The translations under genes were made by a program, and so were the position numbers. The notes beneath the pieces are model-generated. The model ran no database searches. It saw only the letters and a list, made by a program, of their open reading frames with translations, and was not told where the DNA came from. Positions 1 through 64,000 of a stretch of 64,000 nucleotides of DNA are shown piece by piece. Numbering within the stretch: position 1 is the first letter of the stretch; each line of letters opens with the position of its first letter. The DNA is taken from contig CAVTEH010000003.1 in the NCBI GenBank assembly GCA_963733635.1, positions 352,574 through 416,573 on the forward strand. The letters are read 5' to 3'. This stretch comes from an uncultured Actinomycetota bacterium (GTDB lineage Bacteria > Actinomycetota > UBA4738 > HRBIN12).

Positions 1-1788
1 GGCGAAGGCCGCCGTCCGTGCTTCGTCCACGTCGCTGCGAGCGAGCTCGATGAGCGCGGTGGTTCCCGCCTGATCGTCGCCGTTGGCCACGAGCGCCGCC
101 GCGTGCGCTCGCACGACTGGATCCGCGTCGAGCCTGAGTGCACCGAGCACCACGGAGGTGGCTCCATCTTGTCCGCCGCCGAGCGTTGCGACGGCCTCAA
201 CCGTCGCGAGCCGCACCGACGCTTCTCGATCGGTCGAGCGTTCCAGGATCGCGGGCAGCGCAGCAGCGCTCCCACCCCGGGCGAGCGAGGCGATCGCCGT
301 GGCTCGAACTTCCGCGTCCTCATCGCCGAGTCTGGAAACGAGTGGCCCCACCGCCTCCTGTGGGTCCATGTCTCCCAGCACATGCGCGGCAACGTTGCGC
401 ACCCGCGCGTCTGGGTCGGCGAGCGCGTCGATGGCCGCGACCAGCGCCGATCGATCCGTGCGCGCGACGCCGAACGGCTCCACACCCGCAGGGACCGCAT
501 CGAAGACCTGTGGCCGCCCCTCACGCAGGGCCTTCACCAGCTCGCGCGGATACGCGCGGCGCACCCCCATCATCGCCGCGGTCGCGACCACCGCACAGGC
601 CAACCCCACGCCGTACAGCATCGCTGGGCTGAGCGATCCGCCGATGAGCGCGATGACGCCGGCCAGCACGGTTCCCACCTGCGTCGGTCCTCCGTACAGG
701 AACGCGCGGGTCTGGTCGCGCCGGTCCGTGGGCACCGTGTTGATCACGGCCTCCCAGGAGCTGAGGGCACCACCGGACAGCCAGGCCACCTGTGCGAACC
801 GGAACACGGCCAGGATCGCGAAGCTCGCGTCGATCGCGAGCACGCCGAAGGCCACCACGTACAGGAGCGGCAGCACCAGCAGCACGGTGGGGACCCCGAA
901 GCGCGACAGCAGCCGGTTCGTCACGAACAGCGACAGCAGGAACGCAACGCCGGTCGACAGACCGAAGAAGAGCCCGAAGAAGCCGGCCAGCTGGTCCGGG
1001 TCGGGGTAGCGATCGGTGGCGGCCCGCGAGAACGGCAGGTACAGCGAGAAGAACAGCAACGAGAACAGGATCGATCCCAGAGCCATCCATCGCATCAGCG
1101 TGGAACGTCGCGCATACCGGAATCCGCGCGCCAGCTGCTCGACCGGACCAGCATCGCGGCGACCCCGTGCCCGCCCGGAGCGAGGTTCGCCTCCGATCGC
1201 CAGCAACCGTGCTCCGAGGATCACGACCGCCACGAGCGTCGCGACCCACACCAACAGCAGGTTGGGTGAGCCGATCCAGGTCGCGAGCGGCGAGGTGACC
1301 AGGCCACCGAGCACGTATCCGAGCACACCGCCCGCGCCGATGAGCGGGAAGAAGCGCTTGGCCTGACGGGTGTCGGTGACCAGGCCGGCCAGCCCCCACA
1401 CCGCCAAGCTCACGAGGAACTGCGCTGCTCCCTGCAGCAGCCACAGCGCCTGGGTGATCCACGCGATGTCCGAGGCGAGCGCGATCCGTCCCGCGGCAGC
1501 GACCAGCGCCAGCGCGACCGGGATGGACAGACACGCGCGCCCGCGCCCCAGCCGCCCGAGCAGCGCGCCGAACGCGATCGTCAGCAGGAACATCGTGGCG
1601 CCCAGGATCAGATACATCACCGGCAGCTTCGAGACCCCGTACTGCGCGAAGAACAGCGCCTCGATGCCGCTCCCGCCGATCATCAGTCCCGCGGAGGCGA
1701 AGAACGATGCCGCGACCGCAAGCCCGACCGGCTTGCCCTCGCCCGGCCTCAGTCCGAGGAGTCTCGCGGCTCGGCCCTCAGGGGCCAT
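1..1788 (-). CDS. MFS-type transporter fused to C-terminal HEAT/PBS-lyase-like repeats (Npt1/Npt2-like architecture); 3' end runs off the window
   Basis: Own minus-strand translation from ATG (complement of 1786-1788): MAPEGRAARLLGLRPGEGKPVGLAVAASFF... It shows about 12 hydrophobic TM-like segments, then repeated D.D..VR..A..AL HEAT-like units continuing to position 1. There is an 11-nt overlap with the stop of the upstream gene. It is not in the supplied ORF track because it is edge-truncated. Confidence 0.6.
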   Translation of the reverse strand, partial: MAPEGRAARLLGLRPGEGKPVGLAVAASFFASAGLMIGGSGIEALFFAQYGVSKLPVMYLILGATMFLLTIAFGALLGRLGRGRACLSIPVALALVAAAGRIALASDIAWITQALWLLQGAAQFLVSLAVWGLAGLVTDTRQAKRFFPLIGAGGVLGYVLGGLVTSPLATWIGSPNLLLVWVATLVAVVILGARLLAIGGEPRSGRARGRRDAGPVEQLARGFRYARRSTLMRWMALGSILFSLLFFSLYLPFSRAATDRYPDPDQLAGFFGLFFGLSTGVAFLLSLFVTNRLLSRFGVPTVLLVLPLLYVVAFGVLAIDASFAILAVFRFAQVAWLSGGALSSWEAVINTVPTDRRDQTRAFLYGGPTQVGTVLAGVIALIGGSLSPAMLYGVGLACAVVATAAMMGVRRAYPRELVKALREGRPQVFDAVPAGVEPFGVARTDRSALVAAIDALADPDARVRNVAAHVLGDMDPQEAVGPLVSRLGDEDAEVRATAIASLARGGSAAALPAILERSTDREASVRLATVEAVATLGGGQDGATSVVLGALRLDADPVVRAHAAALVANGDDQAGTTALIELARSDVDEARTAAFA

Positions 1789-4417
1789 CGGCCACCACGA
1801 GCTCGAGCATCTGATCCAGGTTCATCGCGAAGCCTTCAGCGTAGGCGCGTTCTGTTTCCTGTTCACCGAGCGTCGCTCGAGCTTCCTGCAGCAGATCGCC
1901 GTAGTACGCCAGTCCGGTCTCAGGGATGTGCAGGTCGAAGTCTTCCTCGAGCCTTCCGTAGGCGCCCATGAGACGCGCGGCATGATGGTGCCCCCCGTCC
2001 TGGTTGGCGAGCCAGGCATGTGGATGCAACAGACCCCCGACGTTGGCCGCGTTCGCGGAATCGACCGCCACCTGCGTCGCCTCATCCAGGCGTGCGCGGG
2101 CGTTCTCCAGATCACCCATCGTGACGGCGACGGTAGCCATGCCCAGCAGATCCTCGATGATGTAGAGGCTGTCGCCGGCTTCCCGATGCAGCGCCAGCGC
2201 CCGCTCGAAGTGCTCGGTCGCAGCGGCCGTGTCCCCGCCGAACATCCGCGAGTACGCGAAGGCGGTCGAGATCTGGGCTCGCAGATAGAGGTCGCCTTCT
2301 TCCGCGATCTCGAGACTCTCGTGGAGCATCGCTTCCCCTCGAACGAACTCCTGCGTCACCACCAGCGAGACGAATGAGGCGTCATAGAGCGCCCACGAGA
2401 GCAGGCGCGCGTCCCCGAGCTCCCGGGCGATGGCGACCGCTTCGTCGTATTGATCACCCACGCGCTCGTAGTCGGTCTGCCAGTACGCGAGGCTGGCGAG
2501 GGCTCCGAGCGCCCTGGCCCGCACGGCGTCGCGACGCTGCGCGCCGGGAAGCCCGAGCAGTCGCTCCAGCCTCGGCCGTCCCTCCCAGATCCGCCCCCGC
2601 TCTTTCCAGTAGTGCCAGAGCGCCGTTGCGGTGCGCAGGCCGGTGATCACGTCATCGTCGGCCCGCGCCTGCTGGGACCAGTCCAGTGCCGCTCGCAGGT
2701 TGTCGTTCTCGCGCTCAAGGATCGTCAGCCACCGCATCTGGTCGTCGCGGGTCAGGAACGGCTCCGCCTCCTCGGCAAGGGCTCGGAAGAACCCGGCGTG
2801 GCGGCGCCGCAGGGCCACGAGGTCATCGGCGTCGGATGTCTCGAGCCGATCGGTGGCGAACTCCCTGATCGTCTCGAGCATCGTGAACCGGAGCTCGCCG
2901 CCTTCGAGCTCGACGCGGCGTACCAGGCTGTCGTCGACGAGCGTGCCGAGACCGCCGAGCACATCCAGGTCGTCTCCGCACACCGTCTCGGCGGCCTCGA
3001 GCGTCCAGCCGCCCGCGAAGACGGCCAGCTCAGCGACCAGCCGCTGATCGTCGGGATCCAGGAGCTCGTGGCTCCACGCGATCGTCCCTTCCAGCGTTCG
3101 GTGTCGCTCGGGGGCATCGCGAGCGCCGCCGGTGAGCAGCGGGAGGCGTTGCTCCAGGCGAGCGGACAACGCCTCGACGGTCAGGACCCGCAGCCTGCTC
3201 GCTGCCAGCTCGAGCGCGAGTGGCAGCCCGTCGAGACGAGCGACGATCTGTGCCACAGCAGGCGCGTTCTCGTCGGTGACCCGGAACCCGGGCCGGACGG
3301 CGGCGGCCCGTTCGACGAACAGCAACACGGACTCGCAGGTGCTCATGCGCTCGACATCCGCGAGCTCATCCTGCAAGGGCAGCGGAAGGGGAGACAGCCG
3401 GAACTCCTGCTCCCCCGACAGCCGGAGCGGGATGCGACTGGTGGCCAGCACCGCGAGACGTGGAGCGTCGTCTAACAGCGTCCCCACGATCGGGCTTGCC
3501 TCGATCAGCTGCTCGAAGTTGTCGAGCACGAGCAGCAGCTCTCGACCGCGGAGGTCATCCTGCAGGGCATCGACCAGGTCGCGGCCGGGCGTCTCGCGCA
3601 CGCGCAGTGCGCGGGCGATCTCCGGGATCACGAACGCCGGCTCGGTGACAGGGCCGAGGTCGACGAAGCAGATTCCGTCGGCGTATCTCTCGAGCCGTTC
3701 CGAGGCGATCCTCAGAGCGAGCCGTGTCTTGCCGGTGCCGCCCGGTCCCGTGACCGTCAGCAATCGTGTGGCGTCGAGCAGCTCACCGATCTCCGTGATC
3801 TCGCGGTCTCGCCCGACGAACGAGGTTCGGGGCGCGGGAAGGTTCGTCCGTTTCGCCTGCAGCGACCGAAGCGCGGGGAAGTCGGCGGGCAGCTCGTCGA
3901 GGACCAGGTCGTGCAGATGTTCGGTGTGCTCGATGTCCTTCAGCCGGTGGGCACCGAGGTCGCGGACCGTCACACCATCGGGCAGCGCGGCGGTCACGAG
4001 GATCCGGGTGGCCTCGGAGATGACGATCTGGCCCCCGTGGCCTGTCGCGGCGATGCGGGCGGCGCGGTTGACGTCGATCCCCAGGTAGTCGTCGCCGCCC
4101 ACGATGCCTTCACCGGTGTGCAGGCCCATCCGCACCCTGATGCTCTGACCGTTGGGCCGCGGGTCGCTGGCGAGCTCTCGCTGGGCTTCGACCGCTGCGC
4201 GCACCGCCCCGCTCGCGGTCGGGAAGACGACGAAGAAGGAGTCGCCCTCCGTGCGGATCTCCACACCGTTCCCGGCCGCGATCGCAGCTCGCATGATCGC
4301 CGCGTGTCGTTCCTGCAGCGTTCCGTAGTCCTCGCGGCCCATCTCTTGCAGGAGGCGCGTCGACCCCTCGATGTCGGTGAACAGGAACGTGACGGTGCCG
4401 GTCGGCAGCTCGGACAT
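1778..4417 (-). CDS. Multidomain signalling protein: N-terminal class III adenylate/guanylate cyclase domain + STAND/AAA NTPase + C-terminal TPR repeats
   Basis: Intact 879-aa ORF. Cyclase motifs FLFTDIEGST...GDSFFVVF...VRMGLHTGE. Walker A TGPGGTGKTRLA with LLVLDNFEQ (NB-ARC-like). TPR-like helical C-terminus. Same architecture as mycobacterial cyclase-ATPase family but without LuxR HTH. Confidence 0.85.
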   Translation of the reverse strand: MSELPTGTVTFLFTDIEGSTRLLQEMGREDYGTLQERHAAIMRAAIAAGNGVEIRTEGDSFFVVFPTASGAVRAAVEAQRELASDPRPNGQSIRVRMGLHTGEGIVGGDDYLGIDVNRAARIAATGHGGQIVISEATRILVTAALPDGVTVRDLGAHRLKDIEHTEHLHDLVLDELPADFPALRSLQAKRTNLPAPRTSFVGRDREITEIGELLDATRLLTVTGPGGTGKTRLALRIASERLERYADGICFVDLGPVTEPAFVIPEIARALRVRETPGRDLVDALQDDLRGRELLLVLDNFEQLIEASPIVGTLLDDAPRLAVLATSRIPLRLSGEQEFRLSPLPLPLQDELADVERMSTCESVLLFVERAAAVRPGFRVTDENAPAVAQIVARLDGLPLALELAASRLRVLTVEALSARLEQRLPLLTGGARDAPERHRTLEGTIAWSHELLDPDDQRLVAELAVFAGGWTLEAAETVCGDDLDVLGGLGTLVDDSLVRRVELEGGELRFTMLETIREFATDRLETSDADDLVALRRRHAGFFRALAEEAEPFLTRDDQMRWLTILERENDNLRAALDWSQQARADDDVITGLRTATALWHYWKERGRIWEGRPRLERLLGLPGAQRRDAVRARALGALASLAYWQTDYERVGDQYDEAVAIARELGDARLLSWALYDASFVSLVVTQEFVRGEAMLHESLEIAEEGDLYLRAQISTAFAYSRMFGGDTAAATEHFERALALHREAGDSLYIIEDLLGMATVAVTMGDLENARARLDEATQVAVDSANAANVGGLLHPHAWLANQDGGHHHAARLMGAYGRLEEDFDLHIPETGLAYYGDLLQEARATLGEQETERAYAEGFAMNLDQMLELVVADGP

Positions 4418-4423
4418 GACGGC

Positions 4424-5445
4424 TTAGCCGGCCGGCGGCTCGCCGGTCGCGTCGTGGTCGTAGTACTCGTAGGCAGACATGGCCTTCCCGGTCGATGAGC
4501 GCCACTCGCGCTCTTTCTCCGGCGCCTTGCCCAGGACCTTGGCCATCTCGTGCACGTGCTCGGCGACCGATCCGCAACACGAGCCGATGTAGCGAACACC
4601 GGCGTCACGAGCGTCGGTGGCGAACCGCGCCAGATCGACTCGGCCCAGCGTCATCGGCGTCAGCTCGAACGGGAACTCGTCCCACGAGGTGAAGTCGGGC
4701 TTCGCGTCCGTGGTGGCGTAGGCCACGGGCTGGGCCGCGATCGGTACCAGCCGGCCACCCCGCGCACCATCGCCGCCGCGATGGGCAGCTGCTGCGCCGG
4801 AGCGTTGAGGCAGTTCACGCCCACGATGTCGGCGCCCGCGTCGGCCAGCCGCTGCGCGCACGTGGCCGGGTCGTCGCCCTCGTACGACCGCGCCGGGAGC
4901 TTCTCGAACGACATCGTCACCATGACCGGCAGGCCGGTGGCCTTCGCCCGTTCGACGAACAACAGCGCCTCACCGAGGTAGGAAAAGGTTTCGCCGATCC
5001 AGAAGTCGGGCGGCCCTGCGTCGATCTGGCCCTGCAGCTGTGCATCGAGCAGCTCACGCACGTGGCCGGGGCTGGCGTGGTCGGCAGGGTCGTAGGCCCA
5101 CGTCAACGACAGGTTGCCGGCGACCAGCGCGTCGCCTTCGGTCGCCACCTCACGCGCGATGCGCACGGCGTTCCTGTTGATGTCGGCGACCTTGCCGCCG
5201 AGGCCCACCGTCTCCAGCTTGTCCTCGCTGGCATAGAAGGTCATCGTCTGCAGCACCTCGGCGCCGGCTCGCAGGAACTCGCGATGCAGCTCCTGCAGCG
5301 CGTCCGGATGATCGATCACCACCTCGGGCGTGAACGGGCCAGCCTGCACGTACCCGCGCTTCTCCAGTTCCAGCAGGTAGCCGCCGTCGCCCAGCACGGG
5401 CCCCTCGGCGAGCCGTTCCATGATCCCTCGTGACTCAGTCGACAT
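4424..5445 (-). CDS. mmuM: Homocysteine S-methyltransferase (MmuM/BHMT family), apparent single frameshift near 4745-4760
   Basis: 261-aa ORF (5445 down) has hallmarks GDGGYLLELEKRG, VNCLN. The C-terminal third continues natively in the 145-aa ORF frame (PIAAQPVAYATTDAKPDF...GSCCGSVAEHV). The frame switch lies between AAAMVRG and VPIAAQ. Confidence 0.7.
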
Positions 5446-5496
5446 CGCACGGCCTTCCCTCGACGATGTCCGAGTGTAGGACCGCTCGCCTACGAT

Positions 5497-5781
5497 GTGG
5501 GCATGCGAGGTGATCGGGTCGAGGTGACGATGGATGTCGGGAACGGCGTCCAGACCTTCGAGATCGCGGCAACGCGTGCCGGTCGACGCGTGGAGGTCAC
5601 GACCGGAAGGACCGTCATCGAGGTCGCCGAGGTGACGCGAGGCGGCACGCCCGTGCGCACCTCAAGGTTCATGGCCTCGCGCGTCGTCGCCTTGGTCGAG
5701 CACCCTGGCGAGCGGGCCGTGAGCGGAGTGCGAGCGATCGGGCTTCCAAGGACTTCAGAAGATGAAGCCAAACCACGGTGA
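5497..5781 (+). CDS. Hypothetical small protein
   Basis: 94-aa ORF with native-looking composition in the gap between mmuM and the GNAT gene. No recognisable domain. Confidence 0.3.
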   Translation: MGMRGDRVEVTMDVGNGVQTFEIAATRAGRRVEVTTGRTVIEVAEVTRGGTPVRTSRFMASRVVALVEHPGERAVSGVRAIGLPRTSEDEAKPR

Positions 5782-6978
5782 AGGATCCGACGCGAACATC
5801 GCATCCGCTCGCGCGAGCGCGCCGGGCACCAGTTCCCGCATCTGCTGCCCTCGGGCGAGCTGGCTGAACGAGGTTCCTCCCAGATACGTGGCGGCCAGTG
5901 CATCGACGCCGCAGGACAGCTCCGGCTCAGCCTCGGTTCGCTCGCACGATGCCTCGCAGCCCTCGACGACCAGCTCGTAGCGACCCGACGTCTCAGGGCG
6001 GAACGCGTCGTCGACCTCGAGGACCAGTGCGCCATCGGCGGAGTATCGGCGACCTTCGAGGGACTGCGTGATGTCGATCAGGCGCACCCAGAGGCCGTCG
6101 GAAACCATGAACCGCAGTCGGCGGGGCTCCGCGACGAGCCACAGGAGCTCGTCGTCGGCCGGACGGTCCCAGGCTTTCACGGTGGCGATCAGATCCACGT
6201 CGAGCACGTACCTCCACAGGGCCGCCGTCGCCGCAGGGGTCGTCGCGATCAGTTGCTGCAGCTTCAGTTCGCTCGAGGACACGCCATGTGCCCATCCATC
6301 CTTGACCTTGTAGACCGCATAGCCGTCGGGAACCCCGTCATCGTCCTCATGAAGGGCGAAGAACAGCGGCTCGTCCTCGTCCCTCTTCCGCTCGTGGAAG
6401 AGCCAGGTCCACCAGCGGTCGTCGACCGCGATCATGCCGGGACGTGACGCCGCCACCGCGTCGTACACGGGTCGCATCGGCGCCAGGGCCTCGTCTCGCG
6501 CGAGAGCTCGCACTCGCCCGCTGGTCGAGATGCCGGCGACGAATGCGGATCGATCGGTTGACACCTCGAGTTCGGCACAGAGCGAGGCCATGCCGTAGCC
6601 GAAGCGGCCGTAGATCGGGGATTCCGAGGCCCACAGATATGCCAGTGGCTCCCCTCGCTCCGCCGCCTGGTCGAGCAGCGTGCCCATGAGTCCCGTGTTG
6701 ATGCCTCGCCGGCGATAGGAAGGGAGCACGCCGACCGCGGTGATGCCCGGCGCGGACACGGTACGGCCTCCGGGGACCGTGAGCTCGGTCGAGCACGCGC
6801 CCGCCGTGCCGACGATCTCGTTCCCGTCGAAGGCGGCGAAGTAGCGGTCGGGCTCGGCAAGCAGACGTTCCTGCTCGACGTCCTCCTCGTCATGGCGCCC
6901 GTGGAATGCTCGCACCAACGATCGGAGGAACGCCGGAAGCTCATCGGGAGCGATCGAGCGGATGGTCACGTCATCCAT
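5755..6978 (-). CDS. eis: Eis-like GNAT N-acetyltransferase (GNAT + SCP2-like C-terminal domain)
   Basis: 407 aa. ASESPIYGRFGYGMAS matches the Eis SEGGIYGRFGYG motif. Three-region architecture with YAVYKV...ELKLQQL middle and sterol-carrier-like tail. Confidence 0.8.
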   Translation of the reverse strand: MDDVTIRSIAPDELPAFLRSLVRAFHGRHDEEDVEQERLLAEPDRYFAAFDGNEIVGTAGACSTELTVPGGRTVSAPGITAVGVLPSYRRRGINTGLMGTLLDQAAERGEPLAYLWASESPIYGRFGYGMASLCAELEVSTDRSAFVAGISTSGRVRALARDEALAPMRPVYDAVAASRPGMIAVDDRWWTWLFHERKRDEDEPLFFALHEDDDGVPDGYAVYKVKDGWAHGVSSSELKLQQLIATTPAATAALWRYVLDVDLIATVKAWDRPADDELLWLVAEPRRLRFMVSDGLWVRLIDITQSLEGRRYSADGALVLEVDDAFRPETSGRYELVVEGCEASCERTEAEPELSCGVDALAATYLGGTSFSQLARGQQMRELVPGALARADAMFASDPSPWFGFIF

Positions 6979-7015
6979 GGCTCGCGAGCCTATCGAAGCG
7001 GTGTGGTACGTCGAG

Positions 7016-7798
7016 CTACTGTGCTCCCTCTGAGGGAGCGGGGAACAGGCTCGAGGTCACTGCCGGGACCCGGTCGAGGAACTCCAGCGCTGTCTCGAGC
7101 AACGGCTGTAACTCCCACGGATGAAGCCGTGGACGGTAGCACAAGAGTCTGCCACCCGCGACCTCGATCCCACCGAGGTCGGTTCGATCGAGCAACCACC
7201 CCATCATGCGTGCGTCTAGCAGCGCGTTCGCGAAGCGCTCGTCCGCCGACCGGACGGTGAACGCCCGGTTGAAGGCCTCGGACTCCGTGTTCACCTGGTC
7301 CATCGTGATGTGTTCGGCGGCTCGCGCCACGAGGGTCTCTCGAGCGATCAGCAGTGCCGGCCACCACGCGGGGAGAGGCGTCATCACGCACGAGAACCGT
7401 TCGAAGTCGTTGCGGGCCGGGTTCGACGAACGCGCGTACCAGTAGTCGCAGAGCGTGACCTCTCGTCCGTGCCACGTGCCGTGCATCACGTTCTCGAGCC
7501 CCCGGACGGTCGAGATGCGCCGGAACAGGGGGAACGGCCGATCGATGAGGCCGAACTCGTCGGTGGCGCTGAAGCGCAGACCGAGCGTACGAGCAGCGCC
7601 TTCGGTAGCGCTCCGACGGGGCTGCGTGCGGATCCACCAGGCGCCCGCTGCCATGCCGCCGAAGCCCAGCAGCACGACCAGCGCGATCGCAACGTCTCGG
7701 GCACTCCGCGCGTCGCCGTTCACCGTCGTCAGCAGCAGCCCGAACGCGAGGAAGGCGCCGAGGGAGTACGCAAGTATCCGCCAGGTCGAGGTCTTCAC
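7016..7798 (-). CDS. Hypothetical membrane protein (2 N-terminal TM helices; DUF3137-like?)
   Basis: 260-aa ORF. N-terminal hydrophobic helices (ILAYSLGAFLAFGLLL; IALVVLLGFGGMAAGAWW) then a soluble domain with MHGTWHGREV...FSCVMTPLP. Confidence 0.5.
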   Translation of the reverse strand: MKTSTWRILAYSLGAFLAFGLLLTTVNGDARSARDVAIALVVLLGFGGMAAGAWWIRTQPRRSATEGAARTLGLRFSATDEFGLIDRPFPLFRRISTVRGLENVMHGTWHGREVTLCDYWYARSSNPARNDFERFSCVMTPLPAWWPALLIARETLVARAAEHITMDQVNTESEAFNRAFTVRSADERFANALLDARMMGWLLDRTDLGGIEVAGGRLLCYRPRLHPWELQPLLETALEFLDRVPAVTSSLFPAPSEGAQ

Positions 7799-7833
7799 CT
7801 CGGACCTATCGGCAGTACGGTCGGTCGTGTTGA

Positions 7834-9792
7834 TCAGTCCCAGACCAGCGAGGCGACACTCACCGGGTCCGCGACCCCTTTGAGTAAGGCTTCGCGGCGA
7901 TCCGACACCGGGATGTCTCCGGCTTCGGCCAATGTCTCACCCGTGACGACGACCTCCCCACCTCCAGCCAGCGCCGCCACCCGGGCCGCCACGTGCACGC
8001 CCATGCCGCTGTAGTCGTCGCCTCGGCGGTTCGCCTCGGCGGCGTGCAGACCCATGCGAACCGAGGGGGCGAAGCCGCTCGTCCGGCGGTGCTCCTCCAG
8101 CGCCCGCTGGACCGCGATCGCGCAATCGATCCCTCTCCGCGCAGCGTCGAACGCAACGAAGAACCCGTCGCCGGTGGAGTTGACCACTTCGCCGCCGCTC
8201 CTGGCGAACAGCGTGCGGAGCGCCTCGTCGTGCCACCGCAGGAGGCGTTCCCAGGACTCGTTACCCAGGAGCTCCGCCAGGTTCGTCGACCCCACGATGT
8301 CGGTGAACAGGAAGGTCTTCCGGATCTGTGCGGGGGAGGCTCTCCGTTCGGCCGCGGCCTGCAACGCGCGTTCGGCCTCCTCGGCGTCGAGCCTGGCCCC
8401 GAGGCGGACGAACTCGTCGCGGGCCACTCCGAGCTCCAGGTCGGCCGCGTCCTCGTCGCGCATCGCCCGCAGCGCGGAGGCGAGCAGGGCTCGGCCTCGC
8501 GCCACCTCGTACGGCGCGGCGACCTCGCGCCAGTGGCCGATCGCCGTCCGGATCTCGCGGGCGGCCGCAGCGTGATCGCCTTCGGCGATGAGCACACGTC
8601 CGAGAGCCTCGTGCCTGCCGGCGTGCAGTGCGGGGGAGTCGTACGTCTGCCCGAGCCGGTCCAGCTCCTCGAACGCCTGTCGCGCCAGCGTCGGATCACC
8701 TGCGGTGACCGCGATCTGGATCTGTGCGGGGAGCAGACGCGCCCGCGCCCACTGATCCCACGTCTGTTGTTCCACGGCCGAGTTGATCGCCGCAAGCGCG
8801 GCGCGTGAGTTCCCTTCGGCGAGGCGTACCAACGCCAAGACCGGCTCCGTTGAGTGGCCGAGGGCGTGGGCCTGCCGTATCGCCTCCTCGGCGCCCGGGA
8901 GATCTCCCATCCGCAGTCTGATCTCCCCGATCGCGTAGAAGCCGTCGGCCATCGGGGGGATCGCGTTGAACTCGGCCAGCTCGTGGGTCGCCCGTTGGAG
9001 CTCCTCCTCTGCACGTTCCCAGGCGCCGCCCAATGCCACGACCTCGGCGCGGTGCACGCGGCACACGCCGGGGAAACCGGAGACGGATTGGCGATCGCAC
9101 CATCGCTCGGTCGCCTCGGTCCATTCACTCGCCCGCCGATAGTCGGTGAGGTCCCGGCACGCGGAGATCATGTTGCAGTAGGTGACGCCGGTGACGAAGG
9201 GGGAGAGCTCGCCGTTCACGGCGGCGATCGTGGCTTCTTCCATCAACGCGAATCCCTCGGCCGTCTCGCCGGTGGCGATCCGTAGGGCACCTAGGTCGGT
9301 CAGCGCCGTGGCCTGCAGGTCGGTGTCGTCGACCCTGGTCCCGATCTGGACGGCCTCCTCGGCAAGCTCGATCGCCCGCTCGATGGCTCCCGTCTCCTTC
9401 GCCCCCGCGCTCCTGCTGAGCGCGACGTACCCGTGCACATAGCACTCAGGTTGTCCTTCCAGGAGCCGCTCGCCTCGTCGCATCCACGCGGAGGCGATCG
9501 ATGGTCTCCCTCGAAAGGCGTACATCTGCGTGAGGTCGAGGGCCAAGTATGCCGCCCGGATCGGGTTCCCGATGGCGAGGTAGGCCTTGAACGCTCGCTC
9601 CTTGGCATCCAGGGCCAGATCCGCGTGCGCGGTGAACCAGGCGGCTTCGGCAAGGGATTCCAGATCGGAACCCGAGAGATCTCCATCCTGATCGGCACGT
9701 GAGAACAGCTCGAACGCCTCATCCCACGCATGCCGGTCCAAGGCCTCATGAGCGGCCTGCGTTGGATCGGACGCCGTGGGTTCGACCGGCAC
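7834..9792 (-). CDS. TPR-repeat protein with C-terminal class III adenylate/guanylate cyclase domain
   Basis: C-terminus FLFTDIVGSTNLAE...TGDGFFVAF...VRMGLHAAEA...YSGMGVHVAARV. Long TPR-like helical N-region. Probable GTG start at about 9792 preceded by GAGGAG. The ORF-track Met at 9999 gives an Arg-rich improbable extension. Confidence 0.75.
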   Translation of the reverse strand: MPVEPTASDPTQAAHEALDRHAWDEAFELFSRADQDGDLSGSDLESLAEAAWFTAHADLALDAKERAFKAYLAIGNPIRAAYLALDLTQMYAFRGRPSIASAWMRRGERLLEGQPECYVHGYVALSRSAGAKETGAIERAIELAEEAVQIGTRVDDTDLQATALTDLGALRIATGETAEGFALMEEATIAAVNGELSPFVTGVTYCNMISACRDLTDYRRASEWTEATERWCDRQSVSGFPGVCRVHRAEVVALGGAWERAEEELQRATHELAEFNAIPPMADGFYAIGEIRLRMGDLPGAEEAIRQAHALGHSTEPVLALVRLAEGNSRAALAAINSAVEQQTWDQWARARLLPAQIQIAVTAGDPTLARQAFEELDRLGQTYDSPALHAGRHEALGRVLIAEGDHAAAAREIRTAIGHWREVAAPYEVARGRALLASALRAMRDEDAADLELGVARDEFVRLGARLDAEEAERALQAAAERRASPAQIRKTFLFTDIVGSTNLAELLGNESWERLLRWHDEALRTLFARSGGEVVNSTGDGFFVAFDAARRGIDCAIAVQRALEEHRRTSGFAPSVRMGLHAAEANRRGDDYSGMGVHVAARVAALAGGGEVVVTGETLAEAGDIPVSDRREALLKGVADPVSVASLVWD

Positions 9793-9821
9793 AGTTGGGC
9801 TCCTCGTCGCGACGATACCTG

Positions 9822-11925
9822 CTACACGTGATCGCGCGGGATGGAGCGGTCCCACTTTCGCTCGAAGACGAGGTCGGAACCTTCGAAGGCCTCCACGGTA
9901 TCGAGCAGCCGGAACGCATCCCGGTCGGCAGTCATCACGCTCCGCGTTCTTACCGCGACCTTCCAGCCACCGCGCTCGAGCCCCAGATCCCGGTCGCACT
10001 CGACTCGGGCAGACAGTGGGTCTCCCTCGCGGATGCTGAACCGGTCGCGGGTGCGCTCGGTGATTTCGAGGCCGTCCGGCAGCCGGTACCGCTGATCGCC
10101 CTCGGGATCCATGGACAGGGTGTAGTGGTGTGAGTCTGGTTCGTGTTCGATCTTGCGGAAAGGTTCCGTGGAATCGACTTCGTGGATCTCCAGCCGTGGT
10201 GGCGATTTCGGCGGCCCGAACTCCGGTACGAGCGGCGCATCACGTGTCTCTGGTGAACGCACCGGCAGGTCGATCCAGGACCCTTCACCGGCAACGAGCG
10301 TCAGCTCGACCGGATCGGGTGACGGCCAGAGCCACGGCCAATAGGTGCTCGAAGATCGCGAGCCGGATCCGGTCGCCGGAGGGCACGGCCTGGCCGAGGA
10401 CATCCAGCTCGAGCTCCACCTCGTAGCGCACCCCAGGCTCGAGCGCTTGCGGGCGTTCGTGCCCGTCCCGGTGAGTGAGGTTGAGCGCTCCCCGACTGAT
10501 CAAAGTCGAGGACCCGTCGGACGCGACGCGACATAACCGGGCGGCCACGAGTGCGAGCGGACGGTCGACAGCGAAGCTGAGGTGCAGCCTGGGATGCCCG
10601 AGCAACTCGACCCTGTCGTCCAGCGGGGCGGTATCGAACGTGAGGCAGAGCGCGTCCTCCTCCCGTTGATCCGGCGGGAAGTCCGTGTCGCGTCCGTAGG
10701 GGCACCAGACGCCCGCGAGCAGCCCGTGCCGCTGCGATCCCGTGTGACGCAGCTCTCGAGGTTCGGATGACTCCTCTGACAAGTCCCCGTCGTTCCCGAG
10801 GTAGAGCCGATGGGCGGTTACCGACGGCGGTGGCCACGTCGGTTCAGACACCCACCGGCCGGGCCGATCGACGTGAAGCTCTTGCGCGCTCGCGGGCTCC
10901 TGGACCCACGCTCGAAGCAGAGGCTCGTCCTCGATGCCGTTCGGCTCGTCCTTCAGCCAGCGGTCCCACCAGCGGAGGGCCTCGCCGAGGAAATCGATCC
11001 GAGGCCCCGGCGCGCCGACGTGTGGCCACGCGTGAGACCACGGCCCGATGAGCCCCTTGCGGACATCGGGCAGCCCCGCGAGCGTCCGCGGGATCGCGTT
11101 CGTGTAGCCATCGGCCCATCCGCCGACCATGTAGACGGGGCACTCGATCGCGGAGAGATCCTCGCAGATGGAGCCGTGCTTCCAGTAGTCGTCGCGGCGT
11201 TGATGCGCGAGCCACTCGGTGATGAACGGTGGCGTCTCCTCGAGGCGGCGAAGCCACGTCTCCTTCCAGCCTTCCCCGACCGTCTCGGGGTCGGGAGGCA
11301 GCGCGTTGTAGGCCAGCATCACCGTCGCCCAGGGCAGGGAATCGCACGCCAGCACGCACCCCCCCTTGTAGTGGACGTCGTCGGCGTAGCGATCGTCGGT
11401 TGAGCACAGGCTGATGACCGCCTTCAACGCAGGCGCTCGCCGAGCCGCGATCTGCAGCCCGTTGAACCCGCCCCAGGAGATGCCGACCATGCCCACCGCT
11501 CCCGAGCACCACTGGGCAGCGGCGAGCCAAGCGATCACCTCCATGGCATCGTCGTGCTCCTGCGGTGTGTACTCACCGGTGATCACACCGTCGGAGTCAC
11601 CCGTTCCGCGGATGTCGACGCGCGCATAGGCATACCCGTGGCCGGCGAACCATGTGCCCAGGGCCTCATCACGCGGAGCCATGGAGTCGCCCTTGCGATA
11701 CGGCAGGTACTCCAGGATCGCGGGCACAGCCTTATCGGTGTCTGGGCGCCAGAGCCGAGAGGCGAGTCGCAACCCGTCGTCGAGGACGATCCACTCGTTG
11801 GGCGTGCGGGCCACCCCGAACGGGAACCGGTCCACGATCATCGTGCTCGCGCGCGTATTGGCCCCAGCCACCTCGGATCGCCCAGAACGGGTGCTCGTGC
11901 TCGCGACCGCGGAAGCGGTCTTCAC
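9822..11925 (-). CDS. CocE/NonD family hydrolase (S15 X-Pro dipeptidyl-peptidase-like), apparent 1-nt insertion near 10352
   Basis: 546-aa ORF with GISWGG nucleophile elbow and RVDIRGTGDSDG. The C-terminal beta-sandwich continues in the 193-aa ORF frame (SSTYWPWLWPSPDPVELTL...). The shift is consistent with an extra T in GCGATCTTCGAG. Confidence 0.75.
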
Positions 11926-12210
11926 CGCACCGTACCAGCGACGAAAGGCGCGGCGCCGTTCTTGTCAGACGGCGAGGTCTGGGGCACCATATGCGGTACG
12001 AGAGGAAGGAGGTGGTCCGACTTGCATGAACAGCTCGAGACCCTCGAGGTGACTGGCTGCTAGCCGTCCCTCGCGGAGGGACCACCCTCCGCCCGTTTGC
12101 CGGGCGACCGGCAGAATCCCAACCAGTTCACCGACCTCACGTGTTCCGGCTGGTCTACCGGACGAAGCCTCGTCAGAGGCCGAAGTGCTCGTGAGGTGAA
12201 GCGCAAGTCG

Positions 12211-12241
12211 AACGGGCCGGGCCCACAGGGTCCGGCCCGTT
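12211..12241. other. GC-rich hairpin (AACGGGCCGG-N11-CCGGCCCGTT) in the divergent region upstream of the Mo-hydroxylase operon
   Basis: Perfect 10-bp inverted repeat read directly. No T-tract follows, so not a canonical terminator. Confidence 0.3.
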
Positions 12242-12285
12242 CGCCGTTCTCAGGAAGGCGTGGGTAAGCTCGGCGGGAGAGCGCT

Positions 12286-13141
12286 GTGCCCGAGGGAGCG
12301 ATGCCCGTGGACTACCTGGTGCCGACCGATGTGGCCGCCGCCCTCGAGATGCGGGGCGCGGGTGGTGTGGTGTTGGCCGGGGGCACCGACCTGTATCCGC
12401 AGCACGTGGGACGCCCCATGCCGGACCCGATAGTCGACATCGGTGCGCTCACGGAGCTGCACGGCATCGAGCGAGACCGACGATGCGTATCGGATCGGCG
12501 CGCTCACGCGCTGGTCGGATGTGGCGGCCGCGTCGATGCCGGGTTGTTTCGACGGCCTGCGGGCCGCGGCACTCCAGGTCGGTGGGGTCCAGGTCCAGAA
12601 CGCCGGCACGGTCGGTGGCAACCTGTGCAACGCCTCGCCGGCAGCCGACAGCATCCCCCCGCTGCTGACCCTGGATGCCTCGGTGGAGCTCAGGTCGGCG
12701 TCCGGCCGCCGGGTCCTGCCCCTCGAGGCCTTCCTCACCGGGTACCGGCAGACGGCGCTTGCGCCCGACGAGCTGTTGACCGCGGTGCTGATCCCTCGTG
12801 ACGCCGAGGACGCACGATCGGTGTTCGGAAAGCTCGGGCTCCGCCGCTATCTCGTGATCTCGGTCGTGATGGTGGCGGTCCTGGTCGCGGCCGACGCGGA
12901 CGGCCTCATCACCGACGCGCGGGTGGCGGTCGGTGCGTGCTCACCGGTGGCGCAGCGGCTGCGATCGCTGGAGTCGGCGCTCCTGGGCCGCTCGACGCAT
13001 GCGCTCGACCCCGCGACGATCGGCGGTCATCTCGATGCGCTGACCCCCATCGACGATGTCCGCGCCACGGCCGACTATCGGCGCCGGTCCGCGTCGATCC
13101 TGGTGAGCCGGGCGCTCGCGAGCTGTGGTGACGACCGATGA
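12286..13141 (+). CDS. Molybdenum hydroxylase FAD-binding medium subunit (CoxM/XdhB-like), frameshift about 12475
   Basis: N-terminal ORF VVLAGGTDLYPQ then second frame YRIGALTRWSDV...GTVGGNLCNASPAADSIPPLL. The two frames overlap at ELHGIER/TDDAYRIG. Confidence 0.75.
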
Positions 13142-13630
13142 GCACGGTCACCTTCACGGTGAACGGATCGTCCACCCAGGTGGACCGATCGGCGCGGCGG
13201 CTCAGCGACGTGCTCCGCGACCACCTGGCGCTCACCGCCACCAAGGTGGGATGCGACGCGGGCGACTGTGGAGCATGCACGGTGCTCCTGGACGGCGAAC
13301 CGGTGACCGCGTGCATGACGTCGGTCGGGCGCCTCGAAGGTCGGCAGGTGGAAACCCTCGAGGGCCTCCACGAAAGCGGAGAGGCCACGCCGTTGCAGGG
13401 CGCCTTCCTCGCGCACGGCGCCGCGCAGTGCGGCATCTGCACGCCCGGCATGCTGGTGTCGGCGGCGGCGCTCCTGCGAGCCACATCCACGCCCACCGAG
13501 CAGCAGGTCATGGACGCCCTCGGGGGCGTGCTGTGCCGCTGCACCGGCTACCGCAAGATCGTCGCCGCGGTCATGGCCGCGCAAGTGGGCGCCACGGAGC
13601 ACCGCGCCGTCGCCGCCGCCGGTCGGCAAG
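13138..13630 (+). CDS. Molybdenum hydroxylase [2Fe-2S] small subunit (CoxS/XdhC-type ferredoxin subunit)
   Basis: GCDAGDCGACTVLLDG and AQCGICTPGM...LCRCTGYRKIV motifs. The ORF runs on out of frame (Arg-rich tail), so the stop is likely lost by an indel. The large subunit begins at 13634 in another frame. Confidence 0.8.
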
Positions 13631-13633
13631 GCG

Positions 13634-15884
13634 GTGGGTCACCGCGCCCAGCGGGTCGACGGCCAACCCAAGGTCAACGGCACCGACGTGTTCGGCGCCG
13701 ACGAGGCGCCCGAGGGAGCGCTCACGATCCGCATCGTCCGCTCTCCCCACCACCGGGCGAGCTTCCGGCTCGGCGACATCGACGCCTACGTCGCGGCGAC
13801 GCCCGGCGTCGAGGCGGTGCTGACCGCCGCCGACATCGATGGCAGCAACCGGTTCGGCGTGATCCCCGCCACGGCCGATCAGCCCGTGTTCGCCGAGGAA
13901 CACGTCCGTTTCCGGGGCGAAGCGGTGGCCATGATCGTGGGCGAACCCGCCCCGATGGCGGCGTTGGACCTTTCCACGTTCCCGGTGACGTGGCAGGAGT
14001 TGCCGCCGCTCATGTCCATCGATGAAGCACAAGCGCAGGACGCGCCCAGGATCCACGACGACGCGCGAGGGCAACATCCTCGTCCGTGGCAACGTGGCAC
14101 GCGGCGATCTCGACGACGCCTTCGCGGCGGCCCACCGTCGAGGTCGAGGGCGTGTTCGAGACCGGCTTCATCGAGCATGCCTACATCGAGCCGGAGGCCG
14201 GCTACGCCGAACGCATCGGCGACCGCGTCGAGGTGCAGGTGACGACGCAGTCCCCGCACATGGACCGGATCGAGCTGGAGCAGATCCTGGGACTGCCCGA
14301 AGGAGGCGTCCGCATCAAGCCGACCGCGGTCGGCGGCGGGTTCGGCAGCAAGCTCGACCTGTCGGTTCAGCCCTATCTGGCCATCGCCGCGTGGAAGCTC
14401 AACCGCCCCGTGCGCCTGACCTACACCCGCCCGGAGTCGATGATGTCGACCACCAAGCGGCATCCCTCCCGGTTGCGCGTACGCATCGGCGCGACCGGCG
14501 ACGGCAGGCTCACCGCCATGGACTTCACCGGCGAGTTCAACACCGGGGCGTACGCGTCGTGGGGGCCGACCGTGGCCAATCGCGTGCCGGTGCATGCGAG
14601 CGGGCCGTACGTCTACGACGCCTACCGCGCACGCACCGCCGCCGATCCACACGAACGGGCCGCCGTCGGGCGCGTTCCGAGGGTTCGGCGTGCCGCAGTC
14701 GACGATCGCGACGGAGGCGCTCTTCGACGAGCTCGCCGATGCGACCGACGTCGACCGGCTCGAGTTCCGCTACCGGAACGCGCTCACGGCGGGCGTGCCG
14801 ACGGTCACCGGGCAGGTGTTCGCCTCAGGCGTCGGGCTACCGCGAGTGTCTCGAGGCGCTCAGGCCGCACTGGGAGCGAGCCCGCGCCGACGCCGCCGCC
14901 GCGAACGATGAGGCCGGCACGACCCGCCGCGGCGTCGGCCTCGCCGGCATGTGGTACGGGTGCGGCAACACCGCCATGGCCAACCCGTCGACGATCAAGG
15001 TCGGGCCTCCGCCGCGACGGCCGCGTCGCGCTGTACCAGGGCGCGGTCGACATGGGCCAGGGCGCCAACACCGTCATGACGCAGATCTGCGCCGACGCGC
15101 TGGGCATCGACATGTCGCGCATCGTCGACGCTCGGCGCCGACACCGACACCACGCCCGACGCCGGCAAGAGTTCCGCGTCGCGCCAGACGTTCATCTCGG
15201 GCAACGCGACCTTCCTGGCCTCGACCGCCCTCCGCGAACGGCTGCTGCTGCTCGCGGGCGCCTCCGATGAGGCCCATCTGGAGCTCGACGACCACCACCT
15301 GGTCGTGCACGATCGCGGCGAGGCGACCAGGGTGGACCTTGCAGCATTGGACGCCGACGAGGACGACCTCGTCGTCCGTCACCAGCGCCACCTACGACCC
15401 GCCGACGACCGCCCTGGACGCCGACGGTCAGGGCGAGCCTTACGCACAGTTCGGCTACGGCGCGCACATGGCCGAGCTTCAGGTCGACATGGAGCTCGGC
15501 ACGGTGCAGCTCCGCCGGATCACGGCCGCGCACGACGTGGGACGCGCGGTGAACCCGACGCTCGTCGAGGGCCAGATCGAGGGCGGCGTCGCCCAGGGCA
15601 TCGGCATGGCGTTGATGGAGGAGTACGTCCCGGGCCGCAACGAGAACCTGCACGACTACCTGATCCCCACGATCGGCGACGTGCCCGAGGTCGTGAGCAT
15701 CCTGGTCGAATCCGGCGACCCGGCCGGTCCCTACGGCGCGAAGGGGATCGGTGAGCACTCGCTGATCCCCACCGCCCCGGCCATCCTGAACGCGATCCGT
15801 GACGCGGTGGGCGCCGGGGTGCGCCATCTGCCCGCCACGCCCGACCGCGTGCTCGCCGCGATCGAGCAAGGCCGTGCGCGATGA
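13634..15884 (+). CDS. Molybdenum hydroxylase large (MoCo-binding) subunit (CoxL/XdhA-like), at least 7 apparent frameshifts
   Basis: GTG start VGHRAQRVDGQPKVNG. Native segments alternate across all three frames, for example GNILVRGNVARGDLDDAFAAA, EVQVTTQSPHMDRIE...AVGGGFGSKL, GAFRGFGVPQSTIATE, MGQGANTVMTQICAD, GGVAQGIGMALMEEY...GAKGIGEHSLIPTAPAILNAIRDA. Confidence 0.8.
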
Positions 15885-17304
15885 CGCCGAGCGCGACCGA
15901 CACCGTCGTCTGCGACGCCTGCCCGATCCGCTGCGTGATCAAGCCCGGACGCACCGGCGCGTGCGACCGCTACGGCAACGTCGACGGGGTGCTCGCTCAG
16001 GCATGGACCCGCTGCTGGTGCTCGAGCGCACCCAGGAACAGGGCGGCGCGCTGGTGCCGTTCGCCTCGCGCGTGGGCGACTGGGACGGGCAGGTGGTGCC
16101 CACCGCCGAGATCGTCCTCACCGGGGCCGGGTCGGGCACGACCTATCCCGACTACAAGCCGGCACCGTTCATCGTCTCTTCCACGGTCGCCGGCGTGGAC
16201 ACCGTGACGGTCGTGACCGAGGCGATCTTCAGCTACTGCGGTGTGGACGTGAAGATCGACACCGACCGCCACGTGGGCGCCGAACGGCAGCTCGTGCGCG
16301 CCCGCGGCGAGGCGGTGGGCCACGTCACCACCGGCCAGTACGGGTCGCAGATGCTCTCGCTGGGCGGGGTGAACCACCTCACCGGCGGCTCCAAGCGCGA
16401 AGGCGTGGCGACCATGGAAACGCTCCTCGCGCTCTGCAGCGGCGAACCGGCCGAGCTCACGGTGGACGAGGGGTCGGAGCTGCTCCTGCAGGCGGGCCAG
16501 CCGCCGGTGATCAACGGCGTCGTCGAGGAACGGATGCGCGTGGGCTGCGGGTCCGCCACCATCGGCATGTTCGCGCAGCAGTGGTACGAGCATGTCGACG
16601 AGGTGGTGGTGGTCGACGATCACATCACCGGTGTGCTTTCCGAGCACCAGGCCGGCCGCTACCTCGACATCCCGCGGACCGGCATCAAGGTCAAGGGCCG
16701 CCGCTCGACGCCCGGGCGGTACTTCAACGTCGCCAACCCCGGTACCGGGCTGGGGCGGCACCGACATCGAGGACCCGCTCACGATCCTGGACGACTTCGA
16801 CCCGAAGGTGTCGCGGCCGGGGCTCTCGGTGCTCATGATCGGCACGACCGGCGAGCACCACGCGTACTTCGTGCTGGACGACGACCTACAGCCCGTGCCG
16901 GCCCCGCTTACCCGACGATCTGCGTCTGTCGGTCGAGCGCATCCGCGAGAACTGCGAGCCGGCGCATGACCTCGGTGCTGTTCATGGCCGGGGCAGGCGG
17001 TTCGCTGCGCGCCGGGGCGACGGAGAACCCGGTGGCGCTGACGCGCTCGGTGAACCAGATGCTCACCCGGGTCACCTGCGGCGGCGCGCCGGTCTACGTC
17101 TGGCCCGGCGGAGGCATCACCTTCATGGTGGACGTCACGCTCGTCCCACCCGGCGCGTTCGGCTACGTACCGACGCCCGCGTTGGTGGCGCCGCTGGAGT
17201 TCACGATGCCCCGCGACGACTACGCCGCGCTCGGCGGACACATGGACGCCATCGTCTCCGATGGACGAGGTGCTCGCACGCTCCGGACGTGCGGCACGCT
17301 ATGA
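15881..17304 (+). CDS. 6-hydroxynicotinate reductase (HnrA)-like Fe-S/flavo-protein, frameshifted (at least 3)
   Basis: Cys-rich N-terminus MTPSATDTVVCDACPIRCVIKPGRTGACDRYGNVDGVL. The body lies in the 15799 ORF frame (LTGAGSGTTYPDYKPAPFIVSS...GGSKREG...), with excursions into two other frames about 16745-16960. Overlaps the next gene start (ATGA). Confidence 0.5.
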
Positions 17305-18180
17305 GCGGCCCGGTGGCGGCGACGACGCCGGACGGGTCGCGCCTGCATCTGCATCACGGCCCGATCGACCTGATCATCGAGGCCTGGGGCGAGCCGGCCG
17401 ATGTCGCGGCCGCCTACCGCGTGGCGTGGGAACGGTTCCAGCCGCTGCTGGACGAGCTGGTCGCGGAGCTGCCGGCTCTGCGACGGCCGCTGGACCTTGC
17501 GGGCGGACCGGCAACTCGCGGTCCGGTCGCCCGACGCATGGCCGCGGCCGTGCGACCCTTCGCGGCCGACCGGTTCATCACGCCGATGGCCGCGGTGGCC
17601 GGGGCCGTCGCCGACGAGATCTGCGCGGCAGATGGTGACCTGCGGCGGTATCCCGCGCGCCTACGTCAACGACGGCGGCGACATCGCGCTGTACCTGACG
17701 CCGGGCGAGACGCTCGAGGTCGGGCCTGGTGCCCGTCCCCGACCGCCCCGCCCTGCTCGGCAAGGCCACGATCCACGCGGACGACGCCGTCCGAGGGGTC
17801 GCGACCAGCGGGCGGCACGGCCGGAGCTACTCGCTCGGCATCGCCGACGCGGTGACCGTGCTGGCCGACTCGGCCGCCCGCGCCGACGCCGCGGCCACGC
17901 TGATCGCCAACGCCGTCGACCTGCCCGGGATCACCCGGCGATCCGCCGGGTGCCCGCGCGCGACCTCGACCCCGACTCCGATCTCGGGGCGCGGCCGGTC
18001 ACGACCGAGGTCGGCGCGCTCACCGCGAACGAGGTCGCGCGACGCGCTCGAGCCTCGGGCGCTCGAGGAGGCCGAGCGGATGCGCGCCGACGGCCTGATC
18101 GCCGCCGCGCGGTGCTGTGCCTCGACGATCAGGTCGCGACGGTCGCGACCCCCGTGCTAGCGTCCGCCGTCGGGGGGTGA
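17289..18180 (+). CDS. UPF0280 family protein, frameshifted across 3 frames
   Basis: SRLHLHHGPIDLIIEAWGEPADVAAAYRVAWERF...FITPMAAVAGAVADEI, then MVTCGGIPRAYVNDGGDIALYLTPGETLEV, then VPVPDRPALLGKATIHADDAVRGVATSGRHGRSYSLGIADAVTVLADSAARADAAATLIANAV in separate frames. Confidence 0.5.
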
Positions 18181-18189
18181 GCGACGAGC

Positions 18190-18765
18190 GTGGACATCCG
18201 CAAGATCGTCACGACGGTCGAGGACGTGCGCAGCGAGGCCGGCCAGCCGGTCGACCCGCCCATCCGGCGCGTCGTCACGGCCGCCGTTCTGACCAACCCG
18301 TTCGCCGGCCGATACGTCGAGGACCTCACCGAGATGATCGACGACAGCGTCGAGCTCTCGGGCATGCTCTCGGCCATCGCGGTCGCCCAGCTCGACGGCC
18401 GCCCAGTCCACAGCTACGGCAAGGGCGGCATCGCTGGGACCAAGGGAGAGCTGGAGCACGTCGCTGCGTTCCTGCATCCCAAGTTCGGCAACCCGCTGCG
18501 CGACGCGTGCGGCGGCGGCAAGGCAATCATCCCGTCGGCCAAGAAGCGCGGCGGGCCGGGCGTCACCGCTCGACGTGCCGCTCCACTACAAGGACGCCGC
18601 GTTCGTGCGGAGCCACTTCGACGCGTCGAGCTCCGGATCGTGGACGCGCCCGACGACGACGAGCTGGTCGATCGCGGTGGCGGTGACCGACGGCGGCCGT
18701 CCGCTGCCTCGCGTCGGCGGCCTGCAAGTGTCGACGAGATCGTCGGCGAAGACGGCCTGCGGTGA
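18190..18765 (+). CDS. Amino-acid-synthesis family protein (PF06684-like), frameshifted
   Basis: MDIRKIVTTVEDVRSEAG...LTNPFAGRYVEDL...GKGGIAGTKGELEHVAAFLHPKFGNPLRDACGGGKAIIP, then LHYKDAAFVRSHFDA and IAVAVTDGGRPLPRVGGLQV in other frames. Confidence 0.55.
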   Translation: MDIRKIVTTVEDVRSEAGQPVDPPIRRVVTAAVLTNPFAGRYVEDLTEMIDDSVELSGMLSAIAVAQLDGRPVHSYGKGGIAGTKGELEHVAAFLHPKFGNPLRDACGGGKAIIPSAKKRGGPGVTARRAAPLQGRRVRAEPLRRVELRIVDAPDDDELVDRGGGDRRRPSAASRRRPASVDEIVGEDGLR

Positions 18766-18772
18766 CGTCCCG

Positions 18773-19990
18773 GTGAGCGACGGGCGCCGACCTGGTCATC
18801 CGCAACATCGGCACGATCGTCACCGGTGACGTCGAGGCGCCCATCGCCGAGGGCGACACCGATCGTCGTGCGCGACGGCGTGATCGCGTCCGTCGGCGAC
18901 ATCGGCGAGCGTCGACCCATCGGACATCCCGGCCGTGATCGACGCGGCGCGGCGCAACCGTGACGCCCGGCCTTTGCGACGACCACGTGCACCCGGTGCT
19001 GGGCGACTTCACGCCGCGCCAGTCGCAGCTCGGGTTCATCGATTCCTACCTGCACGGCGGCACGACGACGATGCTCTCTGCGGGCGAGCCGCACACGCCC
19101 GGCCGCCCCACCGACCCCGCCGGCGTGAAGGCTCTGGCGATCCTTGCCCACGCGTCGTTCGCGAAGCTCCGTCCGTCGGGCGTCAAGGTGCACGCGGGCG
19201 CCGTGCTCTGCTGGAACCCGGTCTCACCGAGGCCGACTTCGAAGAGATGGCCGCCGCGGGCGTCGAGCTGGTCGGCGAGATAGGTATCTCCGGCGTCAAG
19301 GACCCCGACGTCGCCGCCGAGATGACGCGCTGGGCCCAGGCCCGCGGCATGCGCGTCATGGTGCACACGGGCGGCGCCTCCATCCCCGGCAGCGGCATCG
19401 TCGGGGCGGACTTCGTCGTGGTGGTGCAGCCGGACGTGGCGGGCCACGTCAACGGAGGCCCCACCGCGCTGCCGCTGGATCACGTGGAGCGGATCCTCGA
19501 CGAGACGCACGGCGCGGGTCGAGATCGTGCACAACGGCAACGTCAAGGCCGCCGGCGAGGTCGCGGCGCTCGTGTCCCACCGCTGCGAGCTCCACCGCCT
19601 GGTCGATCGGCACCGACAGCCCCGCGGGCAGCGGCGCGCAGCCACTCGGCATGCTGCGAGCGATCTCGTGGGTGGCGGCCCTCGGCGGCGTCGACCCGGC
19701 CGCGGCGATCGCCGCCGCCACCGGCAACGTGGCCGCCGTGCATGGACTCGAACACCGGCGTCGTCGCCGCGGGCCGCGAGGCCGACCTGCTCGTCATGGA
19801 CGCGCCGCTCGGCTCCCAGGCCGACGACGCGCTCGGCGCCCTCGCGATCGGCGACACACCAGCGGTGGTGACGGCCATCATCGACGGCGATGCCTCGCTT
19901 CACGAAGAGCCGCAATACCCCGCCGCCGGTGCGACCGGTGTCGTTCTCGAGTTAGTCGCCGCTGCTGGTTTCCGCGTTGGCGAGTCATGA
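18773..19990 (+). CDS. Enamidase-like amidohydrolase (1,4,5,6-tetrahydro-6-oxonicotinate amidohydrolase family), frameshifted (at least 4)
   Basis: DLVIRNIGTIVTGDVEAPIAEGDT / IVVRDGVIASVGDIGE / TPGLCDDHVHPVLGDFTPRQSQLGFIDSYLHGGTTTMLSAGEPHTPGRPTDPAGVKALAI / MVHTGGASIPGSGIV...HVNGGPTAL / ATGNVAAVHGLNTGVVAAGREADLLVMDAPLGS...IIDGDASL spread over three frames. The GTG start is restored if the GGG run at 18780 is shortened by one. Confidence 0.6.
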
Positions 19991-19992
19991 CC

Positions 19993-20268
19993 TCACGGAG
20001 CTGGCGATCGCCCGTCCTTCATCGTGACGACGACCGCTCGATCTTCCTCGTCGAGGTAGACGTACACGAGGATCATCGACCGCCAAGGCCCGAGCAGGAA
20101 CCGGTAGCCCGCCCACCGTCCGTCGAGCTCGGGACCGAGGCGAGGGAATCGGGTGAGCGGTGCCAGCGAGCGAGCGACCCGTTCCCGCGTATCGGCGGGA
20201 AGGCTGTGCGAGGCGATGAGTCGTTCGAGATCCTCGACGGCGGTCGAGCTCACCTCGACAGAGGTCAC
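19993..20268 (-). CDS. RelE/ParE-family type II toxin
   Basis: 91 aa; WAGYRFLLGPWRSMILVYVYLDEEDRAVVVTMKDGRS fits the ParE/RelE C-terminal pattern. Confidence 0.5.
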   Translation of the reverse strand: MTSVEVSSTAVEDLERLIASHSLPADTRERVARSLAPLTRFPRLGPELDGRWAGYRFLLGPWRSMILVYVYLDEEDRAVVVTMKDGRSPAP

Positions 20269-20284
20269 GGGCTAGAGGTCATCG

Positions 20285-20380
20285 AGCGAGACGGTCCGGC
20301 CCGCCCGGGCATCGTCGACCCCTTCAGCCGCTCGCTCGAGCGCACCCGGGATGCCATCGAGGAGTTCCATTGAGCGCCAG
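20285..20380 (-). pseudogene. Short (32-aa) putative antitoxin remnant upstream of the ParE-like gene
   Basis: Own translation MELLDGIPGALERAAEGVDDARAGRTVSLDDL, bounded by an in-frame stop immediately upstream. Too short for an intact ParD or Phd. Confidence 0.2.
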
Positions 20381-20388
20381 CCCAGGAC

Positions 20389-20706
20389 TCAGGTGCGGAT
20401 CCCGAGTGCGAAGCGGAGCGCTCGATCGAGGCGGGGGAGCTCATCGGTCGACAGGTGGCCGAGCGGTCGCCGACGCATGGCTTCCTTGGGGATCGTCTGC
20501 AGCGAGTCGCAGTTGGCGACCGATCGCTTCCGCAATCCGTTGGCGCGCCCCAGAGCAACCTCGCTGGCGATGTGACGGATGGTGCGGGTCACGGGCGCCA
20601 CGGTGACGGCCGTTCGCACCGCGATCGCGGAGGTGCGCGTGACCAGCAGTACCGGTCGCCGTCCGGCCGGCTCGGGTAGATCGGCAAGGTAGATCTCGCC
20701 GCGACG
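20389..20706 (-). CDS. mazF: MazF/PemK-family toxin (type II TA), start codon unclear
   Basis: Own translation LRRGEIYLADLPEPAGRRPVLLVTRTSAIAVRTAVTVAPVTRTIRHIASEVALG...CDSLQTIPKE...LRFALGI. No ATG or GTG lies directly after the antitoxin stop. Confidence 0.6.
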   Translation of the reverse strand, partial: RRGEIYLADLPEPAGRRPVLLVTRTSAIAVRTAVTVAPVTRTIRHIASEVALGRANGLRKRSVANCDSLQTIPKEAMRRRPLGHLSTDELPRLDRALRFALGIRT

Positions 20707-20712
20707 CAGTGT

Positions 20713-20994
20713 TCAGCCTTCCGGCCACGCGGTGGCGCCGAGGGCTCGAAGCGCCGCGAATTCCTCGAGGTCCTCGGGCACCCGCGAATACGCCTGGGCA
20801 TAGCGCACGTCGGCGGCCGACTCCGAGATCGCTTCCACGTACAGGTCGACGGCGCGGCGGATCAGCTCGCTCCGGTTGTCATCGGCCGCGCTGGCGAGCC
20901 GATCGAGCGCGGCGACCTGCGCATCGTCCAGCTGCACCAGGACCTGTTTCCGTGCCATCTCGGGCATCATGCCATATGAAATAGCATATGGCAC
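20713..20994 (-). CDS. Ribbon-helix-helix (CopG/MazE-like) antitoxin
   Basis: MARKQVLVQLDDAQVAALDRLASAADDNRSELIRRAVDLYVE; stop abuts the MazF-like gene. Confidence 0.65.
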   Translation of the reverse strand: MPYAISYGMMPEMARKQVLVQLDDAQVAALDRLASAADDNRSELIRRAVDLYVEAISESAADVRYAQAYSRVPEDLEEFAALRALGATAWPEG

Positions 20995-21015
20995 CGCAAG
21001 GAAACGTGACGCCGG

Positions 21016-21612
21016 TCACTTCCGAAGGAGCGTGACCCCTGCGGCAGCCATCTGTGCGAGCGCGCGCTCGCCGTCGCCCGCCTGCAGGTCGACCGCGCGC
21101 ACGGCATCGCCGATCAGGTGGACCGAGAACCCTTCGGCGAGGGCATCCAAGGCGGTCGCGAGCACGCAGTAGTCGGTGGCGAGCCCGGTGATCATCAGCG
21201 TCGTGATGCCGGCGTCGCGCAGGATCGCGGCGAGCTCCGTGGGCTCGGTCGCCTCGGTGGTGGGGTGTCGGGTCGTGAACCCCGAGTAGCCGTCCTGGCC
21301 GTCGACACCCTTGCGCACGACCGGTCCGTCCACCACCAGATCGGGGTGGAACTCGGCGCCCCATGTCTCGCCCACGCAGTGCACCGGCCAGATGCCCCCG
21401 TCCTTGGCGAAGTGCGGCGTGTCCGGAGGGTGCCAATCCTGCGTGTACACGACGAGCGCGCCCTGCCCCCGCGCCTCCGCGATCTCGGAGTTGACGAGCG
21501 GCACGACGGCATCGCCCCCGCTCACGGAGAGGCTGCCGTCCGGGTCGGCGAAATCGTTCTGCACGTCGACCACGATGAGCGCGGTCTGCGCGTCGTAGGA
21601 GATGCTGTCCAT
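21016..21612 (-). CDS. pncA: Nicotinamidase/pyrazinamidase (isochorismatase family)
   Basis: MDSISYDAQTALIVVDVQNDFADPDGSLSVSGG...ALVVYTQDWHPPDTPHFA...ITGLATDYCVLATALDALAEGFSV. The ORF-track upstream extension looks out of context. Confidence 0.8.
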   Translation of the reverse strand: MDSISYDAQTALIVVDVQNDFADPDGSLSVSGGDAVVPLVNSEIAEARGQGALVVYTQDWHPPDTPHFAKDGGIWPVHCVGETWGAEFHPDLVVDGPVVRKGVDGQDGYSGFTTRHPTTEATEPTELAAILRDAGITTLMITGLATDYCVLATALDALAEGFSVHLIGDAVRAVDLQAGDGERALAQMAAAGVTLLRK

Positions 21613-21652
21613 GACCGTCCGATGATAGCCACCACCGCCCAAGGGAGGAACT

Positions 21653-22038
21653 ATGGACGTCGCACGAGCGATCGACGGCACGTTCGAACAGGGGGACGAG
21701 GGTCGGTTCACCGGCGAGGTGTGGCTGCGCTCGGCCCTCGGCGACGAGGCCGGCACAACGATCGGGATCGTGCACTTCTCACCCGACGCCCGCACCCGGT
21801 GGCATCGGCACGCCACGGGCCAGTTCTTGTACGCGATCACGGCCGCGGTCGAGTGCGCACGCGCGGCGAGGTCGGCCACCTGCTGGAACCCGGCGACGTG
21901 ATCCACGTGGCCCCCGACGAGTGGCACTTCCACGGGGGATCGCGCACGGCACCGATGGTGCACGTGGCGGTGACCGGTGGCGCGGTGGAATGGGGCGAAC
22001 CCGTCACCGAAGAAGAGTTCGACGAGGGGTTCGAGTAG
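21653..22038 (+). CDS. Cupin-domain protein, apparent 1-nt deletion near 21849
   Basis: VWLRSALGDEAGTTIGIVHFSPDARTRWHRHATGQFLYAI then, in the second frame, GRGRVRTRGEVGHLLEPGDVIHVAPDEWHFHGG...EEEFDEGFE. A GGG to GG change would explain it. Confidence 0.55.
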
Positions 22039-22103
22039 CCCGAACCCTGCAAGAAACGAGACGTTCGGCGGATGCCCGGGGGACCCGACTGCCGTACGTT
22101 CGA

Positions 22104-22280
22104 ATGTCCATGAAGAAGCCGTCCACTCCTCACCAGCCTGAACCTCTCCGCGCTCCTGATCCGCGCCGAGTCCTGTGCACGGCGTGCGGACACACGGAGT
22201 TCGTTCATGGCGATCTGGACCGCAGGTGCCTCTACGCCGAGTGCGGCTGCAGCGCATTCACCCAGGGCGAAGTGGCCTAG
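22104..22280 (+). CDS. Small zinc-ribbon-like protein (CxxC...CxC)
   Basis: MSMKKPSTPHQPEPLRAPDPRRVLCTACGHTEFVHGDLDRRCLYAECGCSAFTQGEVA. Confidence 0.35.
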   Translation: MSMKKPSTPHQPEPLRAPDPRRVLCTACGHTEFVHGDLDRRCLYAECGCSAFTQGEVA

Positions 22281-22290
22281 CAGCCCGCAA

Positions 22291-23043
22291 CTAGGCGCTC
22301 TTCGTGGACGGCCCGCCCAGGTAGGCCTGGATCACAGCCGGGTCCTCCGCGATCCGACGCGGCGGCCCGACCGCGATCGTGCGCCCCTGGTCCAGGACCT
22401 GGATGCGGTCGCAGAGCTTCATGATGAGCCGAAGGTCGTGGTCGACGATGACGACGGCGCATCCGAGCGACGACCCTGATCCTGCGGATGTTCGCGAGCA
22501 GCTCGTCGGACTCCGATCTCGTTCATGCCGGCGGCGGGCTCGTCGAGCAGGATCAGCTTCGGACGGCGCACCACCGCTCGCGCGATCTCGAGCCGTCGCT
22601 GCATGCCGTAGGGCAGGTTCACGGCCTTCTCCCGCTGGACCATGCCGTGAGGCTGAACCACTCGAGCACCTCGTCGACCGAGGCCTCGTCCGCTGCCGGA
22701 CAGGGCTCGCGGCCTCGACGTTCTCGCGGACCGTAAGCTGGGCGAACAGCCGGATGTTCTGGAAGGTGCGCGAGAGGCCGAGCGCCGCGATCCGGTGGGG
22801 CTTGAGCCCGGCGATCTCGCCGCCCTTCGAAGCGCACCGTCCCCTCGGTCGGCGGGTAGACGCCCGAGATCACGTTCAGCAAGCGTGGTCTTGCCCGAGC
22901 CGTTCGGGCCGATCAGCCCCAGGATCTCGTCCTGGCGAACCTCGATGTCGACGCCGTCGAGCGCGGCGACACCCTCGAAACGCTTCGCGACCCTATCGCC
23001 CACCAGTACACGGGTGCCGCGGGGTCGCAACGGACGCGGCACC
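22291..23043 (-). CDS. livG: Branched-chain amino acid ABC transporter ATP-binding protein (LivG-like), frameshifted
   Basis: RFEGVAALDGVDIEVRQDEILGLIGPNGSGKTTLLNVISGVYPPTEGTVRFEG, LSGGQ-region, IILLDEPAAGMN, and C-terminus VIQAYLGG*, across frames. Confidence 0.65.
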
Positions 23044-24150
23044 ATCGTCGGGCCGATCGATCGACGCCGGCGGGAGACCAGTGCTCTCGAGCCGACCCGC
23101 CCGCCGGGCCGCCCGTGCCTCGGCGAGCCGCAGGCGTGAGCCGCCGCAGCAGGTCGTCGATCTCCCAACGATCGAAGATGCCCTCGGGTCGCACGATCAG
23201 CGTGACGATGATGAGCAACGCGATCACGAACTGCACCGTGCCGGTGATCTTGGGCAGCTCCCACGGGCCGATCGCGACGCCCTGCTCGACCCGCGCGAGG
23301 GTGTCGGTCAGGAACGTGACGATCGCCGCACCCGCCACCGCGCCGGTGAGCGACGTGCGCCCGCCGATCACCAGCATCGCGAGCAGGGCGAACGTGATCG
23401 CGAAGTAGAACTGGTTCGCGTTGAACGCGATCACGCTCTGGGCCCATAGCGATCCGGCTGCGCCCATCATCGCGGCGCTCAGCAGCCACACGCCGTAACG
23501 GGTCCTCACGACGTTCGTGCCGACCGACGCCGCCGAGAGCGGGTCCTCTCGCGTGGCGCGCAGGCGCAGGCCGGATCCGGACTCCTTGTAGAGGCGGCCG
23601 AGCACCACGAACGCCACCGCGGCGATCGCCGCCACGGTCAACGTCGTGCGCACCGGGACGCCGGCCAGGCCCAGGGATCCGCGGGTGTACGTCGTGGCGT
23701 TCTGGAAGAAGGTGTGCACGACGACGAGCAGCGCGAGCGTGGCCATCGCCATCGTCGACTCGGTCATGCGGATGATCGCCCCGCCGAAGACGGCGGCGAC
23801 GATCAACGCCACCACGGCGGACAGGACGACGGCGACCGGGAGGCCGAGGTCGGTGTTCGCGAGCACGGTCGGCAGCTCCGGGAACTGCGCCGCCTTCACG
23901 GTGCTCGGGATCGTCACCAGCGCCGTCGCGTACGCGCCGATCCCCATGAAAGCGACGTGGCCGAACGAGACGATGCCGCTGTTGCCGATGAACGTCTGGA
24001 GCGAGACGACCAAGCATCACGTTCACGAGGAACACGACGTAGGTGCGGCTCGAGGACGACGAGCCGAACGCCTGCACGAGCAGCATGCCGCCCGCGAGCA
24101 GCGCGCCGATCACGGCGCATCCCCACAGCGCCGGTCGCAGTCGGCCCGCG
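23040..24150 (-). CDS. livM: Branched-chain amino acid ABC transporter permease (LivM-like), frameshift near N-terminus
   Basis: VVSLQTFIGNSGIVSFGHVAFMGIGAYATALVT...NANQFYFAITFALLAMLVIGGRTSLTGAVAGAAIV...IVRPEGIF; N-terminal helix in another frame. Confidence 0.65.
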
Positions 24151-24160
24151 GGGATCACGA

Positions 24161-25054
24161 TCACACAGCCTCTGCCCGCTGGCCGAACAGCCCCTGCGGT
24201 CGGACGTACAGGACCGCGACGACGATCAGCAGCGAGGCCGCCTGCGCGTAGGGCAGGAGCGAGCCCGGCAGCAGGGCCTGCAGGAACACCTCGAGCGTTC
24301 CGAGGAAGAAGCCGCCGATCACCGCTCCTCGCAGGTTGCCGAGCCCGCCGATCACCGACGCGATGAACGCCTGGATCACCGGGACGAAGCCGGTCGTGGG
24401 GTTCGACCGAGGTGGTGCGTACGATCCACAAGCACGCCGGCGATGCCGGCGAGCAGTCCCGAGATCAGGAACGCGAGCGAGATCACGCGGTTCGCGCGCA
24501 CGCCCATCAGTCGAGCGGTCGTGAAGTCCGCCGAGGCGGCGCGCATCGCGAGGCCCGACCGCGACCGGCGCATGAACGTCGTGAGCGCCACCAACGAGAT
24601 CGCGCCGATCCCCGCGGTGATGATGCTCAGCACGCTGATCCGCACCGGTCCCGAGCTGGATCGCCTCGTCGAAGAAAGCCGGCACCGGGATGCCGCGCGA
24701 GCGGACCGACACGGCCTGGCGGAACGCCCCTTGGATCAACTGCGCCACCGCGAATGAGGTGAAGAGCAGCGAGACGAAGCTCGCGTCGCGCAGCGGCCGG
24801 AACGCCACGAGCTCCATCAGGACCGACGAGATCCCCGCCGCCGCGACGCCGACCAGCGCGACGACGATGAACGGCGCGCCCGCGTACGTCGCGGCCAGCA
24901 TCGAGTACCCGGTGATCGTGACGAGCTCGCCGTAGGCGAAGTTCAGCATGCCGAGCACGCCATAGACCATCGACAGCCCGAGCGCGAGCAGGGCATAGAT
25001 GCTGCCCAGCGACAGCGCGTTCACGAGCTGCTGCACGAACTCCGACGGGCTCAC
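24161..25054 (-). CDS. livH: Branched-chain amino acid ABC transporter permease (LivH-like), internal compensating frameshifts
   Basis: MSPSEFVQQLVNALSLGSIYALLALGLSMVYGVLGMLNFAYGE...native C-terminus IQAFIASVIGGLGNLRGAVIGGFFLG; the middle about 70 aa is out of frame. Confidence 0.7.
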   Translation of the reverse strand: MSPSEFVQQLVNALSLGSIYALLALGLSMVYGVLGMLNFAYGELVTITGYSMLAATYAGAPFIVVALVGVAAAGISSVLMELVAFRPLRDASFVSLLFTSFAVAQLIQGAFRQAVSVRSRGIPVPAFFDEAIQLGTGADQRAEHHHRGDRRDLVGGAHDVHAPVAVGPRDARRLGGLHDRSTDGRAREPRDLARVPDLGTARRHRRRACGSYAPPRSNPTTGFVPVIQAFIASVIGGLGNLRGAVIGGFFLGTLEVFLQALLPGSLLPYAQAASLLIVVAVLYVRPQGLFGQRAEAV

Positions 25055-25061
25055 GCCATCC

Positions 25062-25835
25062 TCACCCCGCCTGGCTGATCCCCAGGTAGGAGCGCTCCAG
25101 CTCGCCCTCCACCAGCTGGTCGGTCGGGCCGGACGCGACGACGGCGCCGACAGACAGCACGTAGGCGCGATCGGCGATCTCCAGCGCGCGGTGTACGTTC
25201 TGCTCGACGAGCAACACGGTGACGCCCTCGTCGCGGAGCTCCTGGATCAACTCGAAGATCCGATCGACGAAGATCGGCGCGAGGCCGAGCGACGGTTCGT
25301 CGAGCAGGAGCATGCGTGGCCGCGACATCAACCCGCGTGCGATGGCCAGCTGCTGCTGCTCCCCGCCCGAGAGCGTCCCCGCCGTCTGCGCCGCACGCTC
25401 CCCCAGGATCGGGAAGCGCGCGAGCCAGCGGTCGGCGTCGGCGCGGAGCTCGTCGCGATCGCGGCGCACGATGCCCCCGATCGTGAGGTTCTCCTCGACG
25501 GTGAGATCGGCGAACACGTGCCGCCCCTCCGGGACCAGCGCGACGCCACGACGCACCACCGCCTCGGGCGTGAGCCCCGTCAGCGTCGCGCCGTCGAAGG
25601 TCGCGCGGCCGTGCTGAGGCTTGTGAGCGCCGGCGAGCGTGCGCAGCAACGTCGTCTTGCCCGCGCCGTTCGGGCCGAGGGCGGCGACGATCTCCCCGGG
25701 AGCGACCGTGAGCGAGACGTCGCGGATCGCGACGACCGCCCCATAGGCGACCGTCAGGCCGTCGACGGCGAGCAGCGGAGGGGCGGCCTCGGCGGTCGCG
25801 GTGGCCGGCCCCTCCTCGCTCGATCCCTCGGACAC
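25062..25835 (-). CDS. livF: Branched-chain amino acid ABC transporter ATP-binding protein (LivF-like)
   Basis: LLAVDGLTVAYGAVVAIRDVSLTVAPGEIVAALGPNGAGKTTLLRT...LSGGEQQQLAIARGLMSRPRMLLLDEPSLGLAP; GTG start with a short N-terminal extension. Confidence 0.8.
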   Translation of the reverse strand: MSEGSSEEGPATATAEAAPPLLAVDGLTVAYGAVVAIRDVSLTVAPGEIVAALGPNGAGKTTLLRTLAGAHKPQHGRATFDGATLTGLTPEAVVRRGVALVPEGRHVFADLTVEENLTIGGIVRRDRDELRADADRWLARFPILGERAAQTAGTLSGGEQQQLAIARGLMSRPRMLLLDEPSLGLAPIFVDRIFELIQELRDEGVTVLLVEQNVHRALEIADRAYVLSVGAVVASGPTDQLVEGELERSYLGISQAG

Positions 25836-25837
25836 GC

Positions 25838-27068
25838 TCAGATCGCCGGGACGTAGTCCGGGAAGTCCGGCTGGCCGAGGCAGGTGAACTCGGTACCGTC
25901 CATCTGGATGAGGGCCGCGGGCTTGTTCGCGCGTCGGGTCTCCGGATCCATCACGAGGTGGCCCGAGATGCCCGTGGCGTCCAGGCTCGCGAGCTGCTCC
26001 GTGATCGCGGCCGGCTCGGTGCTCCCCGCGGCCTCGATCGCGTCGGCCACGATGTTGACCTCGTCGAAGCCGATCACCGCGACGTAGGAGCTCGGGTCCT
26101 CGCCGTTGGCCTCCGAGTAGTTGTCGTAGAACGCCTGCACGGCGGGGTCGCCCTCGGCGGTGCACACCGAGTTCGAGAACGTCAGCCCGTCGATCGCCTT
26201 CTGCCCTGCGTCGAGCAGCGCTGCGTCGGCGTTCCCGTCGGTGGACAGGACCGGCGTCGTGACCCCGGCCTGGCGAAGCTGACGCAGGAACACGACGCTG
26301 TCGGGGATGTACATCGGCGTGAAGATCGCGTCCGGCGCAGGGTCGACGTTCGCGATCTTCGTGACCGCGGCCGAGTAGTCGCCCGCCCCCAGCTTGTACT
26401 GGTCCGTGCCCACGACGGTGCCCCCGCCGTTCTCGAACGCGTCGCTGAAGAACTTCGGCAGGTCGCGGGTGTAGGGGATCTCGTTCGAGCCAAGGACGTA
26501 GGCGGTCTGGTAGCCCTCGCGCCAGCGCGTGCTCGGCGAGCACGGCCGCCTGGATGTTGTCGCTCATCACGAGCTGGTAGGCGCACTCGCCCATGTCGCC
26601 GACGAGCGTGGGCGCGGTGCCGAGCCCGGTCGAGATCGGTGTCCCCACGGCGCAGGCCACCTGGCCCTCGGCCAGGATGGCGTCGCCCACCGTGCCGATC
26701 AGGTAGACCGCGCCATCGTCGATCAGCTGCTGGGTCACCTTCGCGGCCTCGGCGACGTCGTTGCGCATGTCGACCGTCTGCAGCTCCAGCGGCCGGCCGA
26801 GCACACCGCCGGCCTCGTTGATCTGGTCCACGGCGAACTGCGCGCCCTCCTGCATCGGAACGTCGTAGAAAGCCCAGTCGGTCGACAGGTCGGCCGGGAA
26901 GCCGATCACGATGGGCTCACCCGACGCGGAGCCCCCGTCGGACCCGGTGGCGTCGCCACCACCGCCTTCGTCCGTGCTACACGCGGCACCCACCAGGGTC
27001 AACACGAATGCGAGTGCGATCGATCTCCTGAGCATCCCCTCAGCCCTCCCCAAGACGGTATCGGGCAT
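25838..27068 (-). CDS. Liv-type periplasmic substrate-binding lipoprotein (LivJ/LivK family), frameshift about 26430-26520
   Basis: Signal peptide plus lipobox LVGAACS. EPIVIGFPADLSTDWAFYDVPMQEGAQFAVDQINEAGGVLGRPLEL. C-terminal half in the 25838-26413 frame. Confidence 0.75.
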
Positions 27069-27179
27069 TCGTAGCCCTCACTCCCGAACCTGTCAAGCTC
27101 GTTACCGACTTCCCCTGTTCTGCGAGATAGGTAAGAATCCTGACCTGTTCAACCGCAGGGAGCGCAGCCGAGGGGAGGA

Positions 27180-28092
27180 GAGACGCACACGCACACGAGC
27201 GAGACGATCGGCGAGGAGATCCGCGAACGGCTGAATGAGATGACGCCCGCCGAGCGCCGGGTCGCACGCACACTCCTCGAGACCTATCCCACCGCGGGCC
27301 TCGAGAGCCTGCCGCAGCTCGCCGAGGGCGCCGGCGTCACCGGACCCACGGTGCTGCGATTCGTCCGCAAGATCGGCTTCGACGGCTACCCCGACTTCCA
27401 ACGTTCGCTCCGCCAGGAGGTGCAGGCGCGCACCGAGGGCCTCCCGTCGCTCTACCGGACCCGCGGCGGCACGCAGGACGACGACATCCTGCGTCGGAGC
27501 CACCAGGCGTTCACTTCGGCGCTCGATGCGACGCTGACGTCGGGCTCGCTCGAGCACGACCTCGCCGAGGTCGTGCGACTCGCTCGTCGACCCGAAGCGG
27601 CGGGTCTGGTTCGTCGGCGGGCGGTTCAGCCAGCTCGCGGCGTCCTACCTCTGCCTGCAGCTGCGTTTCCTGCGGTCCGGGTGCGCCGTCGTGGCGGACG
27701 AGCCGGAGGGTCGCCGCCTCGATGGGTTCGATATCTCGCGCCGGGACGTCCTGTGCCTGTTCGACTACCGGCGATACCAGCGGGACACGATCGCGGTGGG
27801 CCGGCGCGCGGCGGAGCGCGGCGCCGTCGTGGTCGTCTTCACCGATCCGTGGCTCTCGCCGGCCATCGAGCAGGCCCGGCACGTGCTGATCTCCCATGCG
27901 GACTCGGCCTCCCCGTTCGACTCCCTGCTCGGCGCCTTCGCCCTCACCGAGGTGATCGCCGCCGAGGTCGTCGTCGCGCTCGGCGAGACCGGGCGGGCGC
28001 GCGTCGCCGAGCTCGATGCCGCAGCCGACGGTCTGCATGAGCCCCTCGCCTCGCTTCGAGAGGTCGATCCGAAGGGTGCCGAGGCCGGATGA
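27180..28092 (+). CDS. MurR/RpiR-family transcriptional regulator (HTH_6 + SIS), one frameshift about 27600-27690
   Basis: MTPAERRVARTLLETYPTAGLESLPQLAEGAGVTGPTVLRFVRKIGFDGYPDF, then SIS-domain half in the 27691 frame. The start is probably a non-ATG codon upstream of 27240. Confidence 0.65.
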
Positions 28093-29462
28093 GCGCGACC
28101 GGCCCGCGACCGGCGGGCGCCGCCGCCGTGCAGGCTTGGCTCGAAGAGGCCGGGGTGCGCACGGTCACCCTGGGCTTCGTCGACTCCGCGTCGATCGTGC
28201 GTGCGAAGTCGGTGCCCATCCGCCGGTTCGAGGCGGCGGCCACGCACGGCATCGGCCTGTCGACGCTGTTCAACGCCGCGATGTCCAACGACGAGTTCGC
28301 GCTGTCGCCCGGTTACATCGACGGCCCCAGCGGCGACATCCGGCTCCGCGCGGACGCCGCGGCCACGGTGCCGCTCGCCGCCTCGCCCGGCTGGGCCTGG
28401 GCCCCGGTCGACCAGTACACGCAGGAGGGCGAGCCGTTCGCCCCGTGTCCGCGACGCTTCACGCGGCGCATGGGAGCCGCGATCGAGGAGCGCGGCCTCT
28501 CGGTGCGCGCGGCCTTCGAGTTCGAGTGCTCGATCGGGGTGCGGCGCGACGACGGGGAGTTCCAGCCCGCTCACGAAGGCCCGGGCTACAGCGACATCGC
28601 GCTCGTCCGCAACCACGACTTCGCCCTCGAGTTGATCGAGGCTGCCGAGGAGCAGGGCCTGGACCTGCAGCAGTTCCACCCGGAATACGCTGAGGGCCAG
28701 TTCGAGCTCTCGATCGGTCCGCGCGATCCGCTCGCCGCCGCCGATGCCGCGATGATCGTGCGCCAGGTCGTGCGGGCGGTCGCGCGCCGCCACGGGCTCG
28801 TGGTCTCGTTCGCGCCGCAGGTTGAGGCGGGGACCGGCAACGGCACCCATCTGCACATCAGCCTGTGGGAAGGCGAGACGAACCTGCACGCGGGCGGTGA
28901 CGGCGCCGCGGGCATGCACCCGCAGGGGGAGGCCTTCACCGCGGGCCTGCTGGACGAGCTCCCGGCGATCGTCGGCGTCACGGTGCCGACCGCGCTCGGC
29001 TACATCCGGCTGCAGCCGCACCACTGGTCTGGCGCGATGCGGTGCTGGGGTGTCGACAACCGTGAGGCCGCCCTGCGGTTCGTCGCGGGCACGGCCCACG
29101 GGACGGAGGACGGCGCGAACGTCGAGGTGAAGCCCGTCGACGGCACCGCGAACCCCTACCTCGCGGTCGGCGCGGTGCTCGCCGCGGGCCTGCACGGCCT
29201 CGACCAGGGGGGCCGCCTTCCGCCTTCGACCGAGGAGGATCCCGAGCGCCTTCCCGAGGACGTGAAGGCCGAGCGCGGCATCTCCCAGCTCCCCGGCTCG
29301 CTACCCGAGGCCGCTGAGCGCCTCGCCGGCTCCGCCGTGCTGCGCGAGGCGATGGGGGAGTTCCTGTTCGAGTCGTTCGTCGCGACCCGGCGGGGTGAAT
29401 CCGAGCAGTACGAGGGGCTGGACGAGGACGAGCTGATCCGCCGCCTGCGCTGGCGGTACTGA
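28089..29462 (+). CDS. Glutamine-synthetase-family ligase (GS catalytic domain; gamma-glutamyl-amine synthetase-like)
   Basis: Intact 457 aa; GS catalytic-domain pattern ...FDSASIVRAKSV...EFECSIG...NGTHLHISLW... Confidence 0.85.
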   Translation: MSATGPRPAGAAAVQAWLEEAGVRTVTLGFVDSASIVRAKSVPIRRFEAAATHGIGLSTLFNAAMSNDEFALSPGYIDGPSGDIRLRADAAATVPLAASPGWAWAPVDQYTQEGEPFAPCPRRFTRRMGAAIEERGLSVRAAFEFECSIGVRRDDGEFQPAHEGPGYSDIALVRNHDFALELIEAAEEQGLDLQQFHPEYAEGQFELSIGPRDPLAAADAAMIVRQVVRAVARRHGLVVSFAPQVEAGTGNGTHLHISLWEGETNLHAGGDGAAGMHPQGEAFTAGLLDELPAIVGVTVPTALGYIRLQPHHWSGAMRCWGVDNREAALRFVAGTAHGTEDGANVEVKPVDGTANPYLAVGAVLAAGLHGLDQGGRLPPSTEEDPERLPEDVKAERGISQLPGSLPEAAERLAGSAVLREAMGEFLFESFVATRRGESEQYEGLDEDELIRRLRWRY

Positions 29463-29498
29463 GCTGGGGCCGCGGCCCCGGAGAGGAAACCGACCACC

Positions 29499-30668
29499 AT
29501 GCCGATCGATCTCACGGGCGCGGACGTCGTCGACGCGCACTGCCATCCGTTCCGCACCCAGGACCTGCTCGACCGCGAGCCGCGAACCTGGGAGACACGG
29601 TGCATGTTCCTGGGCACGGCGCTGCTCTCCTCCAACCACGCCAACCTCGAGGCAGCCGCGTTCGTCGAGGAGCTGACCGAGTCCACGATGTTCGGGTTGG
29701 CGCTGCGCCGATGGATCGCGACACACCTCGGATGCGAGCCGACCAAGGATGCGATCGTCGCGGCCCGCGACGCGGCCCTGCGCGCCGATCCGACCGGCTA
29801 CGTGCGCGGCCTGCTGGAGTCCGAGCACGTCGTCGCGGTGGTGGCCGACGAGGGCTACCCCCAGCCGACGATCGCGCGCGCCGAGTTCCAGGAGGCGCTC
29901 GGCGGCGTAGCGGTCCACCGTGTGGGCCGGATCGAGCCGTGGATCGTCAAGGCGCGTGAGGAAGGCTCGTTCGACGCAGCCGCGCAACGGTTCGAGCAGA
30001 TCATGCGGACCGCCGCCGACGACCAGCTATTGATCGGCTTCAAGACGATCATCGCCTACCGCACCGGGCTCGACATCACCGATCCCTCGAGCTCAGACGC
30101 GTCCGCCGCGTTCGACCGCTGGCGCGCCGACGACTGGCGCGAGAGCCGCGAGCACGCGAAGCCGGTGCGCGACTTCCTGCTGCGGCGCGCGTTCGACATC
30201 GCCAAGGAGACCGACCGGGTGTTCCACGTGCACGTCGGCGCGGGCGACCCCGACGTGAACCTCACGCACGCCAAGCCCCAGGACGTGTTCTCGTTCTTCG
30301 TCGAGCACCAGGACCAGCCGATCCTGATGATCCACTCGGGCTGGCCGTGGGTGGCCGAGGCGAGCTACATCCCGACGGTGCTGCCGAACGTCTACATGGA
30401 CCTGTCCGAGCTGGTGCCGTGGGCCTGGGGACAGATCGACTGGTCGCTCGAGATGATCCTGGGCGCGGTGCCTGCCGCCAAGGTCGTGCACGGCTGCGAC
30501 GAGTCGTCCGAACCCGAGATGTTCCCGGTGTCGGCGCGGCTGGTCCGCCAGTCGCTGGAACGCGTGCTGGGCGCGTTCGTCGACCGGGACTTCCTGTCGG
30601 TCGCCGACGCCGAGCGGCTGGGCCGAGGCGTGCTCGCCGACAACGTGCGAGCCCTGCACGGCATCTAG
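29499..30668 (+). CDS. Amidohydrolase-2 family metal-dependent hydrolase
   Basis: Intact 389 aa; DAHCHPF..., HVHVGAGDP, MIHSGWPW, HGCDES (TIM-barrel amidohydrolase signature residues). Confidence 0.8.
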   Translation: MPIDLTGADVVDAHCHPFRTQDLLDREPRTWETRCMFLGTALLSSNHANLEAAAFVEELTESTMFGLALRRWIATHLGCEPTKDAIVAARDAALRADPTGYVRGLLESEHVVAVVADEGYPQPTIARAEFQEALGGVAVHRVGRIEPWIVKAREEGSFDAAAQRFEQIMRTAADDQLLIGFKTIIAYRTGLDITDPSSSDASAAFDRWRADDWRESREHAKPVRDFLLRRAFDIAKETDRVFHVHVGAGDPDVNLTHAKPQDVFSFFVEHQDQPILMIHSGWPWVAEASYIPTVLPNVYMDLSELVPWAWGQIDWSLEMILGAVPAAKVVHGCDESSEPEMFPVSARLVRQSLERVLGAFVDRDFLSVADAERLGRGVLADNVRALHGI

Positions 30669-31117
30669 TCGGACGTGCGATAGGCGAACGCGGCCGCACG
30701 CAGGCGCGACACGATCTTCTCGAGCGGGGCGTTCTTCTCGATGAAGTCCGCGGCGCCCATGAACTCGGCGAGGTCGCGAGCGTCCCCGCCGGAATGTGCG
30801 GTGAGGATCACGACCTGGGTCTTGGGCTCTCGTGCCTTGATCTGCACGGTGGCCTCGATGCCGTCGACCCCGGGCATCCGCAGGTCCATCAGGACGACCT
30901 CAGGATGCAGGGCCGCGACCTTCTCTCCGGCCTCGGCGCCGTTGCGGGCGTTCCCCACGACCTCGAAGCCGAAGGCGGGGAGGCTGTCGCGCAGGACGAG
31001 CGTGGTCTTCTCGTCGTCGTCGGCGATCAGCAGTCGGATCGGATCGTCGAGCACACCGCGGTCCGCCGACCGGCGGCCGGCCGGGTCCTCGGGAAGGTCG
31101 GGATTCATCGCTTGCAC
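30665..31117 (-). CDS. Single-domain response regulator (CheY-like receiver)
   Basis: LLIADDDEKTTLVLRDSL...EVVLMDLRMPGVDGIEA...VVILTAHSG. Confidence 0.8.
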   Translation of the reverse strand: MQAMNPDLPEDPAGRRSADRGVLDDPIRLLIADDDEKTTLVLRDSLPAFGFEVVGNARNGAEAGEKVAALHPEVVLMDLRMPGVDGIEATVQIKAREPKTQVVILTAHSGGDARDLAEFMGAADFIEKNAPLEKIVSRLRAAAFAYRTSD

Positions 31118-31150
31118 CTCGGTCGTCGTTTCGGCGACGCGGTTCCTCTG

Positions 31151-32158
31151 TCAAGAACGGTCGTCAGATGGGGACGTGTTCTTGAGTGCGAAGGTCGCGA
31201 GCACGACGGCGCCCATCGCGCCAGAGAGATCGCCGAGGTCGGCGGGGAGCACGGCTGGCGGGTGGTCGGGTGTGAAGAGGAGCGGCTGCATCTGGGCGGC
31301 GATCTCGTCGACCCAGGGCCGCCCGAACCGTTCCGCGAGGCCGCCACCGACGATCACGGCCTCGACGTCGAGCAGGTTCTGGGCGGAGGCGAGGGCCAAC
31401 CCGAGGGCCCAGACCGCCTGCTCCATCAGTCGCTTCGTCATCGCGTCGCCGTGCTCGAGGGCGCGCTCGATGATGCCCGACGTCATGCGGTCACGTCCGT
31501 GCTTGGCCATCAGGTGGAACAGGTCGGTGTGCTCACCGTCGGCGACGAGGCGCTCGGCCTTGGCCTGCATGCTCGCGCGCCCGGCGTAGGACTCCAGGTG
31601 GCCGTAGCCACCGCACCCGCACAGACGGCCGTCGGGCTTCACGGTCACGTGCCCGATCTCGGCGGCGGCCCCGCGGCCACGCAACACGTGGCGGTCGACG
31701 ACGATGCCGCCGCCCACCCCGGTGCCCACGAAGACGCCGAGCATGCTGGAGAACGGGCGGCCCGCGCCCAGCTCGAGCTCGCCCATCGTCGCGACGCTGA
31801 CGTCGTTGTCGACGTGGACCGGCACGCCCGCGAGCTCCAGGGAGATCCTGGGCCCCAGGGGGAACGGCTCCCGCATGCCCGGGATGTTGGGGCTGTGCGA
31901 GACGACCCCTTCGTGCGCGCGGCCGGGCGCGCCGACGCCCACCGACCGCAAGGACGACGGGTCGGCGCCCGATGCGTCGACGGCGACGCGGATCGTCTCA
32001 ACGACCGAGGAGGCGATCGCCTCGGCACCGTCCTCAGGCGTGGGCACGCGCGCCTGGCCCACGATCTCGTCGCCCCGTGCCACGATGGTCTGGATCTTCG
32101 TACCGCCCAGGTCGACCCCCGCGACGAGCCCGTCGAGATCCGTCGCCGGCGCCGTCAT
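31151..32158 (-). CDS. ROK-family sugar kinase/regulator-like protein
   Basis: MTAPATDLDGLVAGVDLGGTKIQ...CGCGGYGHLESYAG (ROK Zn motif). The ATGA overlap with the upstream MBL gene sets the start. The ORF-track N-extension is Arg-rich noise. Confidence 0.8.
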   Translation of the reverse strand: MTAPATDLDGLVAGVDLGGTKIQTIVARGDEIVGQARVPTPEDGAEAIASSVVETIRVAVDASGADPSSLRSVGVGAPGRAHEGVVSHSPNIPGMREPFPLGPRISLELAGVPVHVDNDVSVATMGELELGAGRPFSSMLGVFVGTGVGGGIVVDRHVLRGRGAAAEIGHVTVKPDGRLCGCGGYGHLESYAGRASMQAKAERLVADGEHTDLFHLMAKHGRDRMTSGIIERALEHGDAMTKRLMEQAVWALGLALASAQNLLDVEAVIVGGGLAERFGRPWVDEIAAQMQPLLFTPDHPPAVLPADLGDLSGAMGAVVLATFALKNTSPSDDRS

Positions 32159-33003
32159 GGGTCCAGCGCCAAGGTCTGCCCTTCGTAGCCGAGCTCCACG
32201 TCGAGCGCGGCGGCGCCGGGCACCGCGCGGGCATCCACGAGCATGGCCTCCAGGTCCGCGTCGGTGTGCATCGGGTCGTGGTGGAACAGCACGAGATGAC
32301 GGGCCTCCGCGCGCTCCGCGAACGTCACGGCATCGGTCGTGCTCGAGTGGCCCCAGCCGACGCGGTGCTCGTATTCGGCAACCGTGTACTGCCCGTCGTG
32401 GATGAGCACGTCGGTCTGTCGCGCGATCGCCAGACCCGAGATCCAACCGTCCTCCACCGTGCCGAGGTCGGTCCCGAGGCCGGGCTCGTGGTCCGGGAGG
32501 TACCCGAGCGACCGGCCGCCCTTTTCGATCCGGTAGCCGAGGGCTGGCCCCGGGTGCTTCACGAGCTCGGCCGAGACGGTCGTGGACCCGATCGTCCACG
32601 GCTCATCGGGCACCTCGCGGAACTGCGGCCGCGAGGGCACGTTGCGAAGATGCACCGGGAAGAACGGCGGTGCGAAGAACGGCGCCATCCGCCGTTCCAA
32701 TCCTTTCAACGGCGCCGGCGGGCCCCAGATGCGGAATTCCACCTCAGGATCCCAGAACGGCGAGAAGAACCTGAGCCCTTCGATGTGGTCCGCGTGCAGA
32801 TGCGTGATCAACAGGTCCACCCTCGGAGGGTGGACGCCAGCGAGCGACATCCCGTACGGACGGATCCCGGTGCCGGCGTCGAGGATCACCACCGACCCGT
32901 CATCCAGGTCGAGCACGATGCAGGAGGTCTGTCCGCCGTAGCGGACCGTCTCGGGGCCGGGGGAGGCGAGGGTGCCCCGGCAGCCCCAGATCGTCGCGTG
33001 CAC
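32155..33003 (-). CDS. MBL-fold metallo-hydrolase
   Basis: VHATIWGCRGTLASPGP...DLLITHLHADHIEGL...HDPMH; GTG start at about 33003. Confidence 0.7.
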   Translation of the reverse strand: MHATIWGCRGTLASPGPETVRYGGQTSCIVLDLDDGSVVILDAGTGIRPYGMSLAGVHPPRVDLLITHLHADHIEGLRFFSPFWDPEVEFRIWGPPAPLKGLERRMAPFFAPPFFPVHLRNVPSRPQFREVPDEPWTIGSTTVSAELVKHPGPALGYRIEKGGRSLGYLPDHEPGLGTDLGTVEDGWISGLAIARQTDVLIHDGQYTVAEYEHRVGWGHSSTTDAVTFAERAEARHLVLFHHDPMHTDADLEAMLVDARAVPGAAALDVELGYEGQTLALDP

Positions 33004-33005
33004 CG

Positions 33006-33419
33006 CTAGCTCCCCGCCGGGGGTCGCTCCCAGAACACCGCGACCGCACCGAGGATCACGCCACGTCGCGGGCACAGAGGGAACGCGGTCACCTCGATCT
33101 CACGATGCACGCCGTCGCTGCCGGTGATCCGGATCGCGCGGTGCGCTGGGCGCCCTTCCCGGAACGCGATCCCGAGTGGGAGCTGATCCAAGGGAACGGG
33201 CGTCCCGTCCAGGTCTGTGGGCTCCCATTCGCTCGCCCATTCGCCGGCTCGCAGCTCCCCGGCTTCCGCGTACGAACGACCGAGCACCGGCTCGGCCGCT
33301 TCGTTGAAATACGCGAGCGAGCCCTCGGCGTCCACGACGAACGCAGGCGTCGCCAAGCGCGAGGTGAGGTCGCGGGCAAGGATCATGACGAGGTTGCGCT
33401 GGGTGCTGGCGTCGGCCAT
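33006..33419 (-). CDS. PAS-domain protein
   Basis: 137 aa; FVVDAEGSLAYFNEAAEPVLGRSYAEAGELR...ITGSDGVHREIEVTAFPL. Confidence 0.6.
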   Translation of the reverse strand: MADASTQRNLVMILARDLTSRLATPAFVVDAEGSLAYFNEAAEPVLGRSYAEAGELRAGEWASEWEPTDLDGTPVPLDQLPLGIAFREGRPAHRAIRITGSDGVHREIEVTAFPLCPRRGVILGAVAVFWERPPAGS

Positions 33420-33572
33420 GCCCGACGGTATGCCGTTGGCCGCGGACCCTGCAAACCGCTAGCCGCGGCCCCTAACGGTAGGTGGTCTCGTCTACATGGC
33501 GATCGGAGCAGGGTTCCCAACGCTTCGCTCATAAACTCCGCACCACCGCGAACCCAGCCGAGGAGGATCTGA

Positions 33573-34718
33573 ATGGCGTTGCCGGAGCACACGACTCTGA
33601 ACTGGGGCCCTTGGTACCGCAAGTCGCCGTTCTTCGAGGCGACCCTTCGCGCGGGCTGTTCCGCCTACGACGTGTATCAGCACATGTATCACCCCAACAC
33701 CTACGGCGATCCCGTCGAGGAGTACTGGGCGCTCGTGAACGACGTGACCCTGTGGGACGTGAGCGTCGAGCGCATCGTCGAGATCACCGGGCCTGACGCG
33801 AGCGCGTTCACGAACCTGCTCACCTGCCGCGACCTCACGAAGTGCGCCGTGAAGCAGGGCAAGTACATGTTGGTGACCGCCCCCGACGGCGGCATCGTGA
33901 ACGACCCGGTGCTGCTGCGCGTCGAGGAGAACCGTTGGTGGCTCGCGCTCGCCGACTCCGACGCCGGCCTGTACGCGATGGGGGTCGCGGTCAACTCCGG
34001 GCTCGACGTGCAGGTCGGCCACCCCGAGGTTTACCCGGTGCAGGTGCAGGGTCCGAGAGCCAAGGAGACGATGCGCGACCTGTTCGGCGACTGGATCCTG
34101 GACATGAAGTACTACTGGTGCGATGAGGCCGACCTGGACGGCATCCCGGTCGTGATCAGCCGCACCGGCTGGACCGCGGTGGTGGGCTACGAGATCTACC
34201 TGCGCGACCCGAGCCGCGGCGACGACCTGTGGGAGCGCATCCTGGACGCAGGCAAGCCGCACAACATCCGCGTCACGCCCTCCTCGGACATCCGGCGCAT
34301 CGAGGCCGGCATCTTCGACTGGGGATCCGACATCGGTCTCACCGACAATCCGTTCGAGGTGACCGGGCTGGATCGGCTGGTCGAAGAACAAGAAGCCGAC
34401 TACATCGGCAAGGAGGCGCTCGAGCGTATCCGGCGCGAGGGCGTCTCGCGAAAGCTGGTGGGTATCGAGCTCGAGGGCGAGGCGGTCGACCAGCCCACGC
34501 AGCACTGGCCGGTCGCGCACGGGGCCGAGATGGTCGGCCACGTCACCGACGCCTGCTGGTCACCACGCCTGAACAAGAACATCGGCTACGTGTGGGTGCC
34601 GATCGCGCTCGGTGAGCCCGGCACTCGCCTCGACATCGAGACCGACGACGGCACACGCGGAGGCATCACCGCGACACTCCCGTTCATCGATCCCAACAAG
34701 AGGGTCCCTGCGGCCTAG
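33573..34718 (+). CDS. Aminomethyltransferase-family protein (GcvT/DmdA-like)
   Basis: Intact 381 aa; GcvT fold motifs (YDVSHMYHP-like region, VSRTGWTAVVGYEIYL, IGLTDNPFE). RBS GAGGAGG is upstream. Confidence 0.85.
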   Translation: MALPEHTTLNWGPWYRKSPFFEATLRAGCSAYDVYQHMYHPNTYGDPVEEYWALVNDVTLWDVSVERIVEITGPDASAFTNLLTCRDLTKCAVKQGKYMLVTAPDGGIVNDPVLLRVEENRWWLALADSDAGLYAMGVAVNSGLDVQVGHPEVYPVQVQGPRAKETMRDLFGDWILDMKYYWCDEADLDGIPVVISRTGWTAVVGYEIYLRDPSRGDDLWERILDAGKPHNIRVTPSSDIRRIEAGIFDWGSDIGLTDNPFEVTGLDRLVEEQEADYIGKEALERIRREGVSRKLVGIELEGEAVDQPTQHWPVAHGAEMVGHVTDACWSPRLNKNIGYVWVPIALGEPGTRLDIETDDGTRGGITATLPFIDPNKRVPAA

Positions 34719-34747
34719 CAGCACTCGAGGCGATAGCTTCCTCCCCG

Positions 34748-35957
34748 ATGCGAGCGGCACCGTTCCTGCGACGGGTCTTCGAGCCGATCATGCGGATCGG
34801 CGAGGTCGAGGGCGAGCCGGAGGCGAAACGAGGCGGTCGCCGCGTCTTCTTGGTGGCGTTCGTCGTCGCGACGGTCCTGACGATCCCGCAGATCGTCGCC
34901 GACCTCACCGCCGGCTACACGTGGGTCGGTCTCACCAGCCTCACCCTCACCGTGGTCCCGATCGGCATCTTGCTCGCGATGCGCCGGTGGCCGCGACGGT
35001 TCGACCTGTTGCTGGCGTTGATGTTCACATGCATCACCGTCGGCCAGCTCGCCGAGACCGCGTTGTTCGGCGGCCTGCTCGAGTCCGGCTTGGTCGTGAT
35101 GTTCGGCCTCGCGATCGCGCTCTCGGCACTGCTGGCGTCCGGCGTCAGGGCCGCGATCGCTTGGTTCCTTGTCTTCGTCGGCTCGGTGGGGTTCGCGGTG
35201 GTGACCCCAAGCTCCTGGCAGCGATACACGCTGCGTGACCAGACCGCCGACGCGGCGTTCAACCTGATCGCGACCGCCGTCGTGACCCTCGCGATCGTCG
35301 GGTACTTCGTGAAGCAGCGCGACCGGTTCCAGCAGCGATCCGACGACCTGCTCCACAACATCCTTCCGGATGCGATCGTCGTCCGCCTCAAGGATGGAGC
35401 GGCCACGATCGCCGACGACGTGCCATCGGCATCGGTCCTGTTCGCCGATGTCGCCGACTTCACGCCGATGTCGGCGACGATCTCGCCGGCGGCAACTGGT
35501 CGGGCTCCTCGACGAGGTCTTCTCGGCGTTCGATCGGTTCGTCGACGAGCTCGGGCTCGAGAAGATCAAGACGATCGGCGACGCGTACATGGTGGCCTCG
35601 GGTGTGCCGGTGCCACGCGAGGACCACGCCGAAGCGATCGTGGAACTGGCGATCCGGATCCGGGACCACGTCGCCACCACGACCTTCGGCGGCCGACAGC
35701 TCCAGATGCGGATCGGGATCGCGTCGGGACCGGTCACCGCGGGGATCATCGGGACGCACAAGTTCGCCTACGACCTGTGGGGCGACACGGTCAACACGGC
35801 GAGCCGGATGGAGTCGAGCGGGCTCCCAGGCAAGGTCCAGCTCGCGCCCTCGACCTACGAGCTGATCCGGGAGCGTTACGCCTGCGAATCGCGCGACTCG
35901 GTACAGATCAAGGGGAAGGCGCCGATGACGACGTACCTCCTTCCCGACTCGAGCTGA
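34748..35957 (+). CDS. Membrane-anchored class III adenylate cyclase, 1-nt insertion about 35490
   Basis: Six hydrophobic helices then LLHNILPDAIVVRL...ASVLFADVADFTPMSATISPA, continuing in the second frame LVGLLDEVFSAFD...KIKTIGDAYMVASG...GIIGTHKFAYDLWGDTVNTASRMES. Confidence 0.75.
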
Positions 35958-35964
35958 GGCGATC

Positions 35965-36283
35965 AGCAGTCGACGACGCTGCGGAGCGCCTCGCAGATCC
36001 TCGTGATCGCGGCGCACGCCGAGTGCCCCGATCCGCCGAAGCAGGGCGGATTTCGCCACGGTCTCGACGTTGTCGAGCGACGCCACGCTCTCGACGGGTA
36101 ACCCCTCGTCGCCGCCCAGGGGGACCTCCGTCGGGATGCCCCGCACCGTCGTCGTGACCGGCGCGACGACCAGGCGACGGAGCACCGGGATCGCCCGCGC
36201 CCGCGTCAGCACCAGGTATCGGCGCGCGGCGAGCGGTCCGGAAGCTCACCCCACCAGATCTCGAGGTGCCCTGGCTCAGCCAC
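35965..36283 (-). CDS. mazF: MazF/PemK-family toxin, about 2 frameshifts
   Basis: GTG start overlapping the antitoxin stop (GTGGCTGA). GHLEIWWGELPD / RRYLVLTRARAIPVLRRLVVAPVTTTVRGIPTEVPL...SVASLDNVETVAKSALLRRIG / ICEALRSVVDC* in three frames. Confidence 0.55.
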
Positions 36284-36533
36284 CGGTCGTCTCGGTGCTC
36301 GGGTCGACCTCAGGGTACGGACCGAGCTCCTCCTCGAGGTCCTCGGCCTGCGGCACACGCTCGTACCCTTCGAGGATCGACCGTCCGATGCGCTCGCGAC
36401 GCTCGCTGTCGACGATCAGCTCGATGCCTGAGCGGATCGCGTCGGCCCGCGTCTCGAACCGCCCACCCTCGACCAGCCCGTCGATCTCATCGAGGAGTGA
36501 GGCCGGAAGCCGAACGGCGATCTGAGGCGACAT
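36276..36533 (-). CDS. Ribbon-helix-helix (MazE/CopG-like) antitoxin
   Basis: MSPQIAVRLPASLLDEIDGLVEGGRFETRADAIRSGIELIV. Confidence 0.65.
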   Translation of the reverse strand: MSPQIAVRLPASLLDEIDGLVEGGRFETRADAIRSGIELIVDSERRERIGRSILEGYERVPQAEDLEEELGPYPEVDPSTETTGG

Positions 36534-36677
36534 GCGATCAGCATACCGATTCGGGATGCGGAAGTGGGCAGCGTCAATCGGGTGCGAGACTGCCCGATGA
36601 TGCTGAGTGGCGCCGTGATGTCGATCACGTCACGGGCTCCGCCGACTACCGAGCCCTCCGGTCCTCAAGTTCTGACA

Positions 36678-36696
36678 GCAGGATTGCGAATCCTGC
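36678..36696. repeat. Perfect palindrome GCAGGATT-GCG-AATCCTGC between brnTA and mazEF
   Basis: Read directly. It lies in a 365-bp non-coding gap and is followed by a second short inverted repeat ATGCA...TGCAT and a TTGACC hexamer. Confidence 0.4.
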
Positions 36697-36898
36697 CAGA
36701 ATATGCAATCCGAGCTGCATGTTTGACCGACATCGGTGGCTCAACCGGATCGAGGTGCATGGACCCGGCGAAACCCTGCCCGGAGTGCCCGTTCGATACA
36801 CAGGGATCGCCGAGCTATCTCATGCGCTGGCCGAAGATCCGCGATGACACCCGACAGCCCGGTCCGTCCGTCGTTCGTGGGCTAGCAACTGGCCTTCG

Positions 36899-37171
36899 TT
36901 AGCTGGCGAGGTACCGCTGCAGCGCCTCGCGAGCGATCTCGCTCAGGGTGCGGCCCTCGGCCTTCGCCTTCCGCTGCGCGGCCTTGAAAAGCGAGGGGGC
37001 GACGCGGTAGCTGATCCGAGGGGACTCCCCTTCCGCGAGGGAGGGGCGGCCGGGACCGACTGGCTCACGCTTCGCTCGAGATAGGTCGTAGCCACGCTCT
37101 GCTTCCTCCGCGAGGCGGTCGACCTCGTCCTTCGTGAGCTTGGTCCCACCTGGTGTCTTCAGATCCGCCAT
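36899..37171 (-). CDS. brnA: BrnA-type antitoxin (RHH C-terminus)
   Basis: MADLKTPGGTKLTKDEVDRLAEEAERGYDLSRAKRE...SEIAREALQRYL. The ORF-track upstream extension looks spurious. Confidence 0.6.
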   Translation of the reverse strand: MADLKTPGGTKLTKDEVDRLAEEAERGYDLSRAKREPVGPGRPSLAEGESPRISYRVAPSLFKAAQRKAKAEGRTLSEIAREALQRYLAS

Positions 37172-37443
37172 CTCAACGCCTCTTCGTAGAACGCTCGGTA
37201 CTTGGCCCGTAGCAGCATCACATGGATCACGAGGATCCCACCTTCTTCGAGCTCGACTGCCATGACTTCGAGAGCCGTTCCATCCGCATCGTCCCCCAGG
37301 AAGACGAGTCGCTCGTCGCTTCGATCGAGCGGTGGCGCTATGCGAAACACGAGACCGCAGTGCTCGATCACGTACGCAGTTCGCGCCCGACCCACTCCGT
37401 GTTTCGTTGCAGACCGAGCCCAGGCGACGGACGCGTTGGCCAT
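37159..37443 (-). CDS. brnT: BrnT-type toxin (DUF497 ribonuclease toxin)
   Basis: WARSATKHGVGRARTAYVIEHCGLVF...DERLVFLGDDADGTALEVMAVELEEGGILVIHVMLLRAKYRAFYEE; overlaps the brnA start. Confidence 0.6.
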   Translation of the reverse strand: MANASVAWARSATKHGVGRARTAYVIEHCGLVFRIAPPLDRSDERLVFLGDDADGTALEVMAVELEEGGILVIHVMLLRAKYRAFYEEALRWRI

Positions 37444-37582
37444 AACCTAACACATTTCTGTCAGACAGAATAGCCGAGCCAGGTTTCGAGATCGCATGCG
37501 TGCATCGAAGCCTCAACGAGGAGACGGCACCGTGATACGTGTCACGTCCGGCCAGCTCGGTTCGCTCGTCGGGCTCAGCGCT

Positions 37583-37767
37583 TTGGCGATCAGGTGGCTG
37601 CCGCGAGCTCCGGCGTCTCGGCCGCGGCCACGACGTCCTCGGGCACGACCTGGGTAAGCACGTGGCCGCAGCGATAGAGCGTCCACCGCACGGGCCCGAT
37701 GTCCTGTGGATGCATCCCCGAGATCCAAGGCCCGGGGCGACCACACCGTTCGCAGAATGGGACAGCG
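37583..37767 (-). CDS. Hypothetical small Cys/His protein (zinc-ribbon-like)
   Basis: Own translation MTDAVPFCERCGRPGPWISGMHPQDIGPVRWTLYRCGHVLTQVVPEDVVAAAETPELAAAT. Confidence 0.3.
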
Positions 37768-37932
37768 TCAGTCATGGGCGGAGTGTGGCGAACCGCGCCC
37801 CTGCACGACATCGGTCCGACGATCCGTTTTCGACCCCCCGGTACCCGATCCTGCGTAGGTCGCATGGACCGGCCGCGGCGGGTCCCCGGCCCCACGCTCC
37901 GCTGCCTCGTGTGGTTCCCTTGTGGAGTGACG

Positions 37933-38838
37933 GACATGCCGACCATCTTCGTCGCGACCGAGGATGGCCTCTCCAGGTTCGACGGCGACGGCCGTGTGCT
38001 CGACGTCGCGCATACCGGGCGGTCCGTGACGGCGCTCGGCCGCATGGGCGCCGACGTCTGGGCGATCGTCGATGCGGCCGAACTCTGGCATGCGACGCAG
38101 GCGGGCTGGACGCACGTCACCGATCTCGAGGGCCTGCGGGCAACGTGCGTCGCGGGGATCGGAGGCGACGTTTTCGTCGGCACGTCGAAGGCGCGCCTGT
38201 TCCGTCTCGACGGAGCGACGCTCGAGCCCGTCCCCGCGTTCGACGCCGCGGAGGGCCGTGAGGCCTGGTACACCCCCTGGGGCGGGCCGCCCGACACGCG
38301 CTCGATGGCGAACTGGGACGAGGACATCTACGTGAACGTGCATGTCGGCGGCATCCTGCGAGCCGACGACGGCGGTGGTACATGGACGCCGACGATCGAC
38401 ATCGACGCCGATGTGCACCAGGTCACGACCTCCGAGGGCATGGTGCTCGCGGCGTGCGCCGGTGGGCTCGCCGTGAGCACCGACTGTGGCAGTACGTGGA
38501 CGTATCGCACCGACGGGCTCGACGCTCGCTACTCGCGAGCGGTCGCCGTCTGTGGCGACGATGTGCTGGTGTCGGCATCGAACGGACCTCGAGGGGGGAA
38601 CGCCGCCGTGTATCGAGGAAGGCTCAGCGCCGGCACGTTCGAGCGGTGCGTCGCGGGGCTGCCTTCGTCGTTCGATGACAACATCGACAGCTACTGCTTG
38701 GACGCCCTGCCCGATGGCTCGGTCGCCGCGTTCGGCACGTCCGCTGGGTACATCTACCGCTCGAGGGATCAGGGTGCGCGGTGGGATGAGCTTGCATCGG
38801 ATATGGGGCCAGTCCTGCGCGTGCTCGTGATGCCCTGA
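37933..38838 (+). CDS. Beta-propeller (BNR/sialidase-like or YVTN-like repeat) protein
   Basis: MPTIFVATEDGLSRFDGDG..., with repeated G-x-W-T / S-x-D-x-G-x-T-W-like units (DDGGGTWTPT; STDCGSTWTY; SRDQGARWDE). Confidence 0.5.
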   Translation, partial: DMPTIFVATEDGLSRFDGDGRVLDVAHTGRSVTALGRMGADVWAIVDAAELWHATQAGWTHVTDLEGLRATCVAGIGGDVFVGTSKARLFRLDGATLEPVPAFDAAEGREAWYTPWGGPPDTRSMANWDEDIYVNVHVGGILRADDGGGTWTPTIDIDADVHQVTTSEGMVLAACAGGLAVSTDCGSTWTYRTDGLDARYSRAVAVCGDDVLVSASNGPRGGNAAVYRGRLSAGTFERCVAGLPSSFDDNIDSYCLDALPDGSVAAFGTSAGYIYRSRDQGARWDELASDMGPVLRVLVMP

Positions 38839-38929
38839 GCCCGACGGCATGCGGCGGGGTCGTCACAGAGCCCGGCTCCTTTCGCCATGCGGCATGTGAG
38901 CCGATGCTGGCCAGGCGCTCTTGGTGGAT

Positions 38930-39602
38930 GGACCGCCCAGATATATGCCTGGGTTACGACCGGGTCGTCCACGTCGCGCTCGGGCGTCCTGAAGATCAAC
39001 GTCGCGATGAGCGAGCTGCCCCACTTCACCGCGAACCTGGGCACCGACCTGCAGGACCACTACACCGGCTCGGTCGAGCTGTGCCTGTCGCGCGAGTCGG
39101 CCGAGCGCGCATTACAGGACGCGCACCTGGGGCACCGGGCGGCGATCGGCTCGTTCGTCGACGGCGGGATCCCCACCACGATCGACCCCGACCTGGCGCC
39201 GAAGGGCGTGCAGGTGTTCTCGATGTTCAGCCAATGGGTGCCGCATGAGTGGAGCGAGGAGCCGCACCGCGAGGAGCCGAGGCCTACCGACCGTGCGATC
39301 GACGGCTACACGGCGCTGGCGCCCAACGTCATGGAGCAGGAGCTGGGCCTGATCGGCGGCAACATCTTCCACGGCGAGCTCACTGTGGATCAGCTGTTCC
39401 ACATGCGACCCTCGCCTGGCTTCGCGGACTATCGCACTCCCAACCCCGCCTCTACTACGGGCCGAGCGCCGCCCACGCCGGCGGCGGGTCAACGACATCC
39501 CAGGCTGGCAAGCGTACCGTGCGGCAAAGGGGGATCAGCAGCGAGGGAGACGTGGTTCGCGTCACTGAGACAGCGATGCGCAAGGCAGCATCGGTTTCTT
39601 GA
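38930..39602 (+). pseudogene. 3' fragment of a CrtI/phytoene-desaturase-family FAD oxidoreductase (N-terminal FAD domain absent; internal frameshift)
   Basis: FTANLGTDLQDHYTGSVELCLSRES...FSQWVPHEW...IFHGELTVDQLFHMRPSPGFADYRTP, then GLYYGPSAAHAGGGS...AGKRTV in a second frame. No N-terminal Rossmann region is encoded upstream. Confidence 0.5.
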
Positions 39603-39869
39603 TCCGGGTGTCAGCAGTTGAGTCGCGCCAACCTCTGATCGAGCCGCGGGCGCATCAACCGTGTGTCTGGCGGGCGATGCGCAGGCAACCCCGTGGCGTG
39701 TCGTCGTGACACCCGGTGGACACCACTGCGGGTCATCCGCGGAACGCGCTTCTGGACCCCACCACCCTCGACGAACGTCGGATCGGAATCGCCGGCCCGG
39801 ACACGGTCAAGCTGGTCTTGCATCGGGTTCGGAACGGTCGCGCACGCGTTGCCCTCTCCCGGATGAGCG

Positions 39870-40481
39870 TCAGCCTCGGCGGCCGAGTCGTCGCACCAGC
39901 GCCAGCACGACCGCAGCATCCTCAGGGCTCAGGCCCTCTATTGCTTGTTGAAGTTCGTCCTGGACCGAAGAGTGCTCGGCGTCGTCCATGCCGGAGCTGT
40001 CGAGGGGGGGTTCGTACGAGTCTCGTTCCTCATCGAGCTGGGCGCCCGCGAGCGCCCTCCCTGCGTGGAACCAGCGCCTTGCGGTAGGGGAGGGGGCAGC
40101 ATCGCTGTAGCGCTGGATCATCATCTCGAGATCCGCTTCCGGTGCGGGCGCGCCACGATCCACCATCGGTCCGCCGGTGATCTGGGCCCGGTAAGCCTCG
40201 GCCTCTCGCATCAACTCGCTCGGGGAGAGCCCCAGAGCCTCCGCGATTGCCAGGAACGATCGAGACCCGGGACGACCTCGACCGGTCTCGATGTCGGACA
40301 GGTAGGCGTAGGAGACGCCGGCGGCCTCGGCGAGGTCTTTCCGTCCGAGGCCCATCGCCGTTCGCGCCACCTTGATCGCGCGGCCGAGGCCCTCGTAGAA
40401 CGAGGGCTCCTCCTTGCGGAGCAGTGGTTTCGCAGGTTTGCGCCGCTTCGAGGAGGCGCCCACGCTCGATCCCCGTGTCAT
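39870..40481 (-). CDS. XRE-family HTH transcriptional regulator
   Basis: LGRAIKVARTAMGLGRKDLAEAAGVSYAYLSDIETGRGRP. Confidence 0.8.
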   Translation of the reverse strand: MTRGSSVGASSKRRKPAKPLLRKEEPSFYEGLGRAIKVARTAMGLGRKDLAEAAGVSYAYLSDIETGRGRPGSRSFLAIAEALGLSPSELMREAEAYRAQITGGPMVDRGAPAPEADLEMMIQRYSDAAPSPTARRWFHAGRALAGAQLDEERDSYEPPLDSSGMDDAEHSSVQDELQQAIEGLSPEDAAVVLALVRRLGRRG

Positions 40482-40517
40482 ACCCGAACCCTATCATGTG
40501 CATACGCGTGAACAGGG

Positions 40518-40552
40518 ATATTCGTGTAAAAACCGAATATTGCTGCTATACT
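40518..40552. promoter_or_regulatory. AT-rich promoter/operator: inverted repeat ATATTCG-N9-CGAATAT followed by TATACT -10-like hexamer
   Basis: Read directly; it is the lowest-GC stretch in the window. Divergent between the XRE gene and the Cys-domain operon. GGAAGGAGG lies further downstream. Confidence 0.4.
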
Positions 40553-40650
40553 CCCAGTTCTTAGGGTTCATGAGTCCCGCGGATCACCCGCACGAACTGG
40601 AAGGAGGTCGGCCCTGTGAACACTCTCTTCCCCTCTCGGTGGGCAGACCG

Positions 40651-40802
40651 ATGAACATCGGTGAGCCGGAGCGCGAGTTCGAGATCGTTCCGATGACAGT
40701 GCCCGTGCCGGAGGTGATCCCCCTCGCCGAACCGACCCCCGGCGGCGTGCCCGCCGAGCCCGCCCTCGAGCCGGTTCCGCCTCCGGCGGGACGGCGTCGG
40801 TG
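40651..40802 (+). CDS. Small Pro-rich hypothetical protein, translationally coupled to the next gene (GTGA overlap)
   Basis: MNIGEPEREFEIVPMTVPVPEVIPLAEPTPGGVPAEPALEPVPPPAGRRR. Confidence 0.3.
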
Positions 40803-42020
40803 AGTGTCGACGTCTCGATCGAGCCCATCACCGGCTGGCGCCTGTGGGGCCTGTCGACGAACCCGCCCGGCGCGCCGGTGCTGCTGCCCGTGGGCGCCGG
40901 GCTCGGCGAGTGGCCGGGGCGCAGGCGTTTCAAGGCTCGATGCACCGGCGACGGTCGGTTCGGACGCCGTCCGCTCGCCGACGAGCAGCACCTGAGTCCG
41001 TCGTTCGCGTGCACATGCGGCATCTACGCGAGCGCTTCGCTACACGATCTCATGTCGTCGACCCGAGCGCTCCCCGCCCTGAGCGTCGTCGGCACGGTCT
41101 CGATGTGGGGACGGACGATCGAGCATGAGCGCGGGTGGCGGTCGGAATACGCATATCCGGCGCGGCTCACCCTCGTCTGCGCCGAGTGCGTCCGATCCGG
41201 GTCGGGCGAGGGGAGGCCTGCCGCGCTCGCACTCGGCTTACACGGACGAAGCGCGAGCGGGCTCGTCGCGGTCTGTTCGGACCACAGCGGCATCGTCGCC
41301 GAGGAGGAGTCGTTCTCGCTGTTCGATCCGCAGGAGGTGCAAGGCCTGCTGCTCGACCGCTATGCAGTCGATCCCTTGCCGTTCGACGCCGTGCGTGACT
41401 TGTTCGAGCGGCCTCGCTCGTCCACTCCGCTGGCCCACCGAACCACGGCCGCAGCGGCGTCCGTCCGGCCGATCCGAGTGGCGATCCCACCTCCGCGTGC
41501 CCCGACCCCGACCCGGTCGCCCATCGCGCCGACGAGACAGCTGGGCCGCCCGAGCATCCCGCGACGCGTGGCGCGGAGGATCGGCAGGGTTATGTCGCTC
41601 ACGTTCAGCGCCTCACTTTTCATCGCGTTGTGCGTCTGGTCGCTGCAGTCGTGCGTTGTCACGGTGCCCGACTCCGATGCGGCGACGTCGTCGCCCGCGA
41701 TGGTCGTGGGATCGCCGGAGGTCACGCGGCCTTCGGCCGATGTGGCGGCCCGTCGGTCCCCCGATCGACAGGTGAGCGAGTTCCCCGACTTCGAGTTCGT
41801 CTGTGGCATCCCGCACGGCGGGTGGGTCGAACTCGTGTCGTGTTCGAGGCCGGCGAGACTGTTCGGGTTCGCCTCGTCGCCGCCCGATACAGATTGCCTC
41901 CGAGGCGACGTCGCGATGACCCGTCGGCACAACTACTCCATCTGCTGGCATTCCTTTGCTGGCCGGGTGGACCTCGTGCCACACCCCGCTGCCGCCGACC
42001 CATTCGAGGACGAGCGTTGA
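40800..42020 (+). CDS. Uncharacterized protein with conserved Cys-rich domain (paralog of the 45066-45585 domain), single internal TM helix, Cys-containing C-terminal region
   Basis: Intact 406-aa ORF from GTG. IEPITGWRLWGL...ARC...CTCGIYASAS...VVGTVSMWGRTIEHERGWRSEYAYPARLTLVCAEC...LLDRYAVDPLPFDAV. TM LTFSASLFIALCVWSLQSCVV. Confidence 0.6.
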   Translation: MSVDVSIEPITGWRLWGLSTNPPGAPVLLPVGAGLGEWPGRRRFKARCTGDGRFGRRPLADEQHLSPSFACTCGIYASASLHDLMSSTRALPALSVVGTVSMWGRTIEHERGWRSEYAYPARLTLVCAECVRSGSGEGRPAALALGLHGRSASGLVAVCSDHSGIVAEEESFSLFDPQEVQGLLLDRYAVDPLPFDAVRDLFERPRSSTPLAHRTTAAAASVRPIRVAIPPPRAPTPTRSPIAPTRQLGRPSIPRRVARRIGRVMSLTFSASLFIALCVWSLQSCVVTVPDSDAATSSPAMVVGSPEVTRPSADVAARRSPDRQVSEFPDFEFVCGIPHGGWVELVSCSRPARLFGFASSPPDTDCLRGDVAMTRRHNYSICWHSFAGRVDLVPHPAAADPFEDER

Positions 42021-42177
42021 GCAGGTTCGTGCGCGATGTGTGCGGCTGGAACGCGGCGACGGCGTGGCGGACCGGCGCATCTCTGGCGCAGTGCTCCCTG
42101 CAGGGATGCGTGTCACACCCACTCGATAGTATCTCCGGTGGGACCACTCGGTCGCCCCGCCCGCGTCGACGGAAGGG

Positions 42178-42617
42178 TGATCCAGTTGGAACCGCTTCGA
42201 GACCGATGCTTCGTGTGTCGCGAGCTGCTGGCCGTTCAGATCGTGGTGGATGAGGAGGGCTTCCCCGCGGGCCACCCCAAGCATGGTTTCGCCTTCTACC
42301 ACATCTGGATCGGGCGCTGCCCGATGGGGCATATGCAGGGGGAGCGATACGACCACGACTGCTTCAAGCCATGGGATCCCGATGAGCCGCCCGACGGCAA
42401 GGCGTGGTGCTCGTTCGATCCCGCCGAGTCCGAGGCACTGATCGCTTTGCTCCAGTCTCGCTGTGGTCGGTTGCTCGATGGCTCCTGCTCATGCTCCACG
42501 CACGAGGCGCTTCGGGCCGCGTTCCACGGTTTGCCGTATCGAACGGAAGGGTCGATCCCCGTCTCGCTCCGTATCCACGAGATCTATCCTCCCCGGATCT
42601 CCCTCGAACCCCGCTGA
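42178..42617 (+). CDS. Small Cys/His-rich hypothetical protein
   Basis: GTG after GGAAGG. CFVCRELL...GRCPMGH...DCFKPW...WCSFDP...SRCGRLLDGSCSCSTHEAL. Confidence 0.45.
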
Positions 42618-42633
42618 GCACTACGTCGGGAGC

Positions 42634-42984
42634 TCAGCAGGTCACATGCAGGATCGCGTTGGTGTCGTCGGGCGCTCGTTCCAGCTCCTCGATCGCCTGG
42701 GACGTCGGGAGGATCACCAGCTCGACACCCCTTCGCGTCGCTTCCTCGGCGACGTCCTCCATCACGGGCAAGGCCCCGGCGGCTCCGCTGCCGACGACCA
42801 GGCGATGACAGCTCCACGGGATGTCCTCCGCTGCGGAGAGGGGAGTGTGACCGTACCCCGATCGAAGTGACTTGGAAGGCCCCTTCCGGCGCTTCCGGAT
42901 GCGGCCCCCGTCGATCACGAGGTCATGCTCGTACGTCGTCCCCTCGACTTCGATGGATCCGAAGGCGAACCGCCCGAATTGCAT
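42634..42984 (-). CDS. Mth938-like domain protein (DUF498 family)
   Basis: MQFGRFAFGSIEVEGTTYEHDLVIDGG...LVVGSGAAGALPVMEDVAEEATRRGVELVILPTSQAIEELERAPDDTNAILHVTC. Confidence 0.6.
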   Translation of the reverse strand: MQFGRFAFGSIEVEGTTYEHDLVIDGGRIRKRRKGPSKSLRSGYGHTPLSAAEDIPWSCHRLVVGSGAAGALPVMEDVAEEATRRGVELVILPTSQAIEELERAPDDTNAILHVTC

Positions 42985-43028
42985 CTCGATGACGATCCTA
43001 CGCCTCCGCACCAGGCCGACGGGGGCCT

Positions 43029-43065
43029 GTTCCACTATCTGGAACTGAGTTCCACTATCTGGAAC
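43029..43065. promoter_or_regulatory. Two tandem copies of a palindromic operator GTTCCA-CTATC-TGGAAC separated by TGA
   Basis: Read directly: GTTCCACTATCTGGAAC TGA GTTCCACTATCTGGAAC. It lies in the divergent intergenic region between the Mth938-like and PPOX-like genes. Confidence 0.5.
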
Positions 43066-43134
43066 ACGTGGCCAGAAGCCCACTGGTTCGCAGTCCGGTC
43101 GGCGGTACCGACGCGGCGGTAGGCTACGTCCCTC

Positions 43135-43610
43135 GTGGCCACCTGGGCCGAGTTCGCGAACGCCGAGCCGGATCTGGCCGCCTTCGCCCGGGAGCGGATG
43201 GAGGGTCGGATCGTGTACCAGGCGACGCTCCGGCTCGACGGCGGGCCGCGCGTGCACCCGGTCTCTCCTTGGCTCGGGGCCGGGCTGCTGTGCGTCTCGT
43301 TCCGCGACACGAGCCCGAAGATGCACGAGGTGGCGCGCGACGCGCGCTACGCGTTGCACACCGCGCAGCCGTGGGAGGATCACGCCGGCGAGTACGGCGA
43401 GTTCATGGTGCGCGGATGGCTCGAACAGATCTCTCCGTCACACCCGGCGGTGACGGCGCGCCCCGGCCAGACGCCCTACGGGCTCGTCCACTACGCGTGC
43501 TCGATCGAGGAGGCGGTGGCGACGGAGTACTCCGACGACGAGATGCCCGTCTATCGACGGTGGAAGTCATCCCCGCGACACGACGGGGGGTGGACATCAG
43601 ATGTCCTGAG
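43135..43610 (+). CDS. Pyridoxamine-5'-phosphate-oxidase-like (PPOX/F420-class split-barrel) protein; stop probably masked by an indel in a G6 run (43585-43590)
   Basis: MATWAEFANAEPDLAAFARERMEGRIVYQATLRLDGGPRVHPVSPW...FMVRGWLEQI. The +1 frame after the G-run reaches a stop at about 43608. Otherwise the ORF overruns vapB. Confidence 0.55.
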
Positions 43611-43627
43611 AGCTAGCATCATGCATC

Positions 43628-43858
43628 ATGCCTCGGACGACGATCGACATCGATGCCCAGGTGCTGCGCGATCTCAAGGATCGGCAGGCGCGAGAGGGCA
43701 AGAGCCTCGGCCAGCTCGTGTCCGAGTTGGTCGCCGCAGGTCTTCGGGATGAGCCTGAGCCGCCGACCGAGCCCTTCACCTGGACGACGGCGAAGATGCG
43801 CGCACGCGTCGACCTCACCGACAAGGACGCTGTGTACCGCGCGCTCGACGAGCGATGA
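43628..43858 (+). CDS. vapB: VapB-type antitoxin
   Basis: MPRTTIDIDAQVLRDLKDRQAREGKSLGQLVSELV; 4-nt overlap with vapC. Confidence 0.7.
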   Translation: MPRTTIDIDAQVLRDLKDRQAREGKSLGQLVSELVAAGLRDEPEPPTEPFTWTTAKMRARVDLTDKDAVYRALDER

Positions 43859-44289
43859 GCGCAACGCTCGACGCGAACCTGCTGTTGTTCGCCTCCGACG
43901 AGTCGAGCCCGTTCCACGAACGGTCGAGCGCCTTCCTGGTTGGCGTCGCCGAAGGGCCCGAGATCGTCTACCTCTTCTGGCCGGTGCTCATGGCGTACCT
44001 GCGGATCGCGACACACGCCGGCATCTTCAAGTCCCCACTCGCTGCCGACGAAGCGATGGCGAACGTCGGATCTCTGTTGGCCCTGCCGCACGTGCAGAGC
44101 CCCGGTGAACAGGAGCGCTTCTGGCCGGCGTTTCGAACCGTTGCCGACGAGGCGACGGTGCGCGGCAACCTGGTCCCCGACGCGCACCTCGTGGCGCTGA
44201 TGCGGCAGAACGACGTTCCGACGATCTTCACCCACGATCGCGACTTCCGCCGTTTCGACGGCATCGAGGTGCGAGACCCGCTCGCCTGA
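43855..44289 (+). CDS. vapC: VapC PIN-domain toxin
   Basis: LDANLLLFASDESSPFHERS...FWPVLMAYLRIATH...LVPDAHLVALMRQNDVPTIFTHDRDFRRF. Confidence 0.75.
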   Translation: MSATLDANLLLFASDESSPFHERSSAFLVGVAEGPEIVYLFWPVLMAYLRIATHAGIFKSPLAADEAMANVGSLLALPHVQSPGEQERFWPAFRTVADEATVRGNLVPDAHLVALMRQNDVPTIFTHDRDFRRFDGIEVRDPLA

Positions 44290-44305
44290 ACCTTGTCCGT
44301 TCGGC

Positions 44306-45776
44306 GTGTCGGTGCCAGCCCGTAGTCTAGATGGTGCAGTCGCTCCACCCCCCTCGCGCGGCCCGCCGTGCGGAAAGGAGCTCCCCCTGGCTGCCGGTGA
44401 TTTGCCCCATCGACCGATCGTATGGCTCGACTCGGGGGCCCTGTGGGGCCTCGAGATCGAAGCCGATGCCGATGCCGATGGCTCGCTGCTCGAGCGAACC
44501 ATCCTCGGGGCACACTCGCTTCGGGCGGCCGTGGGGAACGCGCCGATCGTCTCGTTGGACGTTGCTCCAGCCTTGCTCGAACAGCCAGGGTTCCCACTCG
44601 AGGTCTCACGCATGCTTCGCAACCGCGCCGCTCGACCCCTCGGCGCTCATGCTCGAGCTGAACGAACGGACCCGCATCGACGATCTCGACACCGTGATCG
44701 AACAGATGCAGCAGCTCCGGGATCTGGGTGTGCGGCTGGCGGTCGACAACTTCGGCGAGGGGTTCGCGTCTCTCCAGTACGTGCGCCAACTGCCGGTCGA
44801 CGTCGTCAAGGTTGCGCCGTCGTTCGTGGCCGGAGTGTGCGGAGGGGGCGAGGCTGCCGCGCTTGTGTCGGCCACGCTCGAGCTGGCCTCGATCCTGGAA
44901 CTCGAGGCGATCGCGACCGGTATCGAGACCCCGGCGCAGGCTGAGGCCCTCCGCGGGATGGGATGCAGGCTCGGCCAAGGGCCGCTGTTCTTGCACGCCG
45001 CTGAGCCTGTGCGCTCAACGCGATCGAGGCCCGCCGCGCAGCCGAGGCCTGTCGAGCCGCCCCTCTCGATCGAGCCCGTGCTGGGTTGGCGGGTTTGGCG
45101 CCTGTATGAGAGCGATGCAAACGTCAGCCTCGGTTCGATGACGCGGCAGGACTTGTGGCCGCCGGGTGAACCGTTCCGTGCCCGCTGTTCCTTGGCCTCC
45201 CACGCCGGCCGCGTCCCTTCGGAGTCGTGTGGTTGCGGCATCTACGCGGCATCGACGCCCGAGGCGTTGGCGCGAGCTGCCGTGCTGTCCGGTTCGGTCG
45301 GCGTCGTGGGCGCCATCGCGATGTGGGGGACGGTGATCGAACACGATCGCGGCGCCCGGGCGCAGCTGGCCTACCCGGCGCGACTTCGGCTGGTCTGCTC
45401 CGTGTGTCTGGGCGAGGGTCGCGGCGCAGTTGACCCGTCGGTCGTGGTCGGATCGAGCACATCGCTGTCTCCACTCTGTTCCCGACATGCGATCGGTCAC
45501 GTTGGCCCGAGGAAACCGGCGGCCGACGTGCAGGCGGACTTGCTCTCGAGCTACGCGGTCGATCTGTTGCCGATCGAGCACGTATCGACCGCGCTGAGGT
45601 TTCCGACACTGCGGCGCGATCCGCGCGAGGTGGCTGATCAGGTCGCCGAGGCCGCCGTCGAGACCCTGAAGTTCGTCCTCAACGCGTTGCTGTTCCTCTG
45701 GACGATCTCCGGCTTCCTGTTCCTGGCCTTCTGGATCGTCGCGATACTCGCCGGCATGTTCCTTCCAGACAGCTAA
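44306..45776 (+). CDS. EAL-domain (c-di-GMP phosphodiesterase-like) protein fused to the conserved Cys-rich domain and a C-terminal TM anchor; one frameshift in the EAL domain about 44630
   Basis: EAL N-half HRPIVWLDSGALWGLEIE...LELNERT, and C-half GVRLAVDNFGEGFASLQYVRQLPVDVVKVAPSFV...GCRLGQGPLF. Then IEPVLGWRVWRL...ARC...CGCGIYAAS...VVGAIAMWGTVIEHDRGARAQLAYPARLRLVCSVC...LLSSYAVDLLPIEHV. Tail FVLNALLFLWTISGFLFLAFWIVAILAGMF. Confidence 0.6.
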
Positions 45777-45803
45777 CGAGGTGTTCAGGATTCGCTTCCG
45801 GTT

Positions 45804-45821
45804 GAGACAGTGGTCGGTCTC
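45804..45821. terminator. Short hairpin GAGAC-N8-GTCTC between convergent genes
   Basis: Read directly; lies between the + gene end (45776) and the TetR gene end (45871). Weak. Confidence 0.2.
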
Positions 45822-45870
45822 TCACCACAACGCGTGCATCAGATCAGTCGAGAGATCGATTCAGCTGAGA

Positions 45871-46611
45871 TCACGAGTTCCGACGCTCGATGAACGCCTC
45901 GACGCCGTCGAGCACCCTGGCCAGGCCGAACTCGAACGAGGCAAGCGCCTCAGCCAGGAAGTAGCCGCGTTCGTCGTTCGCCTGGTCCCACGCTCGCGAC
46001 ATCTCCGGACCCGAGAGCGTTGGGAAGCGAACCGGATCCCAGATCGTCTCGAGGACCGTCCCCACGCCGGCCCACCATTCCTCGTCGTCCATCGTGCCGG
46101 CATTCGGCGGGGTCCTCGCCTCGACGGCGAACCGTGCGGCGCCGCGCACGTATGACGAGATCAGGGTGAGCACCTCGGCCATCTCCTTTCCGGTCAGGCC
46201 GATGCCCGCGATCGCGGCCGCGGCTCGCTCGTAGGAGTCCAGGATGTTCGGTCCCAGGGGCACCCGCGTCCAGGGCACGTCCCCCATCCATCGATGTTGC
46301 TGATACAGGTCCCATTGGGCTCGCGCGATCGTCTCGAGCCGCTCGCGCCAGGTTGAGTGTTCCGGGAGCGAGACGTCGTGCTCGCCGATCACCCGGTCGT
46401 ACATCAGGTCGAGCAGGTCGCTCTTCGCCGGCACGTAGGTGTACAGGGTCATCGCGCCGACGCCCAGTCGCTCCGCGACGCGTCGCATCGAGATCGCGGC
46501 GAACCCCTCCTCATCCGCGAGCTCGATCGCGGCCGTCACGATCTCGTCGGTCGTGAGCCGCTGCTTGGGCCCGCGCTTGGGCGTTCGCTCGATGCGCCAG
46601 AGCAGGCGCAT
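45871..46611 (-). CDS. TetR/AcrR-family transcriptional regulator
   Basis: LTTDEIVTAAIELADEEGFAAISMRRVAERLGVGAMTLYTYV. Confidence 0.8.
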   Translation of the reverse strand: MRLLWRIERTPKRGPKQRLTTDEIVTAAIELADEEGFAAISMRRVAERLGVGAMTLYTYVPAKSDLLDLMYDRVIGEHDVSLPEHSTWRERLETIARAQWDLYQQHRWMGDVPWTRVPLGPNILDSYERAAAAIAGIGLTGKEMAEVLTLISSYVRGAARFAVEARTPPNAGTMDDEEWWAGVGTVLETIWDPVRFPTLSGPEMSRAWDQANDERGYFLAEALASFEFGLARVLDGVEAFIERRNS

Positions 46612-46739
46612 GCTCCGGCCCGGATCGATGCCCTCACGGTCACGTCGCTTGCCCGTCGTGTGCCCCCTTGACAACTCCGTACACCGTACCGTAACCTCGC
46701 TCGCACCGGAACTCCGTACGCCGTAGAGAGTAGAGGACG

Positions 46740-47682
46740 ATGACCGGAACCGACACCGTGGTCCAGGTCGAAGGGCTCCGGATGCGCTACGGAACCGTCG
46801 ATGTGCTCGACGGGGTCGCGTTCGGCGTGAGAGCCGGCGAGGTCGTCACGCTCCTGGGACCCAACGGCGCCGGCAAGACCACAACGATCGAGATCCTCGA
46901 AGGGTTCCGGGTGCGATCCGACGGTGAGGTCCGGTGCTCGGGGTCGATCCCGTCCAGGCCGACGAGGACTGGCGCGCCAGGGTCGGCGTCGTGCTGCAGT
47001 CCTGGCGCGATCATGCGCGCTGGTCGCCACGGGCCCTGCTCACTGACCTCGCGCCGCTACTACGAGCCGTACTCCGACGCCCGAGCGCGAGCGGCCCTAC
47101 GACGTCGAGGCGTTGATCGCGATGGTCGGGCTCGAGGCGCAGGCCGACCGGAAGATCCGCACGCTCTCGGGCGGGGAGCGCCGGCGGCTCGACGTCGCCG
47201 TCGGCATCGTGGGTCGGCCCGAGCTGCTGTTCCTGGACGAGCCGACCGCGGGGTTCGACCCGAAGGCCCGGCGGGAGTTCCACGCGCTGGTCCGAAGACT
47301 CGCCGACGAGGAAGGCACCACGATCCTGCTCACGACGCACGACCTCGATGAGGCCGAGCGCCTCGCCGATCGCATCCTGATCCTCGCAGGCGGCCGGATC
47401 GTGGCCGACGGGACCGCCGACGAGCTGGCCCGCTTGGTGACCCGCGACTCCCACGTTCGGTGGCGGCGCGACGGCGAGTCGTTCGAACGCTCGACGCCGG
47501 ACGCCGTCGGGTTCGTCCGCGACCTGCTGTCGTCGGCGCCGAACGGCGAGATCACCGACCTCGACGTGCGCCGGGCCACGCTCGAGGACACCTACCTCGC
47601 GATGGTGCAGCGGCATGAGAGCGGCGACACGAGCGAGGTCGCGACCGTGTTCGGGGGAGGAGACGACGGCGATGGATCCTAG
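46740..47682 (+). CDS. ABC transporter ATP-binding protein (ABC-2 exporter type), at least 3 frameshifts
   Basis: VEGLRMRYGTVDVLDGVAFGVRAGEVVTLLGPNGAGKTTTIEILEGF / LGVDPVQADEDWRARVGVVLQSW / LSGGERRRLDVAVGIVGRPELLFLDEPTAGFDP...TILLTTHDLDEAERLADRI. Confidence 0.7.
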
Positions 47683-48526
47683 GCTGCACGCGATCCGGAG
47701 CGGGATGCGACGCGGGTGGACCGAGTTCATACTCAGCATCCGGAGCCCGCAGGACCAGGGCTTCTACCTGTTCATGGCGCTGATCACGCTGATCTACCTG
47801 TTCTTCAACCGCGCCGACCGGGTCGAGGGCACCGACCTGTACTTCCCCGCGGTGGCCCTGCCCAGCATCCTGGGCGCGATGGTCGCGTTCGGCATGGTGA
47901 TCGGTCCCGCGTACGCGCTCGCGATGGAGCGGGAGGACGGCACGTTGCTGCGCGCCAGGGCCGTGCCCAACGGGTTGATCGGCTACGTGACCGGTCAGGT
48001 CGTGGTCAGCTCGCTCGGCCTGGTGCCCTCGTTCGTCGTGATCCTGATCCCGAGCGCGCTGCTGTTCGACAACGTGATGAGCCAGGGAGCGATCGGCTGG
48101 TTCACCGTGCTGTGGGTGGTCGTGCTCGGCCTGCTCGCGACCCTGCCGATCGGCATCATGATCGGATCGCTGGTGCCGGGCGTCCAGAAGGTCGGGACCT
48201 GGGGCATGCTCCCGATCCTGGTCCTGCTGGGGATCTCCGGCATCTTCTTCCCGATCCAGGAGCTGTGGGGATGGGTGCAGGCCGTCGCGCAGGTCTTCCC
48301 GATCTACTGGCTCGGCCTCGGGATGCGCTCGGCCTTCCTGCCCGAGGCTGCCTCGGCGTTGGAGATCGGCGGGTCGTGGCGAACGCCGCAGACGGTGATG
48401 GTGCTGACGGCGTGGGCAGTCTTCGGCCTGGTGGTCGCGCCCGTGGTGCTCCGGCGCATGGTTCGCCGGCAGTCGGGGTCCCAGGTGGCGGCCGCTCAAC
48501 AGGAAGCCGTCCAGTGGGTCCGGTAA
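47672..48526 (+). CDS. ABC-2 type transporter permease
   Basis: MDPRLHAIRSGMRRGWTEFILSIRSPQDQGFYLF..., with six TM helices. Confidence 0.75.
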   Translation: MDPRLHAIRSGMRRGWTEFILSIRSPQDQGFYLFMALITLIYLFFNRADRVEGTDLYFPAVALPSILGAMVAFGMVIGPAYALAMEREDGTLLRARAVPNGLIGYVTGQVVVSSLGLVPSFVVILIPSALLFDNVMSQGAIGWFTVLWVVVLGLLATLPIGIMIGSLVPGVQKVGTWGMLPILVLLGISGIFFPIQELWGWVQAVAQVFPIYWLGLGMRSAFLPEAASALEIGGSWRTPQTVMVLTAWAVFGLVVAPVVLRRMVRRQSGSQVAAAQQEAVQWVR

Positions 48527-48589
48527 GAGGAGGGCGGTGCCATACACGAGAAAGTTGGCACGACTGAAGGAATGTGGCATCATTCGGCC

Positions 48590-48850
48590 ATGTCGGCATC
48601 ACCCATCGGCGTTCGTCTCGGGCCTCAAGGGCGGTTGGTCGTTCCGGTGGAGCTCCGACGCGAGCTGGGTCTGGAGGCCGGGAGCGAGCTCGCCATCCGG
48701 TCCGATGGGCGGCGTCTGATCCTCGAGCCACGCAGCGAGCTCCTCCGCCGGGTACGCGGCCGGTTCGCCGTCGTCCCTGACGACGTCAGCCTGACCGACG
48801 AGCTGCTCGCCGACCGCCGAGCGGAGTCTGCCCGCGAGGACGTCGAGTGA
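48590..48850 (+). CDS. AbrB/SpoVT-domain antitoxin (VapB-like)
   Basis: MSASPIGVRLGPQGRLVVPVELRRELGLEAGSELAIRSDGRRLILEP. Confidence 0.65.
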   Translation: MSASPIGVRLGPQGRLVVPVELRRELGLEAGSELAIRSDGRRLILEPRSELLRRVRGRFAVVPDDVSLTDELLADRRAESAREDVE

Positions 48851-49233
48851 CCCAACAAGGGCCGATCGTCCTCGATGCATCGGCCATGCTCGCTTTGCTT
48901 CGGGAAGAGCCGGGTGCCGACGCGGTCGAACGCGCCATGGATGGTTCGATGATGTCGTGCGTGAACCTCGCGGAAGTGCTGCAGAAGGCTGAGCAACACG
49001 CCGTGGACGTGGAAGGCTTGGAGTACGACCTCGAGGCGTTGGGAGTCAGGCTCTCCGCCTTCGACACAGCGTCCGCGCGCTCGTCGGCGGAGCTATGGAG
49101 TGCTGGACGAGGGCTCTCGCTCGGTGATCGCGCGTGTCTCGCGCTCGCTTCCTCGATCGACGGTGTCGCGCTCACCGCCGATCACCGTTGGGTCGACGCC
49201 GGGCTCGATGTGCAGGTCGAGCTGATCAGATAG
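48847..49233 (+). CDS. vapC: VapC PIN-domain toxin
   Basis: IVLDASAMLALLREEPGADAVE...CVNLAEVL...LSLGDRACLALASSIDGVALTADHRW. Confidence 0.7.
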   Translation: MTQQGPIVLDASAMLALLREEPGADAVERAMDGSMMSCVNLAEVLQKAEQHAVDVEGLEYDLEALGVRLSAFDTASARSSAELWSAGRGLSLGDRACLALASSIDGVALTADHRWVDAGLDVQVELIR

Positions 49234-49259
49234 GTGGGCGAGCGAGCCATCTCCCCCTC

Positions 49260-49676
49260 CTAGGAGGGCGGCGACCCCGCGATGTTGACCATCCAGGAGA
49301 GGCCGAAGCGATCGACGCACATGCCGAACTCGTCGCCCCACATCTGCTTCTCGAGGGGCATCGCGACCGTGCCGCCCTCGGTCAGCTTGTCCCAGTAGCC
49401 GCGGAGCTCGCCCGCATCGTCTCCGCTGAGGGAGATCGAGATGTTGTCGCCCACCGTGAGCTCGGCGCCCGGAGGCCCGTCCGACGCCATCAAGGTGAAG
49501 CCGCGCTCGGTCTCGAGCTGCGCGTGCATCGTCTTGTCGGCGATCGCGGGGTCGTCGTTCCCGTACTCCCCGAAGGTGTTGATCGTCAGGTCGCCCCCGA
49601 AGACGCCCCGGTAGAACTCCATCGCCTCGCGGGCGTTGCCATCGAAGTTGACGTACGGGTTGAGACGAGACGGCAT
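49260..49676 (-). CDS. VOC-family (glyoxalase/PhnB-like) protein
   Basis: MPSRLNPYVNFDGNAREAMEFYRGVFGG...MHAQLETERGFTLMASD...GDEFGMCVDRFGLSWMVN. Confidence 0.7.
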   Translation of the reverse strand: MPSRLNPYVNFDGNAREAMEFYRGVFGGDLTINTFGEYGNDDPAIADKTMHAQLETERGFTLMASDGPPGAELTVGDNISISLSGDDAGELRGYWDKLTEGGTVAMPLEKQMWGDEFGMCVDRFGLSWMVNIAGSPPS

Positions 49677-49818
49677 CGTGCGACCTCCCAAGTTCGATCG
49701 GCGGACCCTCCGACGCTACGGGAGCGCCGCGGCAAAGGTCAACCGACGTTCCACATGGTGGGGAGGCAATGACCGACCCAGTGGGTACGGTAGTGGTGTC
49801 GACGACGGGAGGAGGCCC

Positions 49819-50169
49819 TCGATGGGTGAGGAGTTGAGCGACGTCCAGAAGACGATCGAGCAGGCGAAGGATGCGATGACCGTCCGTCGCGTGTTCGGCG
49901 ACCCGTACGAGAAGAACGGAGTCACGGTCATCCCGGCCGCCCGGGTTCAGGGCGGAGCCGGTGGAGGCGGCGGCGAAGGCCCCGAGGGCGCTGGCAAGGG
50001 CAGTGGTTTCGGCCTCACCGCGCGTCCCGCCGGGGCGTACGTGATCCGCGGCGACGAAGTGGACTGGCGTCCGGCGGTCGACCCCAACAGGGTGATCATC
50101 GGCGCGGCGCTCGTCGCGTTCGCAGCGCTCATGGTCGCCCGGACCGCGATCAAGTCGCGCGCGTCATGA
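49819..50169 (+). CDS. GerW/YtfJ-family protein (Spore_YtfJ domain)
   Basis: MTVRRVFGDPYEKNGVTVIPAARVQGGAGGGGGEG...PAGAYVIRGDEVDWRPAVD, with a C-terminal hydrophobic helix. Confidence 0.6.
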   Translation, partial: SMGEELSDVQKTIEQAKDAMTVRRVFGDPYEKNGVTVIPAARVQGGAGGGGGEGPEGAGKGSGFGLTARPAGAYVIRGDEVDWRPAVDPNRVIIGAALVAFAALMVARTAIKSRAS

Positions 50170-50357
50170 CCAGCAACAAGTCGGGCGCTGCAGCGGGGGG
50201 CGGGGCGTTCTACGGCCTCGGCATCATCGGTGCCTTCGTGTACTACTGGCAGCACGCCGACACGTTCTGGGAGTACGTGCTCGCGTTCATCCAGGGCCTG
50301 TTCTGGCCGGGCTTCATGGTCTACGAGATCTTCGAGGCGCTCGCCGCCGGGAAGTGA
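50166..50357 (+). CDS. Small hydrophobic membrane protein (ATGA-coupled to the upstream gene)
   Basis: MTSNKSGAAAGGGAFYGLGIIGAFVYYWQHADTFWEYVLAFIQGLFWPGFMVYEIFEAL. Confidence 0.4.
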   Translation: MTSNKSGAAAGGGAFYGLGIIGAFVYYWQHADTFWEYVLAFIQGLFWPGFMVYEIFEALAAGK

Positions 50358-50377
50358 TGTAGCGGGCCACGACCGAC

Positions 50378-51517
50378 ATGGCGACATCCGTGCTCGTCCT
50401 CGGTGCTGGGTTCGGGGGCCTGGAGCTGTCCACTCGACTCTCGGAGTCGCTCGGCGACCAGGTCGACATCACCGTGATCGATCGGTGCGGACGCATTCGT
50501 GTTCGGCTACTCCAAGCTGGACGTGATGTTCGGCATGCGTGACTCCAGACGCCGTCCGTCTGCGTTACGCCGACATCACCACGCCGCACGTCCGGTTCCG
50601 TCAGGAAACCGTGACCGCGATCGATCCCGAGTCGCGCCGGGTCACGACCGACCTCGACACCTATACGGCCGACGTGGTGGTCGTGGCGCTCGGTGCCGAC
50701 TACGACCTCGCCGCTACACCCGGTCTGGCGGAGGCCGGCAACGAGTTCTACTCGTTCGCCGGAGCCGAGGCGGTCGCGCGACGCGCTGCCGTCTCTTCGC
50801 TCGGGCACCGCGATCGTCGGCGTGTGCGGCACTCCGTTCAAGTGCCCGCCGGCGCCGAGCGAAGCCGCGATGCTCCTGGACGGGTACCTGCGCGAGCGGG
50901 GCGTCCGCGACGAGGTCCAGATCAAGGTCGTGATGCCGTTCGGCATGCCGATCCCGCCATCGCCCGCCACCTCGCAGGCGATCCTGGAGAAGTTCGCCGA
51001 GCGCGGCATCGAGTTCGTGTCCGATCGCAAGGTCGCGGCGCTCGACCCAGACACGCACGAAGCAGTGCTCGACGATGGCACCCGGCTCGCCTACGACCTG
51101 TTCCTCGGCATCCCCGTGCACCGCGCGCCGGCCGTGGTCGAGGCGTCGGGTATGACGGAGGACGGCTGGATCCCGGTGGAGCAAGGGACGCTCGCCACCC
51201 GATTCCCCGGCGTCTACGCCGTGGGCGACGTGACCAGCGTGGGCACACCGAAGGCGGGCGTGTTCGCAGAGGGCGCCGCCCGCGTGGTCGCCGACCAGCT
51301 GATCGCACGGATCCGCGGGCAGGCAGAGCCGCCCGACTACGACGGGACCGGCGCGTGCTGGATCGAGTTCGGCGACCACCAGGTCGGCCGCGTCGACGTG
51401 GACTTCTTCTCGACGCCCGGCCGCCCGACAGGGGCGTTCACGGCTCCCTCAGCGGAAACGGCCGCCGAGAAAGCCGAGTTCGGTGCCACCCGCCGAGCCC
51501 GCTGGTTCGGTCACTGA
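50378..51517 (+). CDS. NAD(P)/FAD-dependent oxidoreductase of the sulfide:quinone-oxidoreductase-like family, at least 2 frameshifts
   Basis: MATSVLVLGAGFGGLELSTRLSESLGDQVDITVIDR / SDAFVFGYSKLDVMFG / VGVCGTPFKCPPAPSEAAMLLDGYLRERGVRDEVQIKVV...VYAVGDVTSVGTPKAGVFAEGAARVVAD. Confidence 0.65.
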
Positions 51518-51895
51518 CGCGTCGTTCCCGGGCGAGTCCGACCCTTCGGGTGCGCTTCGAAGGTCGCGCGCAGTCGTTTGGGCGCCCGCTCGCGCCAGGA
51601 GTCGGTGAGCAGCTCGCGCAGCTCCTCGACGCCGACCTCGGCGTAGCGCACGAGCACCATCGCGTACCCGTCGTAGTGGGAGCGTCGTGAAGAACTTCCG
51701 CGCGATCCGAGGCCAGGAGCGCCTCCTTCTCCTCGAAACCGTCGACGAGCACCGTGATGCTCTCGCCGTCATCGCGCACGTAGCAGAAGCCCTTCTTGCG
51801 CACGCGGAACGAGGGCAGAGCCGCCATACGAGGGGTGCTCGTCGGTCTCGGGAAGCGAGAGCGCGATCCGGCGCACATCGTCCACGGTCGCCATG
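51511..51895 (-). CDS. MmcQ/YjbR-family protein, 2 frameshifts
   Basis: Own translation in three frames: MATVDDVRRIALSLPETDEHPSYG / AALPSFRVRKKGFCYVRDDGESITVLVD...EVLHDAP / HYDGYAMVLVRYAEVGVEELRELLTDSWRERAPKRL. Confidence 0.5.
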
Positions 51896-51959
51896 GCCGG
51901 TGGCATCCTCGCACGGCAGATCCGTTCCGGGATCTCGTCCAGATGTGACGTGCGTCACA

Positions 51960-53107
51960 GACGAGAGGCGGCGGCCGGCCATAGGTTCGAACACATGTTC
52001 GAGACAAGGAACTCGTCAGGGCGCTCGACGACGCGAACGCGCGTCGTGGCCCGTGCCAGCGCCGCCAACTGTCGCTGATCGCCCAGGTCGATCGCACCAA
52101 GGCCTGGCGCGGCTCGGGCGCGCGAGATCTCGCGCACTGGCTGTCGATGCGATACGGCATCTCCCACTGGAAGGCGCTGCCGATGGATCGCGGCGGCGCA
52201 TGCCTTGGAAGGGCTGCCTCACGCTCGCCGACGCGTTCACGGCCGGGCGACTGGGGTGGACAAGGTCGTAGAACTGTGCCGGTTCGCCGCGCCGGAGACC
52301 GAGGAAGGACTGGTCACTGGGCCGAACGGCGTCTCGTGTACCCCGTTCGGCGTCAGGGCGACATCGGGGTCCGCGCGTCGGCGGACCAGGTCGTCGAGGC
52401 CGAGGAGCGCCCGAAGCCTGTCGTGGTGGCTCTCGACGAAGGTCGTCGGGTCGGGCTAGAGGCGGAGCTCCCGGCAGCCCAAGGGGCGGTGGTGATCCGC
52501 GCGATCGAGCGCATGGCGGAACGAGTGTCCCCAGATGCCCGGCGAGAAGCCTCCGACCTCCGCCCCAGAGCGGCGTGCGGATGCGCTCGTGGCCATCTGC
52601 TCTGCTCGGATCGCCGCCGATACCGATCCCGATCGGGCGACCGTCGTGGTCCACGCACAGGTCGACGCCTTCGGGCAGCTCGCCGCATCCGAGTTGGAGG
52701 GTGGCGCACCGATCCATCGCCGGGCCGCCCAGCGCTTGCTCTGTGACTCCAGGACGCAGACCGTCATCGAGGACCCAGCCGGCACCGTGCTCGACCTCGG
52801 GCGCATGACGCGTGAGCCCTCGGCGGCCATGATGCGCCAGGTCCGGTACCGCGACCGTGGTTGCCGTTTCCCGGGGTGCGGCACCCGTTCGTTCACGCAG
52901 GCCCATCACATCGTGTGGTGGCGCCACGGCGGCCGAACCGACCTGAACAACCTGCTCCTGGTCTGCTCGTTCCACCATCGACTCGTCCACGAGCACGGCT
53001 GGTCCATCGAACGAGAAGCGGATGGCGCGATCGAGTGGCGTAAGCCCGACGGCGCCCGCTACCGGGCGGGCCCGTTGCCGGAGCCCGAACTCATCGCTCC
53101 CGGGTGA
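51960..53107 (+). pseudogene. DUF222 + HNH endonuclease protein (REP13E12-like element), many frameshifts
   Basis: N-region fragments AQVDRTKAWRGSGARDLAHWLSMRYGISHWKA, VDKVVELCRFAAPETEEGLV, ASADQVVEAEERPKPVVVALDEGRRVGLEAELPAAQGAVVIRAIERMAERV across frames. Intact C-terminal HNH VRYRDRGCRFPGCGTRSFTQAHHIVWWRHGGRTDLNNLLLVCSFHHRLVHEHGW. Confidence 0.6.
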
Positions 53108-53182
53108 CAGGATGACGTCGGACATCCGCTCGTTGCGCTGTCCTCCGGGGTCGTTCGCGCGTGGCGCGGTAGGCTAGACGAC

Positions 53183-53479
53183 ATGCCGGAGACCTTCGGG
53201 AAGCGTCAGCGTCAAGATGTCAAGGCCAAGAAGGCCGCCGCTCGAGAAGAGCGGCGTGTCAAGCGATCCCAGCGCAACGCCGATCGCGCCGCTGGCCTCG
53301 TCGAGCCGGGAACGCCCATCGAGCCCACCGAGCAGACGGTTCTCGGTCTCCCGGACGAAGCCGACCCGGAGTATGGGTCGAAGTCCCCCGCCTGCGTAAC
53401 GCGTTCTCGATCTACCGTCCTGTTTCGCCGGAGCCGCTCGACGCTGGGGTCTCGCACGCGCCGCTCACGACCGCGTTGA
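53183..53479 (+). CDS. Hypothetical basic small protein
   Basis: 98-aa ORF MPETFGKRQRQDVKAKKAAAREERRVKRSQRNADRAAG...; low complexity and uncertain. Confidence 0.25.
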   Translation: MPETFGKRQRQDVKAKKAAAREERRVKRSQRNADRAAGLVEPGTPIEPTEQTVLGLPDEADPEYGSKSPACVTRSRSTVLFRRSRSTLGSRTRRSRPR

Positions 53480-53961
53480 TGACGTCGGTGCCCGAGAGCA
53501 ACGCGGGCGTGGCCTCGGCGATCAACAACGCGATCTCCCGGGTGGGCTCCCCGCTCGTGACCGCGGTGATCTTCGTGGCGGTCGCCTCCAGCTTCTACGC
53601 CTCGATCTCGCGGCAGGTCCCCGAGGCGAACGTCGACTCGAGCGAGTTCCGCGCCCAGGTCTCCCCCTTGAACCAGCCCTCGCCCGACATGTCGCCGCAG
53701 ATCCGAGCCGCGGCCCGTTCGGCGTCGACGGACGCCTTCCACCTGGCCGTGCTCGTTTCGGTCGGCCTGCTCTTGGCCGGTGCCGCGATCAACGCGGTGG
53801 GGATCCGCAACCCTTCGGCGCGGGCGCCGCGGTGGCCCGGGTGGGGAAGTGCCACCGCCCGATGCGGCGGGTGCGGCGGCCCCGTCCGCGGCTCCTCCGA
53901 CGATTTCGTCGACGTGTCGGCGTCGGAACGAACGCCCACCGGCCCCGCTCGGGAGGCCTAG
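53476..53961 (+). pseudogene. C-terminal fragment of a DHA2-type MFS transporter (N-terminal about 300 aa absent)
   Basis: LMTSVPESNAGVASAINNAISRVGSPLVTAVIFVAV...AFHLAVLVSVGLLLAGAAINAVGI matches the last two TM helices of drug:H+ antiporters. Nothing upstream encodes the rest. Confidence 0.5.
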
Positions 53962-53994
53962 CCCTCTCCACGACTCACGGATCGCGACGCCGGA

Positions 53995-55578
53995 TCAGGC
54001 GTCCTGTCGAGGCACGATCTCGTAGATCTTGATCGGTCGGTTGATGCCCTTGAGGCTGATCTCATCGACCTGCCGGCCGTCGACGAAGTTGTCGACCGCC
54101 ACCATCGTTCGCTCCGTGACCAGGATCTGCCCCGCGGCCGCCTTGTCCGCCAAGCGGGATGCCAGGTTGACCTGGTTGCCGAGCACCGTGTAGTCGGTTC
54201 GTGCGGGCGAGCCGATGTCGCCCACGGTCACCCACCCCGTCGCGATACCGATGCCGATCTCGAAGACTTCGTCGTACCGGCGGAACCAATGGTCCTTGAG
54301 CGCTTGCAGCCGCTCGAGCATCTCGAGCCCCAAGCGCACGGCGCGCTCGGCGTGATCGTCCTGCGGGATCGGATCGCCGAAGAAGACCATGATGGCGTCG
54401 CCGACGTACTTGTCGAGCGTGCCGCCGTGCGCGAACACGAGGTCGGTCATCTCCGAGAAGTACTCGTTGAGCTCGTTGACGAGCTCTTCGGGCTCCATCC
54501 GCTCGGCCGCGGCCGTGAATCCCCGGATATCGGAGAAGAACGTCGTCAGGAACTTGCGCTCGATCCGAGCGTGACGTCCTGGGTTCCGGAGAGGATCGAG
54601 TCGGCGAGTCCCGGCGACAGGTAGCGCTTGAGACGCGTCGCCCGTTCGAGCTCGGCGACCTTGGTGTCCACCGTTTCCTGGAGATGCTCGTTGAGCGAAT
54701 GCAGGTCCTGGTAGAGCGTGGACAGCTGGCCCGTCGTGCGGTTGAGGTTCTTCGTGAGGTTGCCGAACTCGTCCCGGTTGGGCACGTCGACGTGCGTGTC
54801 GAAGTCACCATCTGCGATCTGCTCGAGCGCCTGCGTCGACGCGGCGCACCGGTCGGATCAGCGACCACGACAGGATGGCGCCAAGGGTCAGTGCGATCAG
54901 CAGGCTCACCCCCGAGAAGGTCGCCACGGCGATCGTCAGGAACCGACGGTGCGATGCGAACGAATCCGTCTCGGCGGCGACCAACTGCCTGCGACTCCGC
55001 GATCAGCGCGTTCAGGTCGTCTTCGAGCACGTGGGAGATCTCGTGCTCCTGCTCGATGTGGAGCCGCAGAGCCTCATCGACGCGGTCGGCGTCGAACAGG
55101 CTGGTCACCTCATCACTCGACCTCGGCGTACGTGGTGTTCACTCGCTCGACATGATCGAGCAGGGGCATCTCGCTCCCGGCGCCGTAGGTCCGCATCTCG
55201 GCGAGATCGTTGGAGAACTCCTGCTTCGCGTCGTAGATCTTCGGCGTGTAGCTGTGGATCGTCGAGCTTGAGCAAAGCCATCGCGCGGAAGTGGCTCTGC
55301 GAGGTGACCCCGTAGATCATGTCGCGGGCTTGACTCGCCTGCCGGTTGAGCGTGTTCAGCGTCTCGACCTGATCGCTCAGCCGGCTCAGCACGACGACGC
55401 TGAGCAGCCCCATCGACAGCAGCAGGAGTGCGATCAGCAGGAAGCCCGCCAAGCAGTTTCGTGTGCACGGTCGCCCGGATGCCGGCGACCCAATCGACGA
55501 ACGGCTTCAGGAACCGTGACAACGGTATGGAGTCGTTCGGTTCCGGACGCGCGTCTTCTGCCGCGCCGATCGACATGT
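53995..55578 (-). CDS. Membrane-anchored HAMP-domain class III adenylate cyclase, several frameshifts
   Basis: Cyclase C-half EELVNELNEYFSEMTDLVFAHGGTLDKYVGDAIMVFFG...VTVGDIGSPARTDYTVLGNQVNLASRL. HAMP-like NLTKNLNRTTGQLSTLYQDLHSLNE. N-terminal TM AGFLLIALLLLSMGLLSVVVL and MSIGAAEDARPEPNDSIPLSRFLKPFVDWVAG in other frames. Confidence 0.65.
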
Positions 55579-55707
55579 GTGTCCTCCCATCGCGATTCGC
55601 GAGATCAGTGCAGGTCAGGATGAACTCATCGCCATGCGATGGAAAGGTGGCGATGCTCATCATCTCCTCAGCAGCATCGTTCCGAGGTACGCTCGCGCCG
55701 TGTTCCG

Positions 55708-56879
55708 GATGGCCGTAGGGCATAGCGACGACGTCGACGCTCAGGACGCGGTCGAGGCCGTGGTGGCGCAGTGCGAAGAAGCCCTCGGCGGTGTGCGACC
55801 CAAGGCCGGGCTTCTCTTCTCCACCTACGACACGGATCCCAGACCCTGCATCGGCGGGCATCCGGAGCAGCATTCCCGGACATCGAGCTCGTCGGTTCGA
55901 CGTCCGTCGGGGAGATGTCCTCGGTGCTCGGCTTCCGCGATGACTCCATCACCTTGGCTCTGTTCGCCTCCGACACCGTCGACATCACCGCGGGGATGGG
56001 CGCGCGGCGTCTCGGCGGATGCCGGCGATCGCGGCGAGCCGATGCGGTCGGTGAGGCGGTGGGCAAGACCGACAAGGAGCCTCGTCTGTGCATCACGACG
56101 CCGTGCATCACGCGGCGATGACCCGTCGAGCCTGCTGCAGGAGATCCGTCGTGAGATCGGGCATGCCGTCCCGGTCCTGGGCGGAGGCTCGGGACCTCGG
56201 ACGGAGCCGGGTGAGCCGACTCAAGGCGTATCAGTTCTACAACGACTCGTGCTCCAGGACGCCGCACCCGTGCTGCTGTTCTCGGGCCCGCTCCGGTACG
56301 CGTTCGGTATCGACACGGGATGGCAGCCCGTTGGCCGCAAGGGCAGCGTGACCGACGCAGGCGGAGGAACGATCCGTGACGATCGACGATGAGCCCGCGC
56401 TCGCCTTCTTCGAGCATTACCTGGGCTCGGGAGCCAAGCCCACACCGGCGAACCCCTTGGCCGTCTTCGACAGCGATGCCGAGCAGACCCTTCTACCTTC
56501 GCGTCCCGTTGTCCTTCGACGCGGCGACGGGCGCCGTGAGGGTGGCGGGCGGCGTGACTCCCGGCGCGCTCGTGCAACTGACCGTCGCCGTCACCGACGA
56601 GATACTCGAGGGGACCAGGTCGGCGGTGCAGAAGGCGATCAAGGCCTATCCCGACGAGCCTCCAGCCCCCAGGCAGCGCTGATCTTCTCCTGCGCCATCC
56701 GCAAGCTGGTGCTCGGCACGCGGTCCGGGATCGAGCTGGACATCGCGCGCGACGAGCTCGGAGCCGGGATGCCGATCTGCGGGTTCTACTGCTTCGGCGA
56801 GATCGCCCCGCTCGAAGGTGGGTCGACCCGATTCCACAACGAGACGATCGTGGCGGTCATGATGGGCGAGGCCGCGTAG
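55708..56879 (+). CDS. FIST-domain sensor protein (FIST_N + FIST_C), frameshifted
   Basis: MAVGHSDDVDAQDAVEAVVAQCEEALGGVRPKAGLLFST / IELVGSTSVGEMSSVLGFRDDSITLALFASDTVDITAGMGA / ALIFSCAIRKLVLGTRSGIELDIARDELGAGMPICGFYCFGEIAPL. Confidence 0.6.
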
Positions 56880-56892
56880 AGGCGAACGCTCC

Positions 56893-57702
56893 ATGGCGGA
56901 CGACAGCGATCCGGGACCTCGTCCGAGGGACCTCGAGAAGGAGAATCGCGCGCTCGCCCGGAAGCTGGCAGCGCATGGGACTCCAACTTCCGCGCAGATG
57001 GAGGTGATGCAGGACGCCACCTCTAAGGTCCTGTCGCAAGCTGACGCGGGAGCTGGAGGAGGAACGAGCCGAGATCCCGAGGCGCTGCTGCTGAACATCC
57101 TGCCCAAGCGGATCATCGACCGGCTGGAAGGTGGCGAGCAGACCATCGCCGACCGCTTCCCGGAGCTCACCGTGCTCTTCAGCGACATCGTCGGGTTCAC
57201 GGAGACCTCGTCGGCCATGCCGCCCGACCAGCTGGTCTCGGAGCTGAACGGCCTCTTCTCCGGGTTCGACGAGCTCTGCGAGCGAACGGGCGTCGAGAAG
57301 ATCAAGACGATCGGCGACGCGTACATGGCCGTGGCGGGCCTGCCCGACACGCGGTCCGATCACGTGGCGGCGATCGCCGACCTGGCCCTCGGCATGAGGG
57401 ACCAGACCCTGGGTCGCGTGACGACGGACGCATGGAGCATCCGCATCGGGATCCACACGGGGCCGGCGGTGGCCGGCGTGATCGGCAAGAGGAAGTTCGT
57501 CTACGACGTCTGGGGCGACACGGTGAACGTCGCGAGCCGCCTCGAGACCTCGGCCGAACCAGGGCGGATCCACATCTCTGAACCAGTGGCCGACGCGCTC
57601 CGAGGGTCGTTCGATACCGAGCCGCGCGGAACGGTCGAGTTGAAAGGGAAGGGCTCGATCAGCACGCACTACCTGATCGGACCGGCACGGAAGCCTGACT
57701 AG
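56893..57702 (+). CDS. Soluble class III adenylate cyclase with N-terminal coiled-coil
   Basis: Intact 269 aa; LLLNILPKRIIDRL...LTVLFSDIVGFT...KIKTIGDAYMAVAG...GVIGKRKFVYDVWGDTVNVASRLE. Confidence 0.8.
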   Translation: MADDSDPGPRPRDLEKENRALARKLAAHGTPTSAQMEVMQDATSKVLSQADAGAGGGTSRDPEALLLNILPKRIIDRLEGGEQTIADRFPELTVLFSDIVGFTETSSAMPPDQLVSELNGLFSGFDELCERTGVEKIKTIGDAYMAVAGLPDTRSDHVAAIADLALGMRDQTLGRVTTDAWSIRIGIHTGPAVAGVIGKRKFVYDVWGDTVNVASRLETSAEPGRIHISEPVADALRGSFDTEPRGTVELKGKGSISTHYLIGPARKPD

Positions 57703-57858
57703 CGACGAGCTTCCGCGGCGTTGGTTCTCATCGTCGACCGCAGGTGTGTCGGGGCGGAGCAGCGTGCGACCATACCCAGCGTGGTTCCCATCCGGAAGGA
57801 GCGGGGAAGAGGGAAGATCGAGGAGATCGGTGCTGTATCGGGACGAGGGAGGATCACC

Positions 57859-58251
57859 ATGCGCATGAGAGGTTCGATGGCTGCCGCCTTGGCGCTGTTG
57901 CTGGTGGGGGGCCTGCTCGCCGGCTGCAGCAAGGCGGAGCGGCAGGAGGTGGTGGACGACACGGTCGAGGCCGCCGCTCGCCAGATCGCCTCGCAGGGAG
58001 GCACGGAGGCATTCGAGAACGAAGGCATCCAGGTGTCGGGCGATCTCGACTGCACGGCCACATCCGAGGGCGGCGCCGCCGAGGTGTCGGTCACGTGCAC
58101 CGGCACCGGCTCCGAGGGTGAGGAACTCGCCATCGACGGCTCGTTCCAGGTGGATGCCGGCGAGATCGGCGATTCCGCGCGAGGTTCGTTCGTGGGCACC
58201 GCCGACGGGAAGGAGGTCTTCTCGGAGAACTGCTTCGGCACTGGGTGCTGA
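57859..58251 (+). CDS. Lipoprotein (signal peptide + lipobox LLAGC)
   Basis: MRMRGSMAAALALLLVGGLLAGCSKAERQ...; Gly/Glu-rich mature part with four Cys. Confidence 0.6.
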   Translation: MRMRGSMAAALALLLVGGLLAGCSKAERQEVVDDTVEAAARQIASQGGTEAFENEGIQVSGDLDCTATSEGGAAEVSVTCTGTGSEGEELAIDGSFQVDAGEIGDSARGSFVGTADGKEVFSENCFGTGC

Positions 58252-58274
58252 TCGTCCGGGAGACGGCCTCCCGC

Positions 58275-58748
58275 CTAGCCCGGTCCCGAGTTGTCGTCCC
58301 CGTCCTGCGAAGCGTCGGCGATCGCGAGCTGAAGCGCGGCGATCAGGGTCGCGCGCTCTTCGTCGGAGAGCCGAGCTTCCGGGTGCACCAGGGTGTAGCT
58401 GACCGGCGGCATCTCACCGTCTTCGACCACCTCGATCAGATCCTTCGCCCGTTCCTGGGGCTGGTCCCACTCGGAGAAGTTCAGGGCGGCGCGGCCGTTG
58501 TCGACGTCGCGCTGGACCAGCCACGACATGGGTGCCACGTTCGAGTACCAGGGCCACACCGTCTCGTTGCTGTGACAGTCCATGCACGTCGAACGCACGA
58601 GGTCCATCCCGGCTCGGGAACCGAACGTGGCTGCCTGCGTCACGGGCGGGTTCGCATGATCGCGGCCGTACGGCACCAGCTGGATCGCGGCGAACAGGCC
58701 GAGCCCGATCAGGAACGTCCACCGGATCCATCGAGGAAGCCGTCGCAT
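58275..58748 (-). CDS. Haem-binding-domain (Haem_bd) membrane-anchored protein
   Basis: N-terminal TM; STCMDCHSNETVWPWYSNVAPMSWLVQRDVDNG...NFSEWDQP. Confidence 0.7.
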   Translation of the reverse strand: MRRLPRWIRWTFLIGLGLFAAIQLVPYGRDHANPPVTQAATFGSRAGMDLVRSTCMDCHSNETVWPWYSNVAPMSWLVQRDVDNGRAALNFSEWDQPQERAKDLIEVVEDGEMPPVSYTLVHPEARLSDEERATLIAALQLAIADASQDGDDNSGPG

Positions 58749-58784
58749 CGTCCCTTGCCCAGGCGCGCCGGAGCCAGCCCGTCA

Positions 58785-59135
58785 CATCGGGCTGATCAGC
58801 TGGAAGTAGTTGCCGTCGGGATCGGACAGGGTGGCGATCCAGCCCACCGGGGCATCGCCCATCTCGTACGGCTCCTTCACGACCGTGGCCCCGGCTGCCT
58901 TGAGCCGCTCGAAGTCGCCCTTCACGTCGGATGATTCGAGGTTCCACATGAGCCGGCCGGGCTGGGTGTTCTTCCCGCTGACCTCGCTGTGAGGTCCCAC
59001 GGTGACCCATCCGCTTCCCAGCTCCCATGCGGTGTAGCCGTCCTCTTCGAATACGGGCTTGCCGAAGAGCTTCCCGTAGTAGTCGGCCAAGCGCTGCGCG
59101 TCTTCGGACCCGATCAAGATGCTGTTCAGGTTCAT
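58785..59135 (-). CDS. VOC-family (glyoxalase-like) protein
   Basis: MNLNSILIGSEDAQRLADYYGKLFG...WELGSGWVTVGPHSEV...GWIATLSDPDGNYFQL. Upstream ORF-track extension is Arg/Pro-rich noise. Confidence 0.7.
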
Positions 59136-59241
59136 CGTTCTCCTCCCACGTCGTTCGAGTCGTTCGCAGGGTTGCTGTTCCCTGCGGCGAAGCACCCTAC
59201 ACCGAGGTGAAAGCCGGCGATCCATGCCGTTGGCTTCGCCA

Positions 59242-59490
59242 TCACCACCGGGGAGGCCGGGCAGGCGGGAGCGGACCCGGGGGTGGTGGGACGGGAGCCG
59301 GGGGCGGTTGCACGCCGGCTGCCTCGAGCTTCTTGGCGCGGCGCCAGGCCCACCACCCGTACCCACCAACGGCTCCAGCGAACGCCAGGTAGGAGCCGAT
59401 GCGGATGAGCCACGGTGCGAGCTTGGCGGCGAGCCATGCGGTGAGCGCGCCCTTGACCGGTAAAGCCTCGGCTGTTTCGTGAACGCCCAT
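59242..59490 (-). CDS. Small membrane protein with Pro-rich C-terminus
   Basis: MGVHETAEALPVKGALTAWLAAKLAPWLIRIGSYLAFAGAVGGYGWWAWRRAKKLEAAGVQPPPAPVPPPPGPLPPARPPRW. Confidence 0.4.
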   Translation of the reverse strand: MGVHETAEALPVKGALTAWLAAKLAPWLIRIGSYLAFAGAVGGYGWWAWRRAKKLEAAGVQPPPAPVPPPPGPLPPARPPRW

Positions 59491-59501
59491 CACGTCGGCC
59501 G

Positions 59502-59888
59502 CTATCGGGGGGTGGCCTCGGGTGGTTCTTCGTCGTTCCGGTCGGGCTCGTCGTCTCGTGGCGTGGCTTCGCGCGCGCTGCCACTTCCGGAGCGGATGGC
59601 GCCGGCGGTCTCTTCGACCGTGGCGGTGATGGCATCGCCGATCGCGCTGACGGCGTCGGTGAGCTCCCGCTTGGCCTCGTCGTCGCGGAGCGTATTCCCC
59701 AGGGCCGAGACCCCGCGGCCGAGCTGGTCGACCAGTTCCTTCGCGGCCTGCTTCAGCTCGCGCTCCTTCTCGTCCGCGTCGGCCGTGCTCGTCGATCCCG
59801 ATCCCTGATACCGATCGGCGACCCGGCGTCCCCACGAGCCGAACTTCTCGCCGACCTCGCTCCAGGCCTGCTTCGCGTTCTCGGTCAT
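59502..59888 (-). CDS. Hypothetical acidic protein
   Basis: MTENAKQAWSEVGEKFGSWGRRVADRY...ELKQAAKELVDQLGRGVSALGNTLRDDEAKRELTDAVSAIGDAI. Confidence 0.45.
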   Translation of the reverse strand: MTENAKQAWSEVGEKFGSWGRRVADRYQGSGSTSTADADEKERELKQAAKELVDQLGRGVSALGNTLRDDEAKRELTDAVSAIGDAITATVEETAGAIRSGSGSAREATPRDDEPDRNDEEPPEATPR

Positions 59889-60277
59889 CCCCTGAACCTC
59901 CTGACGTTGTCGATCCGCCAACCCTAGCGCGGGCATGGCGGTTCATTGTTGTCACACTTTCTCTGGAACATGAACCTGCAGGTCAGCGGGCATATGCGCT
60001 GGTCAGAGCGTTTGACGGGTCGGAGCGCCCGCACGTATGGTCACGGTGGTCCCAGGCAGTCGAAGAGATCGAAGCAGGGAACCGAACGGGCTAGAGCCGT
60101 AAGGCGACTCGGGGTACCTGCGAGTATGGGTGGGAAGCGTAACCATCTGTGCTTGCGGGGTACCTGGGGATCCCCAAAGCCGAGGTACCGCGAGGAAACC
60201 AAGCCGGTCGTGAGGTTGCCTGGGACCACCTTTTTCTGCTTCCGGAAGCCGAGGGTTCGAGAACAGGCATCCGATCA

Positions 60278-61296
60278 CTAGGACTTGGCGGCGACGTGCT
60301 CGGCGATCGCGGGCAGGACCTTCTCGCCATACGCCTGCAGGGTCTCGTCCTTGGCATCGTGCTGAAGGTAGACGGCGAATTGATCGACGCCCAGGGCATG
60401 CAGTTCCTTCAGTCGCCTCACGTGCTCGGCGACCGGGCCAAGGATGCAGAAGCGGTCGACGATGTCGTCGGGCACGAACGCGGTGTGGACGTTGCCCACC
60501 TGGCCGTGCTCGTTGTAGTCGTAGCCTTGGCGGCCCTTGATGTACTCGGTGAGCGCCGCCGGCACCTCGGAGCTCTCGCCGTAGCGCGCCACGATGTCGG
60601 CCACATGGTTGCCGACCATGCCGCCGAACCACCGGCACTGGTCGCGCGCGTACGCGAGGTCGATCGCCCACGAACGCAGGTGCGGCGACGCAGATCGTGA
60701 CCTCGGCGGGATCGCGCCCTGCCTCCTCCGCCGCGCGTCGCACCGCCCCGATCGTCCACGCGGCGATGTCGGGATCGGCGAGCTGCAGGATGAAGCCGTC
60801 GCCCACTTCGCCGATCAGCTTGAGCGCCTTCGGGCCGTAGCCCGGCCATCCAGACCTCCGCCCGGCTCTTGGACGCCCATGGGAACCTGAGCGTGGAGCC
60901 TCGATACGACACCTCCCGCCCGTTCGCGAGCTCGCGGATCACGTGAACCGACTCGCCCAATGCCGCGAGCGTCGACGGCTTGCCATTGATGACGCGAACC
61001 GCCGAGTCCCCGCGGCCGATGCCGATCACCGTGCGGTTGCCGAACATCTCGTTGAGCGTGGCGAACAGGCTGGCCGTCACCGTCCAGTCGCGTGTGAGCG
61101 GGTTGGTGACCATGGGCCCGACGGTGACGGTGCGGGTCTCGGACAGGATCCGCGTGTAGATGGGGAACGGTTCCTCCCACAACAGGTGGCTGTCGAAGGT
61201 CCACACGTGGCTGAACCCGTACGTCTCGGCCCTCTTCGCCAGGTCGACCACTCGCGCGCTCGGCGGGGTGGTCTGCAGCACGACGCCGATGTCCAT
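60278..61296 (-). CDS. LLM-class (luciferase-like, probably F420-dependent) oxidoreductase, frameshifted over 3 frames
   Basis: MDIGVVLQTTPPSARVVDLAKRAETYGFSHVWTFDSHLLWEEPFP...IGIGRGDSAVRV / GYGPKALKLIGEVGDGFILQLAD / FVPDDIVDRFCILGPVAEHVRRLKELHALGVDQFAVYL. Confidence 0.7.
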
Positions 61297-61312
61297 GGGT
61301 GCGCTCCTCTCG

Positions 61313-62751
61313 TCACACGAGGTACTGCGACAGGCCGCGTTCGATGAACCGGCCGTGGCCCTTGCGACCGACGTAGGCGTCGTCCTCGATCACGACCGTG
61401 CCGCGGCTGAGAACGGTGTCGACCTTGCCGTCGACGACGAAGCCCTCGTACGCCGAGTAGTCCATGTTCATGTGGTGCTTGTCGTTGACGCCGATCGTCG
61501 TCGGCCGCGCCGGGTCCCACACGACGACGTCGGCATCGGCGCCCGGGGCGACGATGCCCTTGCGTGGATACATGCCGAACATGCGCGCCGGCGTGGTGCA
61601 GCAGGTCTCGACCCATCGCTCCAGGCTGAGCTGGCCGGTCACGACGCCCTGGTACAGCAGCTCCATGCGGTGCTCGACGCCGCCGATGCCGTTGGGGATC
61701 TTCGAGAAGTCGCCCAGGCCCAGCTCCTTCTGGTCCTTGAAGCAGAACGGGCAGTGGTCGGTGGAGACGACCGCCAGCTCGTTCATGCGCAGGCCCATCC
61801 ACAGGCTGTCCTGGTGGTGGTGCTCGTCGTTCGGCGAGCGCAGCGGGGTGGAGCAGACCCACTTCGCGCCCTCGAAACCGGGGCGCGCGAGCGTCTCCTC
61901 GAGCGTCAGCCACAGGTACTGCGGACAGGTCTCGGCGAACACGTTGCGGCCCGCGTGCCGCGCCGCGGCGATCTCCTCCAGCGCGTCGCCGGCCGACATG
62001 TGCACGACGTAGAGCGGCACGTTGCCGGCCACCTTGGCGAGCACGATCGCTCGATGGGTCGCTTCGGCCTCCAGATCGGGAGGGTCGCGTGTCGGCGTGG
62101 TAGCGCGGGTCGGTGTCGCCGCGCGCGAGCGACTGGGCCACCAGCACGTCGATCGCGATGCCGTTCTCGGCGTGCATCATCATCATCGCGCCGCACTCCG
62201 ACGCGGTCTGCATCGCCCGCAGGATCTGGCCGTCGTCGCTGTAGAACACGCCGGGGTAGGCCATGAACAGCTTGAAGCTCGTCACGCCCTCGTGCTCGGT
62301 GAGGTAGCGGATCGCCTTCAGCGACTCGTCGTCGACCCCGCCGATGATCTGGTGGAAGCCGTAGTCGATCGCGCACTCGCCGTCGGCCTTGCGGTGCCAT
62401 TCGGCGAGGCCTGCCTGCACGCTCTCGCCGGTGCGCTGCAGCGGCGAAGTCGACGATCGTGGTGACGCCGCCCCACGCCGCGGCGCGCGTGCCCGTCTCG
62501 AAGGTGTCGGAGGCGAACGTGCCCCCGAACGGCAGCTCCATGTGCGTGTGCACGTCGATGCCGCCCGGGATCACGTACTTGCCGCTGGCGTCGATCGTCG
62601 TGTCTCGTGCGTCGCGCGGCATCGGCGAAGAACCCCGGCGCGCCGACGGCCGCGATCGTCTCGCCGTCGATCAACACGTCGGCGGGCTCGACGCCGGTGG
62701 GCGAGATGACCTTCCCGTTCGTGATCAGCGTCCGTGCTCATCGCGGTCCGG
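61313..62751 (-). CDS. Dihydropyrimidinase / D-hydantoinase (cyclic amidohydrolase), frameshifted
   Basis: LIDGETIAAVGAP / VIPGGIDVHTHMELPFGGTFASDTFETGTRAAAWGGVTTIVDFA / MMMHAENG / native C-terminus VVHMSAGDALEEI...VSTDHCPFCFKDQKELG...VVWDPARP. Confidence 0.75.
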
Positions 62752-62796
62752 TCCTTCCCTGCTCGTGGGCTCGGCGGCTCGTCCCCGGCCTACTCC

Positions 62797-63641
62797 TCAT
62801 CGCGCGACGATGTCGTCGTAGGCGTCGGGCCGTCGGTCCCGGTAGAACGCCCAGCGGTCGCGGACCTCGCGGATCTTGTCCAGGTCCAGGTCGCGCACGA
62901 TCAGCTCGGGCTTGTGCGCGTCACCGACCTCGCCGACGAACTTGCCCTCGGGGTCCACGAAGTAGCTCTGCCCGTAGAAGTCGTTGTCGCCGAGCGGCTC
63001 GATGCCCACGCGGTTGATCGCGCCCACGTAGTACATGTTCGCGACGGCCGCGGCCGGCTGCTCGACCCGCCAGATGTACTCGCTGAGCCCGCGATGCGTG
63101 GCGGACGGATTGAACACGATCTCGGCGCCGCGCAGCCCCAGCATGCGCCAGCCCTCGGGGAAGTGGCGGTCGTAGCAGATGTAGACGCCCACCTTGCCCA
63201 CGGCGGTCTCGAAGATCGGGTACCCGCCGGTGCCGGGCGTGAAGTAGAACTTCTCCCAGAAGCCCTGCACCTGCGGGATGTGCTGCTTGCGGTACTTGCC
63301 CAGGTAGCTGCCGTCGGCGTCGATGACTGCCGCGGTGTTGAAGTACTGGCCGGCCTGCACGATCTCGTACATGGGCAGAACCATGACCATGCCCAGCTCC
63401 TTGGCGATGCTCTGGAACCGCTGCGTGGTAGGTCCGTCGGGGATGGGCTCGGTGTAGCTCGTAGTACTGGGCGTCCTGCACCTGGCAGAAGTACGGGCCC
63501 GTAGAACAGCTCCTGGAAGCAGATGACCTGCGCGCCCTGCGCGGCGGCCTCACGCGCCGCCTCCTCGTGCTTGTCGATCATCTTCTCCTGGTCGCCGGCC
63601 CAGTCGGTCTGCAGTAGCGCCGCTTTCACGGTGGTGGACAT
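62797..63641 (-). CDS. Nitrilase-superfamily amidase of the beta-ureidopropionase / N-carbamoyl-D-amino-acid hydrolase type, frameshifted
   Basis: MSTTVKAALLQTDWAGDQEKMIDKHEEAAREAAAQGAQVICFQELFYGP / VGVYICYDRHFPEGWRMLGLRGAEIVFNPSAT. Confidence 0.7.
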
Positions 63642-63725
63642 AGCTCGCTCTCCTCGCTCGACGTTCGCCTCCAGTCTCGCACGCCGGTGCGCGGCCGTGC
63701 CCGCCGGCGCGGTAGGCTCTCGCCC

Positions 63726-64000
63726 ATGAGTCGCGCCGACACGATCGCTGCGTTGAAGGCTGTGCCGCTGTTCCAGCACTGCTCGGGGCGTCAGCTCCGT
63801 CGCATCGCGGAGCTGGGGGGCGAGGCTCGCTTCGAGGCGGGTCGCAACGTCTGCGAGGAAGGCAAGTTCGCCGACGAGTTCTTCGTGATCTTGGGGGGGC
63901 ACGCAGAGGTCCGCAAGAGCGGACGGAAGCGGGGCACCCTGGGACCGGGCGACTACTTCGGCGAGATCGCCCTGTTGCGGTCGTCGCTGATCGAGCGGAG
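63726..64000 (+). CDS. Cyclic-nucleotide-binding domain protein (Crp/Fnr-type cNMP domain), 3' end off the window
   Basis: LKAVPLFQHCSGRQLRRIAELGGEARFEAGRNVCEEGKFADEFFVILGGHAEVRK...GPGDYFGEIALL. Confidence 0.7.
   Translation, partial: MSRADTIAALKAVPLFQHCSGRQLRRIAELGGEARFEAGRNVCEEGKFADEFFVILGGHAEVRKSGRKRGTLGPGDYFGEIALLRSSLIER

Follow-up and report, generated by a model that had tools for sequence, protein, structure and literature searches.

The textbook consensus error of Nanopore sequencing is homopolymer deletion, and the known indel artefacts of long-read consensus sequences are worse at lower coverage. Bacterial pseudogenes, as Mira, Ochman and Moran reportedly described in 2001, are deletion-biased and slippage-prone. 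The Microflora Danica MAGs come from Flye followed by a single Medaka round, with short reads unused, and their authors noted reduced coding density in MAGs of lower coverage (Microflora Danica paper); approximately 40-fold coverage is needed for a near-finished R10.4 consensus (PMC9262707).

The window analyzed here, a stretch of 64,000 nucleotides, is part of a 527,003-bp NCBI/ENA contig from the 69%-GC genome of an uncultured soil Actinomycetota. Between 4.7 and 63.7 kb of the window, approximately 65–90 reading-frame breaks were found across about 30 genes. The genes underlying these breaks are intact and under strong purifying selection, and we conclude, with a probability of about 0.93, that the frameshifts are insertion errors made in the consensus or polishing step of a long-read metagenome assembly, and not pseudogenes, the work of a mutator, or recoding.

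The breaks were mapped by following codon usage with a Viterbi frame map, which gave 67 same-strand frame switches without a nearby stop codon in the 64 kb (approximately 1.05 per kb); the same detector gave 0–0.1 per kb at most of 75 related loci. By direction, 51 of the switches were “+1” and 16 were “−1/+2”; alignment resolved several of this second class into two adjoining insertions. Insertions were clustered at 12.3–20 kb, 22.3–24.7 kb, and 46.7–63.7 kb; the densest cluster was that at 12.5–19.9 kb, and the local density of extra bases reached approximately 5 per kb. Counted per 2-kb bin, the breaks gave a dispersion index of 2.8 (p ~5e-5). The dozens of clustered frameshifts described in an earlier, sequence-only reading are thus real by frame map, restored domains, nucleotide alignments, and dispersion; its start at 9822 was too late, with mmuM and its break located at 4.4–5.4 kb. 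The genes that it called intact, namely the cyclases at 1778–4417 and 7834–9792 and the eis-like, GS-like, amidohydrolase-2, and gcvT-like genes, contained no frame-map switch, and 7834–9792, the GS-like gene, and the gcvT-like gene are also whole gene products on the record of the source contig. Coordinates and events for the broken genes are presented in the table below.

Table. Broken genes in the window, with the events placed in each and the domain matches obtained after the frames were stitched (match positions/model length)
Gene	Coordinates	Strand	Events	Stitched match
mmuM-like homocysteine S-methyltransferase	4424..5445	−	1-nt deletion after 4749, the lone gap in the window vs short-read MAG locus L025 (80% identity)	S-methyl_trans 2-282/283
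CocE / X-Pro dipeptidyl-peptidase (S15)	9825..11856	−	extra base at 10353 vs L081; tblastn junctions 10348-10364 net +1; frame-map switch at 10316	
Mo-hydroxylase FAD subunit	12292..13141	+	extra base at 12475 vs L081 (99.3% identical)	FAD_binding_5 3-169/170; CO_deh_flav_C
Fused FeS/Mo subunit	13138..15884	+	eight 1-nt insertions vs L081: 13599, 14063, 14131, 14642, 14833, 15002, 15127, 15373	Fer2_2, Ald_Xan_dh_C, MoCoBD_1, MoCoBD_2, full length
HnrA-like (471 aa, intact in L081)	15881..17304	+	insertions vs L081: 15999 (AG), 16750, 16910, 16966, 17260, 17281, 17298	
AbpE/UPF0280-like (288 aa, intact in L081)	17301..18180	+	insertions vs L081: 17626, 17721, 17924, 17930, 18041, 18053 (CC), 18062, 18105, 18108; additional in-frame +4/−1 pair at 17494/17515	
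AA_synth (194 aa, intact in L081)	18177..18775	+	vs L081, insertions 18187, 18565, 18669, 18726, 18729; one deletion, after 18625	AA_synth 1-175/175
Enamidase-like amidohydrolase (390 aa, intact in L081)	18776..19990	+	ten 1-nt insertions vs L081: 18782, 18862, 18910, 18949, 19205, 19207, 19507, 19605, 19751, 19890; tblastn junctions net +1 or +2	
Cupin (128 aa, intact in L081, 85% identity)	21653..22035	+	1-nt deletion after 21839; frame-map −1/+2 switch at 21853	
Branched-chain amino-acid ABC permease + ATPase stretch	22315..24163	−	insertions vs 24 syntenic relatives: 22470, 22516, 22642-3, 22700-1, 22819, 22881, 24010; further net +2, unplaced inside variable linker 22986-23141	BPD_transp_2; ABC_tran 1-136/137
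LivH-like permease	24164..25066	−	insertions 24405, 24430, 24649 (multiple alignment); tblastn junctions from 27-28 loci net +1 or +2	BPD_transp_2 2-265/269
LivJ-like binding protein	25841..27023	−	one insertion at 26518 (multiple alignment); tblastn junctions net +1 in 64/65	Peripla_BP_6 1-339/343 (raw 1-128/343)
RpiR regulator	27240..28092	+	one insertion at ~27575 (multiple alignment)	
Class III adenylate cyclase	34716..35939	+	one insertion at ~35493; frame-map +1 switch at 35494; L082 alignment of low identity	Guanylate_cyc 7-180/183, spanning the junction
EAL-domain gene	44426..45776	+	one +1 switch at ~44614, frame map only	EAL 64-234 of 236 (110-234 before stitching)
ABC ATPase	46737..47652	+	frame-map switches ~46931, 47041, 47082	ABC_tran 1-137/137 over the three junctions
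SQR-like pyridine-nucleotide-disulphide oxidoreductase	50355..51508	+	frame-map +1 switches ~50388, 50480, 50546, 50778; tblastn junctions net +1	Pyr_redox_2 3-278/291
YjbR/MmcQ-like	51544..51942	−	two frame-map switches, ~51683 and 51827	YjbR 1-87/88
DUF222/HNH region, poorest-resolved of all parts	52003..53811	+	~6 switches (52197, 52354, 52561, 53134, 53373, others), frame map only	partial DUF222
HAMP adenylate cyclase	53995..55819	−	frame-map +1 switches ~54834, 54987, 55136, 55259, 55459; tblastn junctions net +1	HAMP
FIST-domain gene	55873..56876	+	~4-5 frame-map switches (56180, 56246, 56356, 56489)	FIST; FIST_C
Luciferase-like monooxygenase (338 aa, intact in L082/L083)	60284..61315	−	insertions 60663, 60840 vs both	Bac_luciferase 15-314/314
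Dihydropyrimidinase (474 aa, intact in L082/L083)	61316..62731	−	insertions 62078, 62443, 62612 vs both	Amidohydro_1 1-345/345
N-carbamoylase (CN_hydrolase; 280 aa, intact in L082/L083)	62803..63674	−	insertions 63458, 63494 vs both	CN_hydrolase 1-255/256

Stitching the frames produced full-length Pfam domains that span the junctions. For the fused FeS/Mo subunit, MoCoBD_1 was matched over 1–244/244 and MoCoBD_2 over 6–283/283, whereas the raw ORF gave just 179–283/283; ABC_tran, Pyr_redox_2, Bac_luciferase, Amidohydro_1, CN_hydrolase, Guanylate_cyc, S-methyl_trans, and YjbR were recovered as well. For the HAMP cyclase, a 167-aa product on the source contig clusters with cyclases of 399 aa. 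Removal of the extra bases made the genes at 12–20 kb 93–99% identical to an eight-gene cluster on contig L081, all eight genes of which are whole there; the fused FeS/Mo protein, which has 912 aa in relatives, is 97% identical to the intact 912-aa homologue P0002 on that contig. Over the block as a whole the identity was 95.7%, and in its flanks 77–85%. The codon alignment to L081 then ran unbroken over 2,532 codons with no stop codon in any of them; mismatches by codon position numbered 43/26/188, with 73% at third positions, and pN/pS was 0.06–0.23 for the six genes compared with insertions removed (0.06 for the HnrA-like gene). The high conservation previously ascribed to the shifted segments was borne out by these values. 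None of the events at 12.3–20 kb was present in L081. Those at 22.4–27.6 kb were private to the window and absent from 24 relatives, and those at 60.3–63.7 kb were absent from both L082 (JGI) and L083 (ENA), in which the pyrimidine-catabolism genes are unbroken.

Nucleotide alignments to relatives located the events with an uncertainty of a few bases. Wherever a reference permitted placement, there were 61 insertion events and 4 one-base deletions: 41 insertions and 2 deletions at 12.3–20 kb against L081, 12 insertion events at 22.4–27.6 kb in the multiple alignment with 24 relatives, and 7 insertions at 60.3–63.7 kb against L082 and L083. The spectrum was therefore almost purely insertional and not the mixture of 1-nt indels that had been proposed. 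Neither did the proposed tie to mononucleotide runs hold: the inserted base differed from both neighbors (run length 1) in 77% of cases, compared with 59% at random positions, none of the inserted bases lay in a run longer than 3, and no 4-mer was enriched at the insertion sites after correction for 240 tests. The homopolymer concentration of the classical Nanopore signature was thus not seen among these insertions, a point that weighs against the artefact explanation. We know of no published description of a pure non-homopolymer insertion bias; the one reported here is empirical and comes from the Microflora Danica loci considered below. Four individual junctions inspected by the sequence-only reading lay within approximately 10 nt of ours: the extra T in CocE near 10352 (a T added on the coding strand, at 10353 vs L081), the loss of one G from GGG in the cupin near 21849 (a 1-nt deletion), the extra G in the cyclase near 35490, and the GGG at the enamidase start near 18780 (one more G in a G run). 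The G6 run at 43585–43590 does exist in the sequence.

An independent k-mer assembly provided one case for comparison. A Logan contig of run ERR11571139 encodes a 457-aa GS-like protein identical to that of the window, preceded, with a 4-nt overlap, by an RpiR gene with HTH_6 and SIS domains. That gene is intact (283 aa) and 852 nt long, compared with 853 nt in the window; what was compared is the length of the gene, its position, and its Pfam domains.

The same signature was found in other assemblies of one type. In an 8.4-kb multiple alignment, four Microflora Danica Nanopore MAGs had 11, 9, 5, and 2 private 1-nt insertions, and 11 short-read MAGs had 2 in total. At loci of approximately 21 kb, those from Microflora Danica showed 77 “+1” vs 23 “−1/+2” switches and all others showed 31 vs 38. 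Insertion-type frameshifts were measured in Microflora Danica loci L055, L010, L075, L028, and L033, and the Microflora Danica insertions were also single, non-homopolymeric, and clustered. Several unrelated Microflora Danica MAGs showed this insertion-only signature, whereas neither short-read MAGs nor isolate genomes did. From its relatives, the contig containing the window very probably derives from long (Nanopore) reads and a Flye-plus-Medaka-type pipeline. However, L081 is itself a Flye-style contig and is clean, so platform alone is insufficient and a local cause, either depth or a mixture of reads, must be assumed.

These results agree with the earlier proposal of assembly indels rather than pseudogenes: single-base removal gives intact genes, L081 is whole, Nanopore MAGs share the defect, and RpiR appears intact in the Logan assembly. 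In poorly supported stretches of consensus, single spurious bases would be written into the sequence; each would shift the reading frame, and gene callers would then output fragments. The patchiness may come from locally low depth or from reads of a closely related second sequence mapping to the same place. Among the causes of clustering offered previously, low coverage and a duplicated or shared segment are plausible, whereas a mutator is contradicted by the indel spectrum and the selection signal. The stray single bases in the deposited sequence were almost certainly introduced when the long reads were turned into a consensus, so the frameshifts reflect data quality and not gene decay.

Very recent, genuine decay, with a correct sequence and some 30 genes disrupted in the living organism by a mutator or by relaxed selection, is very unlikely. 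It would suit the regional clustering of breaks next to genes that stay unbroken, a picture that a newly silenced or acquired block could give, and the 12–20 kb block does differ in history from its flanks, as its identity to L081 indicates. Yet pseudogenes should show deletions at least as numerous as insertions and enriched in repeats or homopolymers, and here the insertions prevailed 61 to 4 outside such sequences; relaxed selection should raise dN/dS and leave in-frame stops, and a 1.2-kb gene with as many as 10 frameshifts had no nonsense codons, while pN/pS was 0.06–0.23 across the genes compared. The signature also recurs in unrelated species, all of them from a single sequencing platform, and RpiR, by length, position, and Pfam content, is unbroken in the Logan assembly. 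Real extra bases bypassed during expression (programmed +1 frameshifting, transcriptional slippage, or RNA editing) would explain why the genes are otherwise perfectly conserved, the sole point for recoding; it is effectively refuted because the insertion sites have no common motif or slippery sequence and none is conserved among 24 or more relatives, no slippery or stimulatory site having been found conserved in orthologues. Up to 5 events per kb and confinement to assemblies from one platform also speak against it. It is scarcely credible that the extra bases are real and stem from very recent untemplated single-nucleotide insertion (by error-prone repair or a terminal-transferase-like activity) on patches of the chromosome; if so, such a process would have peppered otherwise selected genes.

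Within the artefact explanation, and not as an alternative to it, the consensus may have been collapsed or chimeric between two co-occurring close sequences, either strains or a horizontally shared segment; we regard this specific mechanism as possible but somewhat doubtful. Mixed or multi-mapping reads would spoil polishing only where a second copy exists and so give clusters, and the densest cluster does coincide with the block 93–99% identical to L081, between flanks that are much less similar. Microdiversity is, moreover, reported to limit MAG recovery (Microflora Danica paper). However, 20% of the insertions lay within 3 nt of a mismatch between the window and L081, no closer than random positions (20% expected), no relative of >90% identity was found for the clusters at 22.3–24.7 kb and 46.7–63.7 kb, and simple low read depth accounts for the data equally well. 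A more modest reading, also possible, is that Flye/Medaka consensus has a systematic and undescribed tendency to insert bases in metagenomic contigs of high GC and low depth; if true, this would touch a measurable fraction of the genomes in a large public MAG catalogue.

Compared with known systems, the window resembles programmed frameshifting or slippage (e.g., prfB, dnaX, and IS elements) in having a 1-nt change of frame inside coding sequence, but those sites are single, conserved, and marked by a slippery motif, whereas the window contains dozens that are private and motif-free. Like the pseudogene clusters of reductive evolution (e.g., Mycobacterium leprae), it has many neighboring frameshifted genes; unlike them, it has no deletion bias, nonsense codons, raised pN/pS, or large deletions, and it has intact counterparts in relatives and apparently, for RpiR, in an independent assembly. 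With the known indel artefacts of long-read consensus sequences it shares single-base indels that fragment the gene calls of intact genes; the literature on those artefacts stresses errors in homopolymer length, whereas the errors in the window are nearly all insertions and lie outside homopolymers and in kilobase-scale patches.

The G+C content of the window was 66-72% throughout its 64 kb, and the close relatives of its GS-like gene (28089-29462) were all in uncultured Actinomycetota MAGs (best protein identity 80%), many of them long-read MAGs from the Microflora Danica (MFD) project; the DNA is not that of a Mycobacterium. In NCBI and ENA, 11 intact window proteins are listed as products of one 527,003-bp contig. 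A GC3 plot and a codon-usage Viterbi map, built over six frames with a raised strand-switch penalty and self-training, showed the coding signal hopping among frames of the same strand without a stop codon. Switches with a stop codon no more than 30 nt away were left out as ordinary gene boundaries. Sixty-seven switches remained in the 64-kb window after this filter; with the same detector most of 75 related loci gave 0-2 switches per 21 kb. The switches at 13135, 15877, 17283, 19984, 25066, and 25840, all with a stop codon no further than 20 nt away, were rejected as frameshifts and taken as gene boundaries. The one at 24163 was found in the alignment to be a normal boundary too, where the stop codon of one gene overlaps the start codon of the next.

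The raw ORFs were chimeras; in ORF 25062-27068, for example, an ABC ATPase domain shares a single frame with the N-terminal third of a binding protein. When the frames were concatenated along the map into stitched proteins, full-length domains were recovered over the junctions (see the table). Switches with no stop nearby and domains restored by stitching demonstrated that the frame breaks described in an earlier sequence-only reading are real. That reading had placed the break in mmuM within 9822-63641; the gene does carry a frameshift, located upstream of that range. The events were strongly clustered, with an index of dispersion of 2.8 in 2-kb bins, a value reached by approximately 1 in 20,000 random placements (p ~5e-5). 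Three stretches were dense, 12.3-20 kb (with ~5 per kb), 22.3-24.7 kb, and 46.7-63.7 kb, and all events outside them were isolated.

Event type was determined by nucleotide alignment. Window 22291-30666 (8.4 kb) aligned over its whole length with 24 syntenic relatives, which are 73-83% identical to it. All of its private frame-changing coding differences were extra sequence in the window, and no private 1-nt deletion was found against these relatives; tblastn junctions with up to 30 loci agreed, giving a net +1. The linker at 22986-23141, which joins the permease part of a fused branched-chain amino-acid transporter gene to the ATPase part, is hypervariable and differs in length in almost all relatives. 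Compared with every one of them, the window linker has a length of 2 mod 3, so that it contains 1 or 2 further inserted bases whose position cannot be placed.

The stitched Mo-hydroxylase matched an intact 912-aa protein (P0002) with 97% identity. On its contig, L081 (ENA ERZ25039591 contig_43554), every gene of the cluster is intact (279, 912, 471, 288, 194, and 390 aa, plus isochorismatase and cupin genes), and window 11962-19955 is 95.7% identical to L081:8809-16775. In coding DNA the alignment of window 11976-19955 with L081 gave 41 window insertion events (38 of 1 nt, two of 2 nt, and one of 4 nt) and two 1-nt window deletions, one of which offsets the 4-nt insertion so that the frame is kept. 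The stitched dihydropyrimidinase led to two reference loci, L082 (JGI) and L083 (ENA), in both of which the 280-, 474-, and 338-aa genes are intact; relative to these, the window genes at 60.3-63.7 kb had seven 1-nt insertions and zero deletions. Across all placed events there were 61 insertion events and 4 deletions, so that insertions made up 94%, in place of the mixed indels proposed earlier. The extra T proposed in CocE was recovered by alignment.

Coordinates of frame-changing events, cyclase genes, recovered domains, and MFD contigs
Feature	Window position or contig	Change	Domain span, stitched	Domain span, raw ORF
mmuM	after 4749	-1
CocE	10353	+1, extra T on coding strand
Cupin gene	after 21839	-1
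Isolated events	4749, 10353, 21839, 26518, 27575, ~35493, ~44614
Private insertions, 22291-30666	22470, 22516, 22642-3, 22700-1, 22819, 22881, 24010, 24405, 24430, 24649, 26518, 27575	insertion
Class III cyclase genes	1778-4417, 7834-9792, 34716-35939, 53995-55819, and others
MoCoBD_1			1-244/244
MoCoBD_2			6-283/283, 249 bits	179-283 only, 130 bits
Peripla_BP_6			1-339/343	1-128
Other domains recovered by stitching: ABC_tran, BPD_transp_2, AA_synth, FAD_binding_5, Guanylate_cyc, Pyr_redox_2
Further domains recovered by stitching: Bac_luciferase, Amidohydro_1, CN_hydrolase, S-methyl_trans, YjbR
L055	CAVPQP010000006.1
L010	CAVXYE010000011.1
L075	CAWHGC010000008.1
L028	CAWCPZ010000012.1
L033	CAWHQA010000019.1

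The inserted bases were C (20), G (18), A (15), and T (4). They were unlike both neighbors in 77% of cases, compared with 59% of random positions, and none of the placed insertions lay in a run longer than 3. On these grounds homopolymer slippage was rejected as their source, and the link to mononucleotide runs drawn in the sequence-only reading did not hold. The G6 run that it cited at 43585-43590 is present. A motif at the insertion sites was also rejected: GATC and CGATCG looked common, but no 4-mer was enriched with correction for 240 tests, the best one containing the inserted base (CGAT, 7 observed vs. 2.1 expected) having an uncorrected p of 0.005, which is not significant. Nor were the insertions merged SNP alleles, since their distance to the nearest mismatch between the window and L081 was that of random positions.

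Selection on six affected genes was examined against L081 after removal of the insertions. Mismatches numbered 43 at first, 26 at second, and 188 at third codon positions, pN/pS per gene was 0.06-0.23, and none of the 2,532 codons was a stop; the shifted segments are thus conserved, as had been proposed. The affected genes are not decaying. Mutation and drift would not yield 10 frameshifts in a 1.2-kb gene without a nonsense codon or relaxed constraint, and a spectrum consisting almost entirely of insertions outside repeats is unlike their product. Bacterial pseudogenes are, reportedly, biased to deletion. In the organism itself the broken genes are almost certainly whole, among them the Mo-hydroxylase (nicotinate-type)/enamidase cluster, the branched-chain amino-acid transporter, and the genes of pyrimidine catabolism.

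A GS-like protein of 457 aa identical to that of the window was also encoded on a 2,473-bp Logan contig, an independent assembly of run ERR11571139. The gene upstream of it there encodes a 283-aa HTH_6 plus SIS (RpiR) protein in 852 nt and ends 4 nt into the GS-like gene. In the window the ATG (27240) and the stop (28092) of RpiR are the same ones, and the gene measures 853 nt, with a frame break at 27575. By its lengths and domain content, this is one case supporting an artifact. Neither an exact look-up of nine single-deletion variants nor a homologue search (best, 81% identical) recovered the intact RpiR protein that the Logan contig encodes.

In the 8.4-kb alignment, four MFD Nanopore MAGs (L075, L010, L028, and L033) had 11, 9, 5, and 2 private 1-nt insertions, whereas 11 short-read MAGs had 2 in total. 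The reference-free detector, applied to 75 loci, gave a clear excess of "+1" switches only in the MFD MAGs L055, L010, L075, L028, and L033, with "+1" vs. "-1/+2" counts of 19 vs. 2, 11 vs. 0, and 9 vs. 2 for the first three. All 25 MFD loci together gave 77 vs. 23; the 50 others (short-read MAGs, isolates, and L081-L083) gave 31 vs. 38, a symmetric background. Insertion-type frameshifts were not found in the short-read MAGs or isolate genomes of this locus set. The MFD insertions looked like those of the window, being single, non-homopolymeric, and patchy. The five MAGs named are public GTDB species representatives, with up to 0.9 insertion-type frameshifts per kb (L055), and those of L055 are patchy too (e.g., L055:17.7-21.2 kb). 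MFD MAGs were assembled from Nanopore reads alone with Flye and a single Medaka round, and their authors noted reduced coding density in lower-coverage MAGs. The same group found R10.4 consensus to be near-finished only from ~40-fold coverage (PMC9262707).

Given the excess of insertions, the intact relatives, and the signature common to MFD MAGs, the earlier preference for 1-nt assembly errors over pseudogenes was upheld. We put the probability at about 0.93 that the breaks are spurious single bases, which would have been written in when a consensus was derived from a long-read metagenome assembly. Recent real pseudogenization or a mutator is very unlikely, having against it the indel spectrum, the selection signal, the platform association, and the RpiR case. 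Programmed recoding or editing is less likely still, to the point of being negligible: there is no motif and no conservation, and the density of events would be absurd.

For the patchiness of these consensus errors, the simplest account would be stretches with a poorly supported consensus. The densest patch (12.5-19.9 kb) coincides with the block 93-99% identical to L081 between flanks of 77-85%, which may be a clue to mixed or cross-mapping reads; low local depth fits equally well.

Several other features of the window were observed. The 8-kb cluster at 11962-19955 (Mo-hydroxylase/HnrA-like/AbpE/AA_synth/enamidase) shows a gradient of identity to L081, highest in the FAD subunit (99.3%) and lowest in the enamidase (92.8%); for the CocE, cupin, and eis-like genes on its flanks identity is only 77-85%. 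This contrast suggests that the cluster recently passed between two lineages by horizontal exchange or recombination, or that the assembly contains a chimeric join. The same block is the densest patch of insertion errors. At 12292-20000 lie a three-part Mo-hydroxylase, a 471-aa protein without a Pfam domain, AbpE_bact, AA_synth, and an enamidase-like amidohydrolase, the last followed in L081 by isochorismatase-family and cupin genes. In gene content this is similar to a cluster for degrading nicotinate or another N-heterocycle, in an uncultured Actinomycetota lineage. Two genes, at 40800-41500 and 45050-45650, have a common domain of ~200 aa (36% identity, E = 4e-28) without a Pfam match; its conserved motifs are GWRxW, CxCGIYA, WG..IEH..G, and AYPARL.LVC..C, and in one gene it follows an N-terminal leader and has no partner domain, whereas in the other it is fused behind an EAL domain. 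The window is unusually rich in class III adenylate/guanylate cyclase genes, with at least 4 in 64 kb, and their partner regions vary (STAND NTPase plus TPR, an unidentified N-terminal region, a membrane region, and HAMP); such cyclase genes are equally abundant in relatives such as L082.

The frame breaks are a sequence-quality artifact of little biological interest. Gene calls, completeness estimates, and pseudogene counts of the contig are wrong in the affected stretches, and the same errors hold for other public long-read MAGs with the signature, such as L055, L010, and L075. Mining such records for decayed genes or novel short proteins would mislead, and a caveat on this record and similar public long-read MAGs is worth flagging; frame-aware correction or re-polishing should mend the affected genes. 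As a diagnostic, a patchy pattern made up of insertions outside homopolymers is useful. In being insertion-only and non-homopolymeric the window events differ from classical Nanopore error, whereas this character is shared, as an empirical matter, with MAGs from the MFD pipeline.

Follow-up and report, generated by a model that had tools for sequence, protein, structure and literature searches.

We consider it probable that a block of genes in the 64,000-nucleotide stretch of DNA analysed here (the window) encodes the upper module of a reductive nicotinate pathway, the route via 1,4,5,6-tetrahydro-6-oxonicotinate (THON), in an uncultured member of the Actinomycetes, and that the frameshifts running through the block are assembly errors. 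Its core is a six-gene run on the plus strand (12301-19955) for the FAD and the fused 2Fe-2S/Mo subunits of a hydroxylase, a homolog of 6-hydroxynicotinate reductase (Hnr), proteins of the UPF0280 and PF06684 (AA_synth) families, and an enamidase (Ena) (Table 1). Pfam domains on three-frame translations mark the hydroxylase and AA_synth genes (FAD_binding_5/CO_deh_flav_C, Fer2/Fer2_2, Ald_Xan_dh_C/MoCoBD_1/MoCoBD_2, AA_synth), while homologs served to identify those for the Hnr-like protein, UPF0280 and the amidohydrolase. Together with an intact syntenic relative carrying the same six genes (L001), these bear out the seven components that the initial annotation had listed in this order on the plus strand, as well as its limits, 12286 being where the FAD-subunit ORF has its first GTG and 21612 the start of pncA. 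The actinobacterial host lineage that it had proposed is also correct. Its separate coxS-like and coxL-like genes are instead a single polypeptide, the orthologs of which are uninterrupted 913-aa ORFs in L001 and two further loci (L006 and L007). Judged from these homologs, the Mo hydroxylase is encoded by two genes, one for the FAD subunit and one for a fused FeS-Mo chain.

Table 1. Position and reading of the island genes in the window.
Feature	Position	Strand	Remarks
ndhF-like FAD subunit of Mo-hydroxylase	12301..13141	+	likely ATG 12301; alternative GTG 12286
Fused 2Fe-2S + molybdopterin subunit (NdhS + NdhL + NdhM equivalent)	13138..15884	+	~910 aa corrected; ~9 frame changes
hnr, 6-hydroxynicotinate reductase homolog	15881..17305	+	~470 aa corrected
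UPF0280 / AbpE_bact protein, ApbE superfamily by predicted fold	17301..18180	+	frameshifted; 3' end approximate
PF06684 AA_synth protein	18190..18765	+	Pfam profile; frameshifted
ena, predicted enamidase (THON amidohydrolase)	18780..19955	+	~8 frame changes; start approximate
Small antitoxin (20370-20272) + RelE/ParE-like toxin (20268-19993)	19993..20370	-	family by inspection; intact
RHH (CopG) antitoxin (20958-20713) + PemK/MazF toxin (20709-20389)	20389..20958	-	Pfam RHH_1 2e-07, PemK_toxin 1.1e-13; intact, single frame
pncA-like nicotinamidase	21016..21612	-	Isochorismatase domain 1.8e-31; intact
Cupin_2 protein	21653..22035 (end ~)	+	one frameshift near 21830; tblastn with L003 cupin
Liv-type ABC transporter, putative nicotinate importer	22291..27035	-	Pfam domains; partly frameshifted
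Liv substrate-binding protein	27035-25838	-	
Liv ATPase	to 25062	-	
Liv permease	25054-24161	-	
Liv second permease	to ~23138	-	
Liv second ATPase	~23009-22291	-	
RpiR-family regulator	27240..28092	+	divergent from transporter; +1 frameshift near 27560

Downstream, pncA lies on the minus strand as annotated, but the cupin gene, which had been placed there too, is on the plus strand just past the end of the block. The top NCBIfam match of pncA is nicotinamidase/pyrazinamidase (NF008623, 144.9 bits with a cut-off of 174) and the next family reaches 52 bits. In L007 an ortholog of 62% identity is convergent after ena. The cupin, which scores under the NCBIfam equivalog cut-offs, is encoded directly 3' of ena in L003 and L006. 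Two toxin-antitoxin pairs between ena and pncA (19993-20958, minus strand) are absent from the initial annotation. They are window-specific inserts, and L003, L006 and L007 have no homologous DNA between ena and cupin or pncA. Both members of the RelE/ParE-like pair are read in one frame each; an NCBIfam search with this pair gave no match. A frameshifted Liv-type ABC transporter, likewise additional to the earlier list, belongs to the same island as the nicotinate operon, and the RpiR-family protein is possibly the regulator of the island.

Among solved structures, the predicted Mo enzyme is closest to the nicotinate dehydrogenase (Ndh) of Eubacterium barkeri: the three chains of 3HRD sum to ~612 bits versus 404 bits for the next structure. 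Tyr13(M), which contacts nicotinate (PMC5746545), is kept in the Mo subunit within 'MWYG'. Its parts are 36-46% identical to their counterparts in an E. barkeri-type locus (L004), the FAD subunit being 36% identical to NdhF. Because no NCBIfam equivalog cut-off was reached and identity to E. barkeri Ndh is only 36-46%, the substrate is read from context, which points to nicotinate. The Cys-rich protein and the amidohydrolase, which the initial annotation had likened to 6-hydroxynicotinate reductase and enamidase, are by homology orthologs of Hnr and Ena. Frame-corrected Hnr is 45% identical over 379 aa to that of L004 and keeps all family-invariant residues. Its homologs, ~70% identical ones included, are named 6-hydroxynicotinate reductase by NCBI/RefSeq, and 80 of 82 have an N-terminal CxxCxxxC...C motif; no Pfam or NCBIfam model matched Hnr and no structural relative was found. 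In the alignment it lacks the N-terminal 2x[4Fe-4S] ferredoxin (Fer4) domain of the E. barkeri enzyme, and its electron donor therefore probably differs from that of the anaerobe's enzyme. The L001 ortholog of Ena matches PDB 2VUN over its full length (residues 3-382, E = 6e-131), the next structure reaching 1e-6, and a better match to an unrelated subfamily was not seen. Corrected Ena of the window is 53% identical to that of L004.

The nicotinate fermentation cluster of E. barkeri, reportedly described by Alhapel et al. in 2006, was represented by L004, whose Ena is 97% identical to 2VUN, and by a locus of Acetobacterium bakii (L005). Like the window, it encodes Ndh with FAD, 2Fe-2S and Mo domains, Hnr and Ena, and in both loci an AbpE_bact/UPF0280 gene adjoins hnr and a PF06684 gene adjoins ena. 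Pairwise identities to the window proteins are 32-53%, and Tyr13(M) and the Hnr cysteine motif are common to both. Ndh is encoded by two genes in the window and by four in E. barkeri, Hgd, the B12-dependent mutase and other lower-pathway genes are missing from the window, a Liv-type ABC transporter stands against PTS_EIIC_2, and the window has PncA and the cupin linked to the cluster. The host also differs, being a high-GC and presumably aerobic actinomycete.

The THON route and a conserved cluster have been described in aerobic Azorhizobium (PMC3511419, PMC9304392), and clusters for it are known from Azorhizobium caulinodans (AZC_2790-2804), Bradyrhizobium japonicum (blr3818-3830), R. palustris and strain SG-6C (PMC3511419). 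The proteobacterial cluster includes an equivalent Liv-type transporter (PMC3511419). Such a transporter is also found in the plasmid cluster of Fuscovulum ytuae (NZ_CP124537, RefSeq), where the core order of FAD subunit, fused Mo subunit, Hnr, UPF0280 and AA_synth is identical to that of the window. Alphaproteobacterial Hnr proteins are 65-74% identical to the window protein and likewise without the ferredoxin domain. Apart from the phylum (Actinomycetota), the window differs in the attached PncA and cupin genes and in the position of ena, which directly follows AA_synth, whereas in Bradyrhizobium it is 6-8 kb off on the other strand; the Bradyrhizobium Mo-hydroxylase is a different one (~25% identical).

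Hnr has relatives in at least 593 species genomes. Among the 80 Hnr loci compared, UPF0280 (AbpE) is adjacent in 72, AA_synth is nearby in 73, and Ena and the same type of Ndh are found in 52 and 40, respectively. The Hnr/UPF0280/AA_synth/Ena quartet is, from these neighbourhoods, conserved as a unit in other genomes, as had been suspected. The closest loci are from uncultured Actinomycetes MAGs; all six genes are intact in L006 and nearly so in L007.

A functional module could nevertheless act on another N-heterocycle, such as a substituted pyridine-carboxylate. None of the Mo-hydroxylase, PncA and the cupin reaches an NCBIfam equivalog cut-off, identities of 36-46% cannot give the specificity of a molybdenum hydroxylase, and the module is plastic, in that some related clusters have a hydantoinase/oxoprolinase pair in place of the enamidase. 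However, characterised nicotinate-pathway enzymes have full-length orthologs here in Hnr and Ena, the nicotinate-contacting tyrosine is retained, two actinomycete genomes have a linked PncA of the nicotinamidase type, and mineralisation of both nicotinate and 6-hydroxynicotinate is known from a bacterium with the homologous cluster of proteobacteria (PMC3511419). A substrate other than nicotinate is thus very unlikely.

The frameshifts noted earlier are real features of the sequence, since single Pfam domains pass from frame to frame. In the FAD subunit, which has a private +1 insertion near 12471-12477, profile positions 3-63 and 59-169 of FAD_binding_5 lie in successive frames, with CO_deh_flav_C after them. 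The five domains of the fused subunit are scattered across three frames, and AA_synth is split into positions 1-159 and 105-175. With the L003 cupin as tblastn query, the match changes from frame 2 (residues 1-62) to frame 1 (residues 55-118). Of the Liv genes, those for the substrate-binding protein, one permease and one ATPase are also affected, with Peripla_BP_6 positions 1-127 and 127-339 in separate frames, BPD_transp_2 over two frames, and ABC_tran and BCA_ABC_TP_C in different frames, as are HTH_6 and SIS of the RpiR gene. The public gene call P0001 reproduces an out-of-frame ORF exactly. Compared with relatives, which carry 1-9 such indels, the window has at least 27 private ones (22 of +1, 4 of +2 and 1 of -1), none common to any relative. 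Most are outside homopolymers, just 5 of the 22 +1 insertions being beside an identical base.

These changes might mean that the island is a truly decayed, non-functional nicotinate cluster, in which a maintained pncA and self-maintaining toxin-antitoxin genes stayed intact. Such decay would agree with an indel density ~20-fold that of the rest of the window, with hits in all ancestral island genes (operon, cupin and ABC transporter) and none in the 1.6-kb toxin-antitoxin/pncA stretch, and with the presence of a frameshifted ORF in the public record. Yet pseudogene decay in bacteria is deletion-biased, and 26 of the 27 private indels are insertions. After correction, ~2440 codons contain no stop, dN/dS is 0.10-0.31, like the values among relatives, and private substitutions, as numerous as in the sister lineage, are third-position-biased (21:16:63 and 20:14:66 by codon position); the invariant residues of Hnr all survive. 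Private +1 insertions of the same kind occur sporadically in unrelated window genes (RpiR, adenylate cyclase) and, less densely, in related contigs from metagenomes. Some 27 or more indels without neutral substitutions would call for a very recent burst of mutation, of an unknown kind that produces insertions only, and we regard decay as unlikely. Because stops are absent and dN/dS and the substitution pattern are normal after correction, the most likely cause of the frameshifts is consensus error in a long-read metagenome assembly, concentrated over the island, and the organism itself probably has intact genes. The clustering of errors could reflect read support that was low, or drawn from a mixed population, over DNA common to co-occurring relatives.

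For the accessory proteins, a role can be proposed from structure and context. The L001 ortholog of UPF0280 matches NF003322 (396.8 bits, cut-off 290); the window protein is 32% identical to its L004 counterpart. With the AF2 model (pLDDT 86.8), Foldseek returned 2O34 and then solely ApbE/FmnB/Ftp FMN transferases (ranks 3-41, probability ~1.0), with TM-scores of just 0.27-0.46, and JGI labels the family 'ApbE superfamily'. The model thus gives UPF0280 the fold of ApbE flavin transferases; it scores under the PF02424 threshold, and an HMM profile search of the PDB yields no ApbE. Unlike ApbE, Ftp and FmnB, it has no visible signal peptide or lipobox at the N-termini inspected, and the canonical target motif D-x-x-[S/T]-G-A-[S/T] is missing in its presumed target (82 of 82 Hnr homologs) and in all other cluster proteins. 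Most likely UPF0280 would mature Hnr or load its flavin in a non-canonical manner. The AA_synth protein, 53% identical to that of L004 and matched by PDB 2QTP (E = 2.7e-67), is proposed to be a conserved pathway partner acting somewhere between nicotinate and 2-formylglutarate.

Homology and synteny place these genes, and the activities suggested for them are those expected from the characterised E. barkeri enzymes. PncA would deamidate nicotinamide to nicotinate, and the Liv-type transporter would import the substrate. The two-gene homolog of E. barkeri NdhFSLM would then hydroxylate nicotinate to 6-hydroxynicotinate, which Hnr, an Fe-S flavoenzyme, would reduce to THON. Hydrolysis of THON by the enamidase would give 2-formylglutarate and ammonia. 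Later steps presumably follow the glutarate route as in Azorhizobium; downstream pathway genes were not found within the 64-kb window.

The initial annotation had proposed a hybrid route in which an aerobic-type three-subunit hydroxylase is joined to an anaerobic module. This is not supported, as the Mo enzyme is itself nearest to E. barkeri nicotinate dehydrogenase and the E. barkeri-type cluster already contains UPF0280 and AA_synth. Rather than a new hybrid, the block is the already-described reduce-then-hydrolyse cluster for nicotinate (vitamin B3), here in an uncultured soil actinobacterium.

The nicotinate island of the window is a THON cluster (THON, 1,4,5,6-tetrahydro-6-oxonicotinate) located where the MAG assembly is of low quality. 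Because the window has a GC content of about 69%, raw ORF lists are uninformative. Third-position GC tracking showed long unbroken coding phases across most of it and, at 12.3–20 kb, a phase that switches every few hundred bases. The three forward frames of 12201–21700 were translated with stops masked and scanned against Pfam. All domains claimed by the initial annotation were recovered on the plus strand and in the order it had given, and single domains run over from one frame to another: FAD_binding_5 is split between frames (profile positions 3–63, then 59–169), as is MoCoBD_1 (27–196, then 200–244), MoCoBD_2 is spread over three frames and AA_synth (PF06684) over two. This establishes that both the gene order and the frameshifts are real.

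A search with the longest in-frame piece of the 6-hydroxynicotinate reductase (Hnr) led via its homologs to a template locus on a 1.68-Mb metagenome contig (L001). Five gene calls of its operon are intact; hnr carries one private +1 insertion near the 5′ end and its call is shortened. The calls encode an FAD subunit of 266 aa, a fused 2Fe-2S/Mo subunit of 913 aa, an Hnr-like protein of 426 aa, an AbpE_bact (UPF0280) protein of 316 aa, an AA_synth protein of 193 aa and an Amidohydro_1 protein of 387 aa. The gene models of the window were drawn with L001 as a guide. The parts described before as separate coxS and coxL genes belong to a single polypeptide, and the cupin, previously placed on the other strand, reads forward.

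Positions of the nicotinate island genes and neighbouring features in the window
Feature	Position	Strand	Remark
Cyclase-STAND genes	1781-4417 and 7837-9999
FAD subunit	12301-13141	+	L001-guided
Fused FeS-Mo subunit	13138-15884	+	L001-guided
hnr	15881-~17305	+	L001-guided
UPF0280	17301-~18180	+	L001-guided
AA_synth	18190-18765	+	L001-guided
ena	~18780-19955	+	L001-guided
Two toxin-antitoxin pairs	19993-20958	-	Intact; between ena and pncA
Cupin	21653-~22035	+
Liv-type ABC transporter	22291-27035	-
RpiR regulator	27240-28092	+	HTH_6 and SIS in different frames
Glutamine-synthetase-like, Amidohydro_2 and GcvT-like genes	28089-34718	+	Intact
Membrane adenylate cyclase	34748-36157	+	Guanylate_cyc domain runs on in another frame

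The nicotinate dehydrogenase-type Mo hydroxylase (Ndh), Hnr and the enamidase (Ena) are orthologous to the characterised enzymes of E. barkeri. The enamidase of L001 aligns end to end with E. barkeri enamidase (PDB 2VUN, E = 6e-131, residues 3–382), the next PDB family following at 1e-6. Frame-corrected window proteins were compared pairwise with their counterparts in L004, the locus representing the E. barkeri nicotinate cluster. Identities are 53% for Ena and for AA_synth, 32% for UPF0280, and 36, 46, 39 and 42% for NdhF, NdhS, NdhL and NdhM, respectively. The Cys-rich protein, proposed earlier to be Hnr, is 45% identical to L004 Hnr over 379 aa and keeps the CxxCxxxC...C motif. Of 82 Hnr homologs, 80 have this motif, and it is where the proteins of the window, L001 and the proteobacteria start. 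Neither Pfam nor NCBIfam holds a model that matches Hnr, and the predicted structure was of too low quality for fold assignment; 6-hydroxynicotinate reductase is the NCBI/RefSeq name of proteobacterial homologs that are 65–74% identical to the window protein.

The Mo hydroxylase contains every expected domain (FAD, two 2Fe-2S, MoCo). It had been described as an aerobic-type three-subunit enzyme, a description that does not hold: it is a two-gene enzyme, and among solved structures E. barkeri nicotinate dehydrogenase is nearest to it (3HRD, with about 612 bits in total over chains A, B and D, versus 404 bits for 1SIJ). Tyr13 of subunit M (in 'MWYG'), modelled as a contact to the nicotinate ring nitrogen (PMC5746545), is retained. 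No NCBIfam equivalog reached its own cut-off with the Mo enzyme or Ena. The pncA gene is intact; the best NCBIfam family of its product is nicotinamidase/pyrazinamidase NF008623 with 144.9 bits (cut-off 174), the next family scores 52 bits, and the Isochorismatase domain is found with E = 1.8e-31. For the cupin, the NCBIfam query was the ortholog from the related metagenome locus L003, except for the first 16 residues, which came from the window protein.

How the island relates to known clusters follows from L004 and L005 (Acetobacterium bakii), both recovered by a search with the 2VUN sequence; the L004 protein is 97% identical to it and that of L005 is its ortholog. The L004 genes run LysR, Hnr (499 aa, with Fer4 domains), AbpE_bact, Hgd, NdhF, NdhS, NdhL, NdhM, a transporter and Ena, followed by AA_synth, B12 mutase, PrpF, MutL, Dml, Hmd and DmdAB. 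L005 has this gene set with minor differences, namely an extra chemoreceptor gene and no PTS-type transporter gene. UPF0280 adjoining hnr and a PF06684 gene in the cluster are common to L004, L005 and the window, so these two genes are part of the original cluster rather than additions. There are also differences. The N-terminal 2x[4Fe-4S] ferredoxin domain (Fer4) of E. barkeri-type Hnr was not found in the window, L001 or any proteobacterial Hnr of the alignment, and the FeS and Mo parts of Ndh, separate chains in E. barkeri, are fused in the window. The E. barkeri lower pathway (Hgd, Hmd, B12-dependent 2-methyleneglutarate mutase, Mii, DmdAB, Dml) was not found in the window: when the ten L004 proteins that do not belong to the upper module (the LysR regulator, the PTS_EIIC_2 transporter and eight lower-pathway proteins) were compared with the entire window by tblastn, nothing matched at E <= 1e-5.

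A parallel exists in aerobic bacteria. The THON route, found first in E. barkeri, also runs in aerobic Azorhizobium caulinodans (PMC3511419; PMC9304392 gives the same account), and A. caulinodans, B. japonicum, R. palustris and strain SG-6C possess a conserved cluster whose Hnr homolog has 42% identity to the E. barkeri enzyme (PMC3511419). This proteobacterial locus comprises the first three pathway steps, a branched-chain amino acid (BCAA)-type ABC transporter and two conserved unknown proteins (PMC3511419). The same set is present in the window as Ndh, Hnr, UPF0280, AA_synth and Ena with the Liv-type transporter, and the RefSeq-annotated core order of a Fuscovulum ytuae plasmid is identical to that of the window. 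The initial annotation was thus right about the pathway but not about its novelty: the 'hybrid' route that it proposed belongs to a cluster type already described. The novelty is confined to the occurrence of this cluster, together with pncA, in uncultured Actinomycetes.

Conservation was examined by an Hnr alignment scan with one genome per species, in which at least 593 genomes contained a relative. The following holds for the best 80 of these. The two closest relatives (81–82% identity) are from 'uncultured Actinomycetes bacterium' MAGs of a long-read soil project (L006 and L007), and the rest are from Alphaproteobacteria (many Bradyrhizobium), Acidobacteriota and a few Gammaproteobacteria. 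UPF0280 directly follows hnr in 72 of the 80 loci and AA_synth is near hnr in 73, with Ena at most 10 kb away in 52. The same FAD and fused FeS-Mo pair lies upstream of hnr in half of them (40/80) and a PncA-like gene is nearby in 16. Further UPF0280 homologs of 70–77% identity were found, many in Actinomycetota MAGs. The five-component core is conserved across three phyla, and the proposed quartet of Hnr, UPF0280, AA_synth and Ena is conserved as a unit. Since in addition no unrelated subfamily matched the amidohydrolase or the Cys-rich protein better, the functional call stands.

In L006 all six genes are intact and a cupin gene follows ena; L007 has one frameshift, and its ena is followed by pncA (62% identical) and a cupin gene. 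This makes PncA and the cupin ancestral features of the actinomycete lineage. Only the two toxin-antitoxin pairs, one of RHH and PemK/MazF type and one of a 32-aa antitoxin with a RelE/ParE-like toxin, are specific to the window; none occurs in L003, L006 or L007.

Several loci depart from this arrangement. In Bradyrhizobium (L014–L023 and others) Hnr, UPF0280 and AA_synth are kept together with a different Mo hydroxylase (about 25% identical, on the opposite strand), and ena is 6–8 kb off. The hydroxylase component hence appears exchangeable and the Hnr trio fixed. In 28 of the 80 loci no Ena lies within 10 kb, and some clusters of Ndh, Hnr, UPF0280, AA_synth and ABC transporter genes end in a hydantoinase/oxoprolinase pair. 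On the Fuscovulum plasmid (NZ_CP124537) such an A+B pair at 19860–23251 ends the cluster, with no enamidase within reach. The pair may provide an alternative, ATP-dependent opening of the THON lactam ring. L003 carries an insert of about 3.6 kb (6376–10445) between UPF0280 and AA_synth that encodes a DZR/Guanylate_cyc/AAA_16 (STAND-type) regulator, joined to AA_synth in the gene call by a frameshift; akin to it are the cyclase-STAND genes of the window. The block adjoining RpiR, whose GcvT-like gene was recognised by examining its translated sequence, resembles an independent unit for amine or gamma-glutamyl catabolism.

The frameshifts lie in the deposited genome, since the public gene call P0001 (433 aa, on a 527-kb NCBI/ENA contig) matches an out-of-frame ORF of the window residue for residue. 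Private frameshifting indels were counted in a six-genome alignment of the 7.6-kb operon. The window has 22 of +1, four of +2 and one of −1, compared with nine in L003, eight in the metagenome locus L002, three in L006, two in L007 and one in L001. Inheritance of the frameshifts can be dismissed because not one is shared with L001, L002, L003, L006 or L007. Homopolymer-type errors (454, Ion, early nanopore) are equally discounted, as only 5 of the 22 single-base insertions have an identical neighbouring base.

Gradual neutral decay would leave deletions and stop codons behind and flatten the codon-position spectrum; this pattern is not seen here. For the selection tests the frames were corrected with L001 codons, after which no stop codon was present in about 2440 codons. 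The dN/dS of the corrected window against its relatives is 0.10–0.31, as among the relatives themselves. Private substitutions of the window are distributed over the codon positions as 21:16:63 and 20:14:66, with similar figures for the relatives, and the window has as many of them as the sister lineage (179 vs 179). On these results and the indel spectrum, old pseudogenisation was rejected. A very recent burst of real, insertion-only mutations would have no known mechanism, and we regard it as improbable.

Low-density +1 shifts are also found in unrelated genes outside the island, near 27,560 in RpiR and near 35,440 in the adenylate cyclase, which indicates background insertion errors at about 1 per 5 kb. 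The hot-spot has about 1 per 220–280 bp. The cupin and three transporter genes are frameshifted as well; the 1.6-kb stretch of pncA and the toxin-antitoxin pairs is the only clean part of the island, and the genes flanking the island give clean full-length domain matches. All this is explained most economically by a long-read consensus that is prone to insertions and has a local hot-spot. The hot-spot could have arisen from low or mixed read support over DNA common to co-occurring relatives. L002 and L003 are about 82% identical and their source metagenome assemblies have neighbouring ENA accessions; L001 and L002 come from a single sample. As a separate observation, frameshifts in hnr are common among deposited assemblies, one of the affected calls being named 6-hydroxynicotinate reductase by NCBI, and out-of-frame C-terminal tails occur in many public Hnr calls from independent assemblies (P0016, P0042, P0049, P0059, P0075, P0093, P0115).

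The strict adjacency of hnr and UPF0280 calls for an explanation, and a role of UPF0280 in flavin maturation would offer one. The E. barkeri Hnr described by Alhapel in 2006 reportedly contains a flavin in covalent linkage, together with one [2Fe-2S] cluster and two [4Fe-4S] clusters. An AF2 model of the L001 UPF0280 protein (pLDDT 86.8) retrieved the UPF0280 structure 2O34 with Foldseek, then exclusively FmnB/ApbE/Ftp FMN transferases at ranks 3–41, and then noise. This places UPF0280, by its predicted fold, in the ApbE superfamily. Fold comparison was needed to reveal this link, since the UPF0280 family profile matches only 2O34 in the PDB and no ApbE; against PF02424 the protein scores 19.4 bits, below the gathering cut-off of 25.6. 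Canonical ApbE flavinylation of Hnr was considered and rejected. None of the 82 Hnr homologs contains the ApbE target motif D-x-x-[S/T]-G-A-[S/T] (PMC12052999), nor does any cluster protein of the window, L001 or L004, and even the loose form [ST]GA[ST] occurs in none of the 82. With no target motif in Hnr, PF02424 below threshold and no ApbE match of the profile, any flavin role must be non-canonical, and we suggest that UPF0280 would mature the Hnr flavin in such a way.

The PF06684 protein of the cluster matches the solved structure 2QTP (SPO0826) with E = 2.7e-67. The family owes its name 'amino acid synthesis' solely to neighbouring BCAA-type ABC transporter genes in the structural-genomics paper (PMC2954203). 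In view of the match, those ABC genes most likely encode the transporter of a nicotinate cluster, and the name is probably an annotation artefact. A more specific proposal is that UPF0280 is dedicated to motif-less Hnr and acts in the cytoplasm as its non-canonical flavin transferase or maturation factor, and that the Hnr/enamidase steps require PF06684 as an enzyme or subunit. We put this forward tentatively, as somewhat less probable than not. If true, the textbook three-enzyme upper nicotinate pathway would be a five-component system conserved from Firmicutes to Actinomycetota.

In the proposed pathway, nicotinamide would be converted to nicotinate, 6-hydroxynicotinate, THON and finally 2-formylglutarate and NH3. 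The core is linked to PncA and the ABC transporter, which may import a substrate of this route. A glutarate-type continuation would be encoded elsewhere, the electron donor of an Hnr lacking the ferredoxin domain would differ, and PF06684 and the cupin may have roles in the pathway.

For genome analysis, the island illustrates that dense insertion-type frameshifts in a long-read MAG can mimic pseudogenisation and that selection tests separate the two without reads. For the protein families, 'UPF0280' and the 'amino acid synthesis family' emerge as almost obligatory companions of Hnr and Ena in different phyla, which gives both a functional context. The THON-type cluster, known from Firmicutes and Alphaproteobacteria, is extended to uncultured soil Actinomycetes in a nicotinamidase-linked form, a modest gain for the understanding of vitamin B3 cycling in soil.
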